Part shown: one piece after another, positions 1 through 64,000 of the stretch | Layout: every line of letters starts with the position of its first letter | Numbering within the stretch: position 1 is the stretch's first letter | Assembly (NCBI GenBank): GCA_027021705.1 | Contig: JALUTT010000171.1 | Coordinates: 1-64,000, forward strand | Source: Anaerolineae bacterium | Lineage (GTDB): Bacteria > Chloroflexota > Anaerolineae > S140-20 | Reading direction: 5' to 3' | Length of the DNA: 64,000 nt | Notes under the pieces: model-generated | Seen by the model: only the letters and a program-made list of their open reading frames with translations | What the model was told of the DNA's origin: nothing | Database searches by the model: none | Made by a program: the position numbers and the translations under genes

Positions 1-157
1 ACATTGTACCCTATTTCGCGGGTTGGCTCAAATTCATTATGGGCAAGCTCCCCCCCCTTTTTCGACCATTTTACGAAGCCCAGAGCCTATTTCGGCTACC
101 TGTAGGTCCCCAACTTGATACGCTCGCAGCTTCCTGAAAGTTGCCCAAAATTCCCCC

Positions 158-186
158 TTGCCCAAAGCGCCAGTTTCTGGTACTAT
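158..186 (+). promoter_or_regulatory. putative sigma-70 promoter for the rfaE-like gene
   Basis: TTGCCC-N17-TACTAT, 35 bp upstream of ATG 222. A divergent TTGAGC-N17-TACAAT at 31..3 points out of the window. Confidence 0.55.
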
Positions 187-221
187 AGACAGTAGTGCAC
201 CGTAAAAAACGGGGAGACGGC

Positions 222-1280
222 ATGACCCTGCCCTGTCCCGTGTCAGAACTGCTGGCCCTCATCCCCCGGCTGGCCGGTCATCACGTCGTGGTGGTCGGCG
301 ACCTCTTCCTGGACGAATACCTGATCGGACAGGCGAGCCGCCTCTCCCGGGAGGCACCCGTCCCGGTGTTGGAGCTGGAGTCCCGCCGCCGCCTGCCGGG
401 GGGAGGAGCCAACCCGGCGATGAACATCGTGGCTCTGGGTAGCCGAGCCACGTCGGTGGGGCTGATCGGCGATGATGAGGCAGGCCGGGCGCTGCGGACC
501 CTGCTGGCCCAGGCCGGCGTGGGGACGGATGGGTTGCTCACCGATCCCGACCGGCCCACGACGACCAAGACCCGCCTGGTCGCCCAGGGGGCGCTGCGCT
601 TCCCCCAGCAGATCGCCCGGGTGGATCGGGTGGACCGGCGGCCCCTTGCACCGACCGTCGAGGCCCGGGTCGTCGAGCGGGTACGGGCGCTGGGAGCAGA
701 AGCCGACGCCATCCTCGTCTCCGACTATCGGAGCGGGCTCGTCACCCCGGCCGTCGTCCAGGCGGTTCGGGAGGTGGCCGCAGGGAGTCGGTTGATCACC
801 GCCGACAGCCAGGGTCGGCTGGGACACTTCGTCGGCTTTCACCTGGTCAAGTGCAACCGGTGGGAGGCAGAGAGCTATCTGGCGAGCCTCCCCTCTGAGG
901 GAGGGCAAGCGGGGCTCCCCCGGCCCGCCCCGGAACTGCGCACGTCGGCGGACTTTGAGGCGGCGACGGCCTACCTGCGACGTTCGTTGAAGGTCGAGGC
1001 CATCCTCATCACCCAAGGGCCGGAGGGGATGTCGCTGCGGGACGGGAGGGGGTATCTGCACCTGCCGGCAGCCAACCGGACGGAGGTCTTCGACGTCACC
1101 GGGGCCGGAGACACGGTCATCGCCGTCGCCACCTTGGCCCTGATCGCGGGCGCGACCCCATCCGTCGCTGCCGCGCTGGCCAACTACGCCGCCGGCCTGG
1201 TCGTCCGCCGTCTGGGCAACGCCACCCCTTCGCCGGAGGAGCTGGACTGGGCGATCCGGCAGTGGTCGGAAAATTTCTAA
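222..1280 (+). CDS. RfaE/HldE domain I-like PfkB-family sugar kinase (heptose-7-phosphate kinase-like)
   Basis: VVGDLFLDEY, RLSREAPVPV, GGGANPA and EVFDVTGAGDT motifs; GGGGAG RBS before ATG 222. Confidence 0.85.
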   Translation: MTLPCPVSELLALIPRLAGHHVVVVGDLFLDEYLIGQASRLSREAPVPVLELESRRRLPGGGANPAMNIVALGSRATSVGLIGDDEAGRALRTLLAQAGVGTDGLLTDPDRPTTTKTRLVAQGALRFPQQIARVDRVDRRPLAPTVEARVVERVRALGAEADAILVSDYRSGLVTPAVVQAVREVAAGSRLITADSQGRLGHFVGFHLVKCNRWEAESYLASLPSEGGQAGLPRPAPELRTSADFEAATAYLRRSLKVEAILITQGPEGMSLRDGRGYLHLPAANRTEVFDVTGAGDTVIAVATLALIAGATPSVAAALANYAAGLVVRRLGNATPSPEELDWAIRQWSENF

Positions 1281-1288
1281 GATTCTCG

Positions 1289-1316
1289 TGAAACTTTTAC
1301 GCCGCTTATACGTCTA
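1289..1316 (+). promoter_or_regulatory. putative ECF-sigma promoter upstream of the sigma-70 gene
   Basis: TGAAAC-N16-CGTCTA, resembling SigW/SigM-type consensus. Confidence 0.55.
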
Positions 1317-1420
1317 TTTCTATGGAAGAGGTGCGCCGCACCTCGAGGCAGACAAGACCTTTCGTCGTCCATTCCCGGCGGACCAGCCGGCAAACCTATA
1401 GATCACACTAAGCAGAGCCA

Positions 1421-2608
1421 ATGGCAGGGGATAACGGTCGTTACGACGACACACCCAAGGTAACCGAATATCTGGACATCCTGCTGAACCAAGCGGAGAC
1501 CCAGGGCTACCTCACCTACGACGACATCCTGAGCCTGCTGCCCGAGGTAGAGGAGGACCTGGAGACCCTGGCGGCTTTGCTGGAGGACCTGGACGCAGCA
1601 GGGATCCCTGTGCTGACCGACGAGAGCGAGGTCAAGTCCAGGCTCGCCCGGGAGGAGGCAGGGGAGCGCCGAGAGCCGACACCTCCCACCCAGCAGTTGA
1701 TGACCGAGGACACCCTGGACCTCTACCTCCAGGACATCGGCCAGGAGCCGCTGCTGAGCTGGGAGGAGGAAGTCCAACTGGCCAAGCAGATTGAGCGGGG
1801 GAAGCGGGCCCAGAAGGCGCTCAAGCGAGATGGTCTGAACCCGGCCGAGCGGGCCCGGCTCCAGGCCCTGGTCGAGGCCGGGCAGGCCGCCCGGGAGCGT
1901 CTGAGCCAGGCCAACACCCGGCTGGTGATCAGCATCGCCAAGCGGTATCGGGGCTATGGCCTCCCCTTCGCCGACCTGATCCAGGAGGGGAACGTCGGAC
2001 TCATGCGGGCGGTGGACCGGTACGACTACCGCCAGGGTAACCGCTTCTCCACCTACGCCACCTGGTGGATCCGCCAGGCGGTCACCCGGGCTCTGGCCGA
2101 CCAAGGGCGGACGATCCGCCTGCCGGTGCACACGGGAGACCGGCTCCGGCGGACCATCAAGGTGATCCAGCAACTGGAACAAGAGCTGGGGCGGCGTCCC
2201 ACGCCTGAGGAGATCGCCCGTCACACCGGCGATGAGGTGTCGGCCATCCGAGACCTGCTGCGCCTGACCGCCGACACCATCTCGCTGGACCAGCCGGCGG
2301 GCCGGGAGGAGGACGCGGAGCTGGCGGACTTCGTGCAGGACGAGAGCGCCCTCTCCCCCGAGGAGGAGATTGACCGCCACCTGCTGCACGAACTGCTGCA
2401 GGAGGCGATGCACGATCTGACGCCGCGCGAAGTCCAGATCCTGCGCCTCCGCTACGGCCTTCAGGACGGCAAGAAGCGGACCCTGAAGGAGGTCGCCCAG
2501 GCCTTTGGGCTTTCCCGCGAGCGGGTCCGCCAGATCGAACACGAGGCCCTGGACAAGCTGCGCCAGGGCAAGTACGGGCGTATCCTGCGTCAGTTCCTGG
2601 CCCCTTAG
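1421..2608 (+). CDS. RNA polymerase sigma factor, RpoD/SigA family
   Basis: region 1.1 (GYLTYDDI), 1.2 (LYLQDIG), 2 ([26 protein letters not shown]), 4 (RERVRQIE). Confidence 0.93.
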
Positions 2609-2632
2609 GCTGGCTCGAAAGCTCACGGAAAA

Positions 2633-2666
2633 GGGGGGAGCCGTGGCAGGATGGACGGCTCCCCCC
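2633..2666 (+). terminator. GC-rich hairpin downstream of the sigma gene
   Basis: GGGGGAGCCGT...ACGGCTCCCCC inverted repeat; weak U-tract. Confidence 0.45.
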
Positions 2667-2915
2667 GGCTCTAATACAGCGTTAGCGAAATTCTGATGAG
2701 AATCTAACACAACTATGGTATACTCCAACGTTGACGGTAACCGTTCACCCTCCCGCAGGTTAGGCGCGTTTCCGACGCGAAACCGTGCTTCAAATAGCCC
2801 ATCGGGGCTAAAAGCCCCCTCAACCGGTGGACCTGCGGGAGGGTAGGCTGGCTGAATAGATACCGTTGAAGTGTGTCCGAGAGCGACCCGTGTAGAAGCG
2901 GAGAGGAGCGAGGCG

Positions 2916-5393
2916 ATGTTACCCTGGTTCAACGGTACCGGCGACGAGCACGACGATCTGATCCGGCGCATCCCTACGGAAGTCCCGGTGTTGCCGCTGC
3001 GGAACACCGTTGCCTATCCCTTCGTCCTGATGCCCCTGGCGGTGGGGATCCCCCGCTCGGTGAGGCTGATTGAAGAGGCTGTGAGCGGCGATCGGATCAT
3101 CGGCCTGGTGGCGATGAAGACCCCTGAAATGGAAGAGCCAGGCCCCGACCAAGTGCATCAGATGGGAACGGTGGCCTACATCCACCGGGTGGTGAAGGGG
3201 AGCGATGGCTCCCTCTCCGTCTTCGTCCAGGGGCTGGAGCGCTTCCGCATCCAGGAATGGACGGAAGTGAAACCCTACCTGAAGGCACGCATCGAGTTGG
3301 CCCCCGACATCGTGGAAGAGAGCCTGGAGGTCGAAGCCCTTCGGCGCAGCCTGCTGGATGTGGCCCGCCGGCTGGTTCCCCTGATGCCTCAGCTTCCCGA
3401 CGAGGCAGCCGACTTCATCGCCCAGTTGGAGAGCCCCCGCCTCCTCCTCTACCTGTTGGCGGCCAACGTGCGCACCGAGGTGGAGGAGGCCCAGGCCATC
3501 CTGGAGGCCGACCACATCGCCGAGAAGATGCGCCGCCTCATCACCATCCTGACCCGGGAACTGGAACTGCGGGAGCTGGGCCAGAAGATCCAGCAGCAGG
3601 CCCGCGAGGAGATGGACAAGGCGCAGCGGGAGTACTTCCTGCGCCAGCAGTTGGAGGCCATCCGACGGGAGCTGGGCGAGGTGGACGAGACCCGGGCGGA
3701 GATCGAGGAATACCGGCAGAAGATCGAGGCGGTCCATATGTCCGAGGAGGCCCGCAAAGAGGCACTGCGGGAGCTGGGCCGGATGGAGAAGATGCCTCCT
3801 CAGGCTGCCGAGTACTCGGTCATCAAGACCTACCTCGACTGGCTGACGGAGCTCCCTTGGGACACGGTCACCGAGGACAACCTGGACATCAACCACGCCC
3901 GCCGGGTGCTGGATGAGGACCACTACGACTTGCAGGACGTGAAGGACCGCATCTTGGAGTTCCTGGCCGTGCGTAAGCTGCGGTTGGAGCGGCAGGCAGA
4001 GGCCGATGGAGAGGAAAGGGAGGTCTCCGCCGACGAGGGGATGGGTGCCATCCTCTGCTTCGTCGGCCCGCCGGGGGTGGGGAAGACCAGCCTGGGCCGT
4101 TCCATCGCCCGCGCCCTAGGGCGCAAGTTCACCCGGATGTCCCTGGGCGGGGTGCGGGACGAGGCGGAGATCCGAGGCCATCGGCGAACCTACATCGGCG
4201 CGATGCCGGGCCGCATCATCCAAGCCTTGCGCCGGGTCGGGAGCAAGAACCCCGTCTTCATGTTGGACGAGGTGGACAAGATCGGCGCCGACTGGCGGGG
4301 GGACCCGGCCTCGGCCCTGCTGGAGGTCCTGGATCCCCAGCAGAACGACGCCTTCCGGGACCACTACCTAGACGTGGACTTCGACCTCAGCCAGGTGCTC
4401 TTCATCACGACGGCCAATACCCTGGAGACGGTCCCGGCCCCGCTGCGGGACCGGATGGAAGTGATCACCCTGGATGGATACACCGAGTACGAGAAGGTGA
4501 TCATCGCCCAGAACTACCTGGTGCCGCGCCAACTGAAGGCCAACGGCCTACGTCCTGAGGAGATCCGCTTCACCGAGGAGGGGCTGCGGACCATCATCCG
4601 CGATTACACCCGCGAGGCCGGCGTGCGCAACCTAGAGCGGGAGATCGGGCGGGTCTGCCGCAAGGTGGCCACCCGCGTGGCCGCCGGCGAGGCGACGGAG
4701 ACCGTGGTGATCACGCCGGAGCGGGTGCGGGAACTGCTGGGCAAGCCGCGCTTCCGCTTCGAGGCCGCCCTGCGCACGGAAAAGCCCGGCGTAGCCACCG
4801 GCTTGGCCTGGACGCCGACGGGCGGCGAGGTACTCTTCGTCGAAGCGGCCGCTATGCCGGGCAAGGAACGGCTCATCCTGACCGGCCAGTTAGGCGACGT
4901 GATGAAAGAATCGGCCCAGATCGCCCTCAGCTACGTCCGCTCCCACGCGGAAGCGCTGGGCATCCCGCCCCAGGCCTGCCACGATCGGGACATCCACCTG
5001 CACGTGCCTGCCGGCGCCGTGCCCAAGGATGGCCCTTCGGCCGGCGTCACTATGGTCACCGCCCTCGTCTCGCTGTTGACCGGGCGTCCCGTGCGCTCCG
5101 ACGTAGGGATGACCGGCGAGGTCACCCTCCAGGGGCAGGTGCTCCCCATCGGGGGGGTCAAGCAGAAGGTCCTGGCCGCCCACCGGGCCGGCCTGAAAAC
5201 GGTGATCCTGCCCCGTCTCAACGAGGCGGACCTAGACGACGTGCCCGAGGACGTGCGTTCGGAGCTCCAGTGCGTCCTGGTGGACGACATCCGGGAGGTT
5301 CTAGAGGCAGCGCTGGAGCAGGAGGTCCCGGAGGAACAGGAGGGGGATGGGAAGCTGCACGAGGACCCGACCGTCCTGCCGTTGGCTGCTTGA
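2916..5393 (+). CDS. lon: ATP-dependent Lon protease
   Basis: LON N domain (LPLRN), Walker [21 protein letters not shown], catalytic PKDGPSAG. Confidence 0.97.
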
Positions 5394-5400
5394 CCAGGTG

Positions 5401-5455
5401 GGCAACCAATCTGTAACGGAATTGTAACCGCTGCGGGTGCTAGAGTTGCTATACT
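5401..5455 (+). promoter_or_regulatory. promoter with 11-bp-periodic direct repeats
   Basis: GGCAAC/TGTAAC/TGTAAC at 5401, 5412, 5423, then extended -10 TGcTATACT. Confidence 0.5.
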
Positions 5456-5563
5456 CGGAGTACCCGCTTTGCGCTTTCTGTGAGGTCTGGATTGGGGGCG
5501 GTTTGACCTGTGACCACGGTGGCCGGGGAGGGTGGGCCCCCTGCCCGCCATCGCGGGGCTTGC

Positions 5564-8500
5564 ATGCTTGCGGAGGATGAGCCGGTGGAAAGCAAATCGC
5601 CAAGAGGCGAAGGGCGCGGATGGATGGCTCATTTGCCGGTAGGAGCCATACTGCTCCTGGCCGGCCTCGTCTACCTGGCAGCGCCGTTGCTGGCCTGGTC
5701 GTGGAACCGACAACCATTCCTGGGCGCTTTTCTCGAACCCACACTGGTCTTCAACAACGTGCGGGTGGTGGCCTGGAGCCGGGAGGGCCCCGTCCCTCCC
5801 TGGCAGGACCGGCTGATCGCTCTGGATGGGGAGCCCCTATCGGGTCCCCGTTCTCTCACCCCCCTCTTGCGCCGCTACCAACCCGGCGACGAAGTCACCC
5901 TCACGCTTCAACGACCCGATGGGACGGTGTACGAGCAGCAGGTCACCTTGCGTGCTTTCCGGCTGCGGGACTTCGTCCATTACTTCTTCATCCCCTATCT
6001 GATCGGCGGTGCCTACCTGGCGTTGGGGCTCTGGGTCTACGCGGCCCGGTGGTTTGAGCCCAGCGGGCGGGCTTTCGCCCTCTTCAGTGGGGCAGCAGCG
6101 CTGGTGCTAGGGGGCCTCTTCGACCTCTACACAACCCACTGGCTGGTTCCCCTCTGGAGCGTCGGGCTGGGGCTCATCGGGGCCGCGCTGATAGACCTGG
6201 CCCTCCTCTTCCCCAGGCCCATCCGTTTCATCCGCCGCCGGCCCCGACTGCACCTGTTGGCCTACCTGCCGGCCCCCTTCCTCATCGGGGCTGCGCTGGT
6301 GACGGCGAGCGACTTCACCCACCCCTGGCGCTACGGTCCGGTCTGGCAACTCTGCTTCGCCTACACCGCCCTGGGTGCCCTCCTCCTCCTGGCGATGATG
6401 CTCTACCGCCTGCGGAATCCCGACCCCTTCATCCGACACCAGGCCCGCATCATTCTGTGGGGGCTGATCCTCGCCTTTGTCCCGTTGGCCCTCTGGCTTG
6501 TGCCGGCAGCAATGGGGCACGGAGCCCTCTTCCAGCCGGGCCTCCACCTCATCCCCCTCATCTTCCTCCCCCTCGCCATCGCCCACACCATCGTGCGCTA
6601 CCGGCTGCTGGACGTGGACCGGATGGTGAGGCAAGGGGTGAGCTACCTGATCCTGACGGCGCTGGTGGCCGGTGGCTACCTGCTCACCCTGAACCTGGCC
6701 AGCATTGTCTTGGGAGAGGCCCTGGAGGCCGACAACCCCATCGCCGTCGCCGCGCTGGTCGTCGTGCTGGCCCTGATCCTCGACCCCGCCCGCTCCCGGC
6801 TCCAGCGCTCCGTGGACCGCATCTTCTACCGGGATCGGCTGGACTACCGTCAGGAGCTGGAAGCCTTCAGCCACGCCCTGACCACCCGCGTGAACCTGGC
6901 AGGGGTGCTGGAGGCCCTACAGGAACGGATCGAGGCGGCCTTCCACCCAAACGGCCTGTCCATCTTCCTATGGAACGAGCGGGCTCAGCAGTATCTGCCG
7001 GTCGGTCAGGAGCACACCGTGGCCTTCACACCGGAGAGTCCCCTGGTGCGCTACCTGCTCCACGAGCGCAGGACCCTCTGCCTGTTACCCGATCGGGACC
7101 TGCCGGCCGAACTGGCGGCGGAGAAGGAGCGGTTGGAATCCCTGGGGGCGATGGTCTTCGTCCCGCTGGGGCAACACGGCTGGCTGGCCCTGGGCATCCG
7201 ACGCTCAGGCGAGCCCTACACGACCGACGATCTGGCCTATCTGGAGGCGATTGCCGGGCAGGCTGCGCTGGCCATAGACCGGGTCCGACTGATTACGAAA
7301 CTGGAGCAGCGAGTGGAAGAGTTAGAGGTTCTGCGCATTATCGGCCAGACGATCGGTTTTAAGGTGGAGATTGACGACCTGCTGGAGTTGGTCTACGCCC
7401 AGACGAGCCGGCTCCTGGACACCACCAACTACGCCATCGTGCTCTATGACGAGGAGAAGCAGCGCTTTTCCTATGCCTTCTACGTGATCAACGGCGAGCG
7501 GGAGTACCCGGACGACGAGTGGCCGTTGGGTGAGGGGCTGAGCAGCGAGATCATCCGCACCGGCCGCCCCATCCTGACGGACAACTACGTGGCGGAGTGC
7601 GAGCGACGGGGGGTGACACCCCGCCACCGAGATGGCGGACAGCGCTCCTGGATGGGGGTGCCCCTCCACGCCGACGATCGGGTGCTGGGGGTGATGCGGG
7701 TCTTCAGCCACGATCCCAACGTCGTTTACACCCAGGAGCAGTTGCAGATCCTCTCCTCCATCGCCGACCAGGCGGCCCTGATCCTGCACCGCTCCCGGCT
7801 CTACCAGGAGATGGAGAAGCGGGCCCGCCAACTGGCCACGCTGAACGAGGTGAGTCAGACCATCACCTCCACCCTCGACCTCAAGTCGGTGCTTCATCTC
7901 ATTATGGAAAAGGCCGTGGAGATCCTGGACGCCGAGGCCGGTTCCCTGCTCCTGGTGGACGATGAGACGGGGGAGCTGGTCTTTCACGTGACGCTGGGGC
8001 CGGCCGCCGAGGACCTGGAGGGGGTACGGCTTCCCCCTGGCACCGGCATCGTGGGGGCCGTCGCCCGCACCGGTGAACCCATCATCGTTCAGGACGCCCA
8101 CCAGGACGAGCGATGGTTCGCCGGAACCGATCAGAAGACCGCCTTTGTCACCCGGGCGATCCTGGCGGTGCCCCTGCAGGCCAAGGGACGAACCATCGGC
8201 GTGATCGAACTGATCAACAAGCTGGATGGGACGCCCTTCGACGAAGAGGACAGCCAGTTGCTCACCGCCTTCGCCAGCAACGCCGCCGTCGCCATCGAGA
8301 ACGCCCGCCTCTTCGGCCAGACGGACCAGGCTCTCCAGGCCCGGGTGGCCGAACTCTCGATGATGCAGCGGATTGACCGGGAGCTGAACGCGACACTGGA
8401 CTTCGCCCGGGTGATGGAACTGACCCTCGATTGGGCCATTCGGATGACGGGGGCTCAGGCGGGGACGGTGCAGGTACTGGACGAGGAGCGGGAAGTCCTC

Positions 8501-9586
8501 CTCCCGGCGGCCAGCCAAGGGTACCCCGAGGATCAGGTCGAAGAACTCCAGCAGCATCCCTGGCCGGCCGACAGAGGGGTGATCGGGCGGGTCCTGCGCA
8601 CGGGCGAGCCGGCGCTGGTGCCCGACGTCCAGCAGGACCCCGACTACGTGGCGGTGCTGCCGGAGATCCGGGCGGAGCTGGCGGTGCCCATCCGTCGGGA
8701 GGAGAAGGTGATCGGGGTGATCAACCTGGAGAGCCCGACGGTAGGGGCCTTCAGCCAGGAGGACCTGGAGTTCGTCACCCGCCTGGCCGACCACGCCGCC
8801 ATCGCCATCGAAAACGCCCGCCTCTACGAGCAGGTCAAGCGGGCCAATGAGGCCAAGTCCCAGTTCGTCTCCATCGTCGCCCACGAGATGAAGATCCCGA
8901 TGACCTCCATCAAGGGGTACGCCCGGCTGCTAGAGCTGGGGATGGGGGGCGCCGGCCTGGACGAGACCCAGAAAGGCTTCCTCAAGACGATCATCGCCAA
9001 CGTGGATCGGATGAACAAGCTGGTCACCGACCTGCTGGACATCTCCCGCATCGAGACGGGCCGGCTGCGGCTGGAGATCGAAGCGGTCCCCATCGTCTCC
9101 GTCATCGAGGAAACGCTGAACAGCACCCGCAGCCAGATCGAGGAGAAGGGGTTGAAGCTCCACGTGGAGGTGCCGGACGACCTGCCTCTGGTCCGGGGCG
9201 ACCGAACCCGGCTGGTTCAGGTCCTGACCAACCTAGTCAGCAATGCCTACAAGTACACCAAAGAGGGCTCCATCACCATTCGGGCCGAGCGCTGCCAGGT
9301 CTCTGAGAACGGTCAGGTGAGGGAGTACGTCCGCTGTTCCGTCACGGACACCGGCATCGGGATCGCACCGCAGGACCTGAAGCGCCTCTTCAAGGTGCAG
9401 TTCGTCCGCTTCGAGAACGCGGTGGACATGGCCCCGGGGCACGGGCTGGGGCTCTGGCTGGTCAACCAGTTGGTCCGGCTCCAGGGAGGTGAGATGAGCG
9501 TGGAGAGCGAGCTGGGCAAGGGGAGCACCTTCGCCTTCACCGTCCCGGTGGCGAAGCAGGGGAACGGGCATCAGCCGCCGAGCTAG
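5564..9586 (+). CDS. membrane sensor histidine kinase with PDZ-like, multi-TM and four GAF domains (start uncertain: 5510/5564/5624)
   Basis: H-box AHEMKIP, N-box NLVSNAYKY, DTGIGI, GHGLGL; repeated GAF ends (AAIAIENARLY). Confidence 0.9.
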   Translation: MLAEDEPVESKSPRGEGRGWMAHLPVGAILLLAGLVYLAAPLLAWSWNRQPFLGAFLEPTLVFNNVRVVAWSREGPVPPWQDRLIALDGEPLSGPRSLTPLLRRYQPGDEVTLTLQRPDGTVYEQQVTLRAFRLRDFVHYFFIPYLIGGAYLALGLWVYAARWFEPSGRAFALFSGAAALVLGGLFDLYTTHWLVPLWSVGLGLIGAALIDLALLFPRPIRFIRRRPRLHLLAYLPAPFLIGAALVTASDFTHPWRYGPVWQLCFAYTALGALLLLAMMLYRLRNPDPFIRHQARIILWGLILAFVPLALWLVPAAMGHGALFQPGLHLIPLIFLPLAIAHTIVRYRLLDVDRMVRQGVSYLILTALVAGGYLLTLNLASIVLGEALEADNPIAVAALVVVLALILDPARSRLQRSVDRIFYRDRLDYRQELEAFSHALTTRVNLAGVLEALQERIEAAFHPNGLSIFLWNERAQQYLPVGQEHTVAFTPESPLVRYLLHERRTLCLLPDRDLPAELAAEKERLESLGAMVFVPLGQHGWLALGIRRSGEPYTTDDLAYLEAIAGQAALAIDRVRLITKLEQRVEELEVLRIIGQTIGFKVEIDDLLELVYAQTSRLLDTTNYAIVLYDEEKQRFSYAFYVINGEREYPDDEWPLGEGLSSEIIRTGRPILTDNYVAECERRGVTPRHRDGGQRSWMGVPLHADDRVLGVMRVFSHDPNVVYTQEQLQILSSIADQAALILHRSRLYQEMEKRARQLATLNEVSQTITSTLDLKSVLHLIMEKAVEILDAEAGSLLLVDDETGELVFHVTLGPAAEDLEGVRLPPGTGIVGAVARTGEPIIVQDAHQDERWFAGTDQKTAFVTRAILAVPLQAKGRTIGVIELINKLDGTPFDEEDSQLLTAFASNAAVAIENARLFGQTDQALQARVAELSMMQRIDRELNATLDFARVMELTLDWAIRMTGAQAGTVQVLDEEREVLLPAASQGYPEDQVEELQQHPWPADRGVIGRVLRTGEPALVPDVQQDPDYVAVLPEIRAELAVPIRREEKVIGVINLESPTVGAFSQEDLEFVTRLADHAAIAIENARLYEQVKRANEAKSQFVSIVAHEMKIPMTSIKGYARLLELGMGGAGLDETQKGFLKTIIANVDRMNKLVTDLLDISRIETGRLRLEIEAVPIVSVIEETLNSTRSQIEEKGLKLHVEVPDDLPLVRGDRTRLVQVLTNLVSNAYKYTKEGSITIRAERCQVSENGQVREYVRCSVTDTGIGIAPQDLKRLFKVQFVRFENAVDMAPGHGLGLWLVNQLVRLQGGEMSVESELGKGSTFAFTVPVAKQGNGHQPPS

Positions 9587-10215
9587 AGGTCCAGGTGACG
9601 GACGTAGGCAGCCACCTCGCTGCGCCGCCGCAGCCCCAGCTTGTCCAGGATGTTGCGCACGTGGGTTTTCACCGTGTTCTCAGAGATCATCAGCGTTTCA
9701 GCAATCTGGCGGTTGCTGGCCCCCCGAGCCAGCAACCGCAGCACATCCCGCTCCCGGGGCGTCAGGGGGAGATTGGGAGAGGTGGGAACCTGACCGGTGC
9801 GGAGGGCCTCCAGGACGCGCAGGGTGACCACCGGGGAGAGCATCGCCTCCCCCGCGTGCACCCGTCGGATCGCCTCCAGAAGCTCGTCGGCGTCGGCGTT
9901 CTTGAGGATGTAGCCTCGAGCACCGGCCTGGATGCCCGCGAAGAGGTCCTCATCCTCCTCGGAGACGGTTAACATCAGGACCCGCGCCTCGGGCACGGCG
10001 GCCAGCAGCCGTCGAGTGGCCTCGACGCCGTCCACCCGGGGCATCTGGACATCCATCAGCACCACGTCGGGCCGGAGCTCCCGGACCAGCCGGACGACCT
10101 CCTCACCATCGGCCGCCTCGCCGACCACCTCCAGGTCCGGCTCCGTCTGGAGCAGGCTGACCAGCCCCTGGCGGAAGAGGGTGTGATCATCCACGATCAA
10201 CAGGCGAATGGGCAT
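9583..10215 (-). CDS. NarL/LuxR-family response regulator
   Basis: IVDDH, DVVLMD, GYILK, LTPRE...SENTVKTH HTH. Confidence 0.95.
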   Translation of the reverse strand: MPIRLLIVDDHTLFRQGLVSLLQTEPDLEVVGEAADGEEVVRLVRELRPDVVLMDVQMPRVDGVEATRRLLAAVPEARVLMLTVSEEDEDLFAGIQAGARGYILKNADADELLEAIRRVHAGEAMLSPVVTLRVLEALRTGQVPTSPNLPLTPRERDVLRLLARGASNRQIAETLMISENTVKTHVRNILDKLGLRRRSEVAAYVRHLDL

Positions 10216-10240
10216 CGTCGCACCTCTACGACCGCCAGCA

Positions 10241-10330
10241 GGCGACCGCCGACGGCCGACCGCCGACCGCCGACGACGGACGGCGGACTACGGACTGGGG
10301 ACTGCGGACCGAGGACTGCGGACGGCGACC
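10241..10330. repeat. degenerate heptamer tandem repeats (CCGCCGA / GGACTGC-like)
   Basis: ~7-bp periodicity visible; overlaps the 3' end of the kinase gene. Confidence 0.7.
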
Positions 10331-12099
10331 CGGAGCAGGGTGCCCCGGCCTGGGGTGCTCTGGAGGGTCAGGTCCCCCCCCATCGCCTCCACCCGCTCCT
10401 GCATAATGCGCAGGCCGAAATGGCTCCCTCCGTTCGACGGCTCCGCCGGCAACCCCACCCCATCGTCCTCCACCTCCAGGGTGACCTCATCGGCGTTGCT
10501 CCTCAGCCGCACCCAGACGCGCCGTGCGCGGGCATGGCGGTGTACGTTGACTAACGCCTCCTGGGCCACCCGGAAGAGCTGGACCTCCGCCCCCGGCGAG
10601 AGGAAGGGCTCCCCCTCCACGGCCAGGGAGACCTCCAGCCCGGTGCGGTCTGCGAAGGCCTCCACGTACTGCTGCAGGTGCTCCACCAACCCCTGATCGG
10701 GGTCGGGGGACCAGCGCAGGTCGTGGATGGTCAGCCGGACTTCCCCGTAGAGGTCTTGGACCACCTCCCGCAGCTCCCGCAGGGCCTGGCGGGCGGCCTC
10801 TTCGTGGCCCCGTCCCAACAAGCGCTCGATCTGCTGGACCTTGAAGTTCAGGAAGCCCAGGGATTGGGCCAGGCCGTCGTGGACCTCCCGAGCTAGCCGG
10901 CTGCGTTCCTCCAGGATGGCCTGGCGCTCCAGTTCGCCGTAGAGTTGGCTGTTGCGGATGAGCAGGGCCATCATCCCGGCCGCCGCCTTCAGGAAGGAGA
11001 GCTGGGTGGAGGTGAAAGGCTGCTGTCCCACCAGCGCCAGGACCCCCCGGACCTGCCCCTCGGCCACCAGGGGGACGGCCACCTGGTGGTCGGCTTCACC
11101 GGTCCCGTTTCCCACCAGGACCTCCCCCCCTTCCAGGGCTTGGTGGGCCAAGGTGGTGAGGGAAGGCGACACCTCCCGGCCGGGCCAGCCGGCGATGGGC
11201 AGCAGGGCCGGGAGTTCCTCCCCCTCCAACACTAGGAAGACCGCCCCCGCTTCAGCACGGTGGGCAAGGGCTACCTCCCCCAGCATCACCCCCACAGCAT
11301 CGGCCAAGCCTTCCCGTCGGCGCATCACCTGCTCCATCCGGTCGAGCATCTGGAACTCGCGGGCCCGCAGGCGGGCGTGGTCCATCGCCACGGCCAAAAG
11401 GGCGGCCATAGACTCCACCACGCGGCGGGAAGATGGGGAGATCTCCTCCCGACCGATCAGGTAGACGTTGAGCAGGGCATGGGGGGGATCCCCCGTGGAG
11501 AGGGGGAGACAGATCACCCCCCGAACCTGTAGGGGCGGGTTCTGCGGGTCGGAGAAGCAGAGCAGAGGGCACCCCTCCCGCACCGTGGCTGCCAAGGTGC
11601 GGCACCGCCCGCACCGAAGGTAGGCGCCGGCCGTGGTCAGGTGGGCCTCGATCGCCTCCCGGTGCTCCGGATGGAGATTCCGGGTGCCGGCCAGCACCCA
11701 CGGCCCCTCGGGATGCTCCCGCAGAATGAGGCTGGTGCTCACCGGACCCAGCACCTGGGCGGGCATGGAGAGGGCAATCTCGATGAGCGCGTCCATATCG
11801 GCGGTGATGGCTGCCTGGCGGCTGACCTGGTAGAGGGCCCGCAGGTGGGCCTCCGCCTCATCGCGCTCCCGAACCCGCTCCGCCAGCCAGGTCAAGGTAA
11901 GCCATGCCAGCGCCGGCCCGACGGTGCCGTAGACGGCGATCTGGGAGAGCATATGAAGGGGCCGGGGAAGCCCGCTTAACCAAGCGTGTTCCAGGGCCTG
12001 GTGGGCCAGGACGAGGAGGAAGGCCGCGATGGGCAGGACACGCCGGAGCGCCAAAAGGCGCTGGTAGAGAGGGTGGGGTTGGGGATGGGGTCCTTTCAT
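10288..12099 (-). CDS. GAF-domain HisKA_3 sensor histidine kinase
   Basis: two TM segments, GAF domains, ERSRLAREVHDGLAQ, QEALVNVHRHA, DDGVG, HFGLRIM. Confidence 0.92.
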   Translation of the reverse strand: MKGPHPQPHPLYQRLLALRRVLPIAAFLLVLAHQALEHAWLSGLPRPLHMLSQIAVYGTVGPALAWLTLTWLAERVRERDEAEAHLRALYQVSRQAAITADMDALIEIALSMPAQVLGPVSTSLILREHPEGPWVLAGTRNLHPEHREAIEAHLTTAGAYLRCGRCRTLAATVREGCPLLCFSDPQNPPLQVRGVICLPLSTGDPPHALLNVYLIGREEISPSSRRVVESMAALLAVAMDHARLRAREFQMLDRMEQVMRRREGLADAVGVMLGEVALAHRAEAGAVFLVLEGEELPALLPIAGWPGREVSPSLTTLAHQALEGGEVLVGNGTGEADHQVAVPLVAEGQVRGVLALVGQQPFTSTQLSFLKAAAGMMALLIRNSQLYGELERQAILEERSRLAREVHDGLAQSLGFLNFKVQQIERLLGRGHEEAARQALRELREVVQDLYGEVRLTIHDLRWSPDPDQGLVEHLQQYVEAFADRTGLEVSLAVEGEPFLSPGAEVQLFRVAQEALVNVHRHARARRVWVRLRSNADEVTLEVEDDGVGLPAEPSNGGSHFGLRIMQERVEAMGGDLTLQSTPGRGTLLRVAVRSPRSAVPSP

Positions 12100-12171
12100 A
12101 CCGCCTGCCCTGAGCCTGACGCCGTCCCAGTGGCTTCATTTTAACACACCTTGGGCGGAGCGGCAACATCT

Positions 12172-12223
12172 GAGCAAGGGGCAGGGGGCAAGGGGCAAGG
12201 GGCAAGGGGCAGGGGGCAAGGGG
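12172..12223. repeat. heptamer tandem repeat (GGGGCAA)n
   Basis: about 7 near-perfect units. Confidence 0.85.
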
Positions 12224-12232
12224 TGAGGATTG

Positions 12233-12697
12233 TCAGGGGCCGGTGGAAGGACCGTAGACGCTGTAACGGGCCTCGATGGCGGCGTAGATCTCGGCGATCG
12301 GCTTGCCCTCGGCGTACATCTGCATCACGTCCCGCGTGATGTCCACGCAGATCCTTCAGTAGGCCGCATGGTACTCGAGGGCGACGCTGCCGTCGGGGTT
12401 GGTCCCGGAGGCGTAGCAGGCGTAGTTGGAGGTATGGCCGCTGTTGACACAGCCGCAGTAGCAGGGGAACTGCCGAAGCAGGTCCGGGTTGGCCAGGGCG
12501 AAGCGGTAGGCCTCCCGTACCTCCGATGGCGCACTCCTCAAATCTGCGGGGAGGTCTGAGAGGGGGGCCATCCGTATCTCGACCCTCCTGCCCTTCTGCC
12601 CCCCGGTTTGGAACAGGAGGAGGGCCAGCAGCAGGATGATCCCTGCCGCGCCGATGAGCCCGACTACGATGATGACAGGACGTTTCCGATTGCGCAT
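12233..12697 (-). CDS. PCYCGC-motif membrane-anchored protein, predicted selenoprotein (UGA 12356-12358 = Sec; 154 aa)
   Basis: PCYCGC motif. Reading through the UGA gives HAAY-U-RIC-VDITRDVMQMYAEGKPIAEIYAAIEARYS...; hairpin CATCACG-CGGGA-CGTGATG follows the UGA. Confidence 0.85.
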
Positions 12698-12719
12698 CTC
12701 ATCCTCGGCTGTTCACTGG

Positions 12720-12781
12720 GCGACCGCTGGTGACCGACCGCCGACGGCGGACCGCCGACGGTGGACTGAGGACTGAGGACT
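12720..12781. repeat. degenerate heptamer repeats (CCGCCGA / GGACTGA)
   Basis: visible 7-bp periodicity. Confidence 0.65.
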
Positions 12782-12803
12782 TCATCCGACCATCTCCGAC
12801 CTG

Positions 12804-12869
12804 AGTATACCCTGTTCCCCGGCCATCGGACAGGGCTGTTTGGCCTACAGGTAGGTAGGCCAAATGGCC
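12804..12869 (-). promoter_or_regulatory. promoter with paired GGCCAnnTGGCC-like boxes (PCYCGC gene)
   Basis: -10 TATACT (12809..12804); boxes GGCTGTTTGGCC at 12834 and GGCCAAATGGCC at 12858. Confidence 0.7.
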
Positions 12870-12882
12870 TGGTCACTCCCTC

Positions 12883-12960
12883 TAAGGGGCAAGGGGCAAG
12901 GGGCAGGGGGCAAGGGGCAAGGAGCAAGGACTGAGGACCGAGGACTGAGGACTAAGGACC
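12883..12960. repeat. heptamer tandem repeats (AAGGGGC)n then (AGGACTG)n
   Basis: about 11 consecutive 7-bp units. Confidence 0.85.
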
Positions 12961-15645
12961 AATTGACACCCGCCCGGTGGTGCCATCCACGGTGATCGTC
13001 TGGCCGTCCCGGATGCGCCGGGTCGCCTCGGGGACGTTGACCACGGCCGGCACGCCGTACTCCCGCGCCACGATCGCGCCGTGGGAGAGCTGACCGCCCA
13101 CCTCCAGGACCAGCCCGGCGACCAGGGGGAAGATGGGCGTCCAGCCGGGGTCGGTGGCCCGTGTGACCAGGATCTCCCCCGGGCGCAGCCGGGTCGCCTC
13201 CCGGGGATCGTGGATGATGCGGGCCGTGCCCCGTACCCGACCGCCGCTGGCGGGTAGCCCCTGCAGCACCGAACCCGGCGGCTCATCGGGCGGGGGGAGT
13301 TCGATGGGGCGGCCATCGGGGCCGATCACCTCAGGGGCCTCGACGCCGAACCAGTGCTCGTAGGCCCTGCGTCGCCCGGCCACCAGCGCGGGCAGGTCCA
13401 GGCCGGCCGCTGCCGGATCCCCCGTGGTGATGAGCTTCTCCACATCGGGGACGGTGAGGAAAAAGACGTCGTTGGGCTCCCGCAGCCAGCCCCGCTCGGT
13501 CCACCGCCGGCCGAGGACCCGGTAGATGCGCACGAAGGGGAAGGCGATCTTGGTGATGTAGTGGCGTCCGTTGTCCCGCAGGCGCACGGCCTGTTGGGCC
13601 CTGGCCAGGACACGCCGGAAGATGGCCCGACGGAGGGGACCCAGGTGGGCCTCGACCCAGGCGATCGCCTCCTCCCGCCGCCGGCGCTGCCGCGCTTCGG
13701 CCTCGGCCGGGTTCACCCGATCGCCGGCCCGCAGGTAGCCGGCCACGATCTCGATGACCTGTTCCGGCGCTTCGGCCCAGCGGGGGTGGAGCCACTCCCC
13801 TTCGTTGGGGCAGCGGTGGCCGTGGCGCTGGAGGAAGCGCTCCAGCATCTGGATCACCGGTCGGGCCTGGGGCGTCTCCCGCAGCCGGGCCAGGGCCACC
13901 TCGGGGGGATGGTCCAGCAGGAGGTCGTCCAGGCCCAGGGCGCGGACCTGCTGGGCCATCTCCCAGAGGGCGAGGCCCATCTCGGCGGCGTAGACCCCGG
14001 AGAGGCCGGTGACGAGGTCGTGGGCCAGCTCCTCCCGACCGCACCAGCGGGCCAGCAGCTGCTGCAGCAGGCTGAACGCGGCCATCGCCGAACCGCTCAC
14101 CGCCGTGTGCAGGTTGATCACCTGGGTGGAGCGCTTCACCCAGACCTGGCGGATCTCGGCCCACAGTTCGGCGTCGTCGGCCTGCTCCAGGTCCCGCTCC
14201 AGGAAGTCGGCCACCCAGCGGTCAATCTGGGGGAAGAGGGCTTCCAGTTCCCGTTCAATCCCCAGCCGTCCCGCGATCAGGCTCAGGAAGGCCGGCAGGC
14301 GGCGCAGGAACCGGAGGGGGCGGAAGCGCTCCCGGCGCCGGGGGTGGGAGCGGCGTCGGCTCCCGAGGGCGGCGTCCACGAAGGAGCCAGGGAGCCCCAA
14401 CTCCTGGGTCAGGATGTGGGCGATGGCTCCCTCGTTGTAGTAGATGCGACCGTAGAAGCGCCGGCCCCATTGGATGTCGTCCAGGTAGGGAATGCGCAGA
14501 CCGCGCAGGAAGTAACGGGCCCCCTCGTTCATCGAGAGGGGGATGCCGGACCACAGCAGCGGGCTCACAGGGTAGGGCCAGGCCTCTCCCACGTTGACCC
14601 GCGTCCACAGGTCGAAGGGTTGGGGCGGCTTCTCCTCCAGGACGGGCCAGTCGTCGTCGCCGGGGACCTCGACCTCTCGGCCAGAGGGCTCCGGCGGCAG
14701 CGCCGTGATGGGCCGCGACTGGAGGACGAAGAGGTCGGAGCCGGCCAGGCACCACTCGATGTCCTGGGGAGCGCCGAAGTGGGCCTCGATCTCCCGGCCC
14801 AGCCGGGCCAGCCGAGCCACCTGGGCGTCGTCCAGGACGGGCACGTGTCGCCGCCCTGCCTCGACCTCGACCTCCGCCGTCCCGCCGGCCGCCGGCACCG
14901 ACATCACCCCCTTCTCGGCGACGATGCGCCGTCGGACCCGACCGGTCGCCTTCTCGACGACGAAGGTGTCGGGCGTCACCCGCCCTCCGACGATGGCCTC
15001 GCCCAGCCCCCAGGCCGCGTTGATGACGATCTCGTCCCGGGCCCCCGTCGTCGGGTTGGCGGTGAAGAGGATGCCCGAGACGTCGGCCGGCACCATCTGC
15101 TGCACGACGACGGCCAGGCCGACCGCCGCCGGGACGATGCCCTGGCGGGCCCGGTAGGCGATGGCGCGGGCGGTCCACAAGCTGGCCCAGCACCACCTCA
15201 CCGCCTCCAGCAGGGCCTCCTCCCCCTGCACGTTCAGGTAGGTCTCCTGTTGACCGGCAAAGCTGGCCTCCGGGAGGTCCTCGGCGGTGGCGGAGGAGCG
15301 GACGGCGACGGGGAGGGGGGCGGCGGGGGAGAGGTGGCGGTAGGCCCGGACGATGGCGGCGGCCACGGGCTCGGGGATGCTCCCCCGTTCAAAGAGCCGT
15401 CGGATGGCCCTGGAGGCAGCCTCCAGGGAGGCGGGATCGTCGGGGGAAGCCTGCCGGCCCATCGCCTCCAGGTGCTCCTGCAGGCTGTTGGCCTCGACGA
15501 AGGCGCGGTAAGCAGCCGTGGTGATGACGAAGCCCGGCGGCACGGGAAAGCCGGCCTGGGCCAGGCGGCTCAGGCCCGCTCCCTTGCCGCCGACGATCGC
15601 CAGCGGAGCTTCTGGGGCGTCGAGGGGAAGGGTGAAGGATGGCAT
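12952..15645 (-). CDS. PEP/pyruvate-binding + PEP-utilizing phosphotransferase (rifampicin-phosphotransferase-like architecture)
   Basis: VGGKGAGL, VAVRSSATAED, FAGQ, LQSRPIT; C-terminal TDPGWTP...SHGAIVARE. Start taken at MPSF because the longer ORF overlaps the permease. Confidence 0.88.
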   Translation of the reverse strand: MPSFTLPLDAPEAPLAIVGGKGAGLSRLAQAGFPVPPGFVITTAAYRAFVEANSLQEHLEAMGRQASPDDPASLEAASRAIRRLFERGSIPEPVAAAIVRAYRHLSPAAPLPVAVRSSATAEDLPEASFAGQQETYLNVQGEEALLEAVRWCWASLWTARAIAYRARQGIVPAAVGLAVVVQQMVPADVSGILFTANPTTGARDEIVINAAWGLGEAIVGGRVTPDTFVVEKATGRVRRRIVAEKGVMSVPAAGGTAEVEVEAGRRHVPVLDDAQVARLARLGREIEAHFGAPQDIEWCLAGSDLFVLQSRPITALPPEPSGREVEVPGDDDWPVLEEKPPQPFDLWTRVNVGEAWPYPVSPLLWSGIPLSMNEGARYFLRGLRIPYLDDIQWGRRFYGRIYYNEGAIAHILTQELGLPGSFVDAALGSRRRSHPRRRERFRPLRFLRRLPAFLSLIAGRLGIERELEALFPQIDRWVADFLERDLEQADDAELWAEIRQVWVKRSTQVINLHTAVSGSAMAAFSLLQQLLARWCGREELAHDLVTGLSGVYAAEMGLALWEMAQQVRALGLDDLLLDHPPEVALARLRETPQARPVIQMLERFLQRHGHRCPNEGEWLHPRWAEAPEQVIEIVAGYLRAGDRVNPAEAEARQRRRREEAIAWVEAHLGPLRRAIFRRVLARAQQAVRLRDNGRHYITKIAFPFVRIYRVLGRRWTERGWLREPNDVFFLTVPDVEKLITTGDPAAAGLDLPALVAGRRRAYEHWFGVEAPEVIGPDGRPIELPPPDEPPGSVLQGLPASGGRVRGTARIIHDPREATRLRPGEILVTRATDPGWTPIFPLVAGLVLEVGGQLSHGAIVAREYGVPAVVNVPEATRRIRDGQTITVDGTTGRVSIGP

Positions 15646-15653
15646 ACCTATGG

Positions 15654-16784
15654 CTAGGCCAGGCTGCGGCGCAGGCGGAGCACGCCGGTGCTCAGCAGCA
15701 CCGCCGCCATCAGCAGCAGGGCCAACGTCTGAGGCCACAGGACCTCCAGCCCGACACCTTTGAGGAAGATCCCCAGCGTCACCTCCACGTAGTAGCGCAG
15801 CGGGCTCAGGTAGATCAGCCACTGCAGGAGGCGGGGCATGTTCTGGACGGGCACGATCGTCCCGGACAGGAAGGCCAGCGGGAACAGGATGAAGAAGGCC
15901 AGCAGGAGGGTCTGCTGCATGTTCCGGGCGATGGTCCCCATCAACACGCCGATGCCGCTGCTGCTGAGGAACATGAGCACCGAGATGGCGTAGAAAAGCA
16001 GCAGGCTGCCGCGCAGGGGCACGCCGAAGATCCACATAGACATCGCGACCCCGATGGTCAGGCCCACCAGCTTGAGCAGGACCATCGGCACGATCTTGGC
16101 GGTGATCAGTTCGGCCCCGGTGATGGGGGTGATCATCAACTGCTCGAAGGTGCCGGCTTCCTTCTCCCGGACGATGGCGGCAGCAGGAACCAGCACGCCC
16201 AGCAGCAGCACCGAGATGGCCAGCATGGTCAGCATAATGAAGTGGACATACTTGAGCTGCGGCATGTAGAGGACCTGGATCTGGTTCTTCACCCGGGTCA
16301 GGAGCTGCTGCTTGCCCGGCCCCCCACGGGTGGTCTGGGCCAGCACCACCTGAGCGTTGTACTCCCGCAGCAGGTCGCTGGCGTCGGCCAGGGCCTGCCC
16401 GGCGATGCTGCTGTTGGAGCCGTCCACGACGATCTGCACCTTCGCCGACCGGCCGGCCCTGAGGTCCTGGCTGAAGCCGGCCGGGATGATCAGCGCGAAC
16501 TGAACCTCTCCCCGATCCATCAGCCGGTCAACGGCCGCCGGGTCCTCCAGCCGCTCCACCAGCCGGAAGCTCTCCCGTTGGACGAAGGCTTCCACCAGGG
16601 CTTGGCTCTCGGCCGAGCGATCGCCGTCGTAGACCGCCGTGGGCAGGTTCCGCACCTCTAGGGTCAAGGCCCAGCCGCAGATGGCGATCTCGACGAAGGT
16701 GTAGAGGATGAGCAGCACCAGCGCCTTGTCGCGGAAGAACTGGATGAACTCCTTGCGCATGAGACCCATCAGGCGACGTTTCAT
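15654..16784 (-). CDS. ABC-2 transporter permease (YbhR-like)
   Basis: KEFIQFFRD, VREKEAGTFEQL, FLSG..P, SPLRYY. Confidence 0.9.
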   Translation of the reverse strand: MKRRLMGLMRKEFIQFFRDKALVLLILYTFVEIAICGWALTLEVRNLPTAVYDGDRSAESQALVEAFVQRESFRLVERLEDPAAVDRLMDRGEVQFALIIPAGFSQDLRAGRSAKVQIVVDGSNSSIAGQALADASDLLREYNAQVVLAQTTRGGPGKQQLLTRVKNQIQVLYMPQLKYVHFIMLTMLAISVLLLGVLVPAAAIVREKEAGTFEQLMITPITGAELITAKIVPMVLLKLVGLTIGVAMSMWIFGVPLRGSLLLFYAISVLMFLSSSGIGVLMGTIARNMQQTLLLAFFILFPLAFLSGTIVPVQNMPRLLQWLIYLSPLRYYVEVTLGIFLKGVGLEVLWPQTLALLLMAAVLLSTGVLRLRRSLA

Positions 16785-16797
16785 CTTACCCTACCTT

Positions 16798-17934
16798 TTA
16801 CCCTACCTTCTTCTTGAAGCGCAACGATGCCAGCACCACCAGCGCCGCCGTGTAGACCACCAGCACCGCCAACGGCCCTGACCAGACCTCCGGTCCAACC
16901 CCCTTCAGGAAGATGCCATAGGTGATGTCGGTGTAGTGGCGGGCGGGGAAGAGGTAGGAGTAGACCTGGAAGACCTTGGGCATGGCGAAGATGGGGAACA
17001 TAAAGCCGGAGAAGATGAAGGCGGGCATCATGGTGAGGACGATGGCCAGTAGCATGGCCGCCAGTTGGCTGCGGGTGAGGGTGCTCACCAGCAGGCCGAT
17101 GGCCACCGTGCTGATCACGTAAGGCACGGAGGCCAGCAGGAAGAGCCCCATGCTCCCCCGCAGGGGCACCTCGAACCAGTAGCGCGTCGCCAGCAGCACC
17201 AGGACCAACTCGGCGAAGGCGATGAGGATGTAGGGGATCAGCTTGCCCACGATGAAGGCCCAGGGCCGCAGCGGCGAGACGAAGATCTGCTGGATGGAGC
17301 CACGCTCCTTCTCCCGCACGATGGCCAGCGCCGAGAGCAGCGGCGGGAAGGCCATCAGGATCACGCCGATGAGGCCGGGGACGATGAAGTTGACGCTCTT
17401 CAGGGAGGGGTTGTAGCGCACCCGGGGCACGGCTACCACGGCCGGGACCGGGGGGCCATCCTGCTCCCTCCCCCGCGTGGTCAGGGAGATGGGGAACCGC
17501 CGACTGGTGAAGAGATCGTTGAGGGCATTCGCGTAGCTCTGGATCACCCGGGCCGAGGTGGGGAAGGTGCCGTCCACCAGCGTCTGCACGGTGGCCGTTC
17601 GGCCCTCGGCCATGGTCTGGGCGAAGCCGGCGGGGATCAGCAGGGCGACCTGGGCCTTCCCCTGGTCTAGCAGGCGCTGGGCTTCGTCGAAGCTGGTGGG
17701 CCGGTAGCGGAGGTCGAAGCGGCCAGAGCCGACGAAGAGCTGGACGTAAGCCCGGCTCTCGGCGCTGTCGTCCAGGTCCACCACCGCCATAGGCACATCC
17801 CTGACGTCCAGGTTCAGGGAGTAGGCGAAGACGAAGAGGAGCACCAGGGGCAAGAAGATGGCGACGCCCAGAGTGTAGGGATCGCGCCAGATCTCGCGGA
17901 ACTCCTTCTTGAGGATAGGGAGGATGCCTTTCAT
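16798..17934 (-). CDS. ABC-2 transporter permease (YbhS-like)
   Basis: KKEFREIWRD, YNPSLKS.NFIVPG, REKERGS; ATG overlaps the upstream TGA. Confidence 0.9.
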   Translation of the reverse strand: MKGILPILKKEFREIWRDPYTLGVAIFLPLVLLFVFAYSLNLDVRDVPMAVVDLDDSAESRAYVQLFVGSGRFDLRYRPTSFDEAQRLLDQGKAQVALLIPAGFAQTMAEGRTATVQTLVDGTFPTSARVIQSYANALNDLFTSRRFPISLTTRGREQDGPPVPAVVAVPRVRYNPSLKSVNFIVPGLIGVILMAFPPLLSALAIVREKERGSIQQIFVSPLRPWAFIVGKLIPYILIAFAELVLVLLATRYWFEVPLRGSMGLFLLASVPYVISTVAIGLLVSTLTRSQLAAMLLAIVLTMMPAFIFSGFMFPIFAMPKVFQVYSYLFPARHYTDITYGIFLKGVGPEVWSGPLAVLVVYTAALVVLASLRFKKKVG

Positions 17935-19895
17935 ACGCTTTCCCTCGCCTTTCGACCGGCCTCTTCCATCTCGATGAAGAGCATAAACAGGTCCTCCAGG
18001 GAGATGGGTACCGGTTGGATCGGCCCGATGATCAGATCGTGGGGAGCCAGGGCCTCTTCGACGGCGCGCTGTCCGGCCTCGCTCTCCCACACCAGGATGC
18101 GGAGCTTGTCGCCGAAGATGGCGGTCTGGATGATCTCCGGCACCCTCTCCAGGGGGACCAGGGCGGCCAGAGGGTCCCGCACGGGGACCTCGATGAGCGA
18201 GCCCATCTTCATATTGGCCCGCAGTTGGGCCGGGCTGCCCCGGGCGATGAGCCGCCCCCGGTAGAGCAGCCCCAGGTCGTGGCAGTGCTCGGCCTCGTCC
18301 ATGTAGTGGGTGGTGACGAAGATGGTCACGCCCTGAGCGGAGAGGGCGAAGATCAGGTCCCAGAACTCCCGCCGGGAGACCGGGTCCACGCCGCTGGTGG
18401 GCTCGTCCAGGAAGAGGATCTCGGGCTCGTGGAGGATGGCGCAGCCAAGGGCGAGCCGTTGTTTCCAGCCGCCGGAGAGGTCCCGGGTCAGCAGGTGCTC
18501 CTTGCCCGTCAGGCCAGCCATCTCCAGCACCCATCGCTTCCGTTCGGCCAAACGGCGGGGGGAGAGGCCGTAGACGTCGCCGTAGAAGCGGATGTTCTCG
18601 GCGACGGTCAGGTCGTTGTAGAGGGAGAACTTCTGGGACATGTAACCGATGTGGGGCTTCATCGCGGTCCGTTGACGGACGATGTCGAAGCCGGCCACGG
18701 TGGCGGTGCCCTCGGAGGGGGGTAACAGTCCGCACAGCATGCGGATGGTGGTGGTCTTGCCGGAACCGTTGGGACCCAGGAAGCCGAAGATCTCCCCCCG
18801 GCGCACGTCGAAGCTGACGCGGTCCACGGCGGTGAAGGTGCCGAAGCGGCGGGTGAGGCCGTCGGCGCGGACGGCGACTTCGTAGGAGGAGTCGTCCATC
18901 GGCCCAAGGGCCTCCTCCGGCAGCGGGGCCAGGGGACGGCGGGGTGCATCGGCAGCCCGTAGGTCTTCAATGGCGGCGATGAAGACGTCCTCCAGGCTGG
19001 GGGTCGTGGTTTTGACCTCCTCCACGGTCACCCCTGCCGCGACCAGCCGGTCCGGCAGGGTGTTGATCAGTTCCTGCCCGTTGCGGAGCAGCAGGTGCAG
19101 CCGCTCGCCGAAGACCTGGACCTGGGTCACGCCGGGGGTCTCCCGCAGCCGGGCAACGGCACGGACCTGGGGCCGGGCGATCATCTCGACGGCCACCCCC
19201 CGCAGGCGCTTCTTGAGGGCCGAGGGGACGTCGCTGGCGATGATCTCGCCGCGCCGCATCAACGCCACCCGGTGGCAGCGCTCCGCCTCGTCCATGTAGG
19301 GCGTGGTGACGAAGATGGTGATCCCCTCGGCCAGGAACTCGTACAGGACCTTCCAGAAGTCCTGCCGGGAGACCGGGTCCACGCCGGTGGTCGGTTCGTC
19401 CAGGAAGAGCACCTGGGGCTGGTGGATCAAGGTGCAGGCCAGGGCCAGCTTCTTCTTCATACCGCCGGAGAGGTGCTCCGCCCGTCGGTGGCGGGCCTCT
19501 TCCAACCGGGCGAAGCGGAGCAGCTTCTCCTTCCGCTCGGCGGCCACCTCCGGCGGCACCTGATAGAGCTCGGCGAAGAAGTCCAGGTTCTCCTCCACGG
19601 AGAGCGACCCGTAGAGGGTGAAGCCTTCGGACATGTAGCCGATCTTCCCGCCCAGGTTGCTGGCCTGGCGCACCACGTCCACGCCGGCGACCGTGGCCGA
19701 TCCGGCGGTCGGGGTCAGGATGCCGCAGAGCATCTGAATTGTCGTGGTCTTCCCCGCGCCGTCGGGGCCGACCAGGCCGAAGATTTCGCCGGGCTCCACC
19801 GCGATGGTCAGGTCACGCACCGCCTCGATGCTGGCCTTGCCCCGCGACTTGTACACTTTACGCAAGTTCTGCGTGTGAATAATCGGTTGGTCCAT
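17931..19895 (-). CDS. ABC transporter ATP-binding protein with two NBDs (YbhF-like)
   Basis: GPDGAGKTT and GPNGSGKTT, two LSGG signatures, two LDEPT. Confidence 0.93.
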   Translation of the reverse strand: MDQPIIHTQNLRKVYKSRGKASIEAVRDLTIAVEPGEIFGLVGPDGAGKTTTIQMLCGILTPTAGSATVAGVDVVRQASNLGGKIGYMSEGFTLYGSLSVEENLDFFAELYQVPPEVAAERKEKLLRFARLEEARHRRAEHLSGGMKKKLALACTLIHQPQVLFLDEPTTGVDPVSRQDFWKVLYEFLAEGITIFVTTPYMDEAERCHRVALMRRGEIIASDVPSALKKRLRGVAVEMIARPQVRAVARLRETPGVTQVQVFGERLHLLLRNGQELINTLPDRLVAAGVTVEEVKTTTPSLEDVFIAAIEDLRAADAPRRPLAPLPEEALGPMDDSSYEVAVRADGLTRRFGTFTAVDRVSFDVRRGEIFGFLGPNGSGKTTTIRMLCGLLPPSEGTATVAGFDIVRQRTAMKPHIGYMSQKFSLYNDLTVAENIRFYGDVYGLSPRRLAERKRWVLEMAGLTGKEHLLTRDLSGGWKQRLALGCAILHEPEILFLDEPTSGVDPVSRREFWDLIFALSAQGVTIFVTTHYMDEAEHCHDLGLLYRGRLIARGSPAQLRANMKMGSLIEVPVRDPLAALVPLERVPEIIQTAIFGDKLRILVWESEAGQRAVEEALAPHDLIIGPIQPVPISLEDLFMLFIEMEEAGRKARESV

Positions 19896-19908
19896 GTCTC
19901 TCCGCTCA

Positions 19909-20553
19909 TCACAGTTCCGGGTAGGGAACCAGGGTGATCTCCTTTTCCAGGGGTCGAAGTCGGGCTTCTATCCAGTGGACGCGCCGACACTGCACGGCCA
20001 CCAGCACCCGGCAGCCCGGGTCCCGGCGCACCGCCCACAGCAATCGCTCCAAGATGCGAGAGTTGGTCGCCTCCCAGGCCCGCCGTCCGGGCTCACCGGC
20101 CACAGCCGCCTCTACGGCGCAGACCAACTCACATAGGTGGCTGAAGAGGGGGCTGTTCACCCCCTCCGGGCCATCGGCGATGCGCTGCAGTCCGGTCAGC
20201 AGGCGGTCGGCACCCCGCACCAGGCCGGCCCGCAGCCGTGCCAGTCCTCTACCCTCCGGGGGGACCAACTCTCCAGGAGAAGGGCTGCCCAGGGGGACGA
20301 TCACCGTGTCCGTGCGACGGGCCGCCGGCACCAGCCCCTCCCGCACTTCCAGCGGCGCACCGCTCAGGTCGCCCTGCTCCCAGGCCTCCGGCTCCACCTC
20401 CACGCCCAGCAGATCGGGCTCCAGCGTCTCCACCAGCCCGCGCAGGCAGGCCAGGTCGTAGCGCAGCGCTTCGGTGTGCAGGTGCCCCAGGGTGCCCAGC
20501 AGGGCCAGGCGGGTCTTCGGTCTATCCCCAGACTTGGGCAAAAGGTGGTCCAT
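19909..20553 (-). CDS. hypothetical protein
   Basis: GGAG RBS; first gene of the ABC operon; LLGTLGHLH and PDLLGVE hint at a TraB/Tiki-like fold (unverified). Confidence 0.7.
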   Translation of the reverse strand: MDHLLPKSGDRPKTRLALLGTLGHLHTEALRYDLACLRGLVETLEPDLLGVEVEPEAWEQGDLSGAPLEVREGLVPAARRTDTVIVPLGSPSPGELVPPEGRGLARLRAGLVRGADRLLTGLQRIADGPEGVNSPLFSHLCELVCAVEAAVAGEPGRRAWEATNSRILERLLWAVRRDPGCRVLVAVQCRRVHWIEARLRPLEKEITLVPYPEL

Positions 20554-20569
20554 CGTCTCTCCTGCTTAC

Positions 20570-20634
20570 AGGATACCACATTTGCCCCTGCTGCAACAGC
20601 GCCAAATCACCTATGGGACATAGGTAATTCCCCC
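20570..20634 (-). promoter_or_regulatory. promoter with variant paired boxes (ABC operon)
   Basis: -10 TATCCT; CGCCAAATCACC at 20600 and GGTAATTCCCCC at 20623, same spacing as the other island promoters. Confidence 0.45.
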
Positions 20635-20647
20635 ATAAGGGATCACC

Positions 20648-21583
20648 CTACTTCCATCCACACGCACACAGCACACGATCCACCACCCCCCGGCGTTTGC
20701 CCCTCTGGTGCCGCCGAGCAGCCGTGTCCAGCAAACGGGTCCGGATGAGCTGTCCTGTCAGGTCCACCAAGGTGACCAGCAACAGAGTGATCAGGATGAG
20801 GGTGGACAGGTCCTGGTACTGGAACAGCTTGAGCTTGTAGATCAGTTGCGTACCGATGCCCCCGGCCCCGACGAAGCCCAGCACTGTGGCGGCCCGCATG
20901 TTGCACTCCCATCGGAAGAGGGTGTAGGAGAGGAGCATAGGCAGGGCCGTCGGGACCTGGACGTAGGCCAACACCTGGACGTCGTTGGCTCCCGCGGCTC
21001 GGGCGTTCTCCACCAGCCGCTGGTCCACGGCTTCGAAGAGCTCGGCGTAGAGCTTGCCCAGGATGCCGGCGCTGTGGGCGGCCAGGGCCAGCACCCCCGG
21101 GAGGGGGCCCAGCCCCACGGCCACCACGAAGATCAGCGCCCACACCAGCTCCGGGATGCCTCGCAACACGTTCAGCAGGCCACGGGTCAGGTAGTACAAC
21201 AGCCAGCGCGCCCCCCAGGACAGGGTGCCTTGCGCCCGTCGCGAGGTTTCCTCGCCCCGGCGTCGGGCGGCCAGCAACGAGAGGGGGAACCCCACCACCA
21301 CGGCCAATGCTGTGCCCAAGAGCGAAATCTCCACCGTCTCCAGGGCGTAGCCCAACGTGCTGCGCAGGTAGGCGGGATCCAGGTTGGGTGGGAGGAGCCC
21401 GACGGCGAACTCCCGTACTGCCCGCCCTGTGCCCGGGCTGAGGAAGGCCCCCGGGGAGAACCCTGTGCCCCATGCACTGAGAAGCAGGGATGCCAGGATC
21501 GCTCCGGCCAGGATCAGGTTGAACGGGCTAAACCCGGGGCTCGAATACGGTGCGCTCGAAAGCCGGCGCTCGCCCGTGGTCAT
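20648..21583 (-). CDS. phnE: phosphonate/phosphite-type ABC transporter permease
   Basis: RGIPELVWALIFV.AVGLGP, GKLYAE, R.ATVLGFVGAGGIG. Confidence 0.9.
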   Translation of the reverse strand: MTTGERRLSSAPYSSPGFSPFNLILAGAILASLLLSAWGTGFSPGAFLSPGTGRAVREFAVGLLPPNLDPAYLRSTLGYALETVEISLLGTALAVVVGFPLSLLAARRRGEETSRRAQGTLSWGARWLLYYLTRGLLNVLRGIPELVWALIFVVAVGLGPLPGVLALAAHSAGILGKLYAELFEAVDQRLVENARAAGANDVQVLAYVQVPTALPMLLSYTLFRWECNMRAATVLGFVGAGGIGTQLIYKLKLFQYQDLSTLILITLLLVTLVDLTGQLIRTRLLDTAARRHQRGKRRGVVDRVLCACGWK

Positions 21584-22325
21584 CACGCACCTCCTCCTCG
21601 GTCCGATAGATCTCCAATCCCTCAATCTCCTTCGGGGGACCGTCGTACACCAGACGACCGCCGTTCAGGCCCAACAGGCGGGTGCAGTAGGCTAGGGCGA
21701 AGTCCACCTGATGCAGGCTCAGCACTACGGTCTTCCCCTGTTGGTGGAGCTCCCGCAGCACCTCGAGCACCGTCTCGGCGGTGCGCACGTCCACGGAGGC
21801 CACCGGTTCGTCGGCCAGGATGAGGGATGCCCCCTGCACCAGAGCCCGTGCCACGGCCACCCGCTGCTGCTGACCACCGCTCAGCGCTTCGGCGCGGGTG
21901 AACAGCTCCTCGGCCAATCCCACCCACGCCAGCGCCCGGTATGCCCGCTGCACTTCCTCAGGGGGTGTGCGGGCCAAGGCCAGCAGGCTGCGCCCGGTAG
22001 ATAGGTGTCCCAGACGGCCGATGAGCACGTTGTGGAGCACGGACAGGTTGGGGATGACGTGGTGGCTCTGGGAGATGACGGCCACCCGTCGCCGTAGCCG
22101 CCGCAGGGCCGCCGGGGAGAGCTGCCCCATAGGGTTCCCCAGCACCTCCAGGCGACCGGCGGTGGGCTGCAGGGCCCCGTAGAGGAGCCGCAGGAAGGTG
22201 GTCTTCCCCGCTCCGCTGGGGCCCAGCAGCCCTACCATCTCACCGGGCCGGATCACCACCGTCACGCCCTGCAGGGCCAGGGTGCCGTCGGCGTAACGCT
22301 TGGTGAGGTCCTCGGCCCGGATCAT
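21528..22325 (-). CDS. phnC: phosphonate/phosphite-type ABC transporter ATP-binding protein
   Basis: GPSGAGKTT, LSGGQQQRV, LADEPVAS, LHQV. Confidence 0.9.
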   Translation of the reverse strand: MIRAEDLTKRYADGTLALQGVTVVIRPGEMVGLLGPSGAGKTTFLRLLYGALQPTAGRLEVLGNPMGQLSPAALRRLRRRVAVISQSHHVIPNLSVLHNVLIGRLGHLSTGRSLLALARTPPEEVQRAYRALAWVGLAEELFTRAEALSGGQQQRVAVARALVQGASLILADEPVASVDVRTAETVLEVLRELHQQGKTVVLSLHQVDFALAYCTRLLGLNGGRLVYDGPPKEIEGLEIYRTEEEVRDDHGRAPAFERTVFEPRV

Positions 22326-23209
22326 TCCGTCCCGCCTCCTGCCAGTCCTAGCCTCTCGGCGATCTGTCGGATCTCTTCGTAGTCGGCAGCCGAGGCGCGC
22401 ACGAATCCCTCGGCCACGGTGGGGGGCAGCACGTCCGACGGTGCTTCCAGGAAAGCTTGGACCAGCTTGTCCTCAATCTCCTGGGGGATGTCGTCTCGGA
22501 TGACCCAGGGGTACTGGGGGATGGGATCGGAGCGCCAGATGATCTTGAGGCGATCTTCGGCGACCAGTCCCTGGCGGATCATCTCCTGGAGCACCGGCTC
22601 TTCCACGGCCCCGGCTTCCACTTTGCCGTTGTAGACGGCCAGCACGGTGGCGTTGTGGGCTCCGGTGTAGAGGGGCGGGCCTTCGAAATCCTTCTGCGGG
22701 TCTATCCCTGCCTCCAGCAGTGCCTGGGTGGGGATCAGATGGCCGGAGGTGGAACTGATGTCTCCGAAGGCGAAGGTGCGTCCCTTGAGGTCGGTCAGCG
22801 TTGTGATGGGGGAGTCCTTCAGGGTGATGATCACACTGTGGTAGGTATCCGAGCCGGCGATGATCGCCTTGGCAAAGGGGTGAAGGCGGACCTTCTTCGA
22901 GGCTTGAACGTAGCTCAGGGCACCGAAGTAGGCCACGTCAATGCGCCCGGCAGCCATGGCCTCCACCACGGCCGTGTAGTCGGTGGGCACGACCAGTTCG
23001 ATCTGCAACCCGGTCTTCTCCTCCAGGTACTTCTGGAAGGGCTGCAGATACGCCTGGGTCTTCTCAGGGCTCTCCTTGGGCACAGCGCCGATGCGCACCA
23101 CCGGGGATGCAGAAATGGGGCCTTTACCACAGGCGCTCGACAACAAGGCGATCCCCAGGGCCAGCGCCACAGCCCACAGGATACGGCGGGAGAACAGACG
23201 GGATTTCAT
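22322..23209 (-). CDS. phnD: phosphate/phosphite/phosphonate ABC substrate-binding lipoprotein
   Basis: lipobox SSAC, DYTAVVEAM, FGDISSTSGHLIP; AAAGGAGG RBS before ATG 23209. Confidence 0.88.
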   Translation of the reverse strand: MKSRLFSRRILWAVALALGIALLSSACGKGPISASPVVRIGAVPKESPEKTQAYLQPFQKYLEEKTGLQIELVVPTDYTAVVEAMAAGRIDVAYFGALSYVQASKKVRLHPFAKAIIAGSDTYHSVIITLKDSPITTLTDLKGRTFAFGDISSTSGHLIPTQALLEAGIDPQKDFEGPPLYTGAHNATVLAVYNGKVEAGAVEEPVLQEMIRQGLVAEDRLKIIWRSDPIPQYPWVIRDDIPQEIEDKLVQAFLEAPSDVLPPTVAEGFVRASAADYEEIRQIAERLGLAGGGTE

Positions 23210-23386
23210 GACCTGCCTCCTTTCCTGAAGATGGTCGGCCTCTGGCCGAGCCGCTCCCCGGAGAGGAGGCAAGGTCACTCACCCCTGAGGGTGGCTATGC
23301 CTCCCGGCCGAGGTGAGCGGCAACGGCCGGACTGTCCGGTTGTCTTTCTGATACAACACGTGTATCACCAGGACCTTTCAGCCCGT

Positions 23387-23428
23387 TCAGCGGTGATGGA
23401 CGGGCCGAGGCATGAACTCGGACCGCAT
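23387..23428 (-). CDS. putative 13-aa leader peptide MRSEFMPRPVHHR
   Basis: full SD AAAGGAGGTGA 5 nt before ATG, just downstream of a promoter. Confidence 0.4.
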   Translation of the reverse strand: MRSEFMPRPVHHR

Positions 23429-23480
23429 GCCCCTCACCTCCTTTCAATGAGACTCAACGAGACGGATCGGTGTGCGAGCT

Positions 23481-23508
23481 ATTATCGCGAATTCCGTTTT
23501 CTTGTCAA
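23481..23508 (-). promoter_or_regulatory. sigma-70 promoter of the phnDCE operon
   Basis: TTGACA-N16-GATAAT. Confidence 0.6.
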
Positions 23509-23554
23509 GAAAGCGGCTATTGGGTGATTCCCCACAAGTGGGGCAACGGGAAAG

Positions 23555-24238
23555 CTACGGCTTTCCGCCCGCTGGGATCTCCACCCACCCCCGTTGCACG
23601 GCCAGCACCGCTGCTTCGGTGCGGGAGCGTACCCCCAGCTTACCGTAGATGCTGGCCAGGTGGTTCTCCACGGTCCGCACGCTTAGGTACAGGTGCTGAG
23701 CGATCTCCTTGTTGCTCAGGCCGTGGCACACCAGGGTGAGGATCTCCCGCTCGCGGGGCGTCAGGCATCCGTGGGGGCCGGTGGACAAAGGCTGCGCTTG
23801 GGCCAGGTGCGCGATGAGGTCCTGGGCCAGGTCCGGGGAGAGCACCATCTCGCCTCGGGCAGCCTGGCGCAGGGCGATCGCCAGTTCGTCGGTGGTGATG
23901 TCGGCGGAGAGGCAACCGATGGCTCCGGCTTGCAAGGTCGCCAGGGCCTGGTGCAGAGACCAGGCGAGGGAAAGGGAGAGCACCCTCACCCGAGGGTGCT
24001 CTCGCAGGAATGTGGGCAATCGCTCCAGGTCAGCGGCTCGAGGGCAGGTCAGAAGCACCAGATCCGATTTCTCCTCAAGCGAAGGGGCGGTCAGCGCGGC
24101 CAGGTCCTCCGCCTGTCCGATGGGCTCGATGCCCGGGAGCCCGGCCATCAGGGCCGAGAGGGCTTCCCCCAGCAGCCTATGCGGACTGACGAGGAGCACC
24201 CGTATGGGATTGGAGCGGCAAGACCCGGCCTCGCTCAT
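23555..24238 (-). CDS. NarL/LuxR-family regulator with atypical receiver domain
   Basis: LTPRE...GLSNKEIA...SVRTVENH HTH; receiver reads LLVSPH and DLVLLTC instead of VDDH and DxxxMD. Confidence 0.88.
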   Translation of the reverse strand: MSEAGSCRSNPIRVLLVSPHRLLGEALSALMAGLPGIEPIGQAEDLAALTAPSLEEKSDLVLLTCPRAADLERLPTFLREHPRVRVLSLSLAWSLHQALATLQAGAIGCLSADITTDELAIALRQAARGEMVLSPDLAQDLIAHLAQAQPLSTGPHGCLTPREREILTLVCHGLSNKEIAQHLYLSVRTVENHLASIYGKLGVRSRTEAAVLAVQRGWVEIPAGGKP

Positions 24239-24257
24239 TCTGCCCCGGAGATGATCC

Positions 24258-26495
<2,238 letters not shown>

Positions 26496-26559
26496 CGCTT
26501 TGACTCCTTCCTGGCAGGCGCATCGGCCTACCCGCTGTTGGTTCAGAACGCTGCAGCTA

Positions 26560-26624
26560 AGTATACCCCATTTGGGGCTGCGATGCCAGCGCCAATTGAC
26601 CCACGATTTCTACGCTGTTTGGCT
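26560..26624 (-). promoter_or_regulatory. promoter with paired boxes (Cu-ATPase operon)
   Basis: -10 TATACT; CGCCAATTGACC at 26590 and CGCTGTTTGGCT at 26613. Confidence 0.65.
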
Positions 26625-26637
26625 TATGCCTGACAGG

Positions 26638-27138
26638 TTAGAGGGGAGTGCGGCGGCGACCGAGGAGCAGTGTGCCTAGGAGGGTGATCCCCGCCATGCC
26701 AGCCCAGAAGAGGAGCAGAAACGGGTTGGGGTGTCTACGGTACAGACGCCGGTAGGTTCGACCGGCCCGGCCTGCCACGTAGCTCTCGGCGGCCAGTTCC
26801 CAGGCCGCCTGGTGGACGAGGAGAGCGGCGGCGAGGCGCACCAGCCGCTTTCCCAGCGGACGCGGCCTCGACGCCGGTCCGTGTCGCCACAGCCAGAGGA
26901 CGTGGGCAACGGCCAGCGGCAGCGTCTGAAGGTGTCCCAGCTCGTGCCAGTAGCTGAGGCGGTATCGCTCCTCCTGGGGTAGCCCACGCCGGATGAAGAG
27001 GTTGACCAGGGGAGGGTGGGGCAGCGGGAATGACCCCACCCTCACCAGATGCCAGTAGTCACCTTCGATCACGATCTCGCCCGGCAGGCCGTACCAGGTG
27101 CGCACCTGGCGGGAGAGTCCTTCCGCGTCCTCACTCAC
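26638..27138 (-). CDS. hypothetical membrane protein with HExxH motif
   Basis: WHELGH plus downstream WELAAE; start overlaps the end of the DsbA gene. Confidence 0.7.
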   Translation of the reverse strand: MSEDAEGLSRQVRTWYGLPGEIVIEGDYWHLVRVGSFPLPHPPLVNLFIRRGLPQEERYRLSYWHELGHLQTLPLAVAHVLWLWRHGPASRPRPLGKRLVRLAAALLVHQAAWELAAESYVAGRAGRTYRRLYRRHPNPFLLLFWAGMAGITLLGTLLLGRRRTPL

Positions 27139-27934
27139 GAGTTGCCTCCAACTCTGCTTCGATCATCTGCTGGAAAGCTTCGAAGGGTTGAGCGCCCACG
27201 AGGGGCTTGCCGTTGATCAGGAAGGTGGGAGTGCCCCTCACGCCCAGGGATCGGGCGATGGACGTCTCCGAACGCACGATGGAAGTGTACCGACCGGAGT
27301 CCAAGCAGGTCTCGAACGCCTCGCGGTCCAACCCCAGCTCGGTGGCGAACTGTTTCAGGTTCTCCCGGCTGAAAGCCCCCTGGTTCTCACCGGCCTGGCG
27401 CTCGAAGAGCAGGTCGTGATAGGCCCAGAAAGCCCCTTGCTCGGCGGCACATTCGGTCGCCTCGGCGGCCCACTGGGACTCCGGCCCCAGGAAGGCGAAG
27501 TGCCAGTAGCCGAAACGGACCTCTCCCGTTTGCACGTAGACCTGGTCAATCTGACGCCCCGCGTCAGCGGCGAATCGCCCGCAGAAGGGTCACTGGAAGT
27601 CGCCAAACTCGATGATGGTCACGGGAGCGTTGGGGTTCCCTTTGAAGTGGCGCACCCGGGCGGTCAGGTCTTCCAACGAGCCTGGCAGGCTCGCCGGGTT
27701 GACGGGTGTGGGGTCGAGGCTGGCCGGCGGAGGATCGGCGTCCTGGGCCGAGGCGGCCGGGGAGCCGAAGAGGGATCGCGGCGTCACCAGCGGGCGTACC
27801 CCGTAGCCGATCAGCACGCCGATCACCAGCCCGACGGCGAGCATGGCCAACGGATTGGTCCAGATCGGGGATGAGGAGGCCGGAGACGGCGCCTCATCCG
27901 ACTGCTGTTGGGGCAGAAACGGCTCTCTCTCCAT
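27131..27934 (-). CDS. DsbA/BdbD-like thioredoxin-fold protein, predicted selenoprotein (UGA 27590-27592 = Sec; 267 aa)
   Basis: two in-frame ORFs joined across the UGA: APVTIIEFGDFQ-U-PFCGRF...GVRGTPTFLING; hairpin CTGACGC-GGG-GCGTCAG downstream. Confidence 0.92.
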
Positions 27935-27952
27935 ACCGTGACAACCTCCACG

Positions 27953-28966
27953 TCAGGGGTGGGCGGGTTCCTGGCTCTCCCGTCCCAGCATCTTCTCCAG
28001 TTCGTGGCTCACGTCGTGGACTTCGCCGGCTTTCACGGCGGTCAGCAGGGCCTCCAGTTGGGCCTTCTCCTCCCCCGTCGCCTCTTCAATGGCCTGTTCC
28101 AGGTGGGCGATCGCGTCGTCGTAGTTGTCGCCCTCCAGGGCACTCAGGGCCAGGACGATGTGCAGTTGCATCGGGCTCAGGTCCTCCCCCTCGGCCTGGA
28201 GGAGCAGGGTTTCCAGTTCGTGCTCGGCCTCATGGACCTTGTTCTCCTCCAGCAGGGTCAGGATCTCCTGGGCCTTCTGCTGGGACTCGCCCTCGCCGGA
28301 GGCGACGAGGTCCTGGAGGTGGGCTCGGGCGTCGGGGAGGTCCTCGGCCTGGAGGGAGAGGAGGGCCAGCCGCAGATGGGCCGCCTCGGTCATAGAGCCG
28401 AGGAAGGGTCCCGCACCGGTGGGCGGCCCCAAGCTCAGGATGAAGGCAGCGATCTTCTCCAACTCCTCATCGCTGATCTGGTCGGGGCCGAAGGCGGGCA
28501 TCTGGACGCCGGGTGGGGAGACAGGGCGGGGCTCCCGCACCTGCTTGAAGACGGCCTCTTTGGAGTGGCCCGCCAGGGCAGGCCCCAGGTCCTCGACCCC
28601 TTCGCCGTTCTCGCCGTGGCAGGCGGCACAACCTTTGGCCACAAAGAGGGCTTGCCCTTCGGCGATGATCTCAGCTTCTACGTCGGCAACAGGCTCCTCG
28701 GTTGCCATAGGTTCCTCGGTCTCGGCGGGCATCATTTCGGTCTCGGCGGGGGCCATCTCGGTCTCGGCGGGCATCATCTCGGTCTCGGTGGGCATCATCT
28801 CGGTCCCGGCGGGGGCCATCTCGGTCGCAGCCGACGGAAGTGGTGTGGGCGCTGTCGTGGGGGCCGCTGTGGGCGTGGCCTGACCGCCACAGGCAGCCAG
28901 GACCAGCACCAGGGCGAGGACTGCCACCGATAATCCGATCGTCATACGGCGCTTGCTCTTGATCAC
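27953..28966 (-). CDS. c-type cytochrome lipoprotein with Met-rich repeats
   Basis: lipobox LAAC, heme motif CAACH, distal MPAF, repeated His-bearing helical C-terminal segment. Confidence 0.85.
   Translation of the reverse strand: MIKSKRRMTIGLSVAVLALVLVLAACGGQATPTAAPTTAPTPLPSAATEMAPAGTEMMPTETEMMPAETEMAPAETEMMPAETEEPMATEEPVADVEAEIIAEGQALFVAKGCAACHGENGEGVEDLGPALAGHSKEAVFKQVREPRPVSPPGVQMPAFGPDQISDEELEKIAAFILSLGPPTGAGPFLGSMTEAAHLRLALLSLQAEDLPDARAHLQDLVASGEGESQQKAQEILTLLEENKVHEAEHELETLLLQAEGEDLSPMQLHIVLALSALEGDNYDDAIAHLEQAIEEATGEEKAQLEALLTAVKAGEVHDVSHELEKMLGRESQEPAHP
28716..28825 (-). repeat. intragenic 21-bp tandem repeat x5 encoding TEM(A/M)P(A/T)(E/G)
   Basis: direct reading of DNA and protein. 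Confidence 0.9.
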
Positions 28967-28982
28967 GCGATTATCCTCCCTC

Positions 28983-29513
28983 TCAGTCCAGACTCTTCAG
29001 GAAGTCCAACAGGTCTTCTAGGTCTTCGTCGCTCATCGTCCAGCGGGGCATCGGCCATTCCAGCGGTTCTCCCGCCGGGTTGAGCCCCTGGGTGATGGCG
29101 CGTTTGATGGTCTCGTCGGTGTAGGGGGGATGCTCTTCCGCCCCTTCGTCGTGCTCCATCTTCTCGGCGGTCAGGGTCTTGTAGCGGATGTCGGGGGCGA
29201 CGAAGGTTTCCATCATCATCCGCACGGTGCCGCCACGACCATCGGGGCCGTGGCAACTAGCACAGCTCAGGGCGCCCCCACCCATCATCCCCATCCCCAT
29301 GTCCGAGGTGATAGGGGTACCCCGCTGGCTGGTGGCGGTGAAGTAGATCTGCTCACCGTTGGAGCGGAACTGGCGTCCGAAGCCGAATCCCCGCCCGCGC
29401 CAGCCTCCAGCGGTACAGCCGGCCAGGACGAGGACCAGCCCCAGGAGGGCAAGGCCTCGGACGCCGGATCTGGTGTATCGGAAGCGTGGTTGGTTGGGTG
29501 TTTCTGTGTCCAT
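28983..29513 (-). CDS. c-type cytochrome lipoprotein
   Basis: LAGC lipobox, CASCHG.DGRG, distal MPRW, Met/Gly-rich segment. Confidence 0.85.
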   Translation of the reverse strand: MDTETPNQPRFRYTRSGVRGLALLGLVLVLAGCTAGGWRGRGFGFGRQFRSNGEQIYFTATSQRGTPITSDMGMGMMGGGALSCASCHGPDGRGGTVRMMMETFVAPDIRYKTLTAEKMEHDEGAEEHPPYTDETIKRAITQGLNPAGEPLEWPMPRWTMSDEDLEDLLDFLKSLD

Positions 29514-29744
29514 ACTCTGTCCTTTGTGAACTCTGTCGGTTCGGATCCGCCTTCTCCCGCCCCCGGTCGGCGGATGAGGATCCGCCGGGGGCTTGGGGAA
29601 GCGGAGTCCGACGGATCGTGGGTTTCTCCTCTCCTGCTCCCCCCGATGGACAATCTGGCGCAAGAGGAAGCCTGAGGAGGGGGAGAGCGCCGGACCTGTC
29701 CCCCCGCCGCGCCGGATAGCGTGTCCGGCAGGAGGGGATAGCGG

Positions 29745-30035
29745 TCAGACGGGCTCCCGCAGGTATCCCCCGGCCTGCAGCAGCCTGCGAACGTGGTGGC
29801 TGTTGACGCCGAAGCCGATCAGCACCTCGCCGTCAATGACGAGTGTAGGGGTGATGAAGCGACCGGCCAGGCTCTTGAGTTCGTCCATGTAGAGGGGGTT
29901 GGTGGTGACATCCTTCTCGGTGAAGGGGATGTTGTGCCGGGCGAAGAACCTCTTCGCCGCCTGGCAGTCGCCTCACGTGGGCTGGGTGTAGAGGACGACG
30001 CCTCTGGGTCTGCGGTGGAAGAGTCGGCGAAACAT
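29745..30035 (-). CDS. glutaredoxin/NrdH-like protein, predicted selenoprotein (UGA 29973-29975 = Sec; 96 aa); absent from the ORF track
   Basis: MFRRLFHRRPRGVVLYTQPT-U-GDCQAAKRFFARHNIPFTEKDV...ITPTLVIDGEVLIGF; AAGGAG RBS; hairpin GGCGAAGA-GGT-TCTTCGCC. Confidence 0.9.
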
Positions 30036-30121
30036 AGCGTTGCTCCTTGGCAGGGTTTCATCGGTCGGGGTTCGTCCCTGAGGCGATGAATGCCTGCCCC
30101 CCGATGAGGATTTGTGCCCCC

Positions 30122-30186
30122 AGTATACACCAAGGTCGGAAACCCGACCACGGCCATTTGGCCTATTGCTCCCTCGCTGTTTGGCC
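30122..30186 (-). promoter_or_regulatory. promoter with paired boxes (glutaredoxin-cytochrome-DsbA operon)
   Basis: -10 TATACT; GGCCATTTGGCC at 30152 and CGCTGTTTGGCC at 30175. Confidence 0.7.
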
Positions 30187-30261
30187 TGGTGTAGGCAGCG
30201 CCCTTTTGGGAGCTTCGAGCGCCTGTGGTTCGGTCAGAGGTCCCCCATAAAAAAACGGATG

Positions 30262-30479
30262 GCTGTCAACGAATTGGGAAACGGATTAAGCGGATGGGAA
30301 ACCTCTCTCCGTTCGATCCGCTTCCCCAGTCCGTTGACAGCACCCGTTCACAGCATCCGCTGACAGCGGCCTGCCTACTATTGAAATGAAAGTGAAATGA
30401 AAGCTGTCAGCGGATTCGAGAGCCGATTGAGCGGACGGGATCCTCTCCGTTCAACCCGCTCCCCCGATCCGCTGACAGC
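30262..30479. repeat. two copies of a ~80-bp imperfect palindrome (REP/MITE-like)
   Basis: GCTGTCA...TGACAGC units at 30262-30341 and 30403-30479; (TGAAATGAAAG)2 lies between them. Confidence 0.75.
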
Positions 30480-30491
30480 ATCCACTGGCAG

Positions 30492-32591
30492 CTACTCAGC
30501 CTCGGCCGCCGCCGGCCTCGGCACCCCGCAGAACTGGTGGTAGTCAATGAGCTCCGTCACCGTGGGGTTCTCGCCGCAGACGGGGCAGTCGGGCGCGGGG
30601 GGCACCGAGACCTCCATGAACTCGCCGTCGAGGGCGTCGTAGAGGAGCAGCCGCCCGATCAGCGGTTCGCCGATCCCCAGGATGATCTTGATGGCCTCCA
30701 TAGCCTGGAGGCTGCCCATGATGCCGGGCAGGACCCCCAGGACGCCGGCCTCGGCGCAACTGGGCACCAGCCCCGGCGGGGGCGGCTCCGGGAAGAGGCA
30801 GCGGTAGCACGGCCCTCCCCGGGCCGGGTCGAAGACGGTCAACTGCCCCTCGAAGCGGAAGATGCTGGCGTCCACCAGCGGCTTCCCCAGCATCACGCAG
30901 GCGTCGTTCACCAGGTAGCGGGTGGGGAAGTTGTCGGAGCCGTTGATCACCACATCGTAGTCGCGCAGCACCTCGAAGGCGTTGGAGGAGTCCAGCAGCA
31001 GGTGATGGCCGACGACCTCGACATCGGGGTTGATGCTGTGCAGGGTCTCGGCTGCCGACTCCACCTTGGGCCGACCGATGTCCTCGGTCTTGTGGAGGAT
31101 CTGGCGCTGCAGGTTGCTCAGGTCCACCACGTCGTGGTCCACGATGCCGATGGTGCCCACGCCCGCCGCCGCCAGGTAGAAGGCGGCCGGCGACCCCAAG
31201 CCACCCGCGCCGATGATCACGGCCTTGGCCTCCAGGAGCTTGATCTGCCCCGCTTCGCCCACCTCGGGCAGGAGGAAGTGGCGGCTGTAGCGCACCCGCT
31301 GGGTGTCGGTGAGGACCTTGGGGATGACGAAGGGGAAGCCGGCCGACTTCCAAGCCTGGAAGCCGCCGACCAGTGACTCCACCCGCGTGTACCCCATCTG
31401 GCGCAGGGCGAGGGCGCCAAGGGCGGAGCGCACCCCACCGGCGCAGTAGACGACGATGGGCGCATCCCGGTCCGACACCAGCTCCTCGATGCGCAGCTCC
31501 AGGAAGCCGCGCGGGATGAAGTGGGCACCGGGGATGTGGCCCTGCTCCCACTCGTCCCGCTCCCGGATGTCCACCAGGTGAACGGGCTCACCGGCGTCCA
31601 GCCGGCGCTTCAGGGTGTGCACGTCCACCTCGGCGATCTGGCTGCGGGCCAGGGCCACCACCTCGTCGCGGGAGCGGCGCTTGAACTGGCCGTTGTCGGC
31701 GACGACCACCGCCCGTGGGGCGGGGGTGGCAGGCAGGCCGCAGGGGCCGACGGCCCCCTCGCCGGCCGGCACCTGCTCCCGAGCTTGGCCTTCGATGGGC
31801 AGGTCGGTCCGGCGGCTCCACTCAGCCCACGACCCCTCGTAGTTGCGCACCCGAGGGTAGCCCAGCCAGCGCAGGACCAGGTAGGTGTGGGAGGAGCGGG
31901 CACCCGTCTCACAGTAGACGACGATCTCCCGGTCCGGCGTGATCCCCCGTTCCTGGAAGAGGCGGTGCAGCTCCTCGGCGGGCCGGAGGGCGGGTGGTGC
32001 GGTGTCGGCCAGGACACTGTCGTAGGGGAGGTGGACCGCGCCGGGCAGCCGGCCGCTCTCGAACTCGGCCTCCGTCCGCACGTCCAGGAGGACGATGTCG
32101 GGATGGCCCAGGTGGGCGGCGATCCAGTTGGCCGTGGCCAGCTTGCTGCTCTCCGGTTCAGCGGCGTAGAGGGCCGGCTCCGGCGTGACCGTCTCGGTGC
32201 TCACCTCCCCGCCGGCCTCTTCCCAGGCTTCCCAGCCCCCCTCGAGGATGTACACCTTGGCGTGGCCGTAGTAGTCCAGGAGCCAGGCGAACTGGGCGGC
32301 CAGGGGGCCGAAGCCCTCGTCGTAGATGACGACCGGGGTCTCGCGGGTCAGCCCCAGGCGGCCCAGCACCTCCTCGGCGGCCGACTGGCCGACCAGCCGT
32401 CCGGGCACCCCGTTGACGGTGGTGAAGAGTTCCTGGAGGTCCAGGGAGACCGCTCCCGGCACGTGGCCGTAGGGGTAACCCAGTTCCAGGTCCGGTAGGG
32501 TGACGCGGAGGTCCACGATCCGTATCTCCGGGTCCGCCAGGCGGTCCTGCAGCCACGCCGCGTCCACCAGGTGGATGGGCCGCTTGGTCAT
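30492..32591 (-). CDS. triple-rhodanese / MoeB-ThiF (E1-like) fusion protein
   Basis: SseA-like tandem rhodanese (YCETGAR, YEGSWAEW), third rhodanese (YCAGGVRS), then RYSRH, GAGGLGS, SNLQRQ, CYRC, PSCAEAG, CPVC. Confidence 0.92.
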   Translation of the reverse strand: MTKRPIHLVDAAWLQDRLADPEIRIVDLRVTLPDLELGYPYGHVPGAVSLDLQELFTTVNGVPGRLVGQSAAEEVLGRLGLTRETPVVIYDEGFGPLAAQFAWLLDYYGHAKVYILEGGWEAWEEAGGEVSTETVTPEPALYAAEPESSKLATANWIAAHLGHPDIVLLDVRTEAEFESGRLPGAVHLPYDSVLADTAPPALRPAEELHRLFQERGITPDREIVVYCETGARSSHTYLVLRWLGYPRVRNYEGSWAEWSRRTDLPIEGQAREQVPAGEGAVGPCGLPATPAPRAVVVADNGQFKRRSRDEVVALARSQIAEVDVHTLKRRLDAGEPVHLVDIRERDEWEQGHIPGAHFIPRGFLELRIEELVSDRDAPIVVYCAGGVRSALGALALRQMGYTRVESLVGGFQAWKSAGFPFVIPKVLTDTQRVRYSRHFLLPEVGEAGQIKLLEAKAVIIGAGGLGSPAAFYLAAAGVGTIGIVDHDVVDLSNLQRQILHKTEDIGRPKVESAAETLHSINPDVEVVGHHLLLDSSNAFEVLRDYDVVINGSDNFPTRYLVNDACVMLGKPLVDASIFRFEGQLTVFDPARGGPCYRCLFPEPPPPGLVPSCAEAGVLGVLPGIMGSLQAMEAIKIILGIGEPLIGRLLLYDALDGEFMEVSVPPAPDCPVCGENPTVTELIDYHQFCGVPRPAAAEAE

Positions 32592-32812
32592 GATGACACC
32601 TCCCGGGTCAGGGTGATGACCCACTCAGGGTTTCCCGTCTGCTCGATCTTCACGCTGAACCCCCGGCGTCGGGCCTGGGTGGGGATGCTCTCCAGGGCCG
32701 GCGCGTGGTCGGTGATCACCTCCAGGACTTCGCCCTCGGGCAGCCGTTTCATCGCTTCAACCGCTTTGAGCATCGGGTAAGGGCAGATCTCGCCTCGCAC
32801 GTCCAATCGCAT
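32588..32812 (-). CDS. TusA/SirA-family sulfur carrier (YeeD/YedF-like)
   Basis: LDVRGEICPYP motif; GAGGAGG RBS. Confidence 0.9.
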   Translation of the reverse strand: MRLDVRGEICPYPMLKAVEAMKRLPEGEVLEVITDHAPALESIPTQARRRGFSVKIEQTGNPEWVITLTREVSS

Positions 32813-32834
32813 CGTCTTCCTCCTCATTGTGGTT

Positions 32835-34328
32835 TCAGGGTAGTCGTCGGATGATCTGAACGCCGATCCAGGCCCCGCCAACCAGCCCCAGCCCGAAGAC
32901 CCAGCCGTTGAGGGCCAGGGAGGGGATGGCGGAGAAGAAGCCGCCGATGTTGCACCCCATGGCCAGGCGAGCGCCGTAGCCCATAAGCAGCCCTCCGCTG
33001 AAGGTCTGCAGGTAGCGGTAGCGGCGGCGGGGGAAGCGGAGTTTGAACTCACCGGCCAAGAGGGCGGCGGTGAAGGCTCCGAAAATGAGCCCCCAGTTCA
33101 GCAGCGTGCCGCCACTCAGCCAGGGGATATGGCTCAGCAGTTCCTTGCCGGCCGGCTTGTCACCGAAGTAGAGCAGGTTCTGGGCCGGATAGCCCAGGGT
33201 GTAGGCGACCCATCCCGCCCAGCGGGAGACGGCGGTGGTGATCCCCCACGGCTTTTTGTACAGGTACTCGAAGATGTTGAGCATTCCTAGAGCCAAGCCG
33301 CCGGCGGCCGCGGGCCAGGCTCGCACGAAGATCTGCTGCCAGCCGACGCGCAGGCGGTCGGCGAAGGTGCGGACCGGCCCGGTCGGCTCCTCCCAGGTGG
33401 AGATGCCACCGGCCCGGCTCTCCCACCAGACGATCAACAGGTAGAAGCCGAAGAGGACGATGAGGGTGAGGACAAGGGCGGGGCCCCATCCCAGCGCCCG
33501 GGGGAACCAGAACTTGGGCTGTCGGGAGATGACGTTGGGCCACCACCACTCCCAGTGTAGGGCCAGGACGAAAGAGCCGGCGATCATCCCCACCAGGGCG
33601 ACCCACTGAGCCACGTAGCCCTCGCCCATCCGGTAGAGGGTGCCCGAGGCGCACCCACCGGCGACGACCATCCCGGTGCCGAAAAGCAGGCCCCCCAGCA
33701 GGGTGTGCCAGCCGGTGGGGTAGACGTTGCCGGCCATCCCCTGGGTCGGGTCGGGCACCGCCTTGTACATAATGAGCGTGAAGCCGACGGTGGCAATGGC
33801 CAGGCCGACGATCACCCCTTTCATCAGGCGGCCATCCTGGAGCAGGAAGAGGTCCCGGAAGGCCGAGGTGAAGCAGAAGCGGCTCCGCTGGACCACGAAG
33901 CCGAAGGCCAGGCCAAAGGTCCAGAAGATGGCCAGGGAGGTGCTAATCCGGGCGTAGAAGAGGAGCACCAGCAGTGCCCCCACGGTGGCCAAGAGGCCGT
34001 AGAGGATGTGCCGCCGGATGCCGGGCAGGATGGGAAGGGTGGACGCTTTGGCCGTCGCCCCACCGGCCACGGCAGGCACCAGGGTGACCTTGTCGTCAGG
34101 TTGGAGCGGGGTGGCCAGGCCCTGCAGAGCGCGGGCGTCCTGGCCGTTGACGAAGAAGCGGACGTAGGGTCGGAGTTGACCGGTCTCGTCCAGCAGGTGG
34201 ACGCGGAGGTCAGGGAACCGCTCGCTCACCTCTGCGACGAGAGCGCCCAGCTCGTCGGCGGTGACCTCCACCTGGGCCTGACCTTCGGTCATCCGACGCA
34301 GGAATGTGGGAAAGTACAAGGTTGCCAT
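32835..34328 (-). CDS. MoaD/CysO ubiquitin-like domain fused to YeeE/YedE-family transporter
   Basis: aa 1-90 beta-grasp ending VPAVAGG with no stop; then QRSRFCF, GGCASG and GCNIG YeeE motifs. Confidence 0.9.
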   Translation of the reverse strand: MATLYFPTFLRRMTEGQAQVEVTADELGALVAEVSERFPDLRVHLLDETGQLRPYVRFFVNGQDARALQGLATPLQPDDKVTLVPAVAGGATAKASTLPILPGIRRHILYGLLATVGALLVLLFYARISTSLAIFWTFGLAFGFVVQRSRFCFTSAFRDLFLLQDGRLMKGVIVGLAIATVGFTLIMYKAVPDPTQGMAGNVYPTGWHTLLGGLLFGTGMVVAGGCASGTLYRMGEGYVAQWVALVGMIAGSFVLALHWEWWWPNVISRQPKFWFPRALGWGPALVLTLIVLFGFYLLIVWWESRAGGISTWEEPTGPVRTFADRLRVGWQQIFVRAWPAAAGGLALGMLNIFEYLYKKPWGITTAVSRWAGWVAYTLGYPAQNLLYFGDKPAGKELLSHIPWLSGGTLLNWGLIFGAFTAALLAGEFKLRFPRRRYRYLQTFSGGLLMGYGARLAMGCNIGGFFSAIPSLALNGWVFGLGLVGGAWIGVQIIRRLP

Positions 34329-34372
34329 AGTCGTTCCCTCCTTGCAAGTCGTTTGGCAGATCTACCAGATGC

Positions 34373-34405
34373 AAAAAAGCCCATCGCCACGAGGACGCGA
34401 TGAGC
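34373..34405 (-). terminator. intrinsic terminator within the 5' leader (attenuator-like)
   Basis: GCTCATCGC-N9-GCGATGGGC followed by TTTTTT, ~45 nt before ATG 34328. Confidence 0.75.
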
Positions 34406-34789
34406 TCGCAAGGAGGCATAGGCAGTCGCCCCACCGATCGCTGTTACGTCGGGTTCTAACAGGCCACCCCGCCCTCTCGGGAGAAGATCGGCCTGCCGGG
34501 GCTGGTATGGGGTTGGCAGGGCTCGCGCACCTGGTGATGTGGGGCCTGCTCACTCCATGCGGCTCATCGCATCAGACCCAGGGACGCGGGCACAGACGGC
34601 AAAGGGCCGACAGCTTCGGGCCGCCGTCTCAACCGCCGACGGCCGGCTGTCGGACACCGTCTGGGCCCGCCGGGTACAGATGCACTTGAGCGCGGTGAAG
34701 GACGTCCCTCGATTGTCCTTCATCCGAGTGAGCCAGGTCCACGTCATTACGGGATCGCTCCAGAGATCGGGAGTGGAATTTGCGCCCGA

Positions 34790-34818
34790 ATTATAGCGCA
34801 GTTTGCCCAATCTGTCCA
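34790..34818 (-). promoter_or_regulatory. sigma-70 promoter for the Ubl-YeeE operon
   Basis: TGGACA-N17-TATAAT. Confidence 0.7.
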
Positions 34819-34824
34819 GCCGAA

Positions 34825-35394
34825 TTAGTCGGTTTGGGAGAGCAAATCCCGGATAACGGCGTCCAATTCGCCCGGCATGAACGGCCCAACCTTGGTCAGA
34901 ACGATGTACCCCTCCCGGTCAATGACGAAGGTCTCGGGGACCCCGGTGATGCGGTAGGCGGCGGAGATGCGCCCTTGTAGGTCGGGGCCGTTGGGATAGG
35001 TGATGTCGAACTCCTCCAAGTAGGCGCGGGCCTTGCTCTCGATGTCCACGTAGTCCACGCCCAGGAGCACGACTCCCTGATCCCGGTACTTGCGCCACAC
35101 CGCTTCCAGCTCGGGAGCCTCCCGGCGGCACTCGACGCACCAGGAGGCCCAGAAGTTGACGACGACGATCCGTCCGCGCAGTTGGGAGAGGGTGACCTCG
35201 CCACTGGTGAACTCGTTTTCGTAGCCGCTGAAGATGGGCAGCGTGAAGTCGGGGGCCAGGCCCGACTCCGGCCGGCCCTGGGCCTGACGGACGAGCCCCC
35301 AGCCCAGGAGTCCCAACAGCGTGAAGATGCTCACCCAGACCAACAGACGACCGATCCGCAGGCGGGCGCTCGGTCGCGTGGCGTTCTCGCTCAT
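34825..35394 (-). CDS. TlpA/CcmG-family membrane-anchored thiol:disulfide oxidoreductase
   Basis: APDFTL, VVNFWASWCVEC, GVPETFVID. Confidence 0.92.
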   Translation of the reverse strand: MSENATRPSARLRIGRLLVWVSIFTLLGLLGWGLVRQAQGRPESGLAPDFTLPIFSGYENEFTSGEVTLSQLRGRIVVVNFWASWCVECRREAPELEAVWRKYRDQGVVLLGVDYVDIESKARAYLEEFDITYPNGPDLQGRISAAYRITGVPETFVIDREGYIVLTKVGPFMPGELDAVIRDLLSQTD

Positions 35395-35397
35395 CGC

Positions 35398-36441
35398 TCA
35401 CCTCCGGGTCGTCTCCAGCCAGAAGGCACCCACGTAGAGGGTCAGCACGCGCCGCAGCACCGGCGGCCAGCGGACGAGGGCCATCACCCCCAGGACCAGG
35501 GGGAGGGGCAGCCGGGGGAGCACCCGCTGGGCCAGGCAGAGCAGGGCGTAGCCAGAACGGCGAGCAGCTACGAGGCGGCGGTAGGCCTCCCGTCCCTCCT
35601 CCAGGGTGATCTCACCCTCCAGGACCTGGCGCAGCAGGCGGCCCAGTTGGGTTCCGAAGAAGAGGGCAGGGCGGATCCCCTCGCCTGTGAGCCCCATGCA
35701 CTGACCGGCGGCATCTCCCACCAGGAAGAGGTCGCCGATCACCGGATCGCGCAGGGCGTAGGGGAAGTAGCCGCCGTGGACGCCGTCCCGCTGCACCCCC
35801 AGGCTGCTCAGGAAGCGGTCCAGACCATTGCCCAGGCGGGTCTCCCCCCGATAGCTGGCGATGCCGATACGGGTGAGGTCGCCGATGGGGAAGGCCCAGG
35901 TGACCCCCATAGGGAGCAGCCGGCGGGGGTCATACCAGAAGTGTAGCCCGTCATCCCGATAGGCCGCCGTCGTCTCGATGCCGAAGTTCAGCCGATCCCG
36001 GCGCACCAACGCGGGGTGGAGCCGTCGGCCCAGCACAGCCCGCCAGCCCGAAGCATCCACGATCAGGTCCCCCTGGAAGGTGCCTTGGGAGGTCCGCACC
36101 CGATCCCCCTCTAGGTCCAGCGTGGCGGCCAGGACGAACTCGGCATCCCCCTGCTCCCGCAGGAGGTGACAGAGGCGGGCGTAGTCGAAGGTGCAGAAGG
36201 GCTTGTCCATCGGGTAGACGAAGGTCCGTCCCGCCGAGTGGATCACCAGACGGTCGTGGACTTGGAGGATGGATTCCTCCAGCCCCAGAGCCTGGAGGGT
36301 GTTGACCAGCGTCCCGCAGGCCGAGGTCTGGCCGGTGCCGATAGGTTTGCGGTCCAGCAGGAGCACCCGTCGGCCTCGGAGCTGGGCGGCGACGGCCAGC
36401 CCGGCGAAGCTGGCCCCGGCGATGATCACCTCGTAGCGCAT
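35398..36441 (-). CDS. FAD-dependent oxidoreductase (geranylgeranyl reductase-like)
   Basis: IIAGASFAG, VDASG, W.FP, LVGDAAG...TGEGI. Confidence 0.8.
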   Translation of the reverse strand: MRYEVIIAGASFAGLAVAAQLRGRRVLLLDRKPIGTGQTSACGTLVNTLQALGLEESILQVHDRLVIHSAGRTFVYPMDKPFCTFDYARLCHLLREQGDAEFVLAATLDLEGDRVRTSQGTFQGDLIVDASGWRAVLGRRLHPALVRRDRLNFGIETTAAYRDDGLHFWYDPRRLLPMGVTWAFPIGDLTRIGIASYRGETRLGNGLDRFLSSLGVQRDGVHGGYFPYALRDPVIGDLFLVGDAAGQCMGLTGEGIRPALFFGTQLGRLLRQVLEGEITLEEGREAYRRLVAARRSGYALLCLAQRVLPRLPLPLVLGVMALVRWPPVLRRVLTLYVGAFWLETTRR

Positions 36442-36478
36442 CGTCTCACAGCCTTGTGGCCCGGTTCGGGCCCTGCCT

Positions 36479-36955
36479 TCATCGCCCTTTGTTCACCAAG
36501 GAGTACCCGGCCGCCTTCCAGGCGATCATCCCGCCGTCCAGGTTCCAGACGTCGGTGTAGCCCAGTTTGACCAGCGTGCGGGCGGCGACGGCGCTCATAC
36601 CCCCGCTACGGCAGTAGACCACAAGCCGGGCTCCCTTGTCGGCAGGCAACTGATCCAGGTTCTGCTCGATCTCGTTGAAAGGGATGAAGAGGTCGGTTCC
36701 TTCGATCTCCCCCTCGTAGGGGACGTGGACGTTGATGAGGGGGAAGTCCTTCTCCTTCAGCATCGCGGCCAGGCCGGCGGCGCTGACGTCGGTGTAACTG
36801 CCACCTCCCTCCACCGGCACTTTCTGGGTCTCCGAAGCCAGGTCAACGGATCCCGATGGGAAGGCGGGGGTGGTCTTCGGGCTACTACAGGCCGCCACGA
36901 CGAAGAGGACGGCGAGCAGGATGAGCAAGAGGGTCAAGCCTTTAGGTTTGGTCAT
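36479..36955 (-). CDS. rhodanese-domain lipoprotein
   Basis: VAAC lipobox, YCRSG, NLDGGMIAW. Confidence 0.88.
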   Translation of the reverse strand: MTKPKGLTLLLILLAVLFVVAACSSPKTTPAFPSGSVDLASETQKVPVEGGGSYTDVSAAGLAAMLKEKDFPLINVHVPYEGEIEGTDLFIPFNEIEQNLDQLPADKGARLVVYCRSGGMSAVAARTLVKLGYTDVWNLDGGMIAWKAAGYSLVNKGR

Positions 36956-37631
36956 CGGTTGTCACTCCCAGAGCGCGTTCTTCGGTGATCTCTCCCTGCA
37001 GGGCCTGGAGTTCCTGGCGGGTTCGCAGGGCTTCCAGCTCCGTGATCTTGGCTTCCAGGGTTCCCCGCAGTTCGTCGAGCCGGGTCAGGTCTGCCTGGAG
37101 GGCCTGGGCCTGGGCTTCCAGCCGGGCCCGGGTCTCCAGCAGTTCCTGCTTTTCCATCAAGTAGCGGCGTGCTAGGGCTTCGTCGGTCGCCACCACCCGG
37201 CGGGCGGCTTCCTCCCGCTTCTGAATGCGGGCCGCTACGTCCTCGATCTGCTCCCGCAGCGAGGCGAGCACCTGGGCGGAGGCCTCCCGTGCCTCCTCCA
37301 GTTGGGCGATCCGGGCGCGGAGCTGCCGCAGGGCGGCCTCTTCCTCACTTTCTCGGCGCCGGAGCCGGCCTTTCCGCCGGCGTTCGTAGCGCAGCACCGC
37401 CAAGTCCACGGGCCGGAGCTGGCCTCGGGCGGCCAGCTCCTTGAGGGCGCTGAAGGTCTCCTCGTCTATCTCGCCCCGCCCGTACATCTCGTAGAGCTGT
37501 TCCTGGAGCGAGGGGCCGGAGGGCTGCGGCTGCCCCATCGGACGGTGGACGGCCTGGCGTCGGGAGCGGTTGTCCCGCACCAGGGTGTCCGCCAGGTCGA
37601 AGAGCCGGAACAGGTCTGGGCCACATCCCAT
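36942..37631 (-). CDS. SHOCT-like + PspA-like coiled-coil protein
   Basis: YGRGEIDEETF then a long coiled coil; directly follows pspA. Confidence 0.7.
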   Translation of the reverse strand: MGCGPDLFRLFDLADTLVRDNRSRRQAVHRPMGQPQPSGPSLQEQLYEMYGRGEIDEETFSALKELAARGQLRPVDLAVLRYERRRKGRLRRRESEEEAALRQLRARIAQLEEAREASAQVLASLREQIEDVAARIQKREEAARRVVATDEALARRYLMEKQELLETRARLEAQAQALQADLTRLDELRGTLEAKITELEALRTRQELQALQGEITEERALGVTTDDQT

Positions 37632-37656
37632 CAGGTCCCCTCCTTCTCGTGCTCCC

Positions 37657-38361
37657 TCACGACGTGGTCACCTCCCGCTTGAGCCGGGCCAGTTCGGCCT
37701 CGACAGCCTCGGAGCGGGTGATGCGGGCCAGTTCGCGGTCAATCATGTCCATCCCAGGCTCCAGCACGTTCTCGAGGGTGCCGGTGGCGATCAACTCTTC
37801 GATGACCTCCGCCCGGGCCTGCATCTGCTGGATGCGCTCTTCAGCCCGTTGGATCACCCGCCCCACATCGGACAGCTCCTTGGAGACGCCGCTGAGCGCT
37901 TCCTGCACCTTCAGTTGGGCCTGGGCCGAATCGTAGACGGCCTTCAGCTCTTCCCTTTTGCTACGGAAGAGCTCGATCCGCGTGCGCAGGCTGGCCTGAG
38001 CCGTCTTCAGGCTCTCCAGTTGCTGTTCCAGGCTGGCGATGTTGGCCTCCAGTTCCTCCTGGCGGGCCAGGGCGAACTGTTTGCGCTCCAGGGCCAGCTT
38101 CGCCAGGTCCTCCCGGCCCTTCAGCAGGGCGGTCCTGGCCTGTTCCTCGTAGCGCTCGATGGCCGTGGCCAGGGCGTTCCGCTGACTCTCCAGCTTGTGC
38201 TTGGCGGTCGCTACCTCGACCAGGCTCTGGTTGATCTGACGCAGGTTCTCCTGGAGCCGGCTCAGGCTGTAGTCCAGGCTTGCCTTGGGGTCCTCCAGGT
38301 CATCCAGGGCCTTGTGGGCCCGAGCCCGGAAGATCGCTTTGAGTCGAGCCAGCAGTCCCAT
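37657..38361 (-). CDS. pspA: PspA/IM30 family protein
   Basis: MGLLARL...LEDP, GREDLAKLALERK, terminal VEAELARLK. Confidence 0.88.
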   Translation of the reverse strand: MGLLARLKAIFRARAHKALDDLEDPKASLDYSLSRLQENLRQINQSLVEVATAKHKLESQRNALATAIERYEEQARTALLKGREDLAKLALERKQFALARQEELEANIASLEQQLESLKTAQASLRTRIELFRSKREELKAVYDSAQAQLKVQEALSGVSKELSDVGRVIQRAEERIQQMQARAEVIEELIATGTLENVLEPGMDMIDRELARITRSEAVEAELARLKREVTTS

Positions 38362-38390
38362 CGTTCGTACCTCCTCGGTCCCTGAGGGTC

Positions 38391-38642
38391 CTACGCGGAC
38401 TCCTCAAGGGTGCTGCCGCAGTAGGGGCAGATGGCCCAGTCTACATTCACGGCCCGGTGGCAGGAGGGGCACGACCGCTTCAGCGGGGTGCCACAGCGGG
38501 GGCAGAGGATGAAGTCGGCTTCAACGGGACTGCCACAGTTGGGACAGGATTGGGCGATTTCGGCCACCTGTGTCCCCGGTTTGGGGTCGTGAGTCTCTTG
38601 GTGAGCGGTGTGTCTGGTGTGGGAATGTCCTCCACAGCACAT
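38391..38642 (-). CDS. double zinc-ribbon protein with N-terminal CCGGH/His-rich segment
   Basis: four CxxC pairs; AAGGAGG RBS before ATG 38642. Confidence 0.8.
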   Translation of the reverse strand: MCCGGHSHTRHTAHQETHDPKPGTQVAEIAQSCPNCGSPVEADFILCPRCGTPLKRSCPSCHRAVNVDWAICPYCGSTLEESA

Positions 38643-38758
38643 AGTGGGTGCCTCCTTAGCTAGTTGTCGGATTTGAGCGTGACCGAGACGGGGGGTGTAG
38701 GGCGACCGATCGGTCGCCCCACTCCCCTGACGGGTTCCGGCCCCACTCGTCTGCTTTG

Positions 38759-38823
38759 AGTATAACATCGGTGCGGTGGGACCGGTAGCGCCATTTGGTC
38801 CGTCAGGCGTAGGCCATTTTGCG
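38759..38823 (-). promoter_or_regulatory. promoter with paired boxes (zinc ribbon-pspA operon)
   Basis: -10 TATACT; CGCCATTTGGTC at 38789 and GGCCATTTTGCG at 38812. Confidence 0.65.
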
Positions 38824-38832
38824 CATTGGCCG

Positions 38833-39201
38833 CTAGACGAGACTCTCACCACAGTAGGGGCAGAGCTGCCAGTCCTCCTGGACCGTCCTCCCGCAACTGG
38901 GGCAGGTCTTCCCCGGAGGGGATGCCGGGGGCGGGGCGGGTGGACCGGCCTGGATGCCGCCGGCCAATCGGATCAGCCAGACGACGCCCAGGATCAGCAG
39001 GACCAGGAATCCCAAGGGGAAGACCATCATTAGGAAGAAGCCGGGCCATCCCCACCCCCAGGAGCCGGTCATCCCCCAGCCCCCCATCATGCCGGGGCCC
39101 ATCATCCCGCCCCAACTCCAGAAGGAGAAAAGGCTGAGGCCCAGGAGCAGGACCAGGAGGAGGACGATGCCGATGGCGATGATCTGATTGATCCGGTTCA
39201 T
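38833..39201 (-). CDS. membrane protein with Gly/Met-rich loop and C-terminal zinc ribbon
   Basis: two TM segments, GGMMGPGMMGG, CPSC...CPYC. Confidence 0.8.
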   Translation of the reverse strand: MNRINQIIAIGIVLLLVLLLGLSLFSFWSWGGMMGPGMMGGWGMTGSWGWGWPGFFLMMVFPLGFLVLLILGVVWLIRLAGGIQAGPPAPPPASPPGKTCPSCGRTVQEDWQLCPYCGESLV

Positions 39202-39602
39202 CGTCCCTCCAGAGACTCGAGCGCCCGCTGGAGCCGCGTGCGGGCCTCCAGGGCCACCGGCTCCAGGTCGGGGTTCCCCACCACACTCATCATCACCACG
39301 GGGTCTACGATGGCGACCGTGCTCCCACCGTCCGCCTCGTAGACGATGACGTTGCAGGGCAGGAGCAGCCCGATCTCCAGCTCGGTCTGCAGCGCCTGGT
39401 GGGCGAGGGGTGGGTTACAAGCCCCCAGGATGACGTAGCGGCGGAAGTCCGCGTCCAGCTTCTGCTTCAGGGTCGCTTTGACATCAATCTCGGTCAGGAT
39501 GCCGAACCCTTCTTTCTTCAGGGCGGCGGTCACTTCTTCGACGGCCTGCTCGTAGGGTAGGCTCAGCGTTGTGCGAAAGGCATACTCGGTTGTGTGTCCC
39601 AT
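39198..39602 (-). CDS. DUF302 domain protein
   Basis: EGFGILTEID, YVILGACNP, GLLLPCNV. Confidence 0.88.
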   Translation of the reverse strand: MGHTTEYAFRTTLSLPYEQAVEEVTAALKKEGFGILTEIDVKATLKQKLDADFRRYVILGACNPPLAHQALQTELEIGLLLPCNVIVYEADGGSTVAIVDPVVMMSVVGNPDLEPVALEARTRLQRALESLEGR

Positions 39603-39677
39603 CTTTCTTGCTCCTTGTGTTTGTCTCTGCTCTTCTTGTCGTTGGAATGCGCTCGTTGCACCCTGCCCCTGGGTTCG

Positions 39678-39950
39678 CTAGCGGGGTAGGTTGTCCGAAG
39701 CAGCTTCTAGGTCGCGGCGTATCGCTTCGTACTCCGCTTTGGAGATCTCTCCCTGGACGTAGCGTCGCCGGAGGATGGCCAGAGGAGACTCCGGCGTGCT
39801 CTCCTGCTCCGGCGGTGTGGACCGGGGCGGTGCGCTGCTCGTCACCCGGGGGAAGAGACTGCTCAGCAGCCAGATGGCCAGGGCGGTGATGACCACCCAG
39901 AAGATGATCATAAACACGAAGCCAAAGCCACCAAAGCCGAATCCCATCAT
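39678..39950 (-). CDS. SHOCT-domain small membrane protein
   Basis: one TM; PLAILRRRYVQGEISKAEYE. Confidence 0.82.
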   Translation of the reverse strand: MMGFGFGGFGFVFMIIFWVVITALAIWLLSSLFPRVTSSAPPRSTPPEQESTPESPLAILRRRYVQGEISKAEYEAIRRDLEAASDNLPR

Positions 39951-40086
39951 CGTTCATCTCTCCTCTCGTGTCAAGGGGTGCCTTGGTGAGGCACCACCGG
40001 CCTCCATAAACCATCAAAAGTATACCAGGCCGGTATGACGAACCATTGAAGGGAATATGACGATTTGGTAACAAAGGCTAGGGTTC

Positions 40087-40243
40087 CCGGTGATTACCCA
40101 CAAGGGAGCGAGAGAGTGATCCGTAGCAGGCCGTCCACGAATTTCTCACAAATGCACGAATGAGGCGGTCCTTAATCCGTGTATTCGTGCCCCATTCACG
40201 GACGGCCAGTCTCCCTATCTCCAAAGATACGGGTAATCACCGG
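40087..40243. mobile_element. 157-bp MITE-like non-autonomous element
   Basis: perfect 13-bp TIR CCGGTGATTACCC / GGGTAATCACCGG, flanked by direct repeat TAGGGTTC (40079-40086, 40244-40251). Confidence 0.85.
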
Positions 40244-40431
40244 TAGGGTTCTACTTGTCACTTCGTCGGGAGTAAGGTAGAATTAGGGACCCACGGTGAA
40301 TCGGGAAGGCGACGATAGACGGCTCGTAGCGGGTCGGGGGGATTTGGTGAGAAATGATCGGAGCTGGCCTGAGGCCGAGGAGAGGGCTTCGCCTGAGTTC
40401 GGGGCGAAGCTTGACGGAGAGGAGGAAAAGG

Positions 40432-40770
40432 ATGCCCGTCGCCTATGAGAAGTTGAAAGCCCAACTGGAGAGGGAGCGTGCCCGGCTGCTCTCCGAACTA
40501 GAAGAAGTGAAGACCCTGGCCCCGGAGGTCGTCGGCTACGGCAACCATATGGCCGATGCCGCCTCTGGTGCCTTCGATCAGGCCCGCGATCTGGCGCTCC
40601 GGCAGAACGTGGAGCGTATGCTGCGCAAGGTGGAGAAGGCGCTGAGCCGCTTTGAAGAAGGCACTTATGGGCTCTGCGAGGAGTGCGGCCAGCCCATTGA
40701 TCCCGCCCGCCTCACCGCCTTGCCCTGGGCCACCCTCTGCCTCGACTGCCAGCACCGAAGGGAGCAGTGA
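40432..40770 (+). CDS. TraR/DksA C4-type zinc finger protein
   Basis: HMADAAS, GTYGLCEECG.PI...RL.ALP.ATLCLDC; GGAGGA RBS. Confidence 0.9.
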   Translation: MPVAYEKLKAQLERERARLLSELEEVKTLAPEVVGYGNHMADAASGAFDQARDLALRQNVERMLRKVEKALSRFEEGTYGLCEECGQPIDPARLTALPWATLCLDCQHRREQ

Positions 40771-40774
40771 TCCG

Positions 40775-41377
40775 TTGAAGCGCTGGACCTGGCGGCACGC
40801 CATCTTACCTATCACGGCGGCCACCGCCCTCGCCCTCGACCAGTCCACCAAGCGGCTGGTGGCCGAGCGGCTGGCCCTCCACGAATCCTGGAACCCCATC
40901 CCCGCCCTCATGCCCTTCGTGCGCATCACCCACGTGACCAACACGGGGGCCGCCTTCGGACTGCTCCCCAACCAGGGCAACCTCTTCATTCTCATCGCCA
41001 TTGTCGTGGTAGCGGCCATCGTGTTCTATCACCGCCGGCTCCCCGACGGCTACCTCCTGGTGCGCTTGGCCCTGGGCCTCCAGTTGGGGGGAGCGCTGGG
41101 CAACCTGCTGGACCGCCTCCGCCTGGGGTACGTGGTGGACTTCATTGACTTCCGCGTCTGGCCGGTCTTCAACCTGGCCGACAGCAGCATCGTCCTCGGC
41201 GTGGTCCTGCTGGCCTACACGATGCTCCGGGAGGAGGAGGTGCAGGCCAAGGAGGACGAGGCGGCGGAGGCTCCTCCCCGCTCCCCGGACAGCGGCACCC
41301 CCCTCTCCCCCCTCGCCCTCTCCGAAGGTCCACCGGCAGGGGACGATGGCCGACGACGTGATACGGTTGCAGGTTGA
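40775..41377 (+). CDS. lspA: lipoprotein signal peptidase II (start uncertain)
   Basis: DQSTK, NTGAAFG, GALGNLLDR, VVDFI, VFNLAD. Confidence 0.93.
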   Translation: MKRWTWRHAILPITAATALALDQSTKRLVAERLALHESWNPIPALMPFVRITHVTNTGAAFGLLPNQGNLFILIAIVVVAAIVFYHRRLPDGYLLVRLALGLQLGGALGNLLDRLRLGYVVDFIDFRVWPVFNLADSSIVLGVVLLAYTMLREEEVQAKEDEAAEAPPRSPDSGTPLSPLALSEGPPAGDDGRRRDTVAG

Positions 41378-42254
41378 GGCGGAGGGGGAGCGCCTGGACC
41401 GCTATCTGGTTCAGGCGTTGCCCGATCTCTCCCGCTCGGCCATCCAGCGGCTGATCCGGGCGGGCGCGGTCACGGTGGGCGGCCGGCCGACAAAGCCCAG
41501 CTACCGCGTGGAGGTGGGCGACCTCATCACCGTTCACCTCCCCCAGGAGCCCCCGGAGCAGGTGGAGCCGGAGCCCATCCCCCTGACCATCCTCTACGAG
41601 GACGAGGACCTGCTGGTGGTGGACAAGCCGGCGGGGATGGTCGTCCACCCGGCCCACGGCCACACCAGCGGCACGCTGGTCAACGCCCTCCTGGCCTACG
41701 ATCCGGCCCTGGCGGCCGTGGGGGGGCGGTGGCGGGCCGGCATCGTCCATCGGTTGGACAAGGATACCTCCGGCCTGCTGGTCATCGCCCGCAGCGAGCC
41801 GGTGCGCATCGCCCTGCAGGCTCAGTTCCAGCAGCGGGAAGTGGAGAAGGTTTACCTGGCCCTGGTGGAGGGCGACATCCAGCCGCCGGTCGGCCTCATC
41901 GAGGCCCCGGTGGGGCGGGACCGCCGACGGCGCAAGCAGATGGCCGTCGTCCAGGAGGGGCGCCCCGCCCGCACCGCCTACCGGCTCCTGGAGCGACTGG
42001 GCGGCTACAGCTTGTTGGAGGTGCGCCCGGAGACGGGGCGGACCCACCAGATCCGCGTCCACCTGGCCTGGCTGGGCTACCCGGTGGTGGGCGACACCGT
42101 CTACGGCCGGCGAAGGCAGCGGCTGCTCCGCCACCGCCACTTCCTCCACGCCCACCAACTCGCCTTCCGCCACCCTCGCCGGGACGAGCGGATGCAGTTC
42201 ACCGCCCCGCTGCCAGAAGAGCTGACCCGCCTGCTGGAGCGACTGCGCTCGTAA
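41346..42254 (+). CDS. RluA/RluD-family pseudouridine synthase
   Basis: S4 domain RLDRYL, VVDKPAG, HRLDKDTSG, TGRTHQIRVH. Confidence 0.95.
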   Translation: MADDVIRLQVEAEGERLDRYLVQALPDLSRSAIQRLIRAGAVTVGGRPTKPSYRVEVGDLITVHLPQEPPEQVEPEPIPLTILYEDEDLLVVDKPAGMVVHPAHGHTSGTLVNALLAYDPALAAVGGRWRAGIVHRLDKDTSGLLVIARSEPVRIALQAQFQQREVEKVYLALVEGDIQPPVGLIEAPVGRDRRRRKQMAVVQEGRPARTAYRLLERLGGYSLLEVRPETGRTHQIRVHLAWLGYPVVGDTVYGRRRQRLLRHRHFLHAHQLAFRHPRRDERMQFTAPLPEELTRLLERLRS

Positions 42255-42421
42255 CGCGCCACGCACCACGCAACCCTAGATAAACCCTGACACACCCCCC
42301 TCCGGTATTGTACCCAAACGGCTTTTGTGATAAAATGGCAAGAGGATGGGACCTGTGAATCCCCATCACGGAGTACAAATCCCCTAAACGCTTCGCCAGA
42401 GAGCCTGGAAAGGGAAACCGG

Positions 42422-43750
42422 ATGGCAACGCCGCGACGTCCGATACGACTTTCACCACGTCCTCCCGCCAGTCGAGAGGGAGGTGCATCGTCGGGACACC
42501 TCTTCCGTCCCCGCGTTCCCCGTTCCGTCAAAGAGACCGGACTGGGCCTAGGTTTCCTGGCCGATTTGGTCCTCAAGGTGATGTACTTTGAAGGAGTCGT
42601 CACAGGTGTTGACCTCTCTGAGCGGATCAAGCTCCCCTTCGCCGGCGTCCTGGAGGAGGTGCTGGAATTCCTAAAGCGGGAGAAGCTCTGCGAGGTCAAG
42701 GGGGCTGAGGGCTTCGGCGGGGCGACGTATCAATACGCCATCACATTGAAGGGAAGTGAGCGGGCCCGTGAGATCCTGGAGCGAAGCCAGTACGCCGGCC
42801 CTGCCCCCGTCACCCTAGAAGCCTACACCGAGGCGATCCGGCGGCAACCGCTGGGGCGTATGGTTGTCCACCAGCGGACGATGCGCCAGGCGTTGTCCCA
42901 CCTGGTCATCAGCGAGGAGACCTTCAGCCAGATCGGGCCGGCCGTCAATTCCGGTCGCTCCATCTTCCTCTTCGGCCATCCCGGCAACGGCAAAACGGCC
43001 ATCGCTGAGAGCATCGGACGGATGCTGATGCAGGGGGACATGTACATCCCCTACGCCGTCGAGGTGGATGGTCAGATCATCAAGGTCTTCGACAGCGTGA
43101 ACCACCGTCGGCTGGAAGAAGAGATCCCCAAGGGGATGGACCCCCGCTGGGTGCACATCCGCCGGCCCGTCATCACCGTCGGGGGCGAGCTCACGATGGA
43201 AAGCCTGGACCTGGTCTACAACGAGACCAACAAGTACTACGAAGCCCCCTTCCAGATGAAGGCCAACGGTGGGATGTTCCTGATTGACGACTTCGGTCGC
43301 CAGCAGGTCCGCCCGCGTGACCTGCTCAACCGCTGGATCGTGCCCCTGGAGAAACGGGTGGACTACCTGACCCTCCACACAGGCCGGAAGATCGAGGTCC
43401 CTTTCGACGTGCTGATCGTCTTCTCCACCAACCTGGCCCCCAAGGACCTGGTGGACGAAGCCTTCCTGCGGCGCATCCGCCACAAGATCGAGATCAAAGA
43501 CCCTACCTTCGAGCAGTATCGGGAGATCTTCAAGCGGGTCTGCCAAGACCGTGGCGTGCCCTACGACGACGCCGGGCTGCGCTATCTGCTCAAGACCTAC
43601 TACGTGGACGCCCGGCGCCCCCTGCGGGCCTGCCATCCCCGAGACCTGGTGGACCAGTTGATTGACATCGCCCGCTACTTGAACGTGGAACCCCGGCTGA
43701 GCAAAGAGCTGATTGACCGTGCCGCCCACGCCTACTTTGTGGAACTCTGA
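42422..43750 (+). CDS. AAA-family ATPase
   Basis: GHPGNGKT, KANGG.FLIDDFGRQ, DEAFLRRI. Confidence 0.88.
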   Translation: MATPRRPIRLSPRPPASREGGASSGHLFRPRVPRSVKETGLGLGFLADLVLKVMYFEGVVTGVDLSERIKLPFAGVLEEVLEFLKREKLCEVKGAEGFGGATYQYAITLKGSERAREILERSQYAGPAPVTLEAYTEAIRRQPLGRMVVHQRTMRQALSHLVISEETFSQIGPAVNSGRSIFLFGHPGNGKTAIAESIGRMLMQGDMYIPYAVEVDGQIIKVFDSVNHRRLEEEIPKGMDPRWVHIRRPVITVGGELTMESLDLVYNETNKYYEAPFQMKANGGMFLIDDFGRQQVRPRDLLNRWIVPLEKRVDYLTLHTGRKIEVPFDVLIVFSTNLAPKDLVDEAFLRRIRHKIEIKDPTFEQYREIFKRVCQDRGVPYDDAGLRYLLKTYYVDARRPLRACHPRDLVDQLIDIARYLNVEPRLSKELIDRAAHAYFVEL

Positions 43751-44492
43751 GCGCCCGTTGATCTTGGCCCACCGAGGGGCCAGCGCCTACGCCCCCGAGA
43801 ACACCCTGGCCGCCTTCCAACGGGCCGCCGAGATGGGCGCCGATGGGGTGGAGCTGGATGTCCGGCTCTCGGCTGACGGCGTGCCCGTCGTCATCCACGA
43901 CGCCACCGTGGGGCGGACCACCGATGGCTACGGAACGGTATCGCAGCTCACGCTGACCCAGCTCCGGACCCTGGACGCGGGAAGCTGGTTCAGCCCCGAC
44001 TTCGCCGGCCAGCGCATCCCGACCCTCCCGGAGGTCTTCGAGGCCCTGGGGGGCCGGCTCCTCTTCAACGTGGAACTGAAAAGCACCTCCCGGCGGGATT
44101 GCGGCCTGGAGGCTGCTGTGCTGGCCGTCATCGAAGCCCAGGGGATGATGGACCGGGTGCTCATCTCCTCTTTCGACCCCTTCGCCCTGCGCCGGATGAA
44201 ACGGCTGGCCCCCCAACTCCCCGTAGCCCTCCTCTACGCGCCCGATTTGCCCCTCTACCTGCGCCGGGCCTGGCTGGCCCCCCTCCTGCCCCACGAGGTC
44301 CGCAACCCCCAGCACACGATGGTCACGCCGAAAGCGATGGCCTGGTTCCGCCGGCACCACTACCGGGTCGTGACCTGGACGGTGGACGACCCGGAGGAGA
44401 TGCAGCGCCTGGCCCGGCTGGGCGTGGATGGGATCATCACCAACCGACCTGACGTGGCCCGTCGGGTCCTGGTCCGGCCCCCAGCGACCTGA
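43713..44492 (+). CDS. glycerophosphodiester phosphodiesterase (start uncertain)
   Basis: AHRGAS..APENT, ELDV, HD, WTVD, GIITN. Confidence 0.92.
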   Translation: MTVPPTPTLWNSERPLILAHRGASAYAPENTLAAFQRAAEMGADGVELDVRLSADGVPVVIHDATVGRTTDGYGTVSQLTLTQLRTLDAGSWFSPDFAGQRIPTLPEVFEALGGRLLFNVELKSTSRRDCGLEAAVLAVIEAQGMMDRVLISSFDPFALRRMKRLAPQLPVALLYAPDLPLYLRRAWLAPLLPHEVRNPQHTMVTPKAMAWFRRHHYRVVTWTVDDPEEMQRLARLGVDGIITNRPDVARRVLVRPPAT

Positions 44493-44510
44493 TAGATATG
44501 GAGGTGCACC

Positions 44511-45431
44511 GTGCCCCGCTTCCTCATCATCAACGGCGACGACTTTGGTCGGACCCCTGGCGTCAGTCGAGGCATCCTGGACGCCCATCGGCGGGGTATC
44601 GTGACCAGCACCACGGCGCTGATGAACATGCCCGCCGTCGAGGAGGCGTTGCTCTGGGCCGGCAACTGCCCCGACCTGGGGGTGGGCGTCCACCTGGTCT
44701 TCACCTCGGGCCGCCCCCTGCTCCCCCCGGAGCAGATCCCCACCCTGGTGGACCGGGAGGGGCGCTTCCACGATCAGCGCACCGCCCTGGCCCGGGCCGA
44801 TCAGGTGGACCCCGATCAACTGCGGGCCGAGTTCGCCGCTCAGATCGAGCGCTTCATCGCCCTGACCGGTCACCTGCCCGACCACCTGGACTGCCACCAC
44901 TTCACCCACCTGCACCCCCGCTACTTCGCCGTCTACCTGGCCGTGGCCGCCGACTACGGCCTCCCCGTGCGCAACCCCCTGCCCTCGGACGACGACCTGG
45001 CCGCCTTCGCCGCGCGGGGGATCCTGCCGGGCTCCCTTTCCCTAGAAGCGGCCCAGGCCCTGGTGGCGCAGGACCGGGAGCTCTTGGCCAAGAGCGGGGT
45101 GCGCCACCAGGACCACTTCATCGGAGCCTTCTTCGGCGACGATGCCCTCAGCGTGGAGTTCTTGGTGGAGCTGCTGGCCGGCCTGCCTGAGGGGACGAGC
45201 GAGTTGATGACCCATCCCGGTTACGCCGACGACCGTCTCCGGGCCGAAAGCGGCTATGCCGACCAGCGGGACCGGGAGGTGGCCATCCTCACCGACCCCC
45301 GCGTCCGCCGGCAGATCGAGGCGCTGAGCATCTGCCTGATCACCTATGGCGCTCTGGACGAGGTGGGCCGGGGCGAGCCAGAGCGACGAGGTCACACCGG
45401 CCCAAACAAACCACCCGACCAAGCGGCCTAG
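44511..45431 (+). CDS. ChbG/YdjC-family carbohydrate deacetylase
   Basis: INGDDFG, GVHL, HLDCHH, ELMTHPG. Confidence 0.9.
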   Translation: MPRFLIINGDDFGRTPGVSRGILDAHRRGIVTSTTALMNMPAVEEALLWAGNCPDLGVGVHLVFTSGRPLLPPEQIPTLVDREGRFHDQRTALARADQVDPDQLRAEFAAQIERFIALTGHLPDHLDCHHFTHLHPRYFAVYLAVAADYGLPVRNPLPSDDDLAAFAARGILPGSLSLEAAQALVAQDRELLAKSGVRHQDHFIGAFFGDDALSVEFLVELLAGLPEGTSELMTHPGYADDRLRAESGYADQRDREVAILTDPRVRRQIEALSICLITYGALDEVGRGEPERRGHTGPNKPPDQAA

Positions 45432-45495
45432 GGGCCTAGCGTCCTGCGCTTCAGCCGTCGGGTGGGTTCCGTACCCACCAAAGTCATCCCTCGAT

Positions 45496-45523
45496 TTGAC
45501 ATCCCCCCGAAGGGCCGTATAAT
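45496..45523 (+). promoter_or_regulatory. consensus sigma-70 promoter of the tex operon
   Basis: TTGACA-N16-TATAAT. Confidence 0.75.
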
Positions 45524-45598
45524 GGACGTTGCGTGACCCGTAAGAGGACGACGGCCTGTCGAGCCGCTCGTTGCGCCGTGATCCCTCAACGCGATCCG

Positions 45599-47785
45599 AT
45601 GACCGATCCCGCCATCATCCAAACCGTTGCCCGAAGCCTAAACCTGCCGGAGCCCTCGGTGGCCGCGGCCGTGGCCCTGCTGGAGGAGGGGAACACCATC
45701 CCCTTCATCGCCCGCTACCGCAAGGAGCGGACGGGCGGGCTGGACGAAGAGCAACTGCGGGCCATCGCCGAGCAGACCGCCTACCAGCAGCGCCTCCGGG
45801 AGCGCAAGGCGGCGGTCCTCAAGCGCATCGCCGAGCAGGGGAAGCTGACGCCGGCGCTCCGGGCGGCCATCGAGGCGGCCACGACGATGCAGGCGGTGGA
45901 GGACCTCTACCGCCCCTACCGGCCCAAGCGGCGCACCCGGGCCACCATCGCCCGCCGGCGAGGGCTGGAGCCCCTGGCCGCCCTCATCCTGGAGCAGACG
46001 GTGCGGGGCGACCGGGAGGCGATCGCCCGCCCCTACCTGAGCGAGGAGGTTCCCACCGTCGAGGAGGCCTACGCCGGGGCCCGGGACATCGTCGCCGAGC
46101 AGATCGCCGAGGACGCCGAGGTCCGGGCCGAGGCCCGGCGGCTGGTCCAACGCCACGCCACCCTGGGGGCCGAGCTGACCGACGCCGGGAAGGACCCCCG
46201 GGGTGTCTACCGCCTCTACTACGACTTCGCCGCCCCCCTGCGCTCCCTCCGCCCCCACCAGGTGCTGGCCCTCAACCGGGGGGAGCGGGAGGGGGCGCTG
46301 CGCCTGCGGATGGACCTGCCCGGGGAGGCGATCCGGGAGGCGATCCTGCGCCGCTATCCCCCCCACCGGCGCTGCCCCCTGGCCGCCGACCTGCTGGAGG
46401 CGGTGGACGACGGCTACCGGCGGCTGCTGGCCCCCGCCCTCGTCCGGGAGGCCCGCCGGGAGCTGACCCGCCGGGCCGAGGAGCACGCCATCGCCGTCTT
46501 CGCCCGCAACCTGCGCCACCTGCTCCTCCAGCCGCCCCTGCGGGGCCGGCGGGTGCTGGGCATTGACCCCGGCTACCGGACCGGCTGCAAGGTGGCCGTC
46601 GTGGACCCGACGGGGCGGCTCCTCGCCACCGCCACCATCTACCCCCACCCGCCCCAGGCGCGGCGGGAGGAGGCGATGGCCGTCCTGCACCACCTCATCA
46701 CCACCCACGCCGTGGAGGTGATCGCCATCGGCAACGGCACCGCCTCCCGCGAGACGGAGCACCTGGTGGCCGAGGTGATCGCAGCCCTCCCCCCGGAGGC
46801 CGACGTCCACTACGCCATCGTGGACGAGGCCGGCGCCTCCGTCTACTCGGCCTCGCCCCTGGCCCGCCAAGAGCTGCCCGACCTGGACGTGGCGATGCGG
46901 GGGGCCGTTTCCATCGCCCGGCGGCTCCAGGACCCCCTGGCCGAGTTGGTGAAGATTGACCCCAAGTCCATCGGCGTCGGCCTCTACCAGCACGACGTGG
47001 ACCAGAAGCGGCTGGCGGAGGCGCTGGACGCCGTCGTCGAGTCGGTGGTGAACCGGGTCGGGGTGGACGTCAACACCGCCTCGCCGGCCCTGCTCCGCTA
47101 CGTGGCCGGCATCGGCCCCAAGCTGGCCCAGGCCATCGTCGCCTACCGGGATGCCCACGGCCCCTTCCCCTCGCGGGCGGCCCTGCTGAAGGTGCCCGGC
47201 CTGGGGCCGAAGAGCTTCCAGCAGGCGGCCGGCTTCCTCCGGGTGCCCGGGGGCGAGAACCCCCTGGACAACACCGGCGTGCACCCCGAATCCTACCCCG
47301 TCGTCGAGCGGCTGCTGGAGGCGATGCGGGACACCGGACGCAAGTGGAACCAAGCCCTGAACTGGGAGACGCTCCCCCGCCTCCTCCCCCGCTTCGTCGC
47401 CCGCTTCGACGACCTGAGCGAACTGGCCGACTGGCTGGAGGTCGGCCTGCCCACGCTGGAGGACATCATCGCCGAGCTGACCCGCCCCGGCCGGGACCCC
47501 CGCGACGAGCTCCCGCCCCCCATCCTGCGCCAGGACGTGCTCACGATGGAGGACCTGCGGCCGGGGATGCGGCTGCGGGGCACCGTGCGCAACGTGGTGG
47601 ACTTCGGGGCCTTCGTGGACATCGGCATCAAGCAGGATGGGCTCATCCACGTCAGCCAGATGGGGGACCGCTATGTGCGGAACCCCCACGACCTCCTCGC
47701 CGTGGGCGACATCGTAGATGTAACCGTCCTCTCGGTGGACGTGGAGCGGGGGCGCATCGGCCTGCGGCTGGAGGGCAGGGCCTGA
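45599..47785 (+). CDS. tex: Tex-family RNA-binding transcriptional accessory protein
   Basis: TIPFIARYRKE, GIDPGYRTGCK, EAGASVYSAS, IGVGLYQHD, C-terminal S1 domain. Confidence 0.95.
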   Translation: MTDPAIIQTVARSLNLPEPSVAAAVALLEEGNTIPFIARYRKERTGGLDEEQLRAIAEQTAYQQRLRERKAAVLKRIAEQGKLTPALRAAIEAATTMQAVEDLYRPYRPKRRTRATIARRRGLEPLAALILEQTVRGDREAIARPYLSEEVPTVEEAYAGARDIVAEQIAEDAEVRAEARRLVQRHATLGAELTDAGKDPRGVYRLYYDFAAPLRSLRPHQVLALNRGEREGALRLRMDLPGEAIREAILRRYPPHRRCPLAADLLEAVDDGYRRLLAPALVREARRELTRRAEEHAIAVFARNLRHLLLQPPLRGRRVLGIDPGYRTGCKVAVVDPTGRLLATATIYPHPPQARREEAMAVLHHLITTHAVEVIAIGNGTASRETEHLVAEVIAALPPEADVHYAIVDEAGASVYSASPLARQELPDLDVAMRGAVSIARRLQDPLAELVKIDPKSIGVGLYQHDVDQKRLAEALDAVVESVVNRVGVDVNTASPALLRYVAGIGPKLAQAIVAYRDAHGPFPSRAALLKVPGLGPKSFQQAAGFLRVPGGENPLDNTGVHPESYPVVERLLEAMRDTGRKWNQALNWETLPRLLPRFVARFDDLSELADWLEVGLPTLEDIIAELTRPGRDPRDELPPPILRQDVLTMEDLRPGMRLRGTVRNVVDFGAFVDIGIKQDGLIHVSQMGDRYVRNPHDLLAVGDIVDVTVLSVDVERGRIGLRLEGRA

Positions 47786-47786
47786 G

Positions 47787-48635
47787 ATGCAGATCGCCAT
47801 CAGCACCCACAGCCTCTCGACGGACACCCGGGCCGCCGTCGCCCAAGCGGCCGCCCTGGGCTTCACGGCCCTGGAGGTCCACATCCAGCAGGCCGAGCTG
47901 GGCTACGGCTTCCGGCGGCAGGCCAACCTGGCCTTCTACGAGACGCTGGCCCAGGAGATCGCCCTGCGCCGGCTCACCGTCGTCGCCCTGCACGCCCCCC
48001 GCCTGACCGGTCACCAAGCCTTCTCCCAGCGGGCCCGCCGGGAGGTCCTGGCCCTGAGCGGCCGGGTCGCCGGCCTGCTGGGCGCTCCCCTCCTGGTCGT
48101 CCACCCGCCCCACCTCTTCCTCAGCGAGGAGGCGCTGGCGGACTACCTGGCCGGTTCGCTGGCCGAGCCCCCCTTGGTGGAAGGGGTGGAGGGCGTCGGC
48201 GCCGAGATGGCCGACCGGGAGGTGGGGCTGGCCCTGGAGAACGTCGCGCCCTGGCACGACCTCCCCCTGACCAACGAGGCCACGGCGATGGCCCGCCTGG
48301 TCGAGGCCCTGGGCTGCCGGGTCGCCCTCGACGTCCGGCAGGCGCTGGAGGCCCCAGGGCCGGAGGGTGAGACCGGCCTGGCCTCGTGGGTGGAGCAGGT
48401 GGGCCCCCAGGTCGCCCTCCTGCGCCTCTACGACCGGGCCGAGGCGGCGGGGGAAGCCGGCCCCGGCCCGACGGAACGACGTCTCCCCCCCTTGGAGCCG
48501 GCCTGGCGCGAACGGCTCCCCCTGTTGCGCCGGACGGCGGCCCGGGCCTGCGTGCTGGAGGCGACGGCGGACCCTCGCATCCACGGCAGCCTGCGGGCCA
48601 GCCGCACCTTCTGGGAAACGCTGTGGGCCGCCTGA
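47787..48635 (+). CDS. sugar phosphate isomerase/epimerase-like TIM-barrel protein
   Basis: GFTALEV, LHAP, VVHP, LALEN pattern. Confidence 0.7.
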   Translation: MQIAISTHSLSTDTRAAVAQAAALGFTALEVHIQQAELGYGFRRQANLAFYETLAQEIALRRLTVVALHAPRLTGHQAFSQRARREVLALSGRVAGLLGAPLLVVHPPHLFLSEEALADYLAGSLAEPPLVEGVEGVGAEMADREVGLALENVAPWHDLPLTNEATAMARLVEALGCRVALDVRQALEAPGPEGETGLASWVEQVGPQVALLRLYDRAEAAGEAGPGPTERRLPPLEPAWRERLPLLRRTAARACVLEATADPRIHGSLRASRTFWETLWAA

Positions 48636-48699
48636 TGCTGCCGCCCACCCTGGCGCGATGCCCCGGTGGGGTGGAGCGCGCCGGCTCTGGGGAACGCCG

Positions 48700-50658
48700 A
48701 TGACCTTGACAGATCGCTCTCGCCGCCTGCTCGCCATCCTGCTCCTCGCCCCTCTCGTCGTTGGGGTGCTCGCCGCCGGTTTCCCCGACCCACCGGAGCC
48801 GCCGACGGCGGCCCCGGGATCGGACCGACGGCCGGCCTCCGTCGCCCCCGCCCTCTGGGAGGCCGTCGCCTCCGGCGGGGAGACCCGCTTCCTCGTCGTC
48901 CTGCGGGAGCAGGCCGACCTGAGCCCGGCGGCCCGCCTGACCGACAAGCGGGCCAAGGGCCGTTTCGTCGTCCAGGCCCTGCGGGAGGTAGCCCTGCGCA
49001 CCCAGCCGCCCCTCTGGGCCTTCCTGGAGCGGCGGGGCGCTTCCTACCGCCCCTTCTACGTCGTCAACATGCTGGCCGTCACCGGCGACCGGGCGCTGGT
49101 CGAGGCGCTGGCCGCCCATCCCCTGGTCGCCCGCCTGGAGGCGAACCCGGCGGTGGCCGCCCCGCTCCCCCGGCGCCGGGAACCCCCCGTCCTCCCCGAC
49201 TTGGCTCGGCGGCTGAGGCCGGCGCAGGAGGCCGGGCTGCTCTGGAACCTCTCCGCCATCGGTGCCGACGCCGTCTGGTCGCTGGGCTACCGGGGCCAGG
49301 GCGTCGTCGTGGCCGGCCAGGACACCGGCTACCAGTGGGACCATCCCGCCCTGATCCGCCAGTACCGGGGCTGGAACGGCACCACCGTGGTCCACGACTA
49401 CAACTGGCACGACGCCGTCCACGAGGACCTGGGGCCGGCGGACACCAACCCCTGCGGCTACGACTCCCCCGTCCCTTGCGACGATCACGGCCACGGCACC
49501 CACACGATGGGCACGATGGTGGGGGACGATGGGGCGGGCAACCAGATCGGTGTCGCGCCGGAGGCCCGCTGGATCGGCTGCCGCAATATGGACAACGGCT
49601 GGGGCTCCCCGGCCACCTACGCCGAGTGCTTCGAGTTCTTCCTGGCCCCCTACCCGGTGAACGGCGATCCTCTGACCGACGGGGACCCCGACATGGCCCC
49701 CGACGTGATCAACAACTCCTGGGCCTGTCCTGCCCAGGAGGGCTGCTCCTGGGCGACCCTGCAGCAGGTGGTGGAGAACGTGCGGGCGGCGGGCATCCTC
49801 GTCGTCGCCTCGGCCGGCAACGAGGGACCTACCTGCGGTTCGGTACAGTGGCCGCCCGCCCTCTACGAGGCCACCTTCTCGGTGGGCGCGACGGACAGCG
49901 CCGGACAGATCGCCTCCTTCAGCAGCCGGGGGCCGGTGACGGTGGACGGGAGCAACCGCCCCAAGCCCGACCTCAGTGCGCCGGGGGTGGACATCCGCTC
50001 TAGCGTGCCCGGAGGCGGCTACCAGGGCGGATGGAGTGGGACTTCGATGGCCAGCCCCCACGTGGCCGGGGCCGTCGCCCTGCTCTGGTCGGCCGGCCCC
50101 AGCCTACGGGGCCACGTGACGGAGACGGAACGCATCCTGCAGGAGACGGCCCGACCGGTGGTGGACACCACCTGTGGCGGCGACGCCGACGGCCATCCCA
50201 ACAACGTCTACGGCTGGGGGATCGTGGACGCTTGGGCGGCGGTCCAGGCGATCGCGCCCGCCCTGGCCCTGCGCCTCACCGCCTGGCCGGCCTGGGCCCG
50301 GCCGGGGCGTTCGCTCACCTACACCTTCGCCGTGACCAACACCACCGCCCTCACCCAGACCGGCCTGGTGCTGACGGACCGGCTCCCCCTCTCCGTCACC
50401 CTGACCGCCACCGCCCCATCCGCATCCCGGGGGGATGGGGTGGTCACCTGGACCTGGCCCTTCCTAGCCCCTCGAGCATCGGTGAGCGCCGTGCTGATCG
50501 TCACCGTCGGCCCGGCGGCGCCGGGGACGCAGATCGTCAACGGGGCCTACGGGGTCAGGAGCACGACGGTCACCGAGACCATCACCGGGACGCCCGTCGG
50601 CGTCCTCGTCCCCTGGTCTGTCTACCTGCCCGTTGTCCTGCGCCCACCAGCCCGCTGA
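48700..50658 (+). CDS. secreted S8 serine peptidase with DUF11-like domain
   Basis: signal peptide, DTG, HGHGTHTMG, GTSMASPH triad; C-terminal VYLPVVLR. Confidence 0.92.
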   Translation: MTLTDRSRRLLAILLLAPLVVGVLAAGFPDPPEPPTAAPGSDRRPASVAPALWEAVASGGETRFLVVLREQADLSPAARLTDKRAKGRFVVQALREVALRTQPPLWAFLERRGASYRPFYVVNMLAVTGDRALVEALAAHPLVARLEANPAVAAPLPRRREPPVLPDLARRLRPAQEAGLLWNLSAIGADAVWSLGYRGQGVVVAGQDTGYQWDHPALIRQYRGWNGTTVVHDYNWHDAVHEDLGPADTNPCGYDSPVPCDDHGHGTHTMGTMVGDDGAGNQIGVAPEARWIGCRNMDNGWGSPATYAECFEFFLAPYPVNGDPLTDGDPDMAPDVINNSWACPAQEGCSWATLQQVVENVRAAGILVVASAGNEGPTCGSVQWPPALYEATFSVGATDSAGQIASFSSRGPVTVDGSNRPKPDLSAPGVDIRSSVPGGGYQGGWSGTSMASPHVAGAVALLWSAGPSLRGHVTETERILQETARPVVDTTCGGDADGHPNNVYGWGIVDAWAAVQAIAPALALRLTAWPAWARPGRSLTYTFAVTNTTALTQTGLVLTDRLPLSVTLTATAPSASRGDGVVTWTWPFLAPRASVSAVLIVTVGPAAPGTQIVNGAYGVRSTTVTETITGTPVGVLVPWSVYLPVVLRPPAR

Positions 50659-50720
50659 CCCGTTGACTCGCCGACTCGTTGACTCGCTGACTCGTTGACT
50701 CGCCGACCCATCCACCCATC
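50654..50720. repeat. short tandem repeat (GTTGACTC-like)
   Basis: ~8-bp periodicity. Confidence 0.75.
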
Positions 50721-50731
50721 GCCCTGTCGCT

Positions 50732-51571
50732 ATGCATCCATCAATCCCTCAACTGACCATCCGTGTTCCCACTTCTTCGGGATCCCCCACCGCCCCCCTG
50801 GCGGCCATCATCGGTGCCGGGGGGCCGCCCGACGATCCGCTGACGGCCTACACGGGCGTTGCCCGCAAGGCGCTGATCCCCCTCCTCGGTCGTCCGATGG
50901 TCCTCTACGTGGCCCAGGCGCTGGCCGAGTCGGCCCGGGTAGCCCACCTCATCATCGTGGGGCTGGAGCCGGAGGAAGGGCCGGCCTTCCCCCTGCCGGT
51001 GACCTACCTGCCCGACCGGGGGTCGCTCTTGGACAACCTCCTGGCCGGCGTCGCGGTCCTGCAGCGGCTCTATCCGGGCGCGGAGCGGGTCCTCTTCGCC
51101 GCGGCCGACATCCCCCTCATCACCGGCGAGATCGTCCGAGAGACGGTGGACCTCTCCCTGGCCTCCGGGGCCGACGCCTGCTACACCATCGTGCCGCGCC
51201 CGGTGATGGAGCGGCGCTTCCCCGACGCCCGCCGCAGCTACGTCCGGCTGCGCGAGGGGGAGTTCGCCGGTGGGGACCTCCATCTGTTCAACCCGGCGAT
51301 CCTCCATCGGCGTCCGGCCCTCCTGCAGGCCCTGATGGGAGCCCGCAAGAGCGTTCTCCGGCAGGCCCGCATCATCGGCCTGGGGGTCTTGCTCCGCTAC
51401 CTCTTCCGCCGCCTGAGCCTGCCCGAGGGGGAGCGCCGGGCCCGGCAGATCCTGGGGGGGCTGCCGGTGCGCTTCCTCGTCAGCCGCCACGCCGAACTGG
51501 CGATGGACGTGGACAAGCCCCACCAGTTGGACCTGGTCCGGGCGGAGTTGGCACGGCAGAGGTCCGCCTAG
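50732..51571 (+). CDS. MobA-like NTP transferase family protein
   Basis: AIIGAGG, KALIPLLGRPM, DIPL, DVDKP. Confidence 0.82.
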   Translation: MHPSIPQLTIRVPTSSGSPTAPLAAIIGAGGPPDDPLTAYTGVARKALIPLLGRPMVLYVAQALAESARVAHLIIVGLEPEEGPAFPLPVTYLPDRGSLLDNLLAGVAVLQRLYPGAERVLFAAADIPLITGEIVRETVDLSLASGADACYTIVPRPVMERRFPDARRSYVRLREGEFAGGDLHLFNPAILHRRPALLQALMGARKSVLRQARIIGLGVLLRYLFRRLSLPEGERRARQILGGLPVRFLVSRHAELAMDVDKPHQLDLVRAELARQRSA

Positions 51572-51784
51572 GGCTTATCCAGGCTCGAGCAGCACCCAGA
51601 TTCCCGAGGTCTCCGTGAGGCGATCTCCCCCTTGGGATGCCTGCAAAAAGGGGAGCATGTTGCCTCTCAGGGCCGCTTTCCAGACCTCAGGAATCTCCGA
51701 GGTCAAAGCGTTGAGGAGCCTCGGAGGTCCGCTTCTGCTTGAGCAGGACCACAGAATGTGGTAGAATACACCCAGCAGCACCAA

Positions 51785-51858
51785 TTTCACACGTCACGCC
51801 TCATCCTTTCACGCCTTACGTTTCACGCCTTACGTTTCACGCCTTATGTTTCACGCCT
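51785..51858. repeat. tandem repeat (TTTCACGCCTTACG)n
   Basis: 14-bp units (2 x 7), about 4-5 copies. Confidence 0.8.
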
Positions 51859-51915
51859 CCCGCATCCCCCTTCCCGTTCCGGCGGGCAAGGAGCCCTGCT
51901 GCTGGAGAGAACGCG

Positions 51916-52440
51916 ATGATCAGTGAAAGCCTGGCGATGGACATTTTGCTGGCCTTCGGGCTGGTGGTCGGGCTGATCATTGGGGCCCGAAGGCGCACGG
52001 TGACCCAGTTCTTCGTCCTTATTGGGGTGATCTTTGCGATCATCGTCGCCTCCGGTTTCTACCGGCTGATGGGGAACACCCTGATCCAGGGACTGGGCGA
52101 GATCGGCTTTCCCATCACCTGGCGCTCGGCCTACCCTTTTTCCTTTCTGGCGTTGACGCTGGCTGCTTACATTCTGGCCGAGGCGGTGATCCGGGCCTAC
52201 ATGCCCGGTGGGGCCATTCGTTCCCTCTGGGTGCTGGATAACCTCATCGGCGCGGGGCTGGGCGCGATGTGGGCAGCTCTGTGGCTGGGCGTTCTGGTGG
52301 GCACCTTCCAGTACGTGCTGGCTTACCAGGGAGCCTCTCTGCTGCCCTTCATCGCCCGCCTCTTCCGCCTGCTGGTACTCTTTGTGCTACGTTTCTTCTA
52401 TCCTCAGGGTTTGCCGCCCATCTTCGACCCGCTGGTATGA
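51916..52440 (+). CDS. CvpA-family membrane protein
   Basis: D-x-LL...G.RR N-terminus, LDNLIGA.LG; GGAG RBS. Confidence 0.7.
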   Translation: MISESLAMDILLAFGLVVGLIIGARRRTVTQFFVLIGVIFAIIVASGFYRLMGNTLIQGLGEIGFPITWRSAYPFSFLALTLAAYILAEAVIRAYMPGGAIRSLWVLDNLIGAGLGAMWAALWLGVLVGTFQYVLAYQGASLLPFIARLFRLLVLFVLRFFYPQGLPPIFDPLV

Positions 52441-52648
52441 GAACCGGCGCTTGATCGCTCCTGCCAGGTGGGCTCTTCCTAACGTCTAGGCGAGGGGTCT
52501 GGGCGAAGAGGCCTGCCTGTCCGGGACATTGTCCAAGGCCCCAGGATGCTCCCCTGGGCCAGCCCCCAGGAAGCAGTGCGTGGAGACAGCCCCGATGGGA
52601 GGCGGGCTGGCGCCCCCATCCACAGCCACGTCGAAGGAGGAGGTTCTG

Positions 52649-54544
52649 ATGGCAAATCTGCATGGCGAGGTGTACTATCCGCCTGAGGAGGTCGTAGCCC
52701 GGGCCCACGTCCAGGATTGGGAGAAGCTCCTGGAGGAGGCCGCCGCGGACCCCGTCGCCTTCTGGGAGGCGCGGGCCAAGGAGTTGGTGGATTGGTTCGA
52801 GCCCTGGGAGCGGGCCTTCGACGACTCCAATGCGCCCTTCTACAAGTGGTTCATCGGGGCCAAGACGAACATCGTCCACAATGCCCTGGACCGGCACATC
52901 ACCACCTGGCGGCGCAACAAGCTGGCCTACATCTGGGAGGGAGAGGATGGCACGCGGCGCACGATGAGCTACTACCGTCTCTGGCGGGAGGTGAACCGCT
53001 TCGCCGCCATCCTCAAGAGCATGGGCGTGGAGAAGGGAGATCGGGTGACGATCTACATGGGGCGGCTGCCCGAACTCCCCATCGCTATGCTGGCCACAGC
53101 CAAGATCGGCGCCATCCACTCGGTCGTCTACGGTGGTTTCAGCGTCGAGGCCCTGGCCGAGCGGATCGAGGATGCCCAGTCCCGCGTCCTCATCACCGCC
53201 GATGGCGGCTTTATGCGGGGCAAGATCGTTCCCCTCAAGGAGATTGCCGATGAGGCGGTCCGGCGCAGCCCCGTCGTGGAGCATATGGTCGTCGTCCGCC
53301 GCACGGGCCACGAGGTCAATATGGAAGTGGGCCGCGACTACTGGTACCACGAACTCTGCCAGCTCCCGGTGGCCAACGGCACCGTGGAGACGGAGGTGAT
53401 GGATGCCGAGGATCCCCTCTTCATCCTCTACACCTCCGGGACGACGGGCAAGCCCAAGGGGGTGCTCCACACCCACGGAGGCTACCAGGTGGGCATCGCC
53501 ACGACGCTCAAGTACGCCTTCGACCTGAAGGATGAAGACCGATGGTGGTGCGCTGCCGACCCCGGCTGGATCACCGGCCACTCCTACATCGTCTACGGGC
53601 CGCTGATCCTGGGGGCCACGTCCTTCATCTACGAGGGAGCACCCAACTACCCCTACCCAGACCGCTGGTGGCGGATGATTGAGGAATACGGTATCACCAT
53701 CCTGTACACCGCGCCGACGGCCATCCGGGGGCTGATGCGCTTCGGCAACGCTTGGGTGAACCGGCACGACCTCTCCAGCCTGCGCCTGCTGGGAACCGTG
53801 GGCGAGCCCATCAACCCCGAGGCCTGGCGCTGGTACTACGAGGTCGTCGGAAAGGAGCGTTGCCCCATCATTGACACCTGGTGGCAGACGGAGACAGGCC
53901 ACTTTATGATCACCCCGTTGCCGGTCACGCCGCTCAAGCCCGGTTCGGCCACCAAGCCCTTCCCCGGCATCCTGGCCGAGGTGGTGGACGAAGAGGGGAA
54001 CCCGGTGGAGCCGGGCGTGGAGGGCAACCTGGTGATCAAGCACGCCTGGCCGGGGATGCTCCGCACCATCTACGGCGATCCGGAGCGCTACAAGGAGCAG
54101 TACTGGTCCAAGTATGCCAAGCAGGGCTACTACCTCACCGGCGACTCGGCCCGCAAGGACGAAGACGGCTACTTCTGGATCATCGGTCGGGTGGACGATG
54201 TGATCAAGGTGGCCGGTTACCGCTTGGGCACGGCCGAGATCGAATCGGCCCTGGTCAGCCACCCCGCCGTCTCCGAGGCGGCGGCCATCGGCGTCCCCGA
54301 TGAACTCAAGGGGAACGTCATCCACACCTTCGTCATCCTGCGGGAGGGCTTCACGCCTTCGCCGGAACTGGAGGAGGAGTTAAAGCAGCACGTGCGCCAC
54401 GAGATGGGTCCCATTGCCGTCCCGGCCAAGATCAACTTCGTCGAGAGCCTGCCCAAGACCCGCTCGGGCAAGATCATGCGGCGTGTCCTCAAAGCCCGCA
54501 CCCTGGGGCTGCCCGAGGGCGACCTGAGCACGCTGGAGGACTAA
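52649..54544 (+). CDS. acs: acetate--CoA ligase
   Basis: [39 protein letters not shown]. Confidence 0.96.
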
Positions 54545-54607
54545 GAGGACGTATCGCCCCCTTCCTCCTCTGCGCCGGGAGGGGGAAGGGGGCAACCGGC
54601 CCAATTA

Positions 54608-54748
54608 GTCGGGTGGTCGGATGGTCGCTTGGTCGCTTGGTCGCTTGGTCCACGGTCCTCAGTCCTCAGTCCTCAGTCCGCTGCTAAGCCGCTAGCCGCT
54701 ATGCCGCTATGCCGCCAGCCGCTACACCGCTTGGCCCCTGCCCCTTGC
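54608..54748. repeat. mosaic short tandem repeats (GGTCGCTT, GTCCTCA, GCCGCTA)
   Basis: same motifs recur at 55815-55943 and 57011-57155. Confidence 0.8.
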
Positions 54749-54824
54749 GCCGGCGGCGGGGTGATGCTACAATCTTCTGCACTGCCGATTCCGGGAGCAA
54801 CACACCGACGAGAGGAGGAAGACC

Positions 54825-55808
54825 GTGGGCCGGGCGGACATCGGGAGCAAGTACGTGCTGGCCGGCGAGCCGACGGAGTGGGCCCGCTGGCTGCTGGGGG
54901 ACGAGACCATCCGGGTCGAGGAGCGGCTGTCGGGAGAGTTCCAGTTCTTGATGCGCCACAGCGACGAGGTGCTGCGGGCGCGGGGGCAGGAAGGCCCCTT
55001 CGTCCTGGTGGTCGAGGTCCAGTTGCGGGCGGACGAGCGGATGCCCCGGCGGATGCGGGCCTATGCAGCGCTGGCCGAGGAGCGATACGACCTGCCGGCC
55101 TATCCGCTGGTGCTCTACTTGCTGCCGCCGGGAGAGGGGGTGCAACTGCCGGAGCGGTACCATCAGGAGTTTATGGGCTTGACGGCCCGCCAGGACTTTC
55201 GGGTGGTGCGGGTGTGGGAGCTGGAGGCGGAGCGGGTGGTGGCGGCGGGGGTGGTGGGGCTGGTGCCCTTCGTGCCGCTGATGCGGGGGGCGGACGAGGG
55301 GGTGATCCGGCGAGGGGTGGAGGTGTTGCGGGAGCGGGGGGTGGGAGAAGAGGTCGAGGCGGCGCTGGCCTTGTTCGCCAGCTTCGTGATGGAGCCGGAG
55401 CAAGTGCGGCAGATCGTGAGGTGGGATATGGCGGTTCTGAAGGAATCACCCTGGTACAAGCAAATCTTGGAGGAGGGATTGCAGGAGGGGCGGCGGCTGG
55501 GGCTCCAGGAGGGCCTTCAGCAGGGCCTCCAGCAAGGCCTCCAGCAGGGCCTCCAGCAGGGGCTTCAGCAAGGGCTTCAGCAGGGCCTCCGACAAGGGAT
55601 CCTAGAAGGGCAGCGGGAAGCCATCCTGCACCTGCTGCGGGTGCGGTTTGACCCGACGGGGCCGGCCCTGGAGCCCGTCGCCGAGGGGCTGGCCGAGATC
55701 GAGGACGCTACCCTGCTCCAGGACCTGCTGGTGGAAGCGGCGCAGGCGGAGAGTTTGGAGGCCTTCCAGAAAGGGCTCCAACGGCTGTTAGGGGGCTCAT
55801 CGGGGTAG
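54825..55808 (+). CDS. Rpn-family recombination-promoting nuclease/putative transposase, copy 1
   Basis: D...VEVQ PD-(D/E)xK-like core, RMRAY, LKESPWY, (GLQQ)n repeat, LRVRF C-terminal domain. Confidence 0.85.
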   Translation: MGRADIGSKYVLAGEPTEWARWLLGDETIRVEERLSGEFQFLMRHSDEVLRARGQEGPFVLVVEVQLRADERMPRRMRAYAALAEERYDLPAYPLVLYLLPPGEGVQLPERYHQEFMGLTARQDFRVVRVWELEAERVVAAGVVGLVPFVPLMRGADEGVIRRGVEVLRERGVGEEVEAALALFASFVMEPEQVRQIVRWDMAVLKESPWYKQILEEGLQEGRRLGLQEGLQQGLQQGLQQGLQQGLQQGLQQGLRQGILEGQREAILHLLRVRFDPTGPALEPVAEGLAEIEDATLLQDLLVEAAQAESLEAFQKGLQRLLGGSSG

Positions 55809-56019
55809 GAGCGCGGTCCTCAGTCCTCAGTCCGCTGTTTGGTCGGGTGGTCGAGTAGTCCTTGGTCCTCAGTCCATGGTCCGTCGCTAAGCCGCTAGCC
55901 GCTATGCCGCCAGCCGCTACGCCGCTTGGCCCCTGCCCCTTGCGCCGGGGGCGGGGTGATGCTACAATCTTCTGCACTGCCGATTCCGGGAGCAACACAC
56001 CGACGAGAGGAGGAAGACC

Positions 56020-57003
56020 GTGGGCCGGGCGGACATCGGGGGCAAGTACGTGCTGGCCGGCGAGCCGACGGAGTGGGCCCGCTGGCTGCTGGGGGACGAG
56101 ACCATCCGGGTCGAGGAGCGGCTGTCGGGAGAGTTCCAGTTCTTGATGCGCCACAGCGACGAGGTGCTGCGGGCGCGGGGGCAGGAAGGCCCCTTCGTCC
56201 TGGTGGTCGAGGTCCAGTTGCGGGCGGACGAGCGGATGCCCCGGCGGATGCGGGCCTATGCAGCGCTGGCCGAGGAGCGATACGACCTGCCGGCCTATCC
56301 GCTGGTGCTCTACTTGCTGCCGCCGGGAGAGGGGGTGCAACTGCCGGAGCGGTACCATCAGGAGTTTATGGGCTTGACGGCCCGCCAGGACTTTCGGGTG
56401 GTGCGGGTGTGGGAGCTGGAGGCGGAGCGGGTGGTGGCGGCGGGGGTGGTGGGGCTGGTGCCCTTCGTGCCGCTGATGCGGGGGGCGGACGAGGGGGTGA
56501 TCCGGCGAGGGGTGGAGGTGTTGCGGGAGCGGGGGGTGGGAGAAGAGGTCGAGGCGGCGCTGGCCTTGTTCGCCAGCTTCGTGATGGAGCCGGAGCAAGT
56601 GCGGCAGATCGTGAGGTGGGATATGGCGGTTCTGAAGGAATCACCCTGGTACAAGCAAATCTTGGAGGAGGGATTGCAGGAGGGGCGGCGGCTGGGGCTC
56701 CAGGAGGGCCTTCAGCAGGGCCTCCAGCAAGGCCTCCAGCAGGGCCTCCAGCAGGGGCTTCAGCAAGGGCTTCAGCAGGGCCTCCGACAAGGGATCCTAG
56801 AAGGGCAGCGGGAAGCCATCCTGCACCTGCTGCGGGTGCGGTTTGACCCGACGGGGCCGGCCCTGGAGCCCGTCGCCGAAGGGCTGGCCGAGATCGAGGA
56901 CGCTACCCTGCTCCAGGACCTGCTGGTGGAAGCGGCGCAGGCCGAGAGCCTGGAGACTTTTCAGAAAGGGCTCCAACGGCTGTTGGGGGCCTCATCGGGG
57001 TAG
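56020..57003 (+). CDS. Rpn-family recombination-promoting nuclease/putative transposase, copy 2
   Basis: differs from copy 1 at three amino acids. Confidence 0.85.
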   Translation: MGRADIGGKYVLAGEPTEWARWLLGDETIRVEERLSGEFQFLMRHSDEVLRARGQEGPFVLVVEVQLRADERMPRRMRAYAALAEERYDLPAYPLVLYLLPPGEGVQLPERYHQEFMGLTARQDFRVVRVWELEAERVVAAGVVGLVPFVPLMRGADEGVIRRGVEVLRERGVGEEVEAALALFASFVMEPEQVRQIVRWDMAVLKESPWYKQILEEGLQEGRRLGLQEGLQQGLQQGLQQGLQQGLQQGLQQGLRQGILEGQREAILHLLRVRFDPTGPALEPVAEGLAEIEDATLLQDLLVEAAQAESLETFQKGLQRLLGASSG

Positions 57004-57252
57004 GAGCGCGGTCCTCAGTCCGCAGTCCACAGTCCTCAGTCCGCTGTTTGGTCGGGTGGTCACTTGGTCGCTTGGTCAAGTGGTCAGATGGTCACGTGGT
57101 CACTTGGTCCTTGCTCCTTGCCCCTTGCCTCTTGCCGCTAGGCCGCTAGGCCGCTTGATCAGCAGAGGCGGAATATGGCGGTTCTGAAGGAATCACCCTG
57201 GTACAAGCAGATTCTGGAGGAGGGCCTCCAGTTCCCTGGCGGACAACCACCG

Positions 57253-59664
57253 ATGAACCCTAAGCACCGGACGACACTGGAGCTTCCCAAAATCCTGGAA
57301 CGGCTGGCCGGCCATTGTGCCTTCTCGGCGGGCAAGGCCCTGGCCCGCTCCCTGACCCCCTCGACGGACCCGGAGGAGGTCCGCTACCGGCTGGCCGTCA
57401 CCCGGGAGGCCCGGACGTTGCTGCGCACCCATCCGGGAACCTCCATCGGCGGGGCCCGCGACGTCCGCCCTCTGCTGGAGCAGGCCCGGCGCGAGGCCAC
57501 CCTCCTCCCCGGCGAACTGCTGGACGTGCGCCAGACGCTGGTGGCCGGCCGGACGCTGCGCCGCACCCTCACCCGCCTGGAGGCCGACTTCCCCCGCCTG
57601 GCCGGGATCGCCCGGCGGATCGAGCCGGTCCCCGGCCTCATCGCCGAGATCGGGCGTTGCATCAACGACGACGGCGAGGTCCGCGACGAGGCCAGCCCCG
57701 CCCTGGCCCAGGCCCGCCGGACGGTGCGGCTGGCCCACCGGCGACTCCAGGAAAAGCTCCAGCGCATCGTCACCTCGCCCCAGACGGCCCGCTTCCTGCA
57801 GGAGCCCATCATCACCCAACGGGCGGGGCGCTACGTCATCCCCCTGCGGGCCGAGTTCAAGGGGCGCATCCCCGGCATCGTCCACGACCAGTCGGCCAGC
57901 GGGGCCACCCTCTTCATCGAGCCCCTCTCCGTCGTGGAGCTGAACAACCGTTGGCGGGAGGCCCGGCTGACCGAGGAGCGGGAGGTCCAACGGGTGCTGG
58001 CCCGGCTGACGGCCCAGGTCGCCGAGGAGGCCGAGGCCATCCGACGCACCGTCGAAGCGCTGGCCGAGCTGGACCTGGCCTTCGCCAAAGCCGCCTACGC
58101 CGACCTCCTGGAGGCGGAGGAGCCCCGGATGCTCGCCTTCGGCGAGGGGAAGCGCCGCCCGGTGCTCCGCCTCCGCCAGGCCCGCCACCCCCTCCTCGAT
58201 CCCCAGACGGTGGTGCCCATTGACCTGGAATTGGACGAGGAGACCTTCATCGTCGTCATCACCGGCCCCAACACCGGGGGCAAGACGGTGACGCTGAAGA
58301 CGGTGGGGCTCCTGGCACTGATGGCCCAGTGCGGGCTGCACATCCCGGCGGCCCAGGAGTCCGCTCTGCCCGTCTTCCGGGCGATCTACGCCGACATCGG
58401 CGACGAGCAGTCCATCGAGCAGAGCCTTTCCACCTTCTCGGCCCATATGACCAACATCCTGAGCTTCCTGGAGCGGGCCGACGACCGTTCGCTGGTGCTG
58501 CTGGACGAGTTGGGGGCCGGCACCGACCCGGCGGAGGGATCGGCGCTGGCCCGGGCGCTCCTGGACTACCTGCGGGCCCGGCGGGTGACGACGCTGGTGG
58601 CCACCCACTACCCGGAGCTGAAGGTCTACGCCCACGCCACGCCGGGCGTGGTCAACGCCAGCGTCGAGTTCGACCCCGAGACGCTGGCCCCCACCTACCG
58701 GCTCCGGCTGGGGCTGCCGGGCCGCTCCAACGCCTTCGCCATCGCCGCCCGCCTGGGGGCCCCGCCCGAGGTGATCGCCCAGGCCCGGCAGATGATGGCG
58801 GAGACGGACCTGCGGGCCGAGGAGATGCTGGCCGAGATCGCCCGGGCCCGACGGGAAGCCGAGGAAGCCCGCCGGGAGGCCCAGATGGCCCAGGCGGACC
58901 TCCAGGCCCAGGCGGAGGCGCTGCGCCAGCGGCTGGCGGCCATAAACGAGGAGCGCCGCCGGGTGCTCAACGAGGCCCGACAGCAGGCCCAGGCGGAGCT
59001 GGAACACCTGCGGGAAGAAGTGGCCCGGCTGCGCCGGCGGCTGCGCCAGGTCGAGCAGGTGCTTCGCTTCCGCTCCCTGGAGGGGGCAGAGCAGCCCATC
59101 GCCGAGGAGAGCCCCGCTGCCGTCCTCCAAGAGGTCGAGGCGCACCTGGAGGCGCTGGAGCGGGCCGCCGGGCCGGAGCCGGCCCCGCCGCCCCCGGCTC
59201 CCTACCCCCAGCGCCCCATCCGACCGGGAGATACCGTCTGGGTGCCCACCCTCCAGACCACCGGCCAAGTGATGGCCCTGGAGGATGGCGAGGCGGAGGT
59301 CCAGGTGGGGCGAATGCGGGTGCGAGCCCGGGCCGACACCCTCCAGTGGCGTCCCCCGGAGCCGGCCCCGGAGGTTGAGGAGCCTCCTCGCCTGGCCCGG
59401 ACCCCGGCCCCCTCCCCCGGCGTCGAACTGGACCTGCGAGGGCTGACGGTGGAGGAGGCGCTGCCCCGTCTGGACCGCTACCTGGACGCGGCAGCGCTGG
59501 CCGGCCTCCCCTGGGGGCGCATCATCCACGGGAAGGGGACGGGGCGGCTGCGCCGGGCCGTGCGCCGTATGCTGGCCGATCACCCCCTCGTCCAGCGCTA
59601 CGAGCCGGGGCGGGAGAACGAGGGGGGAGACGGGGTGACCATCGTGCACCTAGCGTCTTCGTGA
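57253..59664 (+). CDS. mutS2: endonuclease MutS2 (possible N-terminal extension from 57175)
   Basis: TLELPKI, HDQSASGAT, TGPNTGGKT, QSLSTFS, DELGAGTDP, Smr domain IIHGKGTG. Confidence 0.95.
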   Translation: MNPKHRTTLELPKILERLAGHCAFSAGKALARSLTPSTDPEEVRYRLAVTREARTLLRTHPGTSIGGARDVRPLLEQARREATLLPGELLDVRQTLVAGRTLRRTLTRLEADFPRLAGIARRIEPVPGLIAEIGRCINDDGEVRDEASPALAQARRTVRLAHRRLQEKLQRIVTSPQTARFLQEPIITQRAGRYVIPLRAEFKGRIPGIVHDQSASGATLFIEPLSVVELNNRWREARLTEEREVQRVLARLTAQVAEEAEAIRRTVEALAELDLAFAKAAYADLLEAEEPRMLAFGEGKRRPVLRLRQARHPLLDPQTVVPIDLELDEETFIVVITGPNTGGKTVTLKTVGLLALMAQCGLHIPAAQESALPVFRAIYADIGDEQSIEQSLSTFSAHMTNILSFLERADDRSLVLLDELGAGTDPAEGSALARALLDYLRARRVTTLVATHYPELKVYAHATPGVVNASVEFDPETLAPTYRLRLGLPGRSNAFAIAARLGAPPEVIAQARQMMAETDLRAEEMLAEIARARREAEEARREAQMAQADLQAQAEALRQRLAAINEERRRVLNEARQQAQAELEHLREEVARLRRRLRQVEQVLRFRSLEGAEQPIAEESPAAVLQEVEAHLEALERAAGPEPAPPPPAPYPQRPIRPGDTVWVPTLQTTGQVMALEDGEAEVQVGRMRVRARADTLQWRPPEPAPEVEEPPRLARTPAPSPGVELDLRGLTVEEALPRLDRYLDAAALAGLPWGRIIHGKGTGRLRRAVRRMLADHPLVQRYEPGRENEGGDGVTIVHLASS

Positions 59665-59730
59665 GCTCAATCCCGAGCGGCGCGATTCGATCCGGTTTTT
59701 GGACAAATTTGGGGAATCTGGAAAACGTAA

Positions 59731-59958
59731 ATGACGTTGCTGGACGCGCTCAGGGAGCGAGCCAAAGAAGAAGAGCTTCCTCTGAGGGTCATCCTGAAAG
59801 AGGTCCTTCAGGTCTACGCTCTGGCTGCCATCTACGGTCAACCGGCGTCGGACCAGATCGTCTTCCAGGGTGGAACCTGCCTACGGCTCGTCTACGGGGG
59901 ACCGCGCTACTCGGAAGACGTGGACTTCGTGACGAAGCTGGAGGAAGCCGTGCCGTGA
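59731..59958 (+). pseudogene. truncated AbiEii-family nucleotidyltransferase toxin
   Basis: FQGGTCLRL...RYSEDVDF motif, then stop at 75 aa. Confidence 0.78.
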
Positions 59959-60572
59959 GCCGCTACTACACCGTGGATCGCTGGATCGCCCTCCTGCAGG
60001 ACCTGGCGCGGCAAGGGCAGGACTTCCTCACCCTGCCGAGCCTCCAGCGCCTCACCGGGCTTCGGGAAGCGGCGGTGCGCAAGGCGGTGCTCCGGCTGGA
60101 GAAGAAGGGGTACCTGGTGCGGGTGGGGCGCAACCTGTACGCCAATCGCCTGGGGCATCCTTCCCTGGAGGCCCTGGCGATGATCCTGGGCGTGCCCTGC
60201 TACGTTTCCTTTGAGAGCGCCCTGGAACGGCACGGCCTGCTCTCCCAAATGCCCTTGGTCCTCACCTGCGCGTCCACCTCTCAATCGGGGTGGCGTCGGA
60301 CCCCGCTGGGCGAGATCCGGTTCCATCGCGTGCAACCGGCCCTCTTCTTCGGCTACCGGGCGGAGCAGGGCATCCTCTGGGCAGAGCCGGAGAAGGCCCT
60401 GCTGGACTGGCTCTACATCCACCGCAAGCTGTACGGCGCGACGCCATCCCTGGACGAGTTGGCCTGGGACGCCTTAGACATCGAGCGGTTGCAGGAGTGG
60501 GCAGGCCGTTACCCCCGCCCCGTCAGGATGGCCCTGGCGGGGACCCTCCCGCAGGTTCCCTCCACGGCCTGA
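59955..60572 (+). CDS. AbiEi-family type IV antitoxin
   Basis: N-terminal wHTH, YVSFESAL..HGL, AEPEKALLD; GTG overlaps the upstream TGA; GGAGG RBS. Confidence 0.82.
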   Translation: MSRYYTVDRWIALLQDLARQGQDFLTLPSLQRLTGLREAAVRKAVLRLEKKGYLVRVGRNLYANRLGHPSLEALAMILGVPCYVSFESALERHGLLSQMPLVLTCASTSQSGWRRTPLGEIRFHRVQPALFFGYRAEQGILWAEPEKALLDWLYIHRKLYGATPSLDELAWDALDIERLQEWAGRYPRPVRMALAGTLPQVPSTA

Positions 60573-60716
60573 GGCGCGTTGTAGGCAGCTTCCGATCGGC
60601 CGGGGCTGTCGTGGGCGCTGCGGGGCCTGCGGGAGTCCGACAGCCGAGGCCGCCGTGGGCACCGTGGAGCCCGCGGGAGGGTGGGTGAGAAAGCTACAAA
60701 GGGAGGCATTCGTCCG

Positions 60717-60980
60717 ATGATCCTCTTCACCCTGGTGGACCTACTCTTTACCCTCTACTTCTTTGCCCTGCTGGCCCGCGTCTTCCTGCCGGTGCTGGGC
60801 CTCAGTCCCTACGATCCCGTCTATCAGTTCATCTACCGAATCACCGAGCCGGTGCTGGCCCCCATCCGCAACGTCTTGCCCTCCACGGGGGCGGTGGACT
60901 TCAGCCCGCTGGTGGCGTCCATCCTGTTGATCGTCGTCCAGCGCATCGTCCGTATGCTGCTGGCCTCCTTGCTCTTCTGA
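60717..60980 (+). CDS. YggT family membrane protein
   Basis: TEPVLAPIR, DFSPL. Confidence 0.9.
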   Translation: MILFTLVDLLFTLYFFALLARVFLPVLGLSPYDPVYQFIYRITEPVLAPIRNVLPSTGAVDFSPLVASILLIVVQRIVRMLLASLLF

Positions 60981-60989
60981 CGGTACCCG

Positions 60990-63900
60990 ATGAGCGAGAA
61001 CGACCATTCGACCACGGTGCCGGCCTTCCAGCGGCCCGATGCCGTGCTCGCCCAGTTGGTGGAAACGCTGCTGGCGAAGAGCCGGCCCGAGTTGGCCGAA
61101 GCGATCCGTCTGGCAGCCATCCCCTTCTGGTTCGACCAGCCCCTTCTGACCGCCCTCCGGGGTCGGGAGGACGGCCTGGAGGGGAAGCTCCTGGCCCGTC
61201 TCCGCCGCCTCTCTTTCGTCCACGAGGAAGACGGGCGCTACACTTACAGCCAGGAGGTGCGCCACCTCCTGCTGGAGCAGTGGCAGCAGGACCGGGAGGG
61301 CTTCGTCGAGGCCCATCGGCGAGCCCTGGCCTACTTCGAGGAATGCCTCGCCACCGCGCCACCCCGGGAGCCCGCTGCCTACGAGCGGCTGGTCCAGGCC
61401 CGCCTCTACCACCTGCTCATCGCCGACCCCCAGGCCGGCCTGCGCTTCCTACAGGAGCGCTTCCAGCAGGCCGAGGACGAGCACCGCCTGGCCGTCGCCG
61501 AGCAACTCCTGGCCATCGCCGACGAACAGCGTCCCCTTCTGAAGCCCGAAGAGCGGGCCTATGTGGACTACTTGCATGGCCGGCTCGACCAACTCTACGA
61601 ACGCTGGCCCCGAAGCCGTGACCGCTTCCGCCGTATGCTGGCCCGGGGCGGGCTGCCCCCCGACCTGGAGGCCCGGATCCGCCGTGCCCTGGCCCACACC
61701 CTTGCCCAGGAGGAGCAGTGGGCGGAAGCCATCGCCTTCTACGAAGAGGCCCTGGCCACTTTCCGGCAGTTGGGGGACGAAGCGGAGGCCGCCCTCACTA
61801 TGATCGGCCTGGGCAACGCCTACCTGGACCTGGCCCTCCACACCTGGGGCGGGGGTGAGCCTTTCCAGCCCGACCAGCTTCCCGCCCGGCGCATCGTCGC
61901 CCTGGTGAGCCTCTTCCCCCGACTCCCCCTCGTCCTCTACCTGATCACCCAGTTGGGGCTGCGTCCGCTGCTCCCCGTCCTCCACCGGGTGGGCTGGGAG
62001 ATGGATTGGGTGATCGTCCGCCTCTTCAGCATTGCCGCCCGCTGGTTCCACCGGGCCGCAACCCATCTCCGGCGGCTGGACGACCAGGTCGGGCTGACTC
62101 GGGTCGAGGAGAACCTGGCCCGCCTCTACCTGGCCCTCGACCACCCCCGCCAGGCCGAGGCCATCTACCGGGCGCTCCTGGACAAAGAGGGGGTGCTCTT
62201 GGGGGAGTACCGGGCCGCCCGCGCCCGCCTGGGGCTGGCCACAGCCCTCCTCCGCCAGGGGGAGGTCGCCCAGGCCCGCGCCCTTCTGGAGCGTGTGCTC
62301 CCCATCTTCGTCGGCTACGGGCACCAGCAGCGCATTGCCCAGACCCAGACCCTCCTGGCCCAGGTCGCCGTGCTGGAGGATCGGCCCGACCAGGCCGTCG
62401 AAGCCTATCAGGCTGCCCTGGAGGTCTGGCAACGGGTGGGGGACCGCGTTGCCCTTACCGACACCGTTCATCAGATGGAAGCGCTCCAGGACCGGCCCGA
62501 TCTCTCCGCCCAGGCGCGGGAGGCGCTGCACCGGGCCGCCCAACAGATCACCCACCGTCGCTACCTGACCCGCTACAACCATCCCCTCCTCCAGCGCTTC
62601 CGCCAGGCTGCCCTTCTCGCCCTGGCCCTGCTCGTCTTCTTCACCCTCTTCATCGCCGTCCGCACCGAGGCCGGCACGGAGATCGGGGCCAACGCCGTCC
62701 TGGTCAAGCCTCCTCTCCCCGCGCCTGAGGAGGAGTTCAGCCCCGTCATGCGCCTCAACCTCCAACAGCAGCTCCGCCCCACCCTCAACGCCCGGATCGC
62801 CGTTCCCATCGTCGTCGCCGCCCTCCTGGGCTACCTGGTCCTCTACACCGCCGTGGGCCTCTTCTTCATCGTCCGCACACCGCTGAAGGCCATCCAGGCG
62901 GGGCAAGCGCGGGATGTGGTGGTGACGCCGGAGGGGATCGGGCGGGCGGGTGCCGAGTTGTTGCCCTGGGACGCCGTGACCATCCTGGTGCGCTCGGACC
63001 GCTGCCTGGTGCGCCACCCGCTGCCCTCCCTCTCCTTCTTCGCCCTCTTCGGCAAGACCCGGCATCTCCTCATCGAGGGCGTCACCCGCCACTACGAGGG
63101 GCTACAGCGGCTGGTCTGGGAGCGGCTGGCCGACCGGGTGACCGTCCACGATGTCGGCTTCTCCCTCCTGCGTAGCAAGAGCGGTTGGCTCTTCCTCGCC
63201 TCCCTGGTCTACCTGGCCCTCTTCGTGGTCCTGGCCCAGTTCGCCCCTGACCTCCTCATCGTCCACCTCCCGCTCCCCGAATCCCTGGGGCTGCCCTTCG
63301 TGCCCTACACCCTGGCCGACCTCTACGGCCTCAGCTACCTGGGGCTCGCCTTTCCCCTGGGCTGGTGGTTCGCCGTCCAGCCCCTGCGCACCCGCTGGTT
63401 GCTCCGGCCCGAGAGCCCCCTCGTCTGGGCCGTCGGCGGCGGTGGGTTCGGCCTGGCCCTCCTCTCCCTGCTCCAGTTGAACCGCTGGCGGTTTCCCCTG
63501 CCCCGGCCCGACGTGGCCGTCGGGCTCCTGGCCGCCTTCCTCGTCAGCCTCTCCGCCGCCCACATCGCCCAGGCCCGCCCTCGGTCGCCGGGGAGCACGG
63601 ACGCCGCCGAAGCTCCCCACCTCTACCCGGCCCCCGTCCGGCGGGCCGCGCTCCTGGCCGCTTTTCTGGCCCTCCTCCTCATCTTCCTCTCGGTGGGACA
63701 GGAGCTGGTCAGCTACCACTACCTGGTGATGGGACGGGCCTACCAGCAATGGGCGGAGCGGGTCCAGCAGGCCAAGGAGGAGGACGAGGAGGAAAGGGAG
63801 ATCACGGAGGAGGTCCGGCAGCTCTACGAGCGGGCGCTGGCCGCCTACGACCGTTCCCTAACCTGGCGGCGGACCGCCTCGACCTACAACAGCCGGGGGG

Positions 63901-64000
63901 CAATCCTGGCCCAACTGGGGCGCTACCAGGAGGCCGTCTCTTCTTACACCTTGGCTTTGGCCCTCAACCCCAAGGAGCCGATCTACTTGAGCAACGTCGG
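60990..64000 (+). CDS. large TPR-containing membrane protein, runs off the window (not in the ORF track)
   Basis: ATG 60990 is in frame with the final codons ALNPKEPIYLSNV; TPR-like repeats and multiple TM segments. Confidence 0.8.
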   Translation, partial: MSENDHSTTVPAFQRPDAVLAQLVETLLAKSRPELAEAIRLAAIPFWFDQPLLTALRGREDGLEGKLLARLRRLSFVHEEDGRYTYSQEVRHLLLEQWQQDREGFVEAHRRALAYFEECLATAPPREPAAYERLVQARLYHLLIADPQAGLRFLQERFQQAEDEHRLAVAEQLLAIADEQRPLLKPEERAYVDYLHGRLDQLYERWPRSRDRFRRMLARGGLPPDLEARIRRALAHTLAQEEQWAEAIAFYEEALATFRQLGDEAEAALTMIGLGNAYLDLALHTWGGGEPFQPDQLPARRIVALVSLFPRLPLVLYLITQLGLRPLLPVLHRVGWEMDWVIVRLFSIAARWFHRAATHLRRLDDQVGLTRVEENLARLYLALDHPRQAEAIYRALLDKEGVLLGEYRAARARLGLATALLRQGEVAQARALLERVLPIFVGYGHQQRIAQTQTLLAQVAVLEDRPDQAVEAYQAALEVWQRVGDRVALTDTVHQMEALQDRPDLSAQAREALHRAAQQITHRRYLTRYNHPLLQRFRQAALLALALLVFFTLFIAVRTEAGTEIGANAVLVKPPLPAPEEEFSPVMRLNLQQQLRPTLNARIAVPIVVAALLGYLVLYTAVGLFFIVRTPLKAIQAGQARDVVVTPEGIGRAGAELLPWDAVTILVRSDRCLVRHPLPSLSFFALFGKTRHLLIEGVTRHYEGLQRLVWERLADRVTVHDVGFSLLRSKSGWLFLASLVYLALFVVLAQFAPDLLIVHLPLPESLGLPFVPYTLADLYGLSYLGLAFPLGWWFAVQPLRTRWLLRPESPLVWAVGGGGFGLALLSLLQLNRWRFPLPRPDVAVGLLAAFLVSLSAAHIAQARPRSPGSTDAAEAPHLYPAPVRRAALLAAFLALLLIFLSVGQELVSYHYLVMGRAYQQWAERVQQAKEEDEEEREITEEVRQLYERALAAYDRSLTWRRTASTYNSRGAILAQLGRYQEAVSSYTLALALNPKEPIYLSNV

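Follow-up and report, generated by a model that had tools for sequence, protein, structure and literature searches.

A predicted CYCXC-family selenoprotein gene, mis-truncated by gene callers, in an Anaerolineae genome

The locus and its product

The window, meaning the whole stretch of DNA that was analysed, comprises 64,000 nucleotides of contig JALUTT010000171.1 (positions 1 to 64,000 of the forward strand) in assembly GCA_027021705.1 of an Anaerolineae bacterium. Its G+C content is 67.6%. The source genome (G000) amounts to 5.19 Mb in 183 contigs, with a completeness of 94.9% and a contamination of 4.5%. The features of the locus are collected in table 1. On the minus strand, an open reading frame starts at the ATG at 12697 and runs for 113 codons to ...EYHAAY, where it meets a TGA at 12358..12356. 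Beyond this codon the frame stays open as RICVDITRDVMQMYAEGKPIAEIYAAIEARYSVYGPSTGP, up to a second TGA at 12235..12233. The coordinates 12233–12697 therefore delimit the entire read-through gene including its stop. A sequence-only reading of the same DNA had remarked that the ORF ends at UGA after HAAY and yet the frame continues, and both observations are borne out by these coordinates. The 60 nt counted from the terminal UGA fold with only -1.1 kcal/mol; they hold a C-rich heptamer repeat without structure.

Table 1. Features of the read-through gene and its flanks. Positions are those of the window.
Feature	Position	Strand	Remarks and basis
Read-through gene, predicted selenoprotein	12233..12697	-	154 codons plus terminal TGA; PCYCGC/CYCXC-domain product (translation; PF13798)
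In-frame TGA, codon 114, predicted to be read as Sec	12356..12358	-	first position of U-R-I-C (homologue alignment)
True stop TGA	12233..12235	-	C-rich heptamer repeat array after it (fold and repeat)
Hydrophobic helix, residues 7-29, membrane anchor	12611..12679	-	AlphaFold2 model; alignment consensus
P-C-Y-C-G-C motif, residues 78-83	12449..12466	-	P78, C79, C81 and C83 invariant
His110 codon	12368..12370	-	four residues ahead of Sec; invariant in Cys-form alignment A4
Cys117 codon	12347..12349	-	partner in UxxC; C117 invariant (alignment)
SECIS core hairpin CAUCACG-CGGGA-CGUGAUG	12323..12341	-	7-bp stem, 5-nt loop (fold, covariation, bSECIS constraints)
HisKA_3/GAF kinase	10291-12099	-	directly downstream in the window (Pfam)
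Response_reg+GerE regulator	9586-10215	-	forms NarL-type two-component pair (9586..12099) with the kinase
PPDK_N/PEP-utilizer gene	12955-16035		other flank of the selenoprotein gene

The 154-residue product matches the Pfam domain PF13798 (PCYCGC) with 81.5 bits against a cut-off of 25. The match covers residues 44-146 and therefore spans the TGA at codon 114. No further Pfam domain is listed for the product at E <= 1, and a search of the genome finds a single PF13798 gene, the one at 12233..12697. Residues C79, C81, C83, H88, C94, H110 and C117 are invariant in the homologue alignment, and C114 is at least 90% conserved. The sequence-only reading had stated that PCYCGC-family proteins carry a later H...CxxC followed by a helical tail; both are conserved in the homologues. 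The N-terminus is less uniform: most homologues have a lipobox with the consensus L-x-A-C, and a lipobox Cys is absent from the window protein in the alignment.

Cysteine and UGA at codon 114

A protein search returns 83 homologues, 29 of which are aligned with the query in the 30 rows of alignment A1. The full-length homologues in this alignment read HALGCSICVDIT or H-A-L-G-C-S-I-C-V-D-I-T, with Cys at the TGA column followed by x-x-C. In 11 of the 30 rows the protein terminates exactly ahead of the Cys column. The clusters P0002 and P0003, of 113 aa and respectively 98% and 85% identical to the window product, are truncated at the same residue.

The column was also read in DNA, in the best 80 of 574 related genome loci. 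These best relatives of the gene are all Chloroflexota, mostly Anaerolineae. The initial pattern for the CYCxC motif matched 79 of the 80 loci, and the codon at the column is TGA in nine of these 79, TGC in 40 and TGT in 30 (70 Cys codons). Locus L044, which escaped the initial pattern, proved to be a Cys form. A search of the genomes of 40 relatives yields five additional distinct Sec forms (L104, L107, L108, L110 and L111). An even sample of the phylum, 301 genomes, has PF13798 in 29 genomes with 33 matches. One in-frame TGA occurs in nine of the 33, the window included, and in all eight of the others it stands at the Cys column.

In total, 23 distinct loci carry TGA (Sec forms: the window and 22 others, all from Chloroflexota) and 70 carry TGC or TGT (Cys forms). 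The 40 residues after the TGA are conserved at the protein level, through to YGP. The pairing of Cys with UGA for which the sequence-only reading had called is thus present, with 70 Cys forms set against 23 TGA forms. Homologues do have Cys at this position, and the codon is not a private nonsense mutation, since the same TGA recurs at the column in 23 distinct loci and whole protein clusters are truncated alike. At the residue four places ahead of the column, Met replaces His in nine of the 23 Sec forms.

The predicted SECIS hairpin

The candidate selenocysteine insertion element lies within the coding sequence. Its core hairpin occupies positions 18-36 counted from the U of the UGA and falls within the D-I-T-R-D-V-M codons, with 21 nt from the UGA to the start of the loop. 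A 7-bp stem with a CGGGA loop 21 nt past the UGA had been drawn from the sequence, and it is confirmed at 12341..12323. The lower stem ATCTG/CAGAT that was drawn with it fares otherwise: it can be traced in the sequence, but it is absent from the minimum free energy (MFE) fold, and in a set of 15 Sec forms only 72% of its cells are paired. This lower stem is rejected as part of the conserved element.

Constraints for bacterial SECIS elements have been published in the legend to Fig. 2 of a review (PMC13188914): a loop of 3-9 nt with a G among its first two positions, an upper stem of 4-16 bp, a spacing of 16-37 nt and an MFE <= -7.5 kcal/mol. The window hairpin lies within every one of these limits (5 nt, G at position 2, 7 bp, 21 nt, -7.7 kcal/mol). 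In isolation the hairpin at -7.7 kcal/mol has z = -3.53, and one of 200 shuffles is as good. The whole 60-73 nt post-UGA region folds no better than shuffles (z +0.67 and z -0.19). Support for the element is therefore comparative rather than thermodynamic, and the folding energy of the whole region was dropped as evidence for a SECIS.

The comparison rests on alignment A5, in which the 23 Sec forms align without gaps. In 23/23 the loop reads CG[G/U]GA and its distance from the UGA is constant, and 96.9% of the stem cells are paired. Compensatory two-sided changes affect five of the seven stem pairs, in 10 cells: C-G becomes A-U, G-C or U-A, A-U becomes G-C, and G-C becomes C-G. The covariation score is matched by 0/500 column shuffles, and a register shift of 1-3 nt destroys the pairing. 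At the same positions, the 70 Cys forms have a mean of 4.9 of the seven pairs; all seven are formed only in L043 and L095, the latter of which carries the identical hairpin. The loop is encoded by the Arg codon (CGN) of I-T-R-D-V-M. Arg is found there in all 23 Sec forms and in five of the 70 Cys forms, most of which have Gln. Part of the hairpin's conservation is protein constraint, because the element lies in these conserved codons. As judged from the aligned sequences, a putative SECIS specific to the family is well supported, its CG[G/U]GA loop being invariant and its stem covarying.

Predicted selenocysteine decoding

The decoding machinery on which the sequence-only reading depends is present in the same genome. 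The tRNA-Sec is detected with Rfam model RF01852 at 72.5 bits, and ARAGORN assigns it the anticodon TCA. The genes selA (566 bits), selB (304 bits, plus its C-terminal part) and selD (376 bits) are found as well, selD with one in-frame TGA of its own. Among other genomes with a Sec form, selA is above the cut-off in 14/14. It is also found in 19 of 20 genomes that show only PF13798 forms without an internal stop (Cys-only), and in 231 of the 301 genomes of the phylum sample, a tally that takes in five genomes flagged as unpublished (G263, G076, G181, G209 and G308), which enter into none of the other results. The gene is thus necessary but not discriminating, and co-occurrence with selA was rejected as a marker of Sec forms.

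Cys/UGA pairing, a conserved covarying hairpin and the decoding machinery together argue that 12697..12233 encodes a 154-residue, N-terminally membrane-anchored extracytoplasmic PCYCGC/CYCXC protein in which UGA codon 114 specifies selenocysteine; the probability of this reading is put at roughly 0.86. SelB carrying Sec-tRNA(Sec) would recognize the hairpin CAUCACG-CGGGA-CGUGAUG within the coding sequence, and the ribosome would insert Sec at UGA 114 instead of terminating. Translation would then end at the next UGA, 12235..12233, behind which there is no hairpin. In the predicted product a long helix would have the U114-x-x-C117 pair at its N-terminal end, and the other conserved residues are His110, C79-x-C81-x-C83, H88 and C94. 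The same three lines of evidence strongly support the original proposal that Sec replaces the first Cys of H-x3-C-x-x-C with the help of a SECIS hairpin.

Other explanations of the UGA have to be weighed against this one. It is highly improbable that the codon is a genuine stop, so that a truncated PCYCGC protein of 113 residues is made and the 40 codons downstream are untranslated or belong to a separate small ORF (GTG 12346). Gene callers do end the gene in this way, as in the 113-aa clusters P0002 and P0003, the gene's real terminator is also UGA, and the regional folding energy is no better than that of shuffles. Such a stop would nevertheless deprive the protein of C117, an invariant residue, and of two helices in a domain that is modelled with confidence (pLDDT 91.5), and it sits badly with a downstream frame conserved at the protein level to YGP, with the recurrence of the same UGA and covarying hairpin in 23 diverged loci and with a genome whose Sec machinery is complete. 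In other systems UGA is known to be read through at a low level, and Sec codons to receive Cys when selenium is scarce. A near-cognate tRNA (Trp or Cys) could in principle read codon 114 outside the SelB/Sec pathway, but nothing specific to this gene suggests it. A hairpin fixed in position, with the conserved G-containing loop of the SelB-type consensus and kept only where the UGA is present, speaks against that route, as does the occurrence of selA in 14/14 other genomes with a Sec form; it is judged less probable still.

Least probable of the three is a pseudogene or an assembly error, in which a Cys codon TGC or TGT has mutated to TGA or been misread in a metagenome-style assembly. A single base change would suffice, and the genome is a draft of 183 contigs with 4.5% contamination. 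An accident of this kind would hardly explain TGA at the identical column in 22 other loci from different genomes, clusters with 85% and 98% identity truncated at the same residue, the lack of other frame disruptions, or a hairpin present in 23/23 Sec forms and in 2/70 Cys forms.

A known predicted family

The family is already on record. NCBIfam model NF041379 is named OS_HP4_CYCXC, 'CYCXC family (seleno)protein'. In a 2022 review the hypothetical protein OS_HP4 is tabulated with the motif UxxC (PMC9312934), and Table 1 of another review gives the CYCXC family protein (OS_HP4) with PF13798 and UxxC, citing Zhang and Gladyshev 2007 (PMC13188914). In these listings both reviews rank the family among predicted, not experimentally verified, selenoproteins (PMC9312934, PMC13188914). 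Neither the 2007 NAR paper (PMC1976440) nor the 2008 GOS paper (PMC2398784) was found to use the name OS_HP4 in its main text; the family may first have been described in the supplement of one or the other. It also goes unnamed in the main text of the BSepDB paper (PMC13326102).

The only CxxC pattern of the PF13798 domain in the alignment is that at 114-117, so the UxxC of the listings corresponds to the column of codon 114. The window protein has the features under which OS_HP4 is listed, namely the PF13798 domain and a single Sec in UxxC (U114-R-I-C117). Its relation to the curated model is looser. Against NF041379 it scores 67.1 bits, with residues 58-145 aligned and the Sec column included; NCBI's cut-off is 90 bits, and membership by that measure was rejected. 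The cut-off is reached by 0/23 Chloroflexota Sec forms, which score 45.7-81.4 bits. These scores below 90 bits place the proteins in a diverged branch outside the curated equivalog.

The protein is thus a member of a known predicted selenoprotein family that has been mis-truncated by gene callers; it is not a new kind of selenoprotein. Novelty, which the sequence-only reading had raised as a point for checking, is not supported, the family being represented in NF041379 and in the predicted lists of the two reviews (PMC9312934, PMC13188914). The list of protein families known to use selenocysteine is unchanged. The practical yield is a correction of annotation: the gene has been called as a 113-residue fragment, and relatives of 85-98% identity are truncated alike in public protein sets. 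Scores below the NF041379 cut-off may be the reason why gene callers truncate the Chloroflexota Sec forms, and with 23/23 of these missing the cut-off, such genes may stay truncated.

With the CYCXC/OS_HP4 proteins of NF041379 the window protein shares the Pfam domain and the UxxC with one Sec. It differs from most CYCXC/PCYCGC homologues in having a plain membrane anchor where they have a lipobox. The Cys-form PCYCGC (lipo)proteins of Anaerolineae and Bacillales have the same domain and the same set of Cys and His residues, at 40-53% identity, and like the window protein they are extracytoplasmic and membrane-tethered. They differ from it in carrying TGC or TGT for TGA, in lacking the hairpin (mean 4.9/7 pairs) and in mostly having Gln for the loop Arg.

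Predicted structure

An AlphaFold2 model built from 65 sequences (pLDDT 91.5, pTM 0.77) shows a membrane helix at residues 7-29 followed by a compact, mostly helical domain with two short strands. In this model U114-x-x-C117 stands at the start of helix 115-129. Comparison with known structures yields no assignment. A sequence profile search of the PDB gives nothing significant, the best values being E 0.036 for a ferredoxin and E 0.097 for CcmH, in the helical tail. Foldseek against the PDB has no match at E <= 0.001, and a wide structure search with VIA has no clear match, its best Z of 4.7 being to a designed protein.

CcmH recurs as a weak match, at Foldseek ranks 2 and 10 (E 1.4) and at VIA rank 2 (Z 4.4, 74 aligned residues). 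This apocytochrome c thiol reductase (PDB 2hl7, 2kw0) resembles the window protein in its small helical periplasmic domain, its membrane anchor and its CxxC pair. Unlike the window protein it has no CYCxC motif, and its CxxC is placed otherwise relative to the shared helices; with all similarities below significance, CcmH is a lead and does not amount to membership. No thioredoxin-fold chain is among the matches listed by Foldseek and VIA, and the model is mainly helical. The earlier view was of a non-thioredoxin, exported protein. The N-terminal anchor appears in the model, and a thioredoxin fold, though absent from the matches listed, may still be present.

Gene neighbourhoods

Neighbourhoods were compared for ORFs within 2.6 kb at 14 non-window Sec loci (all those then known) and 15 Cys loci, 142 ORFs being searched against Pfam. 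A recurring set of genes lies downstream: a small cupredoxin (COX2/Cupredoxin_1), a polyferredoxin membrane protein of 450-500 aa with Fer4_5, and/or a protein that joins COX2 to cytochrome c. The set follows the gene in 15/15 Cys loci, which were hand-picked from 70 and are not a random sample (Fer4_5 in 13), and in 8/14 Sec loci (Fer4_5 in seven). Less frequent neighbours include an HMA-MerA-like reductase in L029, an HMA protein in L111, DsbD_TM proteins in L068, L086 and L107, a TlpA-like or AhpC/TSA redoxin in L104, and DUF1573 proteins in L048 and L096. HisKA_3 kinases flank the homologue in L024, L027, L048, L061 and L073.

The window itself has a different arrangement. No cupredoxin or Fer4_5 gene is found near the gene, which lies between the PPDK_N/PEP-utilizer gene and the HisKA_3 kinase, and synteny with copper genes was rejected for this locus. 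The NarL-type two-component pair beside it may be functionally linked to the selenoprotein gene. Elsewhere in the genome, on a different contig, the homologue of the Fer4_5 protein is encoded immediately behind a gene for a SCO1/SenC copper chaperone. Across the relatives, the neighbourhoods appear to point to copper or thiol handling outside the cytoplasm. Cupredoxin, polyferredoxin and CuA-like/cytochrome c genes accompany the family consistently enough to supply a testable functional idea, and as such a modest lead.

Possible function

A tentative proposal, given somewhat less than even odds, has the (H/M)-x3-U-x2-C site capture a soft metal, with Cu(I) the likeliest, and pass it on, or form a selenylsulfide, or do both. 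Such a site would help to mature the cupredoxins, CuA-like proteins and cytochrome c proteins whose genes lie beside most homologues. The sequence-only reading had called the protein probably metal-binding. This suggestion is favoured by the gene neighbourhoods of the relatives and by the exchange of His for Met four residues ahead of Sec, an alternation characteristic of soft-metal ligands. Functional analogues are the MxCxxC heavy-metal-binding modules and the Sco1/SenC copper chaperones. The arrangement of soft-metal ligands, (H/M)-x3-(U/C)-x2-C, is alike, as is the company of copper proteins. These analogues differ in fold and family, sequence similarity to the window protein is not detected, and metal binding by PCYCGC proteins is only putative.

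A purely redox role is the other candidate, and a lesser though substantial chance is given to it. UxxC would then be a thiol/selenol-disulfide oxidoreductase site like that of CcmH or TlpA, without metal binding, and outside the membrane it would act as reductant for Cys pairs in apo-cytochrome c or apo-CuA proteins. Sec takes the N-terminal position of UxxC, at a helix N-terminus in the AlphaFold2 model, and DsbD_TM neighbours (L068, L086, L107) and the AhpC/TSA redoxin in L104 also speak for this role. Among the weak matches CcmH alone recurs (PDB profile E 0.097, Foldseek ranks 2 and 10, VIA Z 4.4); every one of these CcmH similarities, however, is below significance. The His/Met alternation, six conserved Cys and two His look more like metal ligands, and the neighbours are mostly copper proteins. 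Metal handling is put higher than a purely redox role. The two are compatible: Sco proteins are reported to fill both metal and thiol roles.

According to the review that tabulates the family, most uncharacterized UxxC/CxxU selenoproteins are thought to be redox proteins (PMC13188914). Entries in the table of the 2022 review include Sec-containing metal-handling proteins with UxxC or UxxU motifs (PMC9312934). For a Bacillales member, the relevant passage of a lipoproteome paper mentions only that cysteines are conserved and that an Fe(3+)-binding protein is a neighbour (PMC13068155). A literature search directed at the function of PF13798/PCYCGC found no paper.

Sec and Cys forms in the family

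A broader hypothesis, which is unlikely to hold in full, would make the PCYCGC/CYCXC proteins unrecognized extracytoplasmic assembly factors for copper centres (cupredoxin, CuA) with a (His/Met)-x3-(Sec/Cys)-x2-Cys site. Sec would be the older state in Chloroflexota, and the abundant Cys forms of Anaerolineae would have arisen as Cys took the place of Sec, with SECIS hairpins persisting in a decaying or 'fossil' state, as in L095. At the loop codon, the change from Arg to Gln would indicate that the RNA no longer constrained the sequence.

A quick maximum-likelihood tree of 93 distinct domains implies at least three changes between Sec and Cys. The direction of change is not established, because the root is a midpoint root only. 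One clade gathers 68 of the 70 Cys forms, with an SH-aLRT value of 80, which is not strong. The Cys forms L095 and L044 nest among Sec forms, and L095 retains the complete hairpin; their placement and this hairpin tentatively fit replacement of Sec by Cys.

Sec and Cys forms of the PCYCGC family

Homologues of the selenoprotein carry either TGA (Sec forms) or a cysteine codon (Cys forms) at the Sec column. The Cys form at locus L095 is nested among the Sec forms in the tree and retains the full 19-nt SECIS hairpin, identical to theirs. This locus may represent a recent Sec-to-Cys conversion carrying a 'fossil' SECIS. The residue four positions before Sec is invariant apart from the replacement of His by Met in 9 of the 23 Sec forms (L110, L111, L114–L119 and L121), giving x-M-x3-U-x2-C; L120 retains His. 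The His/Met alternation suggests that this residue is a metal ligand.

Selenium- and metal-related genes

The selenophosphate synthetase of the genome is probably itself a selenoprotein, because the selD match (C41:5488-6420, L018) contains one in-frame TGA; the enzyme is among the selenoprotein families in a review listing (PMC13188914). The window also carries a sulfur/selenium-transfer-like gene cluster (30495-36955, minus strand). YeeE/YedE is among the selenoprotein families in the table of a 2022 review (PMC9312934).

A P-type ATPase gene, in whose product no HMA domain was detected, lies approximately 12 kb from the selenoprotein gene. For the Fer4_5 membrane protein, the polyferredoxin-motif neighbour of many family members, a single homologue was detected in the genome, on another contig at L122 (C152:21751-26124). 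It shares 32% identity with the neighbour at L023, has no Pfam match of its own at E <= 0.001 and is directly preceded by a SCO1/SenC copper chaperone gene.

Features of the window
Feature	Position	Strand
P-type ATPase (E1-E2_ATPase and HAD hydrolase domains)	24261-26495	-
ThiF domain and three rhodanese domains	30495-32624	-
ThiS-Sulf_transp fusion, YeeE/YedE-type	32838-34328	-
AhpC/TSA redoxin	34828-35394	-
Rhodanese	36482-36955	-
Short tandem arrays	10243-10327, 12174-12223, 12736-12766, 12884-12959, 50653-50707, 51794-51858, 54614-54724, 55885-55926, 57007-57113	

Repeats and a possible gene duplication

Many intergenic spaces of the window are filled by short tandem arrays of 7-8-nt units, among them GCAAGGG (x7), AAGGGGC (x6.6), AGGACTG, CGACCGC, CGGACTG and TGGTCACT; the selenoprotein gene has such arrays on either side. 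The arrays resemble the cyanobacterial heptamer repeats known as STRR. Two neighbouring ORFs (54629-55648 and 56020-57000), neither with a Pfam match, have the appearance of a gene that was recently duplicated in tandem: they have 12/24/36-nt internal tandem repeats in common, and the repeat scores at 55499-55611 and 56694-56806 are identical.

Follow-up and report, generated by a model that had tools for sequence, protein, structure and literature searches.

The window, which is the whole 64,000-nucleotide stretch of DNA that was analysed, carries four minus-strand promoters that an earlier note had picked out by an AGTATA on the plus strand at 12804, 26560, 30122 and 38759, and both the coordinates and the sequences of this layout were borne out. 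At each of the four, the first 12-mer starts 30 bp after the start of AGTATA (a 24-bp gap), reading on the plus strand GGCTGTTTGGCC at 12834, CGCCAATTGACC at 26590, GGCCATTTGGCC at 30152 and CGCCATTTGGTC at 38789. The second 12-mer, which had been placed 23-24 bp further on, was likewise found at 12858 (24 bp) and at 26613, 30175 and 38812 (23 bp each), and the box consensus in the four window promoters is sGCCAwwTGGCs. The promoters, the genes behind them and a weaker fifth site are listed below, with box sequences read on the minus strand.

12804..12869, minus: promoter module 1; -10 TATACT 12809-12804; proximal box GGCCAAACAGCC 12845-12834, distal box GGCCATTTGGCC 12869-12858, box starts 24 bp apart; composite score 57.1, the genome's top match
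12233..12697, minus: PCYCGC-family protein, first gene after module 1 (PF13798, 49.6 bits)
10288-12099, minus: GAF-HisKA_3 histidine kinase (Pfam)
9583-10215, minus: canonical NarL-type regulator (Pfam)
26560..26624, minus: promoter module 2; -10 TATACT 26565-26560; proximal box GGTCAATTGGCG 26601-26590, distal box AGCCAAACAGCG 26624-26613; composite score 38.8
24258..26495, minus: copper-type P1B ATPase (CopB-type), first gene after module 2 (Pfam; TIGR01511)
23555..24238, minus: P0001, 227-aa regulator with GerE/LuxR HTH, second gene after module 2 (GerE 71.7 bits)
30122..30186, minus: promoter module 3; -10 TATACT 30127-30122; proximal box GGCCAAATGGCC 30163-30152, distal box GGCCAAACAGCG 30186-30175; composite score 51.2
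26638..30035, minus: operon after module 3 (Pfam and in-frame TGA)
29745-30035, minus: glutaredoxin-like protein (TGA 29975-29973)
28983-29663, minus: cytochrome c
27953-28966, minus: cytochrome c-TPR
27131-27934, minus: DsbA-like protein (TGA 27592-27590)
26638-27138, minus: 166-aa unknown protein
38759..38823, minus: promoter module 4; -10 TATACT 38764-38759; proximal box GACCAAATGGCG 38800-38789, distal box CGCAAAATGGCC 38823-38812; composite score 52.3
34825..38642, minus: operon after module 4
38391-38642, minus: Cys/His-rich zinc-ribbon protein
37657-38361, minus: PspA
36942-37631, minus: 229-aa unknown protein
36479-36955, minus: rhodanese
35398-36441, minus: FAD-type oxidoreductase
34825-35394, minus: TlpA/AhpC-TSA thioredoxin-like protein
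20570..20611, minus: weak single-box variant; -10-like TATCCT 20575-20570 (AGGATA on plus); box GGTGATTTGGCG 20611-20600

The gene content named earlier held up in Pfam matches and in-frame TGA codons. The TGA of the PCYCGC gene at 12358-12356 (HAAY-U-RIC) recurs at the same position in two homologs (G326 and G107), and that of the DsbA-like gene falls at the same CxxC position in a DsbA of G238. All three TGA-containing genes sit behind module promoters, in line with the predicted co-induction of the three selenoproteins. The ATPase behind module 2 has a His-rich N-terminus without a CxxC HMA domain and scores 608 bits against TIGR01511 (copper-translocating P-type ATPase; cut-off 397), a cut-off exceeded by both the CopA and the CopB-type copper ATPases. 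In a promoter scan, an ordinary promoter-like site follows the P0001 gene at 23508-23481, and an ordinary and strong one at 34818-34790 starts the unit after the module 4 operon.

The proposed fifth case at 20570 stood only in part: the -10-like element and one box are present at the same spacing, but the second box is absent. Its proximal part scores 21.0 and its distal part -13.2, and the composite of 7.8 ranks eighth of 10.4 million positions, within the control range (control maximum 8.3). Downstream lie a 214-aa unknown protein (19909-20553) and an ABC exporter (15654-19895).

Layout and distribution of the promoter module

The module consists of two 12-bp inverted-repeat boxes with the core sGCCA-ww-TGGCs, often longer as TAGGCCA-ww-TGGCCTA. 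The proximal box directly adjoins a weak -35 hexamer in which the first T is the sole conserved base, and this is followed by a 17-bp spacer and a near-consensus -10 TATACT, often with TGn before it. If the -10 hexamer occupies -12 to -7 relative to the putative transcription start, the box centres would lie at about -42.5 and at -65.5 or -66.5. The usual promoter of this genome has the form cTTGACA-17-TATACT or TATAAT. The -35 hexamers of all seven promoters found in the genome match TTGACA at no more than three of six positions, and a generic sigma-70 scan accepted one of the four window promoters. The data support the view that the four window sites and three elsewhere in the genome belong to a single conserved class of promoters whose -35 hexamers are weak. 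A weak -35 with boxes upstream is moreover the geometry of activator sites, from which we infer activation.

Chance is excluded as the source of the four-site pattern, because AGTATA-N24-SGCYRWWTGRYC matched four times in the window and not once in each of 100 dinucleotide-preserving shuffles, and because AGTATA is rare there, with only five occurrences on the plus strand. Among 320 TATACT sites of the genome that were examined, only the four window sites had at least 9 of 12 matches to GGCCAAATGGCC at the 24-bp gap. The genome-wide motif scan proposed by the earlier note was carried out with a composite scoring matrix trained on 21 promoters of other genomes only. At a threshold of 18 bits it returned seven sites in this 5.19-Mb genome (four in the window, one on contig C5 ahead of a gene for a CopA copper ATPase, and two on C99), with scores of 32-57 and none between 8 and 32, and the reversed-genome control gave no match at the same threshold. 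A 428-aa protein on C99 is 64% identical to its counterpart in a module-driven operon of another genome (G405).

Across the class, a strict pattern found 22 matches in 14 of 401 genomes; these matches resemble the window sites by construction, since the pattern was built from those sites. The reversed-pattern control gave no match in all 401 genomes. Several positions are conserved although the pattern leaves them free: a CT that directly follows the proximal box, the aAyAG flank and a GG behind the -10. In other genomes the downstream genes encode CopA, YHS-CopA, YHS proteins, an HMA protein, PCYCGC, DsbA, TlpA, CcdA and zinc-ribbon proteins; copper is the recurrent theme. The module recurs in uncultured Anaerolineae before copper pumps and selenium-containing thiol enzymes.

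Candidate regulators and the proposed mechanism

Genes for GerE/NarL-type regulators are about 11-fold enriched near the module (9 in 192 kb of promoter context versus 22 in 5.19 Mb). The nearest GerE gene encodes the helix RTV[EQ][NG]HL in six of the seven promoter contexts that hold such a gene, and this helix is common to the regulators at 23555 in the window and at C99:83352. Around other NarL-type regulators, 153 control loci (1.66 Mb) held no composite match. The regulator of the module is probably NarL-type and other than the one at 9583. The earlier suggestion that one of the NarL regulators of the island is the activator survives in its NarL part, but not for 9583, which belongs to another clade and had no match at 27 loci of its kinase's orthologs. 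For 23555 it needs changing: this regulator is linked to the module but is a pseudo-receiver protein, and a more widely conserved partner lies outside the window:

C99:83352-84011, outside the window: canonical response regulator RR-Q
C99:84008-85708, outside the window: Cache-HAMP-HisKA_3 kinase, partner of RR-Q

This pair (C99:83352-85708) is the most widely conserved partner of the module. The canonical regulators adjoining the module in G128, G305, G061 and on C99 of this genome form a supported clade (98/96), and orthologs of RR-Q (E < 1e-74) were found in 10 of the 13 genomes that bear the module versus 66 of 387 others. At 20 loci around the best orthologs, taken from genomes without a strict match, a composite match was present at 17 with a score of at least 12 and at 15 with at least 18, while three had none; the usual order was regulator, kinase, module. 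The orthologs are also widespread, being found in 181 of 401 genomes at E <= 1e-55, and the 66 close-ortholog genomes lack a strict match.

The second candidate, P0001, had no Response_reg match in the Pfam search. In the alignment its receiver is degenerate: SP or GP stands in place of DD, and the Asp position is missing. Its family shares a two-residue deletion at this Asp position, together with a Trp93 that is invariant and a Cys109 that is nearly so. Six of eight family loci are linked to the module (the window, L002, L003, L006, L174 and L175), and the module is absent from the other two (L004 and L005) within the DNA covered. Genomes with a family member gave one (G401), one (G402) and two (G405) strict matches, of which three lie 0.4-0.65 kb from the family gene and the fourth, in G405, about 8 kb away. 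Immediately upstream of the gene, each of the two short metagenome contigs belonging to the family has a pair of divergent promoters. The domain tree does not resolve the pseudo-receiver family and the RR-Q clade as sister groups. On their linkage, the RR-Q/kinase pair and the pseudo-receiver regulator at 23555 are the best candidates for the regulator.

Because the precise two-box layout recurs before copper pumps and selenium-containing thiol enzymes, the module is most likely a docking site for a two-component activator that would switch on a copper-stress regulon. To the whole explanation, in which all four sites belong to one conserved class of promoters that depend on an activator, a NarL/FixJ-type regulator, within a copper-linked regulon, we give a probability of about 0.68. 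Dimers with the recognition helix S-x-RTV-[EQ]-[NG]-HL would bind both boxes cooperatively and, as class-II activators, recruit the housekeeping RNA polymerase, with RR-Q and its kinase as the candidate activator pair. P0001, whose gene follows that of the copper ATPase under module 2, would thus serve as an amplifier or second input that does not depend on phosphorylation. The proposed regulon comprises the CopA and CopB-type ATPases, the PCYCGC protein, the Grx-cytochrome c-DsbA operon, the zinc-ribbon-PspA-rhodanese-TlpA operon, a 'VYRSFD...CPHHGT' protein with DUF2085, and a CcdA-like thiol transporter with TlpA. The signal would most likely be excess copper or the resulting thiol damage; it could be a broader envelope or thiol stress, since the regulon includes PspA, rhodanese and cytochromes c, which have no evident copper link.

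It is possible, though we consider it unlikely, that the four window promoters are instead governed mainly or solely by P0001, autoregulated from module 2 with putative direct, phosphorylation-free sensing, while the C99 regulator serves only its own neighbouring promoters. The place of P0001 in the module 2 operon and the family linkage described above would fit, as would the distal boxes of the window, which mostly end in GCCTA like those of family-linked promoters, while the box beside the C99 kinase ends in GGCGGGG. However, the module is present in five genomes (G004, G107, G067, G197 and G238) where no member of the family was found, the best family-profile score there being 167 bits, within the range of ordinary NarL regulators, and GCCTA-type boxes also occur in those genomes.

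Copper regulons are often under repressors, and the boxes might, instead of activator sites, be operators for a repressor or for a metal sensor outside the NarL family, such as a CsoR-like protein. In G160 the first gene and CopA are indeed separated by a CsoR/RcnR-like gene, and similar ORFs occur in G393 and G238 (PF02583, 20.7 bits, just below the cut-off of 22.8). This explanation is improbable: the boxes lie wholly upstream of the weak -35 without overlapping the -10 or the spacer, a CsoR-like gene was found in only 3 of 14 module-bearing genomes and none near the window promoters, the window holds no CopY box TACAnnTGTA, and a 17-bp spacer is unfit for a MerR-type site.

Still less probable is binding of the boxes by the 9583 regulator with the 10288 kinase. 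In its favour, the two genes come directly after the PCYCGC gene of module 1, possibly on the same transcript, and in G128 and G305 orthologs of both are found at 2.7-4.3 kb from the module. By contrast, an RR-Q-clade regulator is nearer in both genomes (1.6 kb), the recognition helix of 9583 (SENTVKTHV) differs, and its HTH belongs to a separate clade within the opposite half of the domain tree, which disfavours it as box binder. Of the 13 module-bearing genomes only 3 have orthologs of the kinase sensor, and none of the 27 kinase ortholog loci (103 kb) held a composite match of at least 12. Finally, a promoter cassette that was copied, or a chance resemblance without a shared regulator, is scarcely credible. 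The clustering of the four sites in 26 kb of a single island, all on the same strand, would fit such a reading, but it is contradicted by 24-bp spacers and flanks dissimilar outside the boxes, by the absence of matches in shuffled sequence, and by the same layout before functionally related genes in at least 13 other class-sample genomes with no control match.

Comparison with known systems

Copper-responsive control of CopA-type ATPases and accessory copper proteins is exerted by CusRS/CopRS, CueR, CsoR and CopY. CusR and CopR belong to the OmpR type and recognise direct repeats, the CueR site is located between -35 and -10 of long-spacer promoters, and CsoR and CopY act by repression. The module shares none of these geometries, because its boxes lie upstream of the -35, its spacer is 17 bp and no CopY box is present. 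Atypical, phosphorylation-independent NarL-type regulators are represented by WhiI and RedZ of Streptomyces. Like them, P0001 keeps a receiver-like fold and a GerE HTH without the acidic pocket and phospho-acceptor Asp; unlike them, it belongs to a separate Anaerolineae family marked by the two-residue deletion, Trp93 and Cys109.

For DevR/DosR of Mycobacterium tuberculosis, the hallmark of regulon promoters is at least two tandem palindromic Dev boxes in fixed arrangement, bound cooperatively (the conserved box first, then a weaker one) by a NarL-subfamily response regulator that activates transcription (PMC3177182). The window promoters resemble these in their tandem palindromic boxes at fixed spacing, here as predicted sites, and in the cooperative binding by a NarL-type activator that is proposed for them, and differ from the 18-bp Dev box, with G5 and C7 in each half-site, by the core sGCCA-ww-TGGCs (PMC3177182). 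DevR/DosR responds to a hypoxia or gas signal; signal, phylum and regulon content are all different here (PMC3177182).

DsbRS of Pseudomonas aeruginosa is described as a copper-sensing two-component system that activates Dsb genes as a copper defence, with the DsbR gene adjoining its targets and the site kept before homologous operons of other species (10.1101/2020.08.17.255257). The same source gives the DsbR site as TAA-N7-TTAAT, unlike the module boxes, and its sensor is apparently of another type than Cache-HAMP-HisKA_3 (10.1101/2020.08.17.255257). Proposed two-component control of thiol-disulfide genes, a regulator beside its targets and a conserved site are features in common, to which the regulon proposed here would add copper ATPases and selenoprotein oxidoreductases (10.1101/2020.08.17.255257).

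Tandem-box promoters of the host genome

The four minus-strand promoters claimed in the earlier note lie exactly where it placed them: AGTATA stands on the + strand at 12804, 26560, 30122 and 38759, each time followed by a 24-bp gap and a first 12-mer, with a second 12-mer starting 24 bp further on at 12858 and 23 bp further on at 26613, 30175 and 38812 (box start to box start). Read on the minus strand, the order at each module is distal box, 11-12 bp, proximal box, 24 bp and TATACT. AGTATA occurs only five times on the + strand of the window, and AGTATA-N24-SGCYRWWTGRYC gave 4 matches in the window versus 0 in 100 shuffles. At that gap, seven of 320 TATACT sites examined genome-wide have a 12-mer agreeing with GGCCAAATGGCC at 8 or more of its 12 positions; the window sites agree at 9-12, while the other three agree at 8 and look unrelated. 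The four-promoter observation is real and far beyond chance. A direct DNA search for the promoter in 20 relatives returned nothing outside the host genome, and DNA contigs from four runs represent a strain about 98-99% identical. None of the runs listed as containing this DNA is recorded as RNA.

We scanned the host assembly (5.19 Mb, 66% G+C, 183 contigs) with a simple matrix built from the eight window boxes, seeking pairs 20-26 bp apart. It returned 21 pairs, compared with about 9 expected from site density; the window pairs occupied ranks 1-4, followed by a pair on contig C5 (rank 5) and one on contig C99 (rank 6). A composite matrix (distal box, proximal box, start of the -35 and -10), trained only on 21 promoters of other genomes, gave exactly seven matches at 18 bits or more, with scores of 32-57: the window's four sites and three outside it, at C5:27987, C99:85739 and C99:87365. 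The next score was 7.8, and the maximum in a reversed-genome control was 8.3. All genes previously named behind the four modules are present in the window annotation.

Promoters of the tandem-box class in the host genome and the genes behind them
12804, minus strand, module 1: PCYCGC protein with TGA at 12358-12356, then GAF kinase and the NarL-type regulator at 9583
26560, minus strand, module 2: copper-type P1B ATPase, then the regulator at 23555
30122, minus strand, module 3: Grx-like protein with TGA at 29975-29973; two cytochromes c; DsbA-like protein with TGA at 27592-27590; 166-aa unknown protein
38759, minus strand, module 4: Cys/His-rich zinc-ribbon protein; PspA; 229-aa unknown protein; rhodanese; FAD-type oxidoreductase; TlpA-like protein
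C5:27987: box pair, 24-bp gap, then TATAAT, 59 nt upstream of a CopA-type ATPase
C99:85739, first C99 promoter: 'VYRSFD...' protein, then DUF2085 protein
C99:87365, plus strand, second C99 promoter (box pair 87341/87365, fitting the module layout): 428-aa CxxC/CcdA-like membrane protein, methyltransferase, TlpA-like protein, Lgt

The ATPases at 24258-26495 and C5:28088-30553 scored 608.4 and 582.3 bits against TIGR01511 (cut-off 397), and the latter carries two HMA domains, each with GMTCxxC; both are of the copper-translocating P1B type by predicted metal specificity. The gene after the C5 ATPase (L259:4606-5364, C5:30605-31363) has a weak match to the DUF166 (seleno)protein DfsP (63.7 bits, cut-off 200). 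In a more distant relative, represented by a hot-spring run contig (X4, record 18), position 26549 is joined to 28982 via 9 other letters, so that the upstream edge of the ATPase gene there abuts the cytochrome c gene and the DsbA region is lacking. Around module 1, 7-base tandem arrays (GCAAGGG x7, GGACTGA x2.7, AAGGGGC x6.6 and AGGACTG x4.7, at 12174-12223, 12763-12781 and 12884-12959) occupy the spacers that flank the PCYCGC gene and also lie immediately upstream of the module. Another 12-mer, GACCAAACAGCG, is found at 55833 and 57042 in the window and at many other places in the genome (C37, C72, C16, C42, C67, C139 and C145, with two copies apiece on several contigs); it is probably part of a repeat element that has nothing to do with the promoter boxes.

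A weaker fifth case had been proposed at 20570, upstream of a 214-aa protein and an ABC exporter. The site (20570-20611, composite score 7.8) retains a good proximal part (21.0) but lacks a distal box (-13.2), and it is a possible, not an established, single-box variant. The 214-aa protein proved unrelated (E = 2.6) to the N-terminal part of a fused ABC ATPase adjacent to a regulator in locus L003, so the fifth case gains no support from that link.

Promoter anatomy was read from an alignment of 26 promoters. At positions left unconstrained by the search pattern, CT lies directly 3' of the proximal box, its nearly invariant T being the first base of the -35 hexamer, 17 bp from the -10; both boxes are flanked 5' by aAyAG, GG lies 3' of the -10, and TATACT often has TGG in front of it. 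Each box consists of two symmetric halves, sGCCA and TGGCs, around two A/T bases, and many distal boxes are extended to TAGGCCA-ww-TGGCCTA. Box starts are 23 or 24 bp apart in all seven host promoters, and a single base pair separates the proximal box from the -35 position. If the -10 is taken as -12 to -7 of a predicted start, the midpoints of the boxes lie near -42.5 and near -65.5 or -66.5. None of the seven -35 hexamers agrees with TTGACA at more than three of six positions, and a generic sigma-70 scan accepts just one of the four window modules; in this genome, ordinary promoters have the form cTTGACA-17-TATACT or TATAAT. Two such promoters, found by the same scan at 34818-34790 and 23508-23481, bound two operons. 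The former is the own, strong promoter-like site of a triple-rhodanese-ThiF fusion (30492-32624) and a ThiS-sulphur-transport fusion (32835-34328) lying between modules 3 and 4.

DevR-like tandem-box class-II promoters are characterized by two or more inverted-repeat boxes in tandem at fixed spacing, the proximal one abutting or overlapping a weak -35. The modules have both features, and their geometry is that of predicted class-II activator sites used with the housekeeping polymerase at putative transcription starts. Operators of the familiar copper regulators do not fit. MerR-type (CueR) sites, judged by an operator inside a 19-20-bp spacer, and CsoR-type sites are a misfit to a 17-bp spacer with boxes upstream of the -35; a CopY-type operator does not fit either, with no CopY box (TACAnnTGTA) in the window.

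Distribution of the promoter class in Anaerolineae

We searched 401 genomes of the class with the strict pattern GCNAWWYNGC-N12/13-SRYHRAWYNGCS-N24-TAKAMT and obtained 22 matches in 14 genomes, while the reversed-pattern control gave no match in any of the 401. The pattern is absent from G345 and G388, which are flagged unpublished and belong to the 400-genome sample, and neither genome underlies any of the examples named here. Since the window sites themselves supplied the pattern, its matches resemble them by design, and the 23- or 24-bp box spacing seen in 22 of 22 matches is the only spacing that the pattern permitted. By contrast, the zero controls, the conservation of free positions and the coherent gene content were not built into it.

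Genes downstream of strict-pattern matches in the 13 other genomes
G160 and G197: CopA or YHS-CopA
G393, G160 and G238: 'VVRSFDL...CPHHGT' protein, CsoR-like ORF, then CopA
G128 and G305: YHS proteins
G326 and G107: PCYCGC
G238: DsbA
G107: TlpA
G004 and G067: FTR1-like permeases
G067: zinc-ribbon protein
Rest of the 13: unknown proteins

We conclude that this is a conserved two-box promoter class with copper- and thiol-related gene content. In many genomes the gene that comes first after the module encodes a small protein with (V/R)V(Y/V)RSFDL and C-x-CPHHGT-x-x-C-x-C motifs, and a YHS protein or CopA frequently comes next (L258:3987-4496, i.e. C99:85986-86495; L096:241-654; L092, L097, L082, L083, L260 and L261). 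It has no Pfam or NCBIfam match and is a candidate metal-binding protein.

Two related lineages of NarL-type regulators

The earlier note had named the window's regulators at 9583 and 23555 as candidate activators. The host genome has 22 GerE-domain ORFs in 5.19 Mb, and the 192 kb surrounding the 21 promoters from other genomes contain nine GerE-domain genes, an enrichment of about 11-fold over background. In six of seven contexts that hold one (G128, G305, G061, G401, G402 and G405), the nearest GerE gene carries the helix S-x-RTV-[EQ]-[NG]-HL; the exception is G326 (RTVEKY). The same helix is present in the regulator at 23555 and in a canonical NarL-type regulator at C99:83352, here called RR-Q. 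The canonical regulator at 9583 is very unlikely to be the box activator, since its helix (SENTVKTHV) and clade differ and its kinase sensor has orthologs in only 3 of 13 module-bearing genomes. No composite match of at least 12 occurred in 27 loci (103 kb) of orthologs of that kinase, the one at 10288. In G128 and G305, the 9583 regulator has orthologs (L134:11578-13395, L135:13657-14544) with two tandem GerE domains in one open frame.

The protein at 23555 (P0001) scored 71.7 bits for PF00196 GerE (cut-off 23.5), with no Response_reg match in Pfam and no acidic pocket with phospho-acceptor Asp. Aligned with a canonical regulator, its family shows DD changed to SP or GP, the Asp position deleted and the Lys replaced; it is therefore a pseudo-receiver regulator and not a working response regulator. 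Trp93 is invariant in the family and Cys109 nearly so. As a candidate regulator it is linked to the boxes by co-localization: six of eight pseudo-receiver loci carry the module, the two without it being L004 and L005. The family genomes G401, G402 and G405 have 1, 1 and 2 strict-pattern matches, three of these four lying 0.4-0.65 kb from the pseudo-receiver gene and the fourth (G405) about 8 kb off. Two short metagenome contigs (L174:700-830, L175:20-150) show divergent module promoters with one common, perfectly palindromic distal box, TAGGCAAATATGCCTA; the pair lies directly upstream of the pseudo-receiver gene, and one promoter leads into it.

Among 80 loci from a scan of genome contigs, only L002-L006 are members of the pseudo-receiver family, and among the metagenome matches listed, mostly generic NarL regulators, only L174 and L175 are. 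A comparison of the P0001 N-terminal domain with 400 class genomes, nine candidates scored per genome, did not separate the family from ordinary receivers, the best foreign match having 36% identity. Five module-bearing genomes have no clear pseudo-receiver member (best family-profile score 167 bits, in the range of ordinary regulators), indicating that the family is not required for the module to exist.

RR-Q (C99:83352-84011) is paired with a Cache-HAMP-HisKA_3 kinase (C99:84008-85708), whose gene stops 19 bp short of the first C99 promoter's distal box, and RR-Q forms a supported clade (98/96) with the module-adjacent regulators of G128, G305 and G061. Its orthologs (E < 1e-74) occur in 10 of 13 module-bearing genomes versus 66 of 387 others, counts in which related genomes are not independent. 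We then took the 20 loci, by score, at the best RR-Q matches in genomes without a strict match, skipping G233, where the match touches a contig end. Composite matches of at least 12 were present in 17 of these 20 loci and of at least 18 in 15, mostly in the order regulator, kinase, module, with downstream genes for YHS-CopA, 'VYRSFDL' protein, YHS, PCYCGC, zinc-ribbon, DUF2085, CcdA and a His-rich ATPase. No composite match of at least 12 was found in 153 loci (1.66 Mb) around other NarL-type regulators, and other receiver loci (94 kb) gave a single one, at 12.7. Of G401-G405, searched with a 60-residue RR-Q query, just G401 and G405 have likely orthologs (71-74% identity). RR-Q has no NCBIfam equivalog, its best match being the MadR family (182 bits, cut-off 300).

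The module is thus tightly co-localized with two related NarL-type regulator lineages. Most distal boxes of the window and of promoters linked to the family end in GCCTA, and those adjacent to RR-Q kinases mostly end in GGCGGGG; genomes without the pseudo-receiver family have both types. Taken together, reading the promoters as a predicted regulon is well supported by comparative evidence, with the regulator assignment corrected and narrowed.

Candidate selenocysteine targets and a proposed circuit

The three in-frame TGAs of the window, each at a redox Cys position, yield UxxC motifs in the PCYCGC, Grx-like and DsbA-like proteins. We compared homologs of the PCYCGC and DsbA-like proteins: TGA recurs at the same position in PCYCGC of G326 and G107 (three genomes with the host) and in DsbA of G238, and also in TlpA of G107, all of these behind the same promoter class. 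The host carries tRNA-Sec (C27:33874-33971), selB (303.7 bits) and selA (566.1 bits), each protein over its cut-off, and from this gene set it is predicted to decode selenocysteine. Hairpins can be drawn 3' of the three TGAs, with folding energies not distinctive against shuffles (z = -0.19, -1.06 and +0.21). PCYCGC is PF13798 (window 12233-12697; homologs in L137 and L140), here in selenoprotein form, and open-access papers and preprints on it held nothing on regulation or selenium.

We would class the system as a two-component-controlled metal-stress regulon, of interest for its NarL-type copper link, its pseudo-receiver paralog and its recurring selenoprotein targets. The Cache kinase may sense an extracytoplasmic signal, most likely copper, and phosphorylated RR-Q would then bind both boxes and activate. 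Independently of phosphorylation, the pseudo-receiver protein made from module 2 could bind these boxes or close variants of them and so amplify or extend the response. Cys109 of this protein lies at the aromatic-switch position, and most members have a second Cys at the lost phospho-Asp site. In its fullest form, the model is a NarL-type copper-defence circuit in which the Cache kinase and its regulator drive the tandem-box promoters, the pseudo-receiver, itself a target, senses Cu(I) or thiol oxidation via its cysteines and locks the regulon on, and UxxC forms of PCYCGC, DsbA, Grx and TlpA are co-induced with copper pumps, making selenium a copper-stress countermeasure; we hold this complete version to be improbable, at roughly one chance in seven. 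With boxes this short and clearly delimited, the model lends itself to a direct test with two purified proteins.

Uncultured Anaerolineae are abundant in hydrothermal, hot-spring and wastewater communities. If true, the model would give them a first defined transcription-factor box and stress regulon, with a candidate copper-responsive regulator from the NarL family and not from the usual OmpR, MerR or CsoR types. It would also place PCYCGC, the 'VYRSFD...CPHHGT' protein, DUF2085 and the zinc-ribbon protein in a copper/thiol-stress context, and selenocysteine forms of PCYCGC, DsbA and TlpA do recur behind one promoter class in different genomes. Searches of open-access papers and preprints, covering copper response regulators and CopA promoters of Chloroflexi, the NarL family, copper and selenoproteins, brought up no description of the system. 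Two known systems come close to it. Tandem boxes of the NarL family, as described for DevR (PMC3177182), have the architecture of the module. DsbRS of Pseudomonas aeruginosa (10.1101/2020.08.17.255257), a copper-sensing two-component system that activates dsb genes via another motif, parallels the predicted regulon in its biology.

What the first reader, a model, noticed from the sequence alone, without database searches (positions are those of the whole stretch)
29745..30035. Hidden glutaredoxin-like selenoprotein missing from the ORF track
Seen: RBS + ATG, VVLYTQPT-UGA-GDC, intact Grx fold to TPTLVIDG...GF; 8-bp stem with GGT loop 22 nt after the UGA (29940-29958). Three independent UGA-x-x-Cys sites, each with a GG-loop hairpin at similar distance, are hard to explain as chance nonsense mutations and suggest a lineage SECIS consensus.
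Basis: partly seen in the sequence, partly recalled or inferred. Interest (0 to 1): 0.72.

Follow-up and report, generated by a model that had tools for sequence, protein, structure and literature searches.

The report
Selenocysteine glutaredoxin in copper-export island
The internal "stop" codon in this small gene almost certainly encodes selenocysteine, making it an ordinary glutaredoxin-like selenoprotein of a known kind, and it belongs to a subfamily that gene callers cut short and that often sits next to copper-export pumps, which it likely serves.

Summary
Confirmed, on the minus strand (30035-29745). The gene has an RBS, 96 codons, an in-frame UGA at the first active-site position (U21-G-D-C) and an 8-bp GGU-loop hairpin 22 nt downstream. 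The genome has selA, selB, selD and tRNA-Sec, and uses UGA as its main stop. All 32 of the closest matches in 401 same-class genomes keep the UGA. The hairpin is 95.5% paired across 35 sequences, with synonymous compensatory changes. Cys homologues exist. The fold is Grx/NrdH-like, closest to BC3987 and clostridial Sec-Grx1. All three UGA-x-x-Cys proteins in the window resemble catalogued selenoprotein families, and the hairpins fit the published bacterial SECIS model, so no lineage-specific SECIS is needed. New detail: no NCBIfam model reaches its cut-off, and public entries are truncated (29 of 31) or carry Trp (2 of 31). Members with a basic N-terminal extension lie within 8 kb of a P1B heavy-metal ATPase in 12 of 21 loci (background about 2%), and 7 of 33 loci have a tandem second Sec-Grx. 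A role in copper handling is inferred, not shown. The scan's index holds no look-alike of this protein, though it notes other selenoproteins in this genome.

The parts
29745..30035 (-). Gene for a 96-residue glutaredoxin/NrdH-like selenoprotein (U21-G-D-C; P63, G74, F75)
30043..30048 (-). Shine-Dalgarno-like AAGGAG, 7 nt before the ATG
   Evidence: relatives start at the equivalent place
30003..30035 (-). Basic, likely amphipathic N-terminal extension (residues 1-11)
   Evidence: hydrophobic moment 0.65; AF2 does not model it confidently (residues 1-10 mean pLDDT 56, no helix called)
29973..29975 (-). In-frame UGA, predicted selenocysteine 21
   Evidence: 32 of 32 close matches keep TGA here; Cys in homologues
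29964..29966 (-). Cys24, predicted resolving cysteine
   Evidence: invariant in alignment A1
29940..29958 (-). SECIS hairpin, 8-bp stem and GGU loop, encoded by Ala-Lys-Arg-Phe-Phe-Ala codons
24258..26495 (-). P1B heavy-metal ATPase with CPH in TM6 (copper type, assignment recalled), 3.25 kb downstream on the same strand
27131..27934 (-). Second selenoprotein gene: DsbA/DsbG-like lipoprotein, UGA at 27592-27590 (U-P-F-C), hairpin at 27567-27551
   Evidence: (NF041057, 170.9 bits vs cut-off 190)
12233..12697 (-). Third selenoprotein gene: CYCXC/PCYCGC family, UGA at 12358-12356 (U-R-I-C), hairpin at 12341-12323
   Evidence: NF041379, 67 bits vs cut-off 90; PF13798, 81 vs 25
28983..29513 (-). 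Cytochrome c lipoprotein, the next gene; recurrent neighbour of the subfamily
26638..27138 (-). Unannotated membrane protein (HELGH motif); recurrent neighbour of the subfamily
   Evidence: no Pfam or NCBIfam hit

Best explanation
This is an intact minus-strand gene whose in-frame UGA is almost certainly read as selenocysteine through the hairpin 22 nt downstream, giving a small glutaredoxin/NrdH-fold U-x-x-C oxidoreductase that likely keeps the cysteine sites of a neighbouring copper-export system reduced. Shown here: the frame, the RBS, the conserved UGA and hairpin, selABCD in the genome, the fold, and the recurring heavy-metal-ATPase neighbourhood. Following from established knowledge: SelB bound to Sec-tRNA recognises the hairpin loop and inserts Sec; Sec21 is the nucleophile and Cys24 resolves the mixed selenyl-sulfide. 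Inferred: thioredoxin reductase rather than glutathione regenerates it, the basic N-terminal tail holds it at the membrane, and its substrates are CxxC metal-binding domains of CopA/CopB-type pumps or other thiol proteins of the island. My odds are about 0.97 for the selenoprotein and about 0.55 for the whole statement including the copper-island role.
For: Sec machinery: tRNA-Sec, selA 566 bits, selB above cut-off, and selD 376 bits with its own in-frame TGA. TGA ends 559 of 1051 long genes, and the frame after it is no more coding than after TAA or TAG (5.4% vs 7.1% and 5.2%). All 32 matches at E<1e-24 in 401 class genomes (30 genomes including this one) have TGA at the site. Among the top 150 representatives, 26 have Cys there in C-x-D-C. 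Hairpin across 35 distinct sequences: 95.5% of cells paired, 7 double-sided changes, 0 of 500 shuffles as high, slid controls 42-63%; the swaps are synonymous (GCG/TTC to GCA/TTT). The loop codon is AGG or AGT in 32 of 35 sequences, although these are 4.3% of Arg and 4.5% of Ser codons in this genome. In four metagenome runs, diverged relatives align mainly over the UGA and hairpin, with no listed change at the UGA or in the hairpin. Fold: pLDDT 86; best structural matches are BC3987 (rmsd 1.6) and clostridial cGrx1 (rmsd 1.2). Reductant: gshB, gshF and bshC not found, mshC only below cut-off, TrxR found. Context: a P1B ATPase lies within the fetched flank (at most 8 kb) in 12 of 21 extension-bearing loci, 1 of 11 without the extension and 0 of 6 YruB-type Cys controls; 2.3% of this genome lies that close to such a pump. 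Precedent: human Grx1 binds Cu(I) and passes it to ATP7B metal-binding domains (PMC7057996, abstract).
Against: No selenium incorporation, expression or activity was measured. Sec machinery is common in the class (selA in 347 of 401), so co-occurrence adds little; selB was not found in 3 of the 29 other carrier genomes (79-89% complete). One relative (L127) has a stop 26 codons after the UGA. The copper link rests on neighbourhood only: related genomes are not independent, 9 of 21 extension-bearing loci show no pump (several contigs are short, but L137 has full flanks), and one pump has an SPC rather than a CPC/CPH motif (L145). Only 1 of 11 members without the extension has a pump. AF2 does not support a helix for the N-terminal tail. 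The closest studied Sec-Grx is described as glutathione-reduced (PMC7642778, passage), and the genome is 95% complete, so the missing gsh genes are not proof.
Confidence: 0.55

Rival explanations
1. It is a selenoprotein, but a general-purpose disulfide reductase that travels in a mobile stress or metal island without a dedicated copper partner; locally it might serve the sulfur/selenium-carrier genes upstream (YeeE-TusA-rhodanese/MoeB).
For: Members without the extension sit in varied contexts. The island also holds DsbA-like, TlpA-like and rhodanese genes. The genes directly upstream encode ThiS-YeeE, TusA and a rhodanese-ThiF fusion.
Against: No YeeE or TusA homologue was found near the gene in any of the 48 loci tested, which included the controls. 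CopA is the very next gene in several relatives (570-750 bp from the UGA in L138-L141 and L144).
Confidence: 0.27
2. It is a Cu(I)-binding chaperone or buffer rather than a redox catalyst: Sec21 and Cys24 ligate copper and hand it to the pump.
For: Copper-pump neighbourhood. Human Grx1 has this activity (PMC7057996, abstract). The review suggests that Sec may act as a metal ligand in related UXX-star proteins (PMC13188914, passage).
Against: The catalytic signature of NrdH/Cp9/BC3987 redoxins is complete: Thr at -4, the Pro and Gly-Phe (PMC3720550, passages). Most neighbouring CopA proteins carry their own HMA domains.
Confidence: 0.15
3. The UGA is a nonsense mutation or assembly error (pseudogene), or UGA is read as Trp genome-wide, as two public entries imply.
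For: Two of 31 database homologues show Trp at the site and 29 of 31 start after it.
Against: The UGA is kept in 32 of 32 close matches down to about 44% identity and in contigs from other runs. UGA is the commonest stop in the genome. The hairpin shows covariation.
Confidence: 0.02

Closest known systems
Selenoprotein glutaredoxin (PF00462, UxxC; experimentally verified family in PMC13188914 Table 1), e.g. Clostridium/Alkaliphilus oremlandii cGrx1 (PDB 7C10)
   Same: Same fold (rmsd 1.2, 35% identity), Sec at the first active-site position, resolving Cys three residues on.
   Different: The motif is U-G/A-D-C rather than U-P-x-C. It has a basic N-terminal extension. cGrx1's proposed substrate is Sec-MsrA (PMC7642778), but no MsrA was found in this genome, nor glutathione synthetase.
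Bacillus cereus BC3987 and the Cp9/YruB/NrdH redoxins (PDB 3ZIJ)
   Same: Best sequence and structure match. Shares [IV]-x-[ILV]-[YF]-[ST], Thr at -4, Thr-Pro, and Gly-Phe.
   Different: BC3987 is a Cys protein with C-P-P-C. YruB (62.8 vs 88.55 bits) and NrdH (43 vs 85.75) cut-offs are not reached, and there is no nrd operon nearby.
NCBIfam Uxx-star glutaredoxin-like (seleno)proteins (NF041212, NF041211, NF041114)
   Same: Near-threshold score to NF041212 (61 vs 66 bits, with C for U).
   Different: Below all cut-offs. The C-terminal U-x-x-stop that I recall as defining the name is absent: 0 of 23 TGA-ending members have a stop three codons on.
Bacterial SECIS consensus model (bSECISearch, as given in PMC13188914 Fig. 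2)
   Same: All four criteria are met: loop 3 nt, stem 8 bp, G at loop position 1, spacing 22 nt, -11.0 kcal/mol.
   Different: No difference found.
Human Grx1 acting on ATP7B metal-binding domains (PMC7057996)
   Same: A possible functional analogy: a Grx-fold protein working with a P1B copper pump.
   Different: Eukaryotic, Cys-based and glutathione-linked. Here the link is only genomic neighbourhood.

Membership tests
Bacterial selenoprotein | In-frame UGA aligned with a catalytic Cys of homologues, in an otherwise intact frame | tested here: met
Bacterial selenoprotein | selA, selB, selC and selD in the genome | tested here: met
Bacterial selenoprotein | UGA conserved in relatives | tested here: met
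   32 of 32 matches at E<1e-24
Bacterial selenoprotein | Selenium actually incorporated | not testable with these tools
   needs proteomics or 75Se labelling
Bacterial SECIS (published consensus) | 3-9 nt loop, 4-16 bp stem, G in the first two loop positions, 16-37 nt spacing, MFE at or below -7.5 | tested here: met
   3 nt, 8 bp, GGU, 22 nt, -11.0 kcal/mol; criteria; covariation
   In 12 hand-picked sites of this genome the stems differ, spacing runs 17-33 nt and loops are (N)G[G/U]N(N), which is the published pattern. The finder itself required a loop G.
Glutaredoxin domain PF00462 | Score above the gathering threshold; Trx/Grx fold | tested here: met
   61.5 vs 22.9 bits
Classical glutathione-dependent glutaredoxin | C-P-Y-C-like motif and reduction by glutathione | tested here: inconclusive
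   The motif is U-G-D-C; GRX_bact scores 32.5 vs 90; gshB and gshF not found in a 95% complete genome; activity not testable
Uxx-star family NF041212 | Score at or above the curated cut-off | tested here: not met
   61 vs 66 bits
Uxx-star family NF041212 | C-terminal U-x-x-stop (definition recalled; the source paper was not held) | tested here: not met
   0 of 23 TGA-ending members among 36 examined
YruB (TIGR02196) / NrdH (TIGR02194) | Curated cut-offs; for NrdH, C-[IMV]-Q-C and a class Ib RNR operon | tested here: not met
   62.8 vs 88.55 and 43 vs 85.75 bits; motif and neighbours differ
NrdH/Cp9/BC3987 redoxin group | [IV]-x-[ILV]-[YF]-[ST], conserved Pro, Gly-Phe | tested here: met
   V13-V-L-Y-T17, P63, G74, F75

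The most novel reading that the evidence does not exclude
An unmodelled Anaerolineae subfamily of membrane-tethered selenocysteine glutaredoxins (U-x-D-C with a basic N-terminal tail), often paired in tandem with a second Sec-Grx (U-x-F-C), is a dedicated partner of CopA/CopB copper pumps. It would be a bacterial, selenium-based, glutathione-independent counterpart of the human Grx1-ATP7 link.
Probability: 0.3. Interest if true: 0.55.

Novelty: new member of a known kind. Interest (0 to 1): 0.27.

Why it matters
As a selenoprotein it is ordinary: Sec-glutaredoxins and this SECIS type are published. Its practical value is annotation, because the subfamily is truncated or given Trp in all 31 close database entries found, and no NCBIfam model reaches cut-off. 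If the copper link holds, it would give a bacterial Sec-Grx a defined, testable substrate class and tie selenium use to copper export in Chloroflexota. Four-term full-text search for selenoprotein, Anaerolineae, copper and glutaredoxin returned no paper, but the most relevant paper (Haft and Tolstoy 2025) could not be read.

Tried and rejected
Plus-strand reading of the given coordinates: not the gene. Genome-wide UGA=Trp or Gly recoding: rejected. Read-through of the terminal TGA into the in-frame cytochrome c gene: the 77-codon linker scores as non-coding (-25), the hairpin after it has no loop G, and 13 of 36 relatives end in TAG or TAA. Uxx-star membership: not met. Sec-MsrA as partner: no MsrA found. 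Link to YeeE/TusA: not conserved. Rfam at gathering threshold: nothing in the window. Promoter/terminator scan of 29400-30600: none. Phylum-wide draw: 0 of 400 other genomes at E<=1e-22, so the subfamily was not found outside the class sample. No RNA holder listed, which says nothing about expression. The protein tree was too poorly resolved to count origins of Sec or of the pump linkage. My first gene-calling script was wrong and was redone. My genome-wide UGA screen is incomplete: its filters dropped this very gene from the printed lists, so I give no selenoproteome size. Haft and Tolstoy 2025 and Kim et al. 2011 were not held. No covariance model was built, because the three stems share no sequence. 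No complex prediction was run.

Full report
Observation. The given interval read on the plus strand is not a gene. On the minus strand it is a 96-codon frame from ATG 30035 to TGA 29747-29745, with one in-frame TGA at codon 21 (29975-29973) in the context Y-T-Q-P-T-U-G-D-C. AAGGAG lies 7 nt upstream. With a hexamer model trained on this genome's long genes, the part after the UGA scores +59 in this frame and -168 to +21 in the other five; the short part before it scores +1. It is more stable than 99.88% of 10,000 synonymous recodings, and z = -2.31 against shuffles. Contigs from two runs of another study cover the whole stretch without a change at the UGA or in the hairpin, so it is not an assembly error; the first run may be the source of this DNA. 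The holding runs are labelled hydrothermal vent metagenomes.

Decoding. The genome (5.19 Mb, 95% complete) has tRNA-Sec, selA, selB and selD, the last with its own in-frame TGA. TGA is the commonest stop (559 of 1051 long genes) and is not followed by coding sequence more often than the other stops, so there is no global recoding. Named close relatives are Anaerolineae/Chloroflexota. A profile of ten relatives (A1) searched over 401 genomes of the class gave 32 matches at E<1e-24 in 30 genomes including this one. All have TGA at the same codon: 30 checked and the other 2. One of them (L127) has a further stop 26 codons later. Most weaker matches are Cys proteins, and 26 of the top 150 representatives carry C-x-D-C. 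selB was found in 26 of the 29 other carrier genomes, the misses being 79-89% complete. selA is in 347 of 401 class genomes (the tally includes one unpublished genome, G345), so co-occurrence is weak evidence.

SECIS. Across 35 distinct sequences the 7-bp core is paired in 95.5% of cells, with 7 double-sided changes. No shuffle of 500 reached that, and slid controls gave 42-63%. Only 2 pairs covary and the sequences are related, so this is supportive rather than a probability. The swaps are synonymous on both arms, and the loop codon is AGG or AGT in 32 of 35, codons that make up 4.3% of Arg and 4.5% of Ser codons here. The two other sites in the window are a DsbA/DsbG-like lipoprotein (27592; NF041057, 170.9 vs 190 bits) and a CYCXC protein (12358; NF041379, 67 vs 90; PF13798 above threshold). 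Both families, and Sec-Grx, are in Table 1 of PMC13188914 (section 7, parts 1-2 read). I picked 12 likely Sec sites in the genome by eye, with family labels from recalled motifs and earlier scan notes, partly from a hairpin-filtered list, so the set is biased. Nine of the 12 have a strict hairpin, against 26 of 1132 terminal TGAs and 26 of 1500 Cys codons. But spacing runs 17-33 nt, the stems share no sequence, and the loops are the published N(0-1)G[G|U]N pattern (PMC13188914, passages). This is the generic bacterial SECIS, not a lineage consensus.

Protein. Pfam Glutaredoxin scores 61.5 vs 22.9 bits. No NCBIfam model reaches cut-off; the best are YruB (62.8 vs 88.55) and Uxx-star (61 vs 66). 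AF2 gives a Grx fold (pLDDT 86). The best solved matches by sequence and structure are B. cereus BC3987 and C. oremlandii cGrx1, a native selenoprotein (PMC7642778, passages). The signature shared by BC3987, Cp9/YruB and NrdH (PMC3720550, passages) is complete, including the Thr four residues before the nucleophile. gshB, fused gshF and bshC were not found, mshC only below cut-off, and TrxR is present, so TrxR is the likely reductant (inference). No MsrA was found. Of 31 database homologues, 29 lack the active site and 2 have Trp there.

Context. In the window the gene lies in a minus-strand block with two cytochromes c, the Sec-DsbA, an unannotated membrane protein and a P1B ATPase with CPH in TM6 3.25 kb downstream. 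Upstream are rhodanese-ThiF, TusA, ThiS-YeeE, TlpA, rhodanese, PspA, DUF302 and SHOCT genes. I examined up to 8 kb each side for 33 subfamily loci: 30 from G-handle genomes and 3 named contigs; G247 was not refetched. I grouped them by the N-terminus. L145 was assigned because the script chose an internal start, L153's non-basic tail was counted as without, and L154 was left out as cut off. A P1B ATPase lies in the flank of 12 of 21 with the basic extension (12 genomes: 7 coded families plus two named contigs), 1 of 11 without, and 0 of 6 YruB-type Cys controls. Background in this genome is 2.3%. Most of these pumps have CPC in TM6 and HMA domains (copper type, recalled assignment); one has SPC. 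Four more extension-bearing loci share the cytochrome c or the membrane protein. Three metagenome loci and G247 have an HMA-bearing gene right downstream. Seven of the 33 loci carry a second Sec-Grx (U-x-F-C) with its own hairpin directly upstream; this genome's copy does not. YeeE and TusA were not found beside any relative. Kin are not independent and the tree was unresolved, so the linkage is a lead and not a tested association.

Mechanism. Shown: the gene, the conserved UGA and hairpin, the machinery, the fold and the neighbourhood. From established knowledge: SelB-mediated Sec insertion and U-x-x-C exchange chemistry. Inferred: TrxR as reductant, membrane tethering by the tail (moment 0.65; not supported by AF2) and pump metal-binding domains as substrates, by analogy with human Grx1 and ATP7B (PMC7057996, abstract; PMC8475189, passages). 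The rivals are a general reductase carried in a stress island, a Cu(I) chaperone, and a pseudogene or Trp reading, the last effectively excluded.

Novelty. It is a new member of a known kind. Searches for a prior description found the family-level listings but nothing on this subfamily or its copper context. Haft and Tolstoy 2025 and Kim et al. 2011 were not held; what I say of the Uxx-star definition is recalled. For BSepDB (PMC13326102) I saw passages only, and its supplement may list these genes. The scan's index shows no look-alike by sequence or words. Interest 0.27.

Noticed in passing
L144, L145, L146, L147, L148, L150, L155 (adjacent); L138 (about 4 kb away): Tandem pair of selenoprotein glutaredoxins: a U-[ML]-F-C type directly upstream of the U-x-D-C type, each with a hairpin at the same offset from its UGA. 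The U-x-F-C type also occurs alone (L167-L169), once beside CopA.
   Followed up: partly
window 2736-2863; about 200 BLAST matches across the genome: A dispersed repeat of about 125 bp, mostly 85-95% identical among the matches printed, seen just upstream of several genes. It may be a MITE or REP-like element or a structured RNA; there is no Rfam hit in the window.
   Followed up: partly
window 26638-27138 (-): Membrane protein with a HELGH motif and no Pfam or NCBIfam hit; it recurs in the same islands in 6 of 33 related loci.
   Followed up: partly
window 29513-29744 (-): The cytochrome c gene is in frame with the Grx stop codon with no stop in between; the linker scores as non-coding, so this is likely coincidence.
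   Followed up: yes
G000:C5:28772-51442: A second metal island in this genome, with three P1B ATPases and likely Sec codons in a rhodanese-like protein (46562) and a DsbA-like protein (51442).
   Followed up: no
G000:C152:54948 (+): In-frame TGA in an HMA-like motif (M-T-U-S-G-C) with a hairpin: a candidate Sec metal-binding domain.
   Followed up: no
L032 (G052) versus L029 (G004): Near-identical Grx-PDZ-like proteins differ as U-G-Y-C versus C-G-Y-C within one genus, and the Sec form has the same hairpin: a recent Cys/Sec switch.
   Followed up: no
window 54825-55808 and 56020-57003 (+): Two near-identical tandem ORFs of 327 codons.
   Followed up: no
L026/L131 and L135: Subfamily members with a long C-terminal fused region (about 225 codons after the UGA).
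   Followed up: no
class-wide: selA is found in 347 of 401 genomes of this class (likely Anaerolineae), so Sec use is very widespread there.
   Followed up: no
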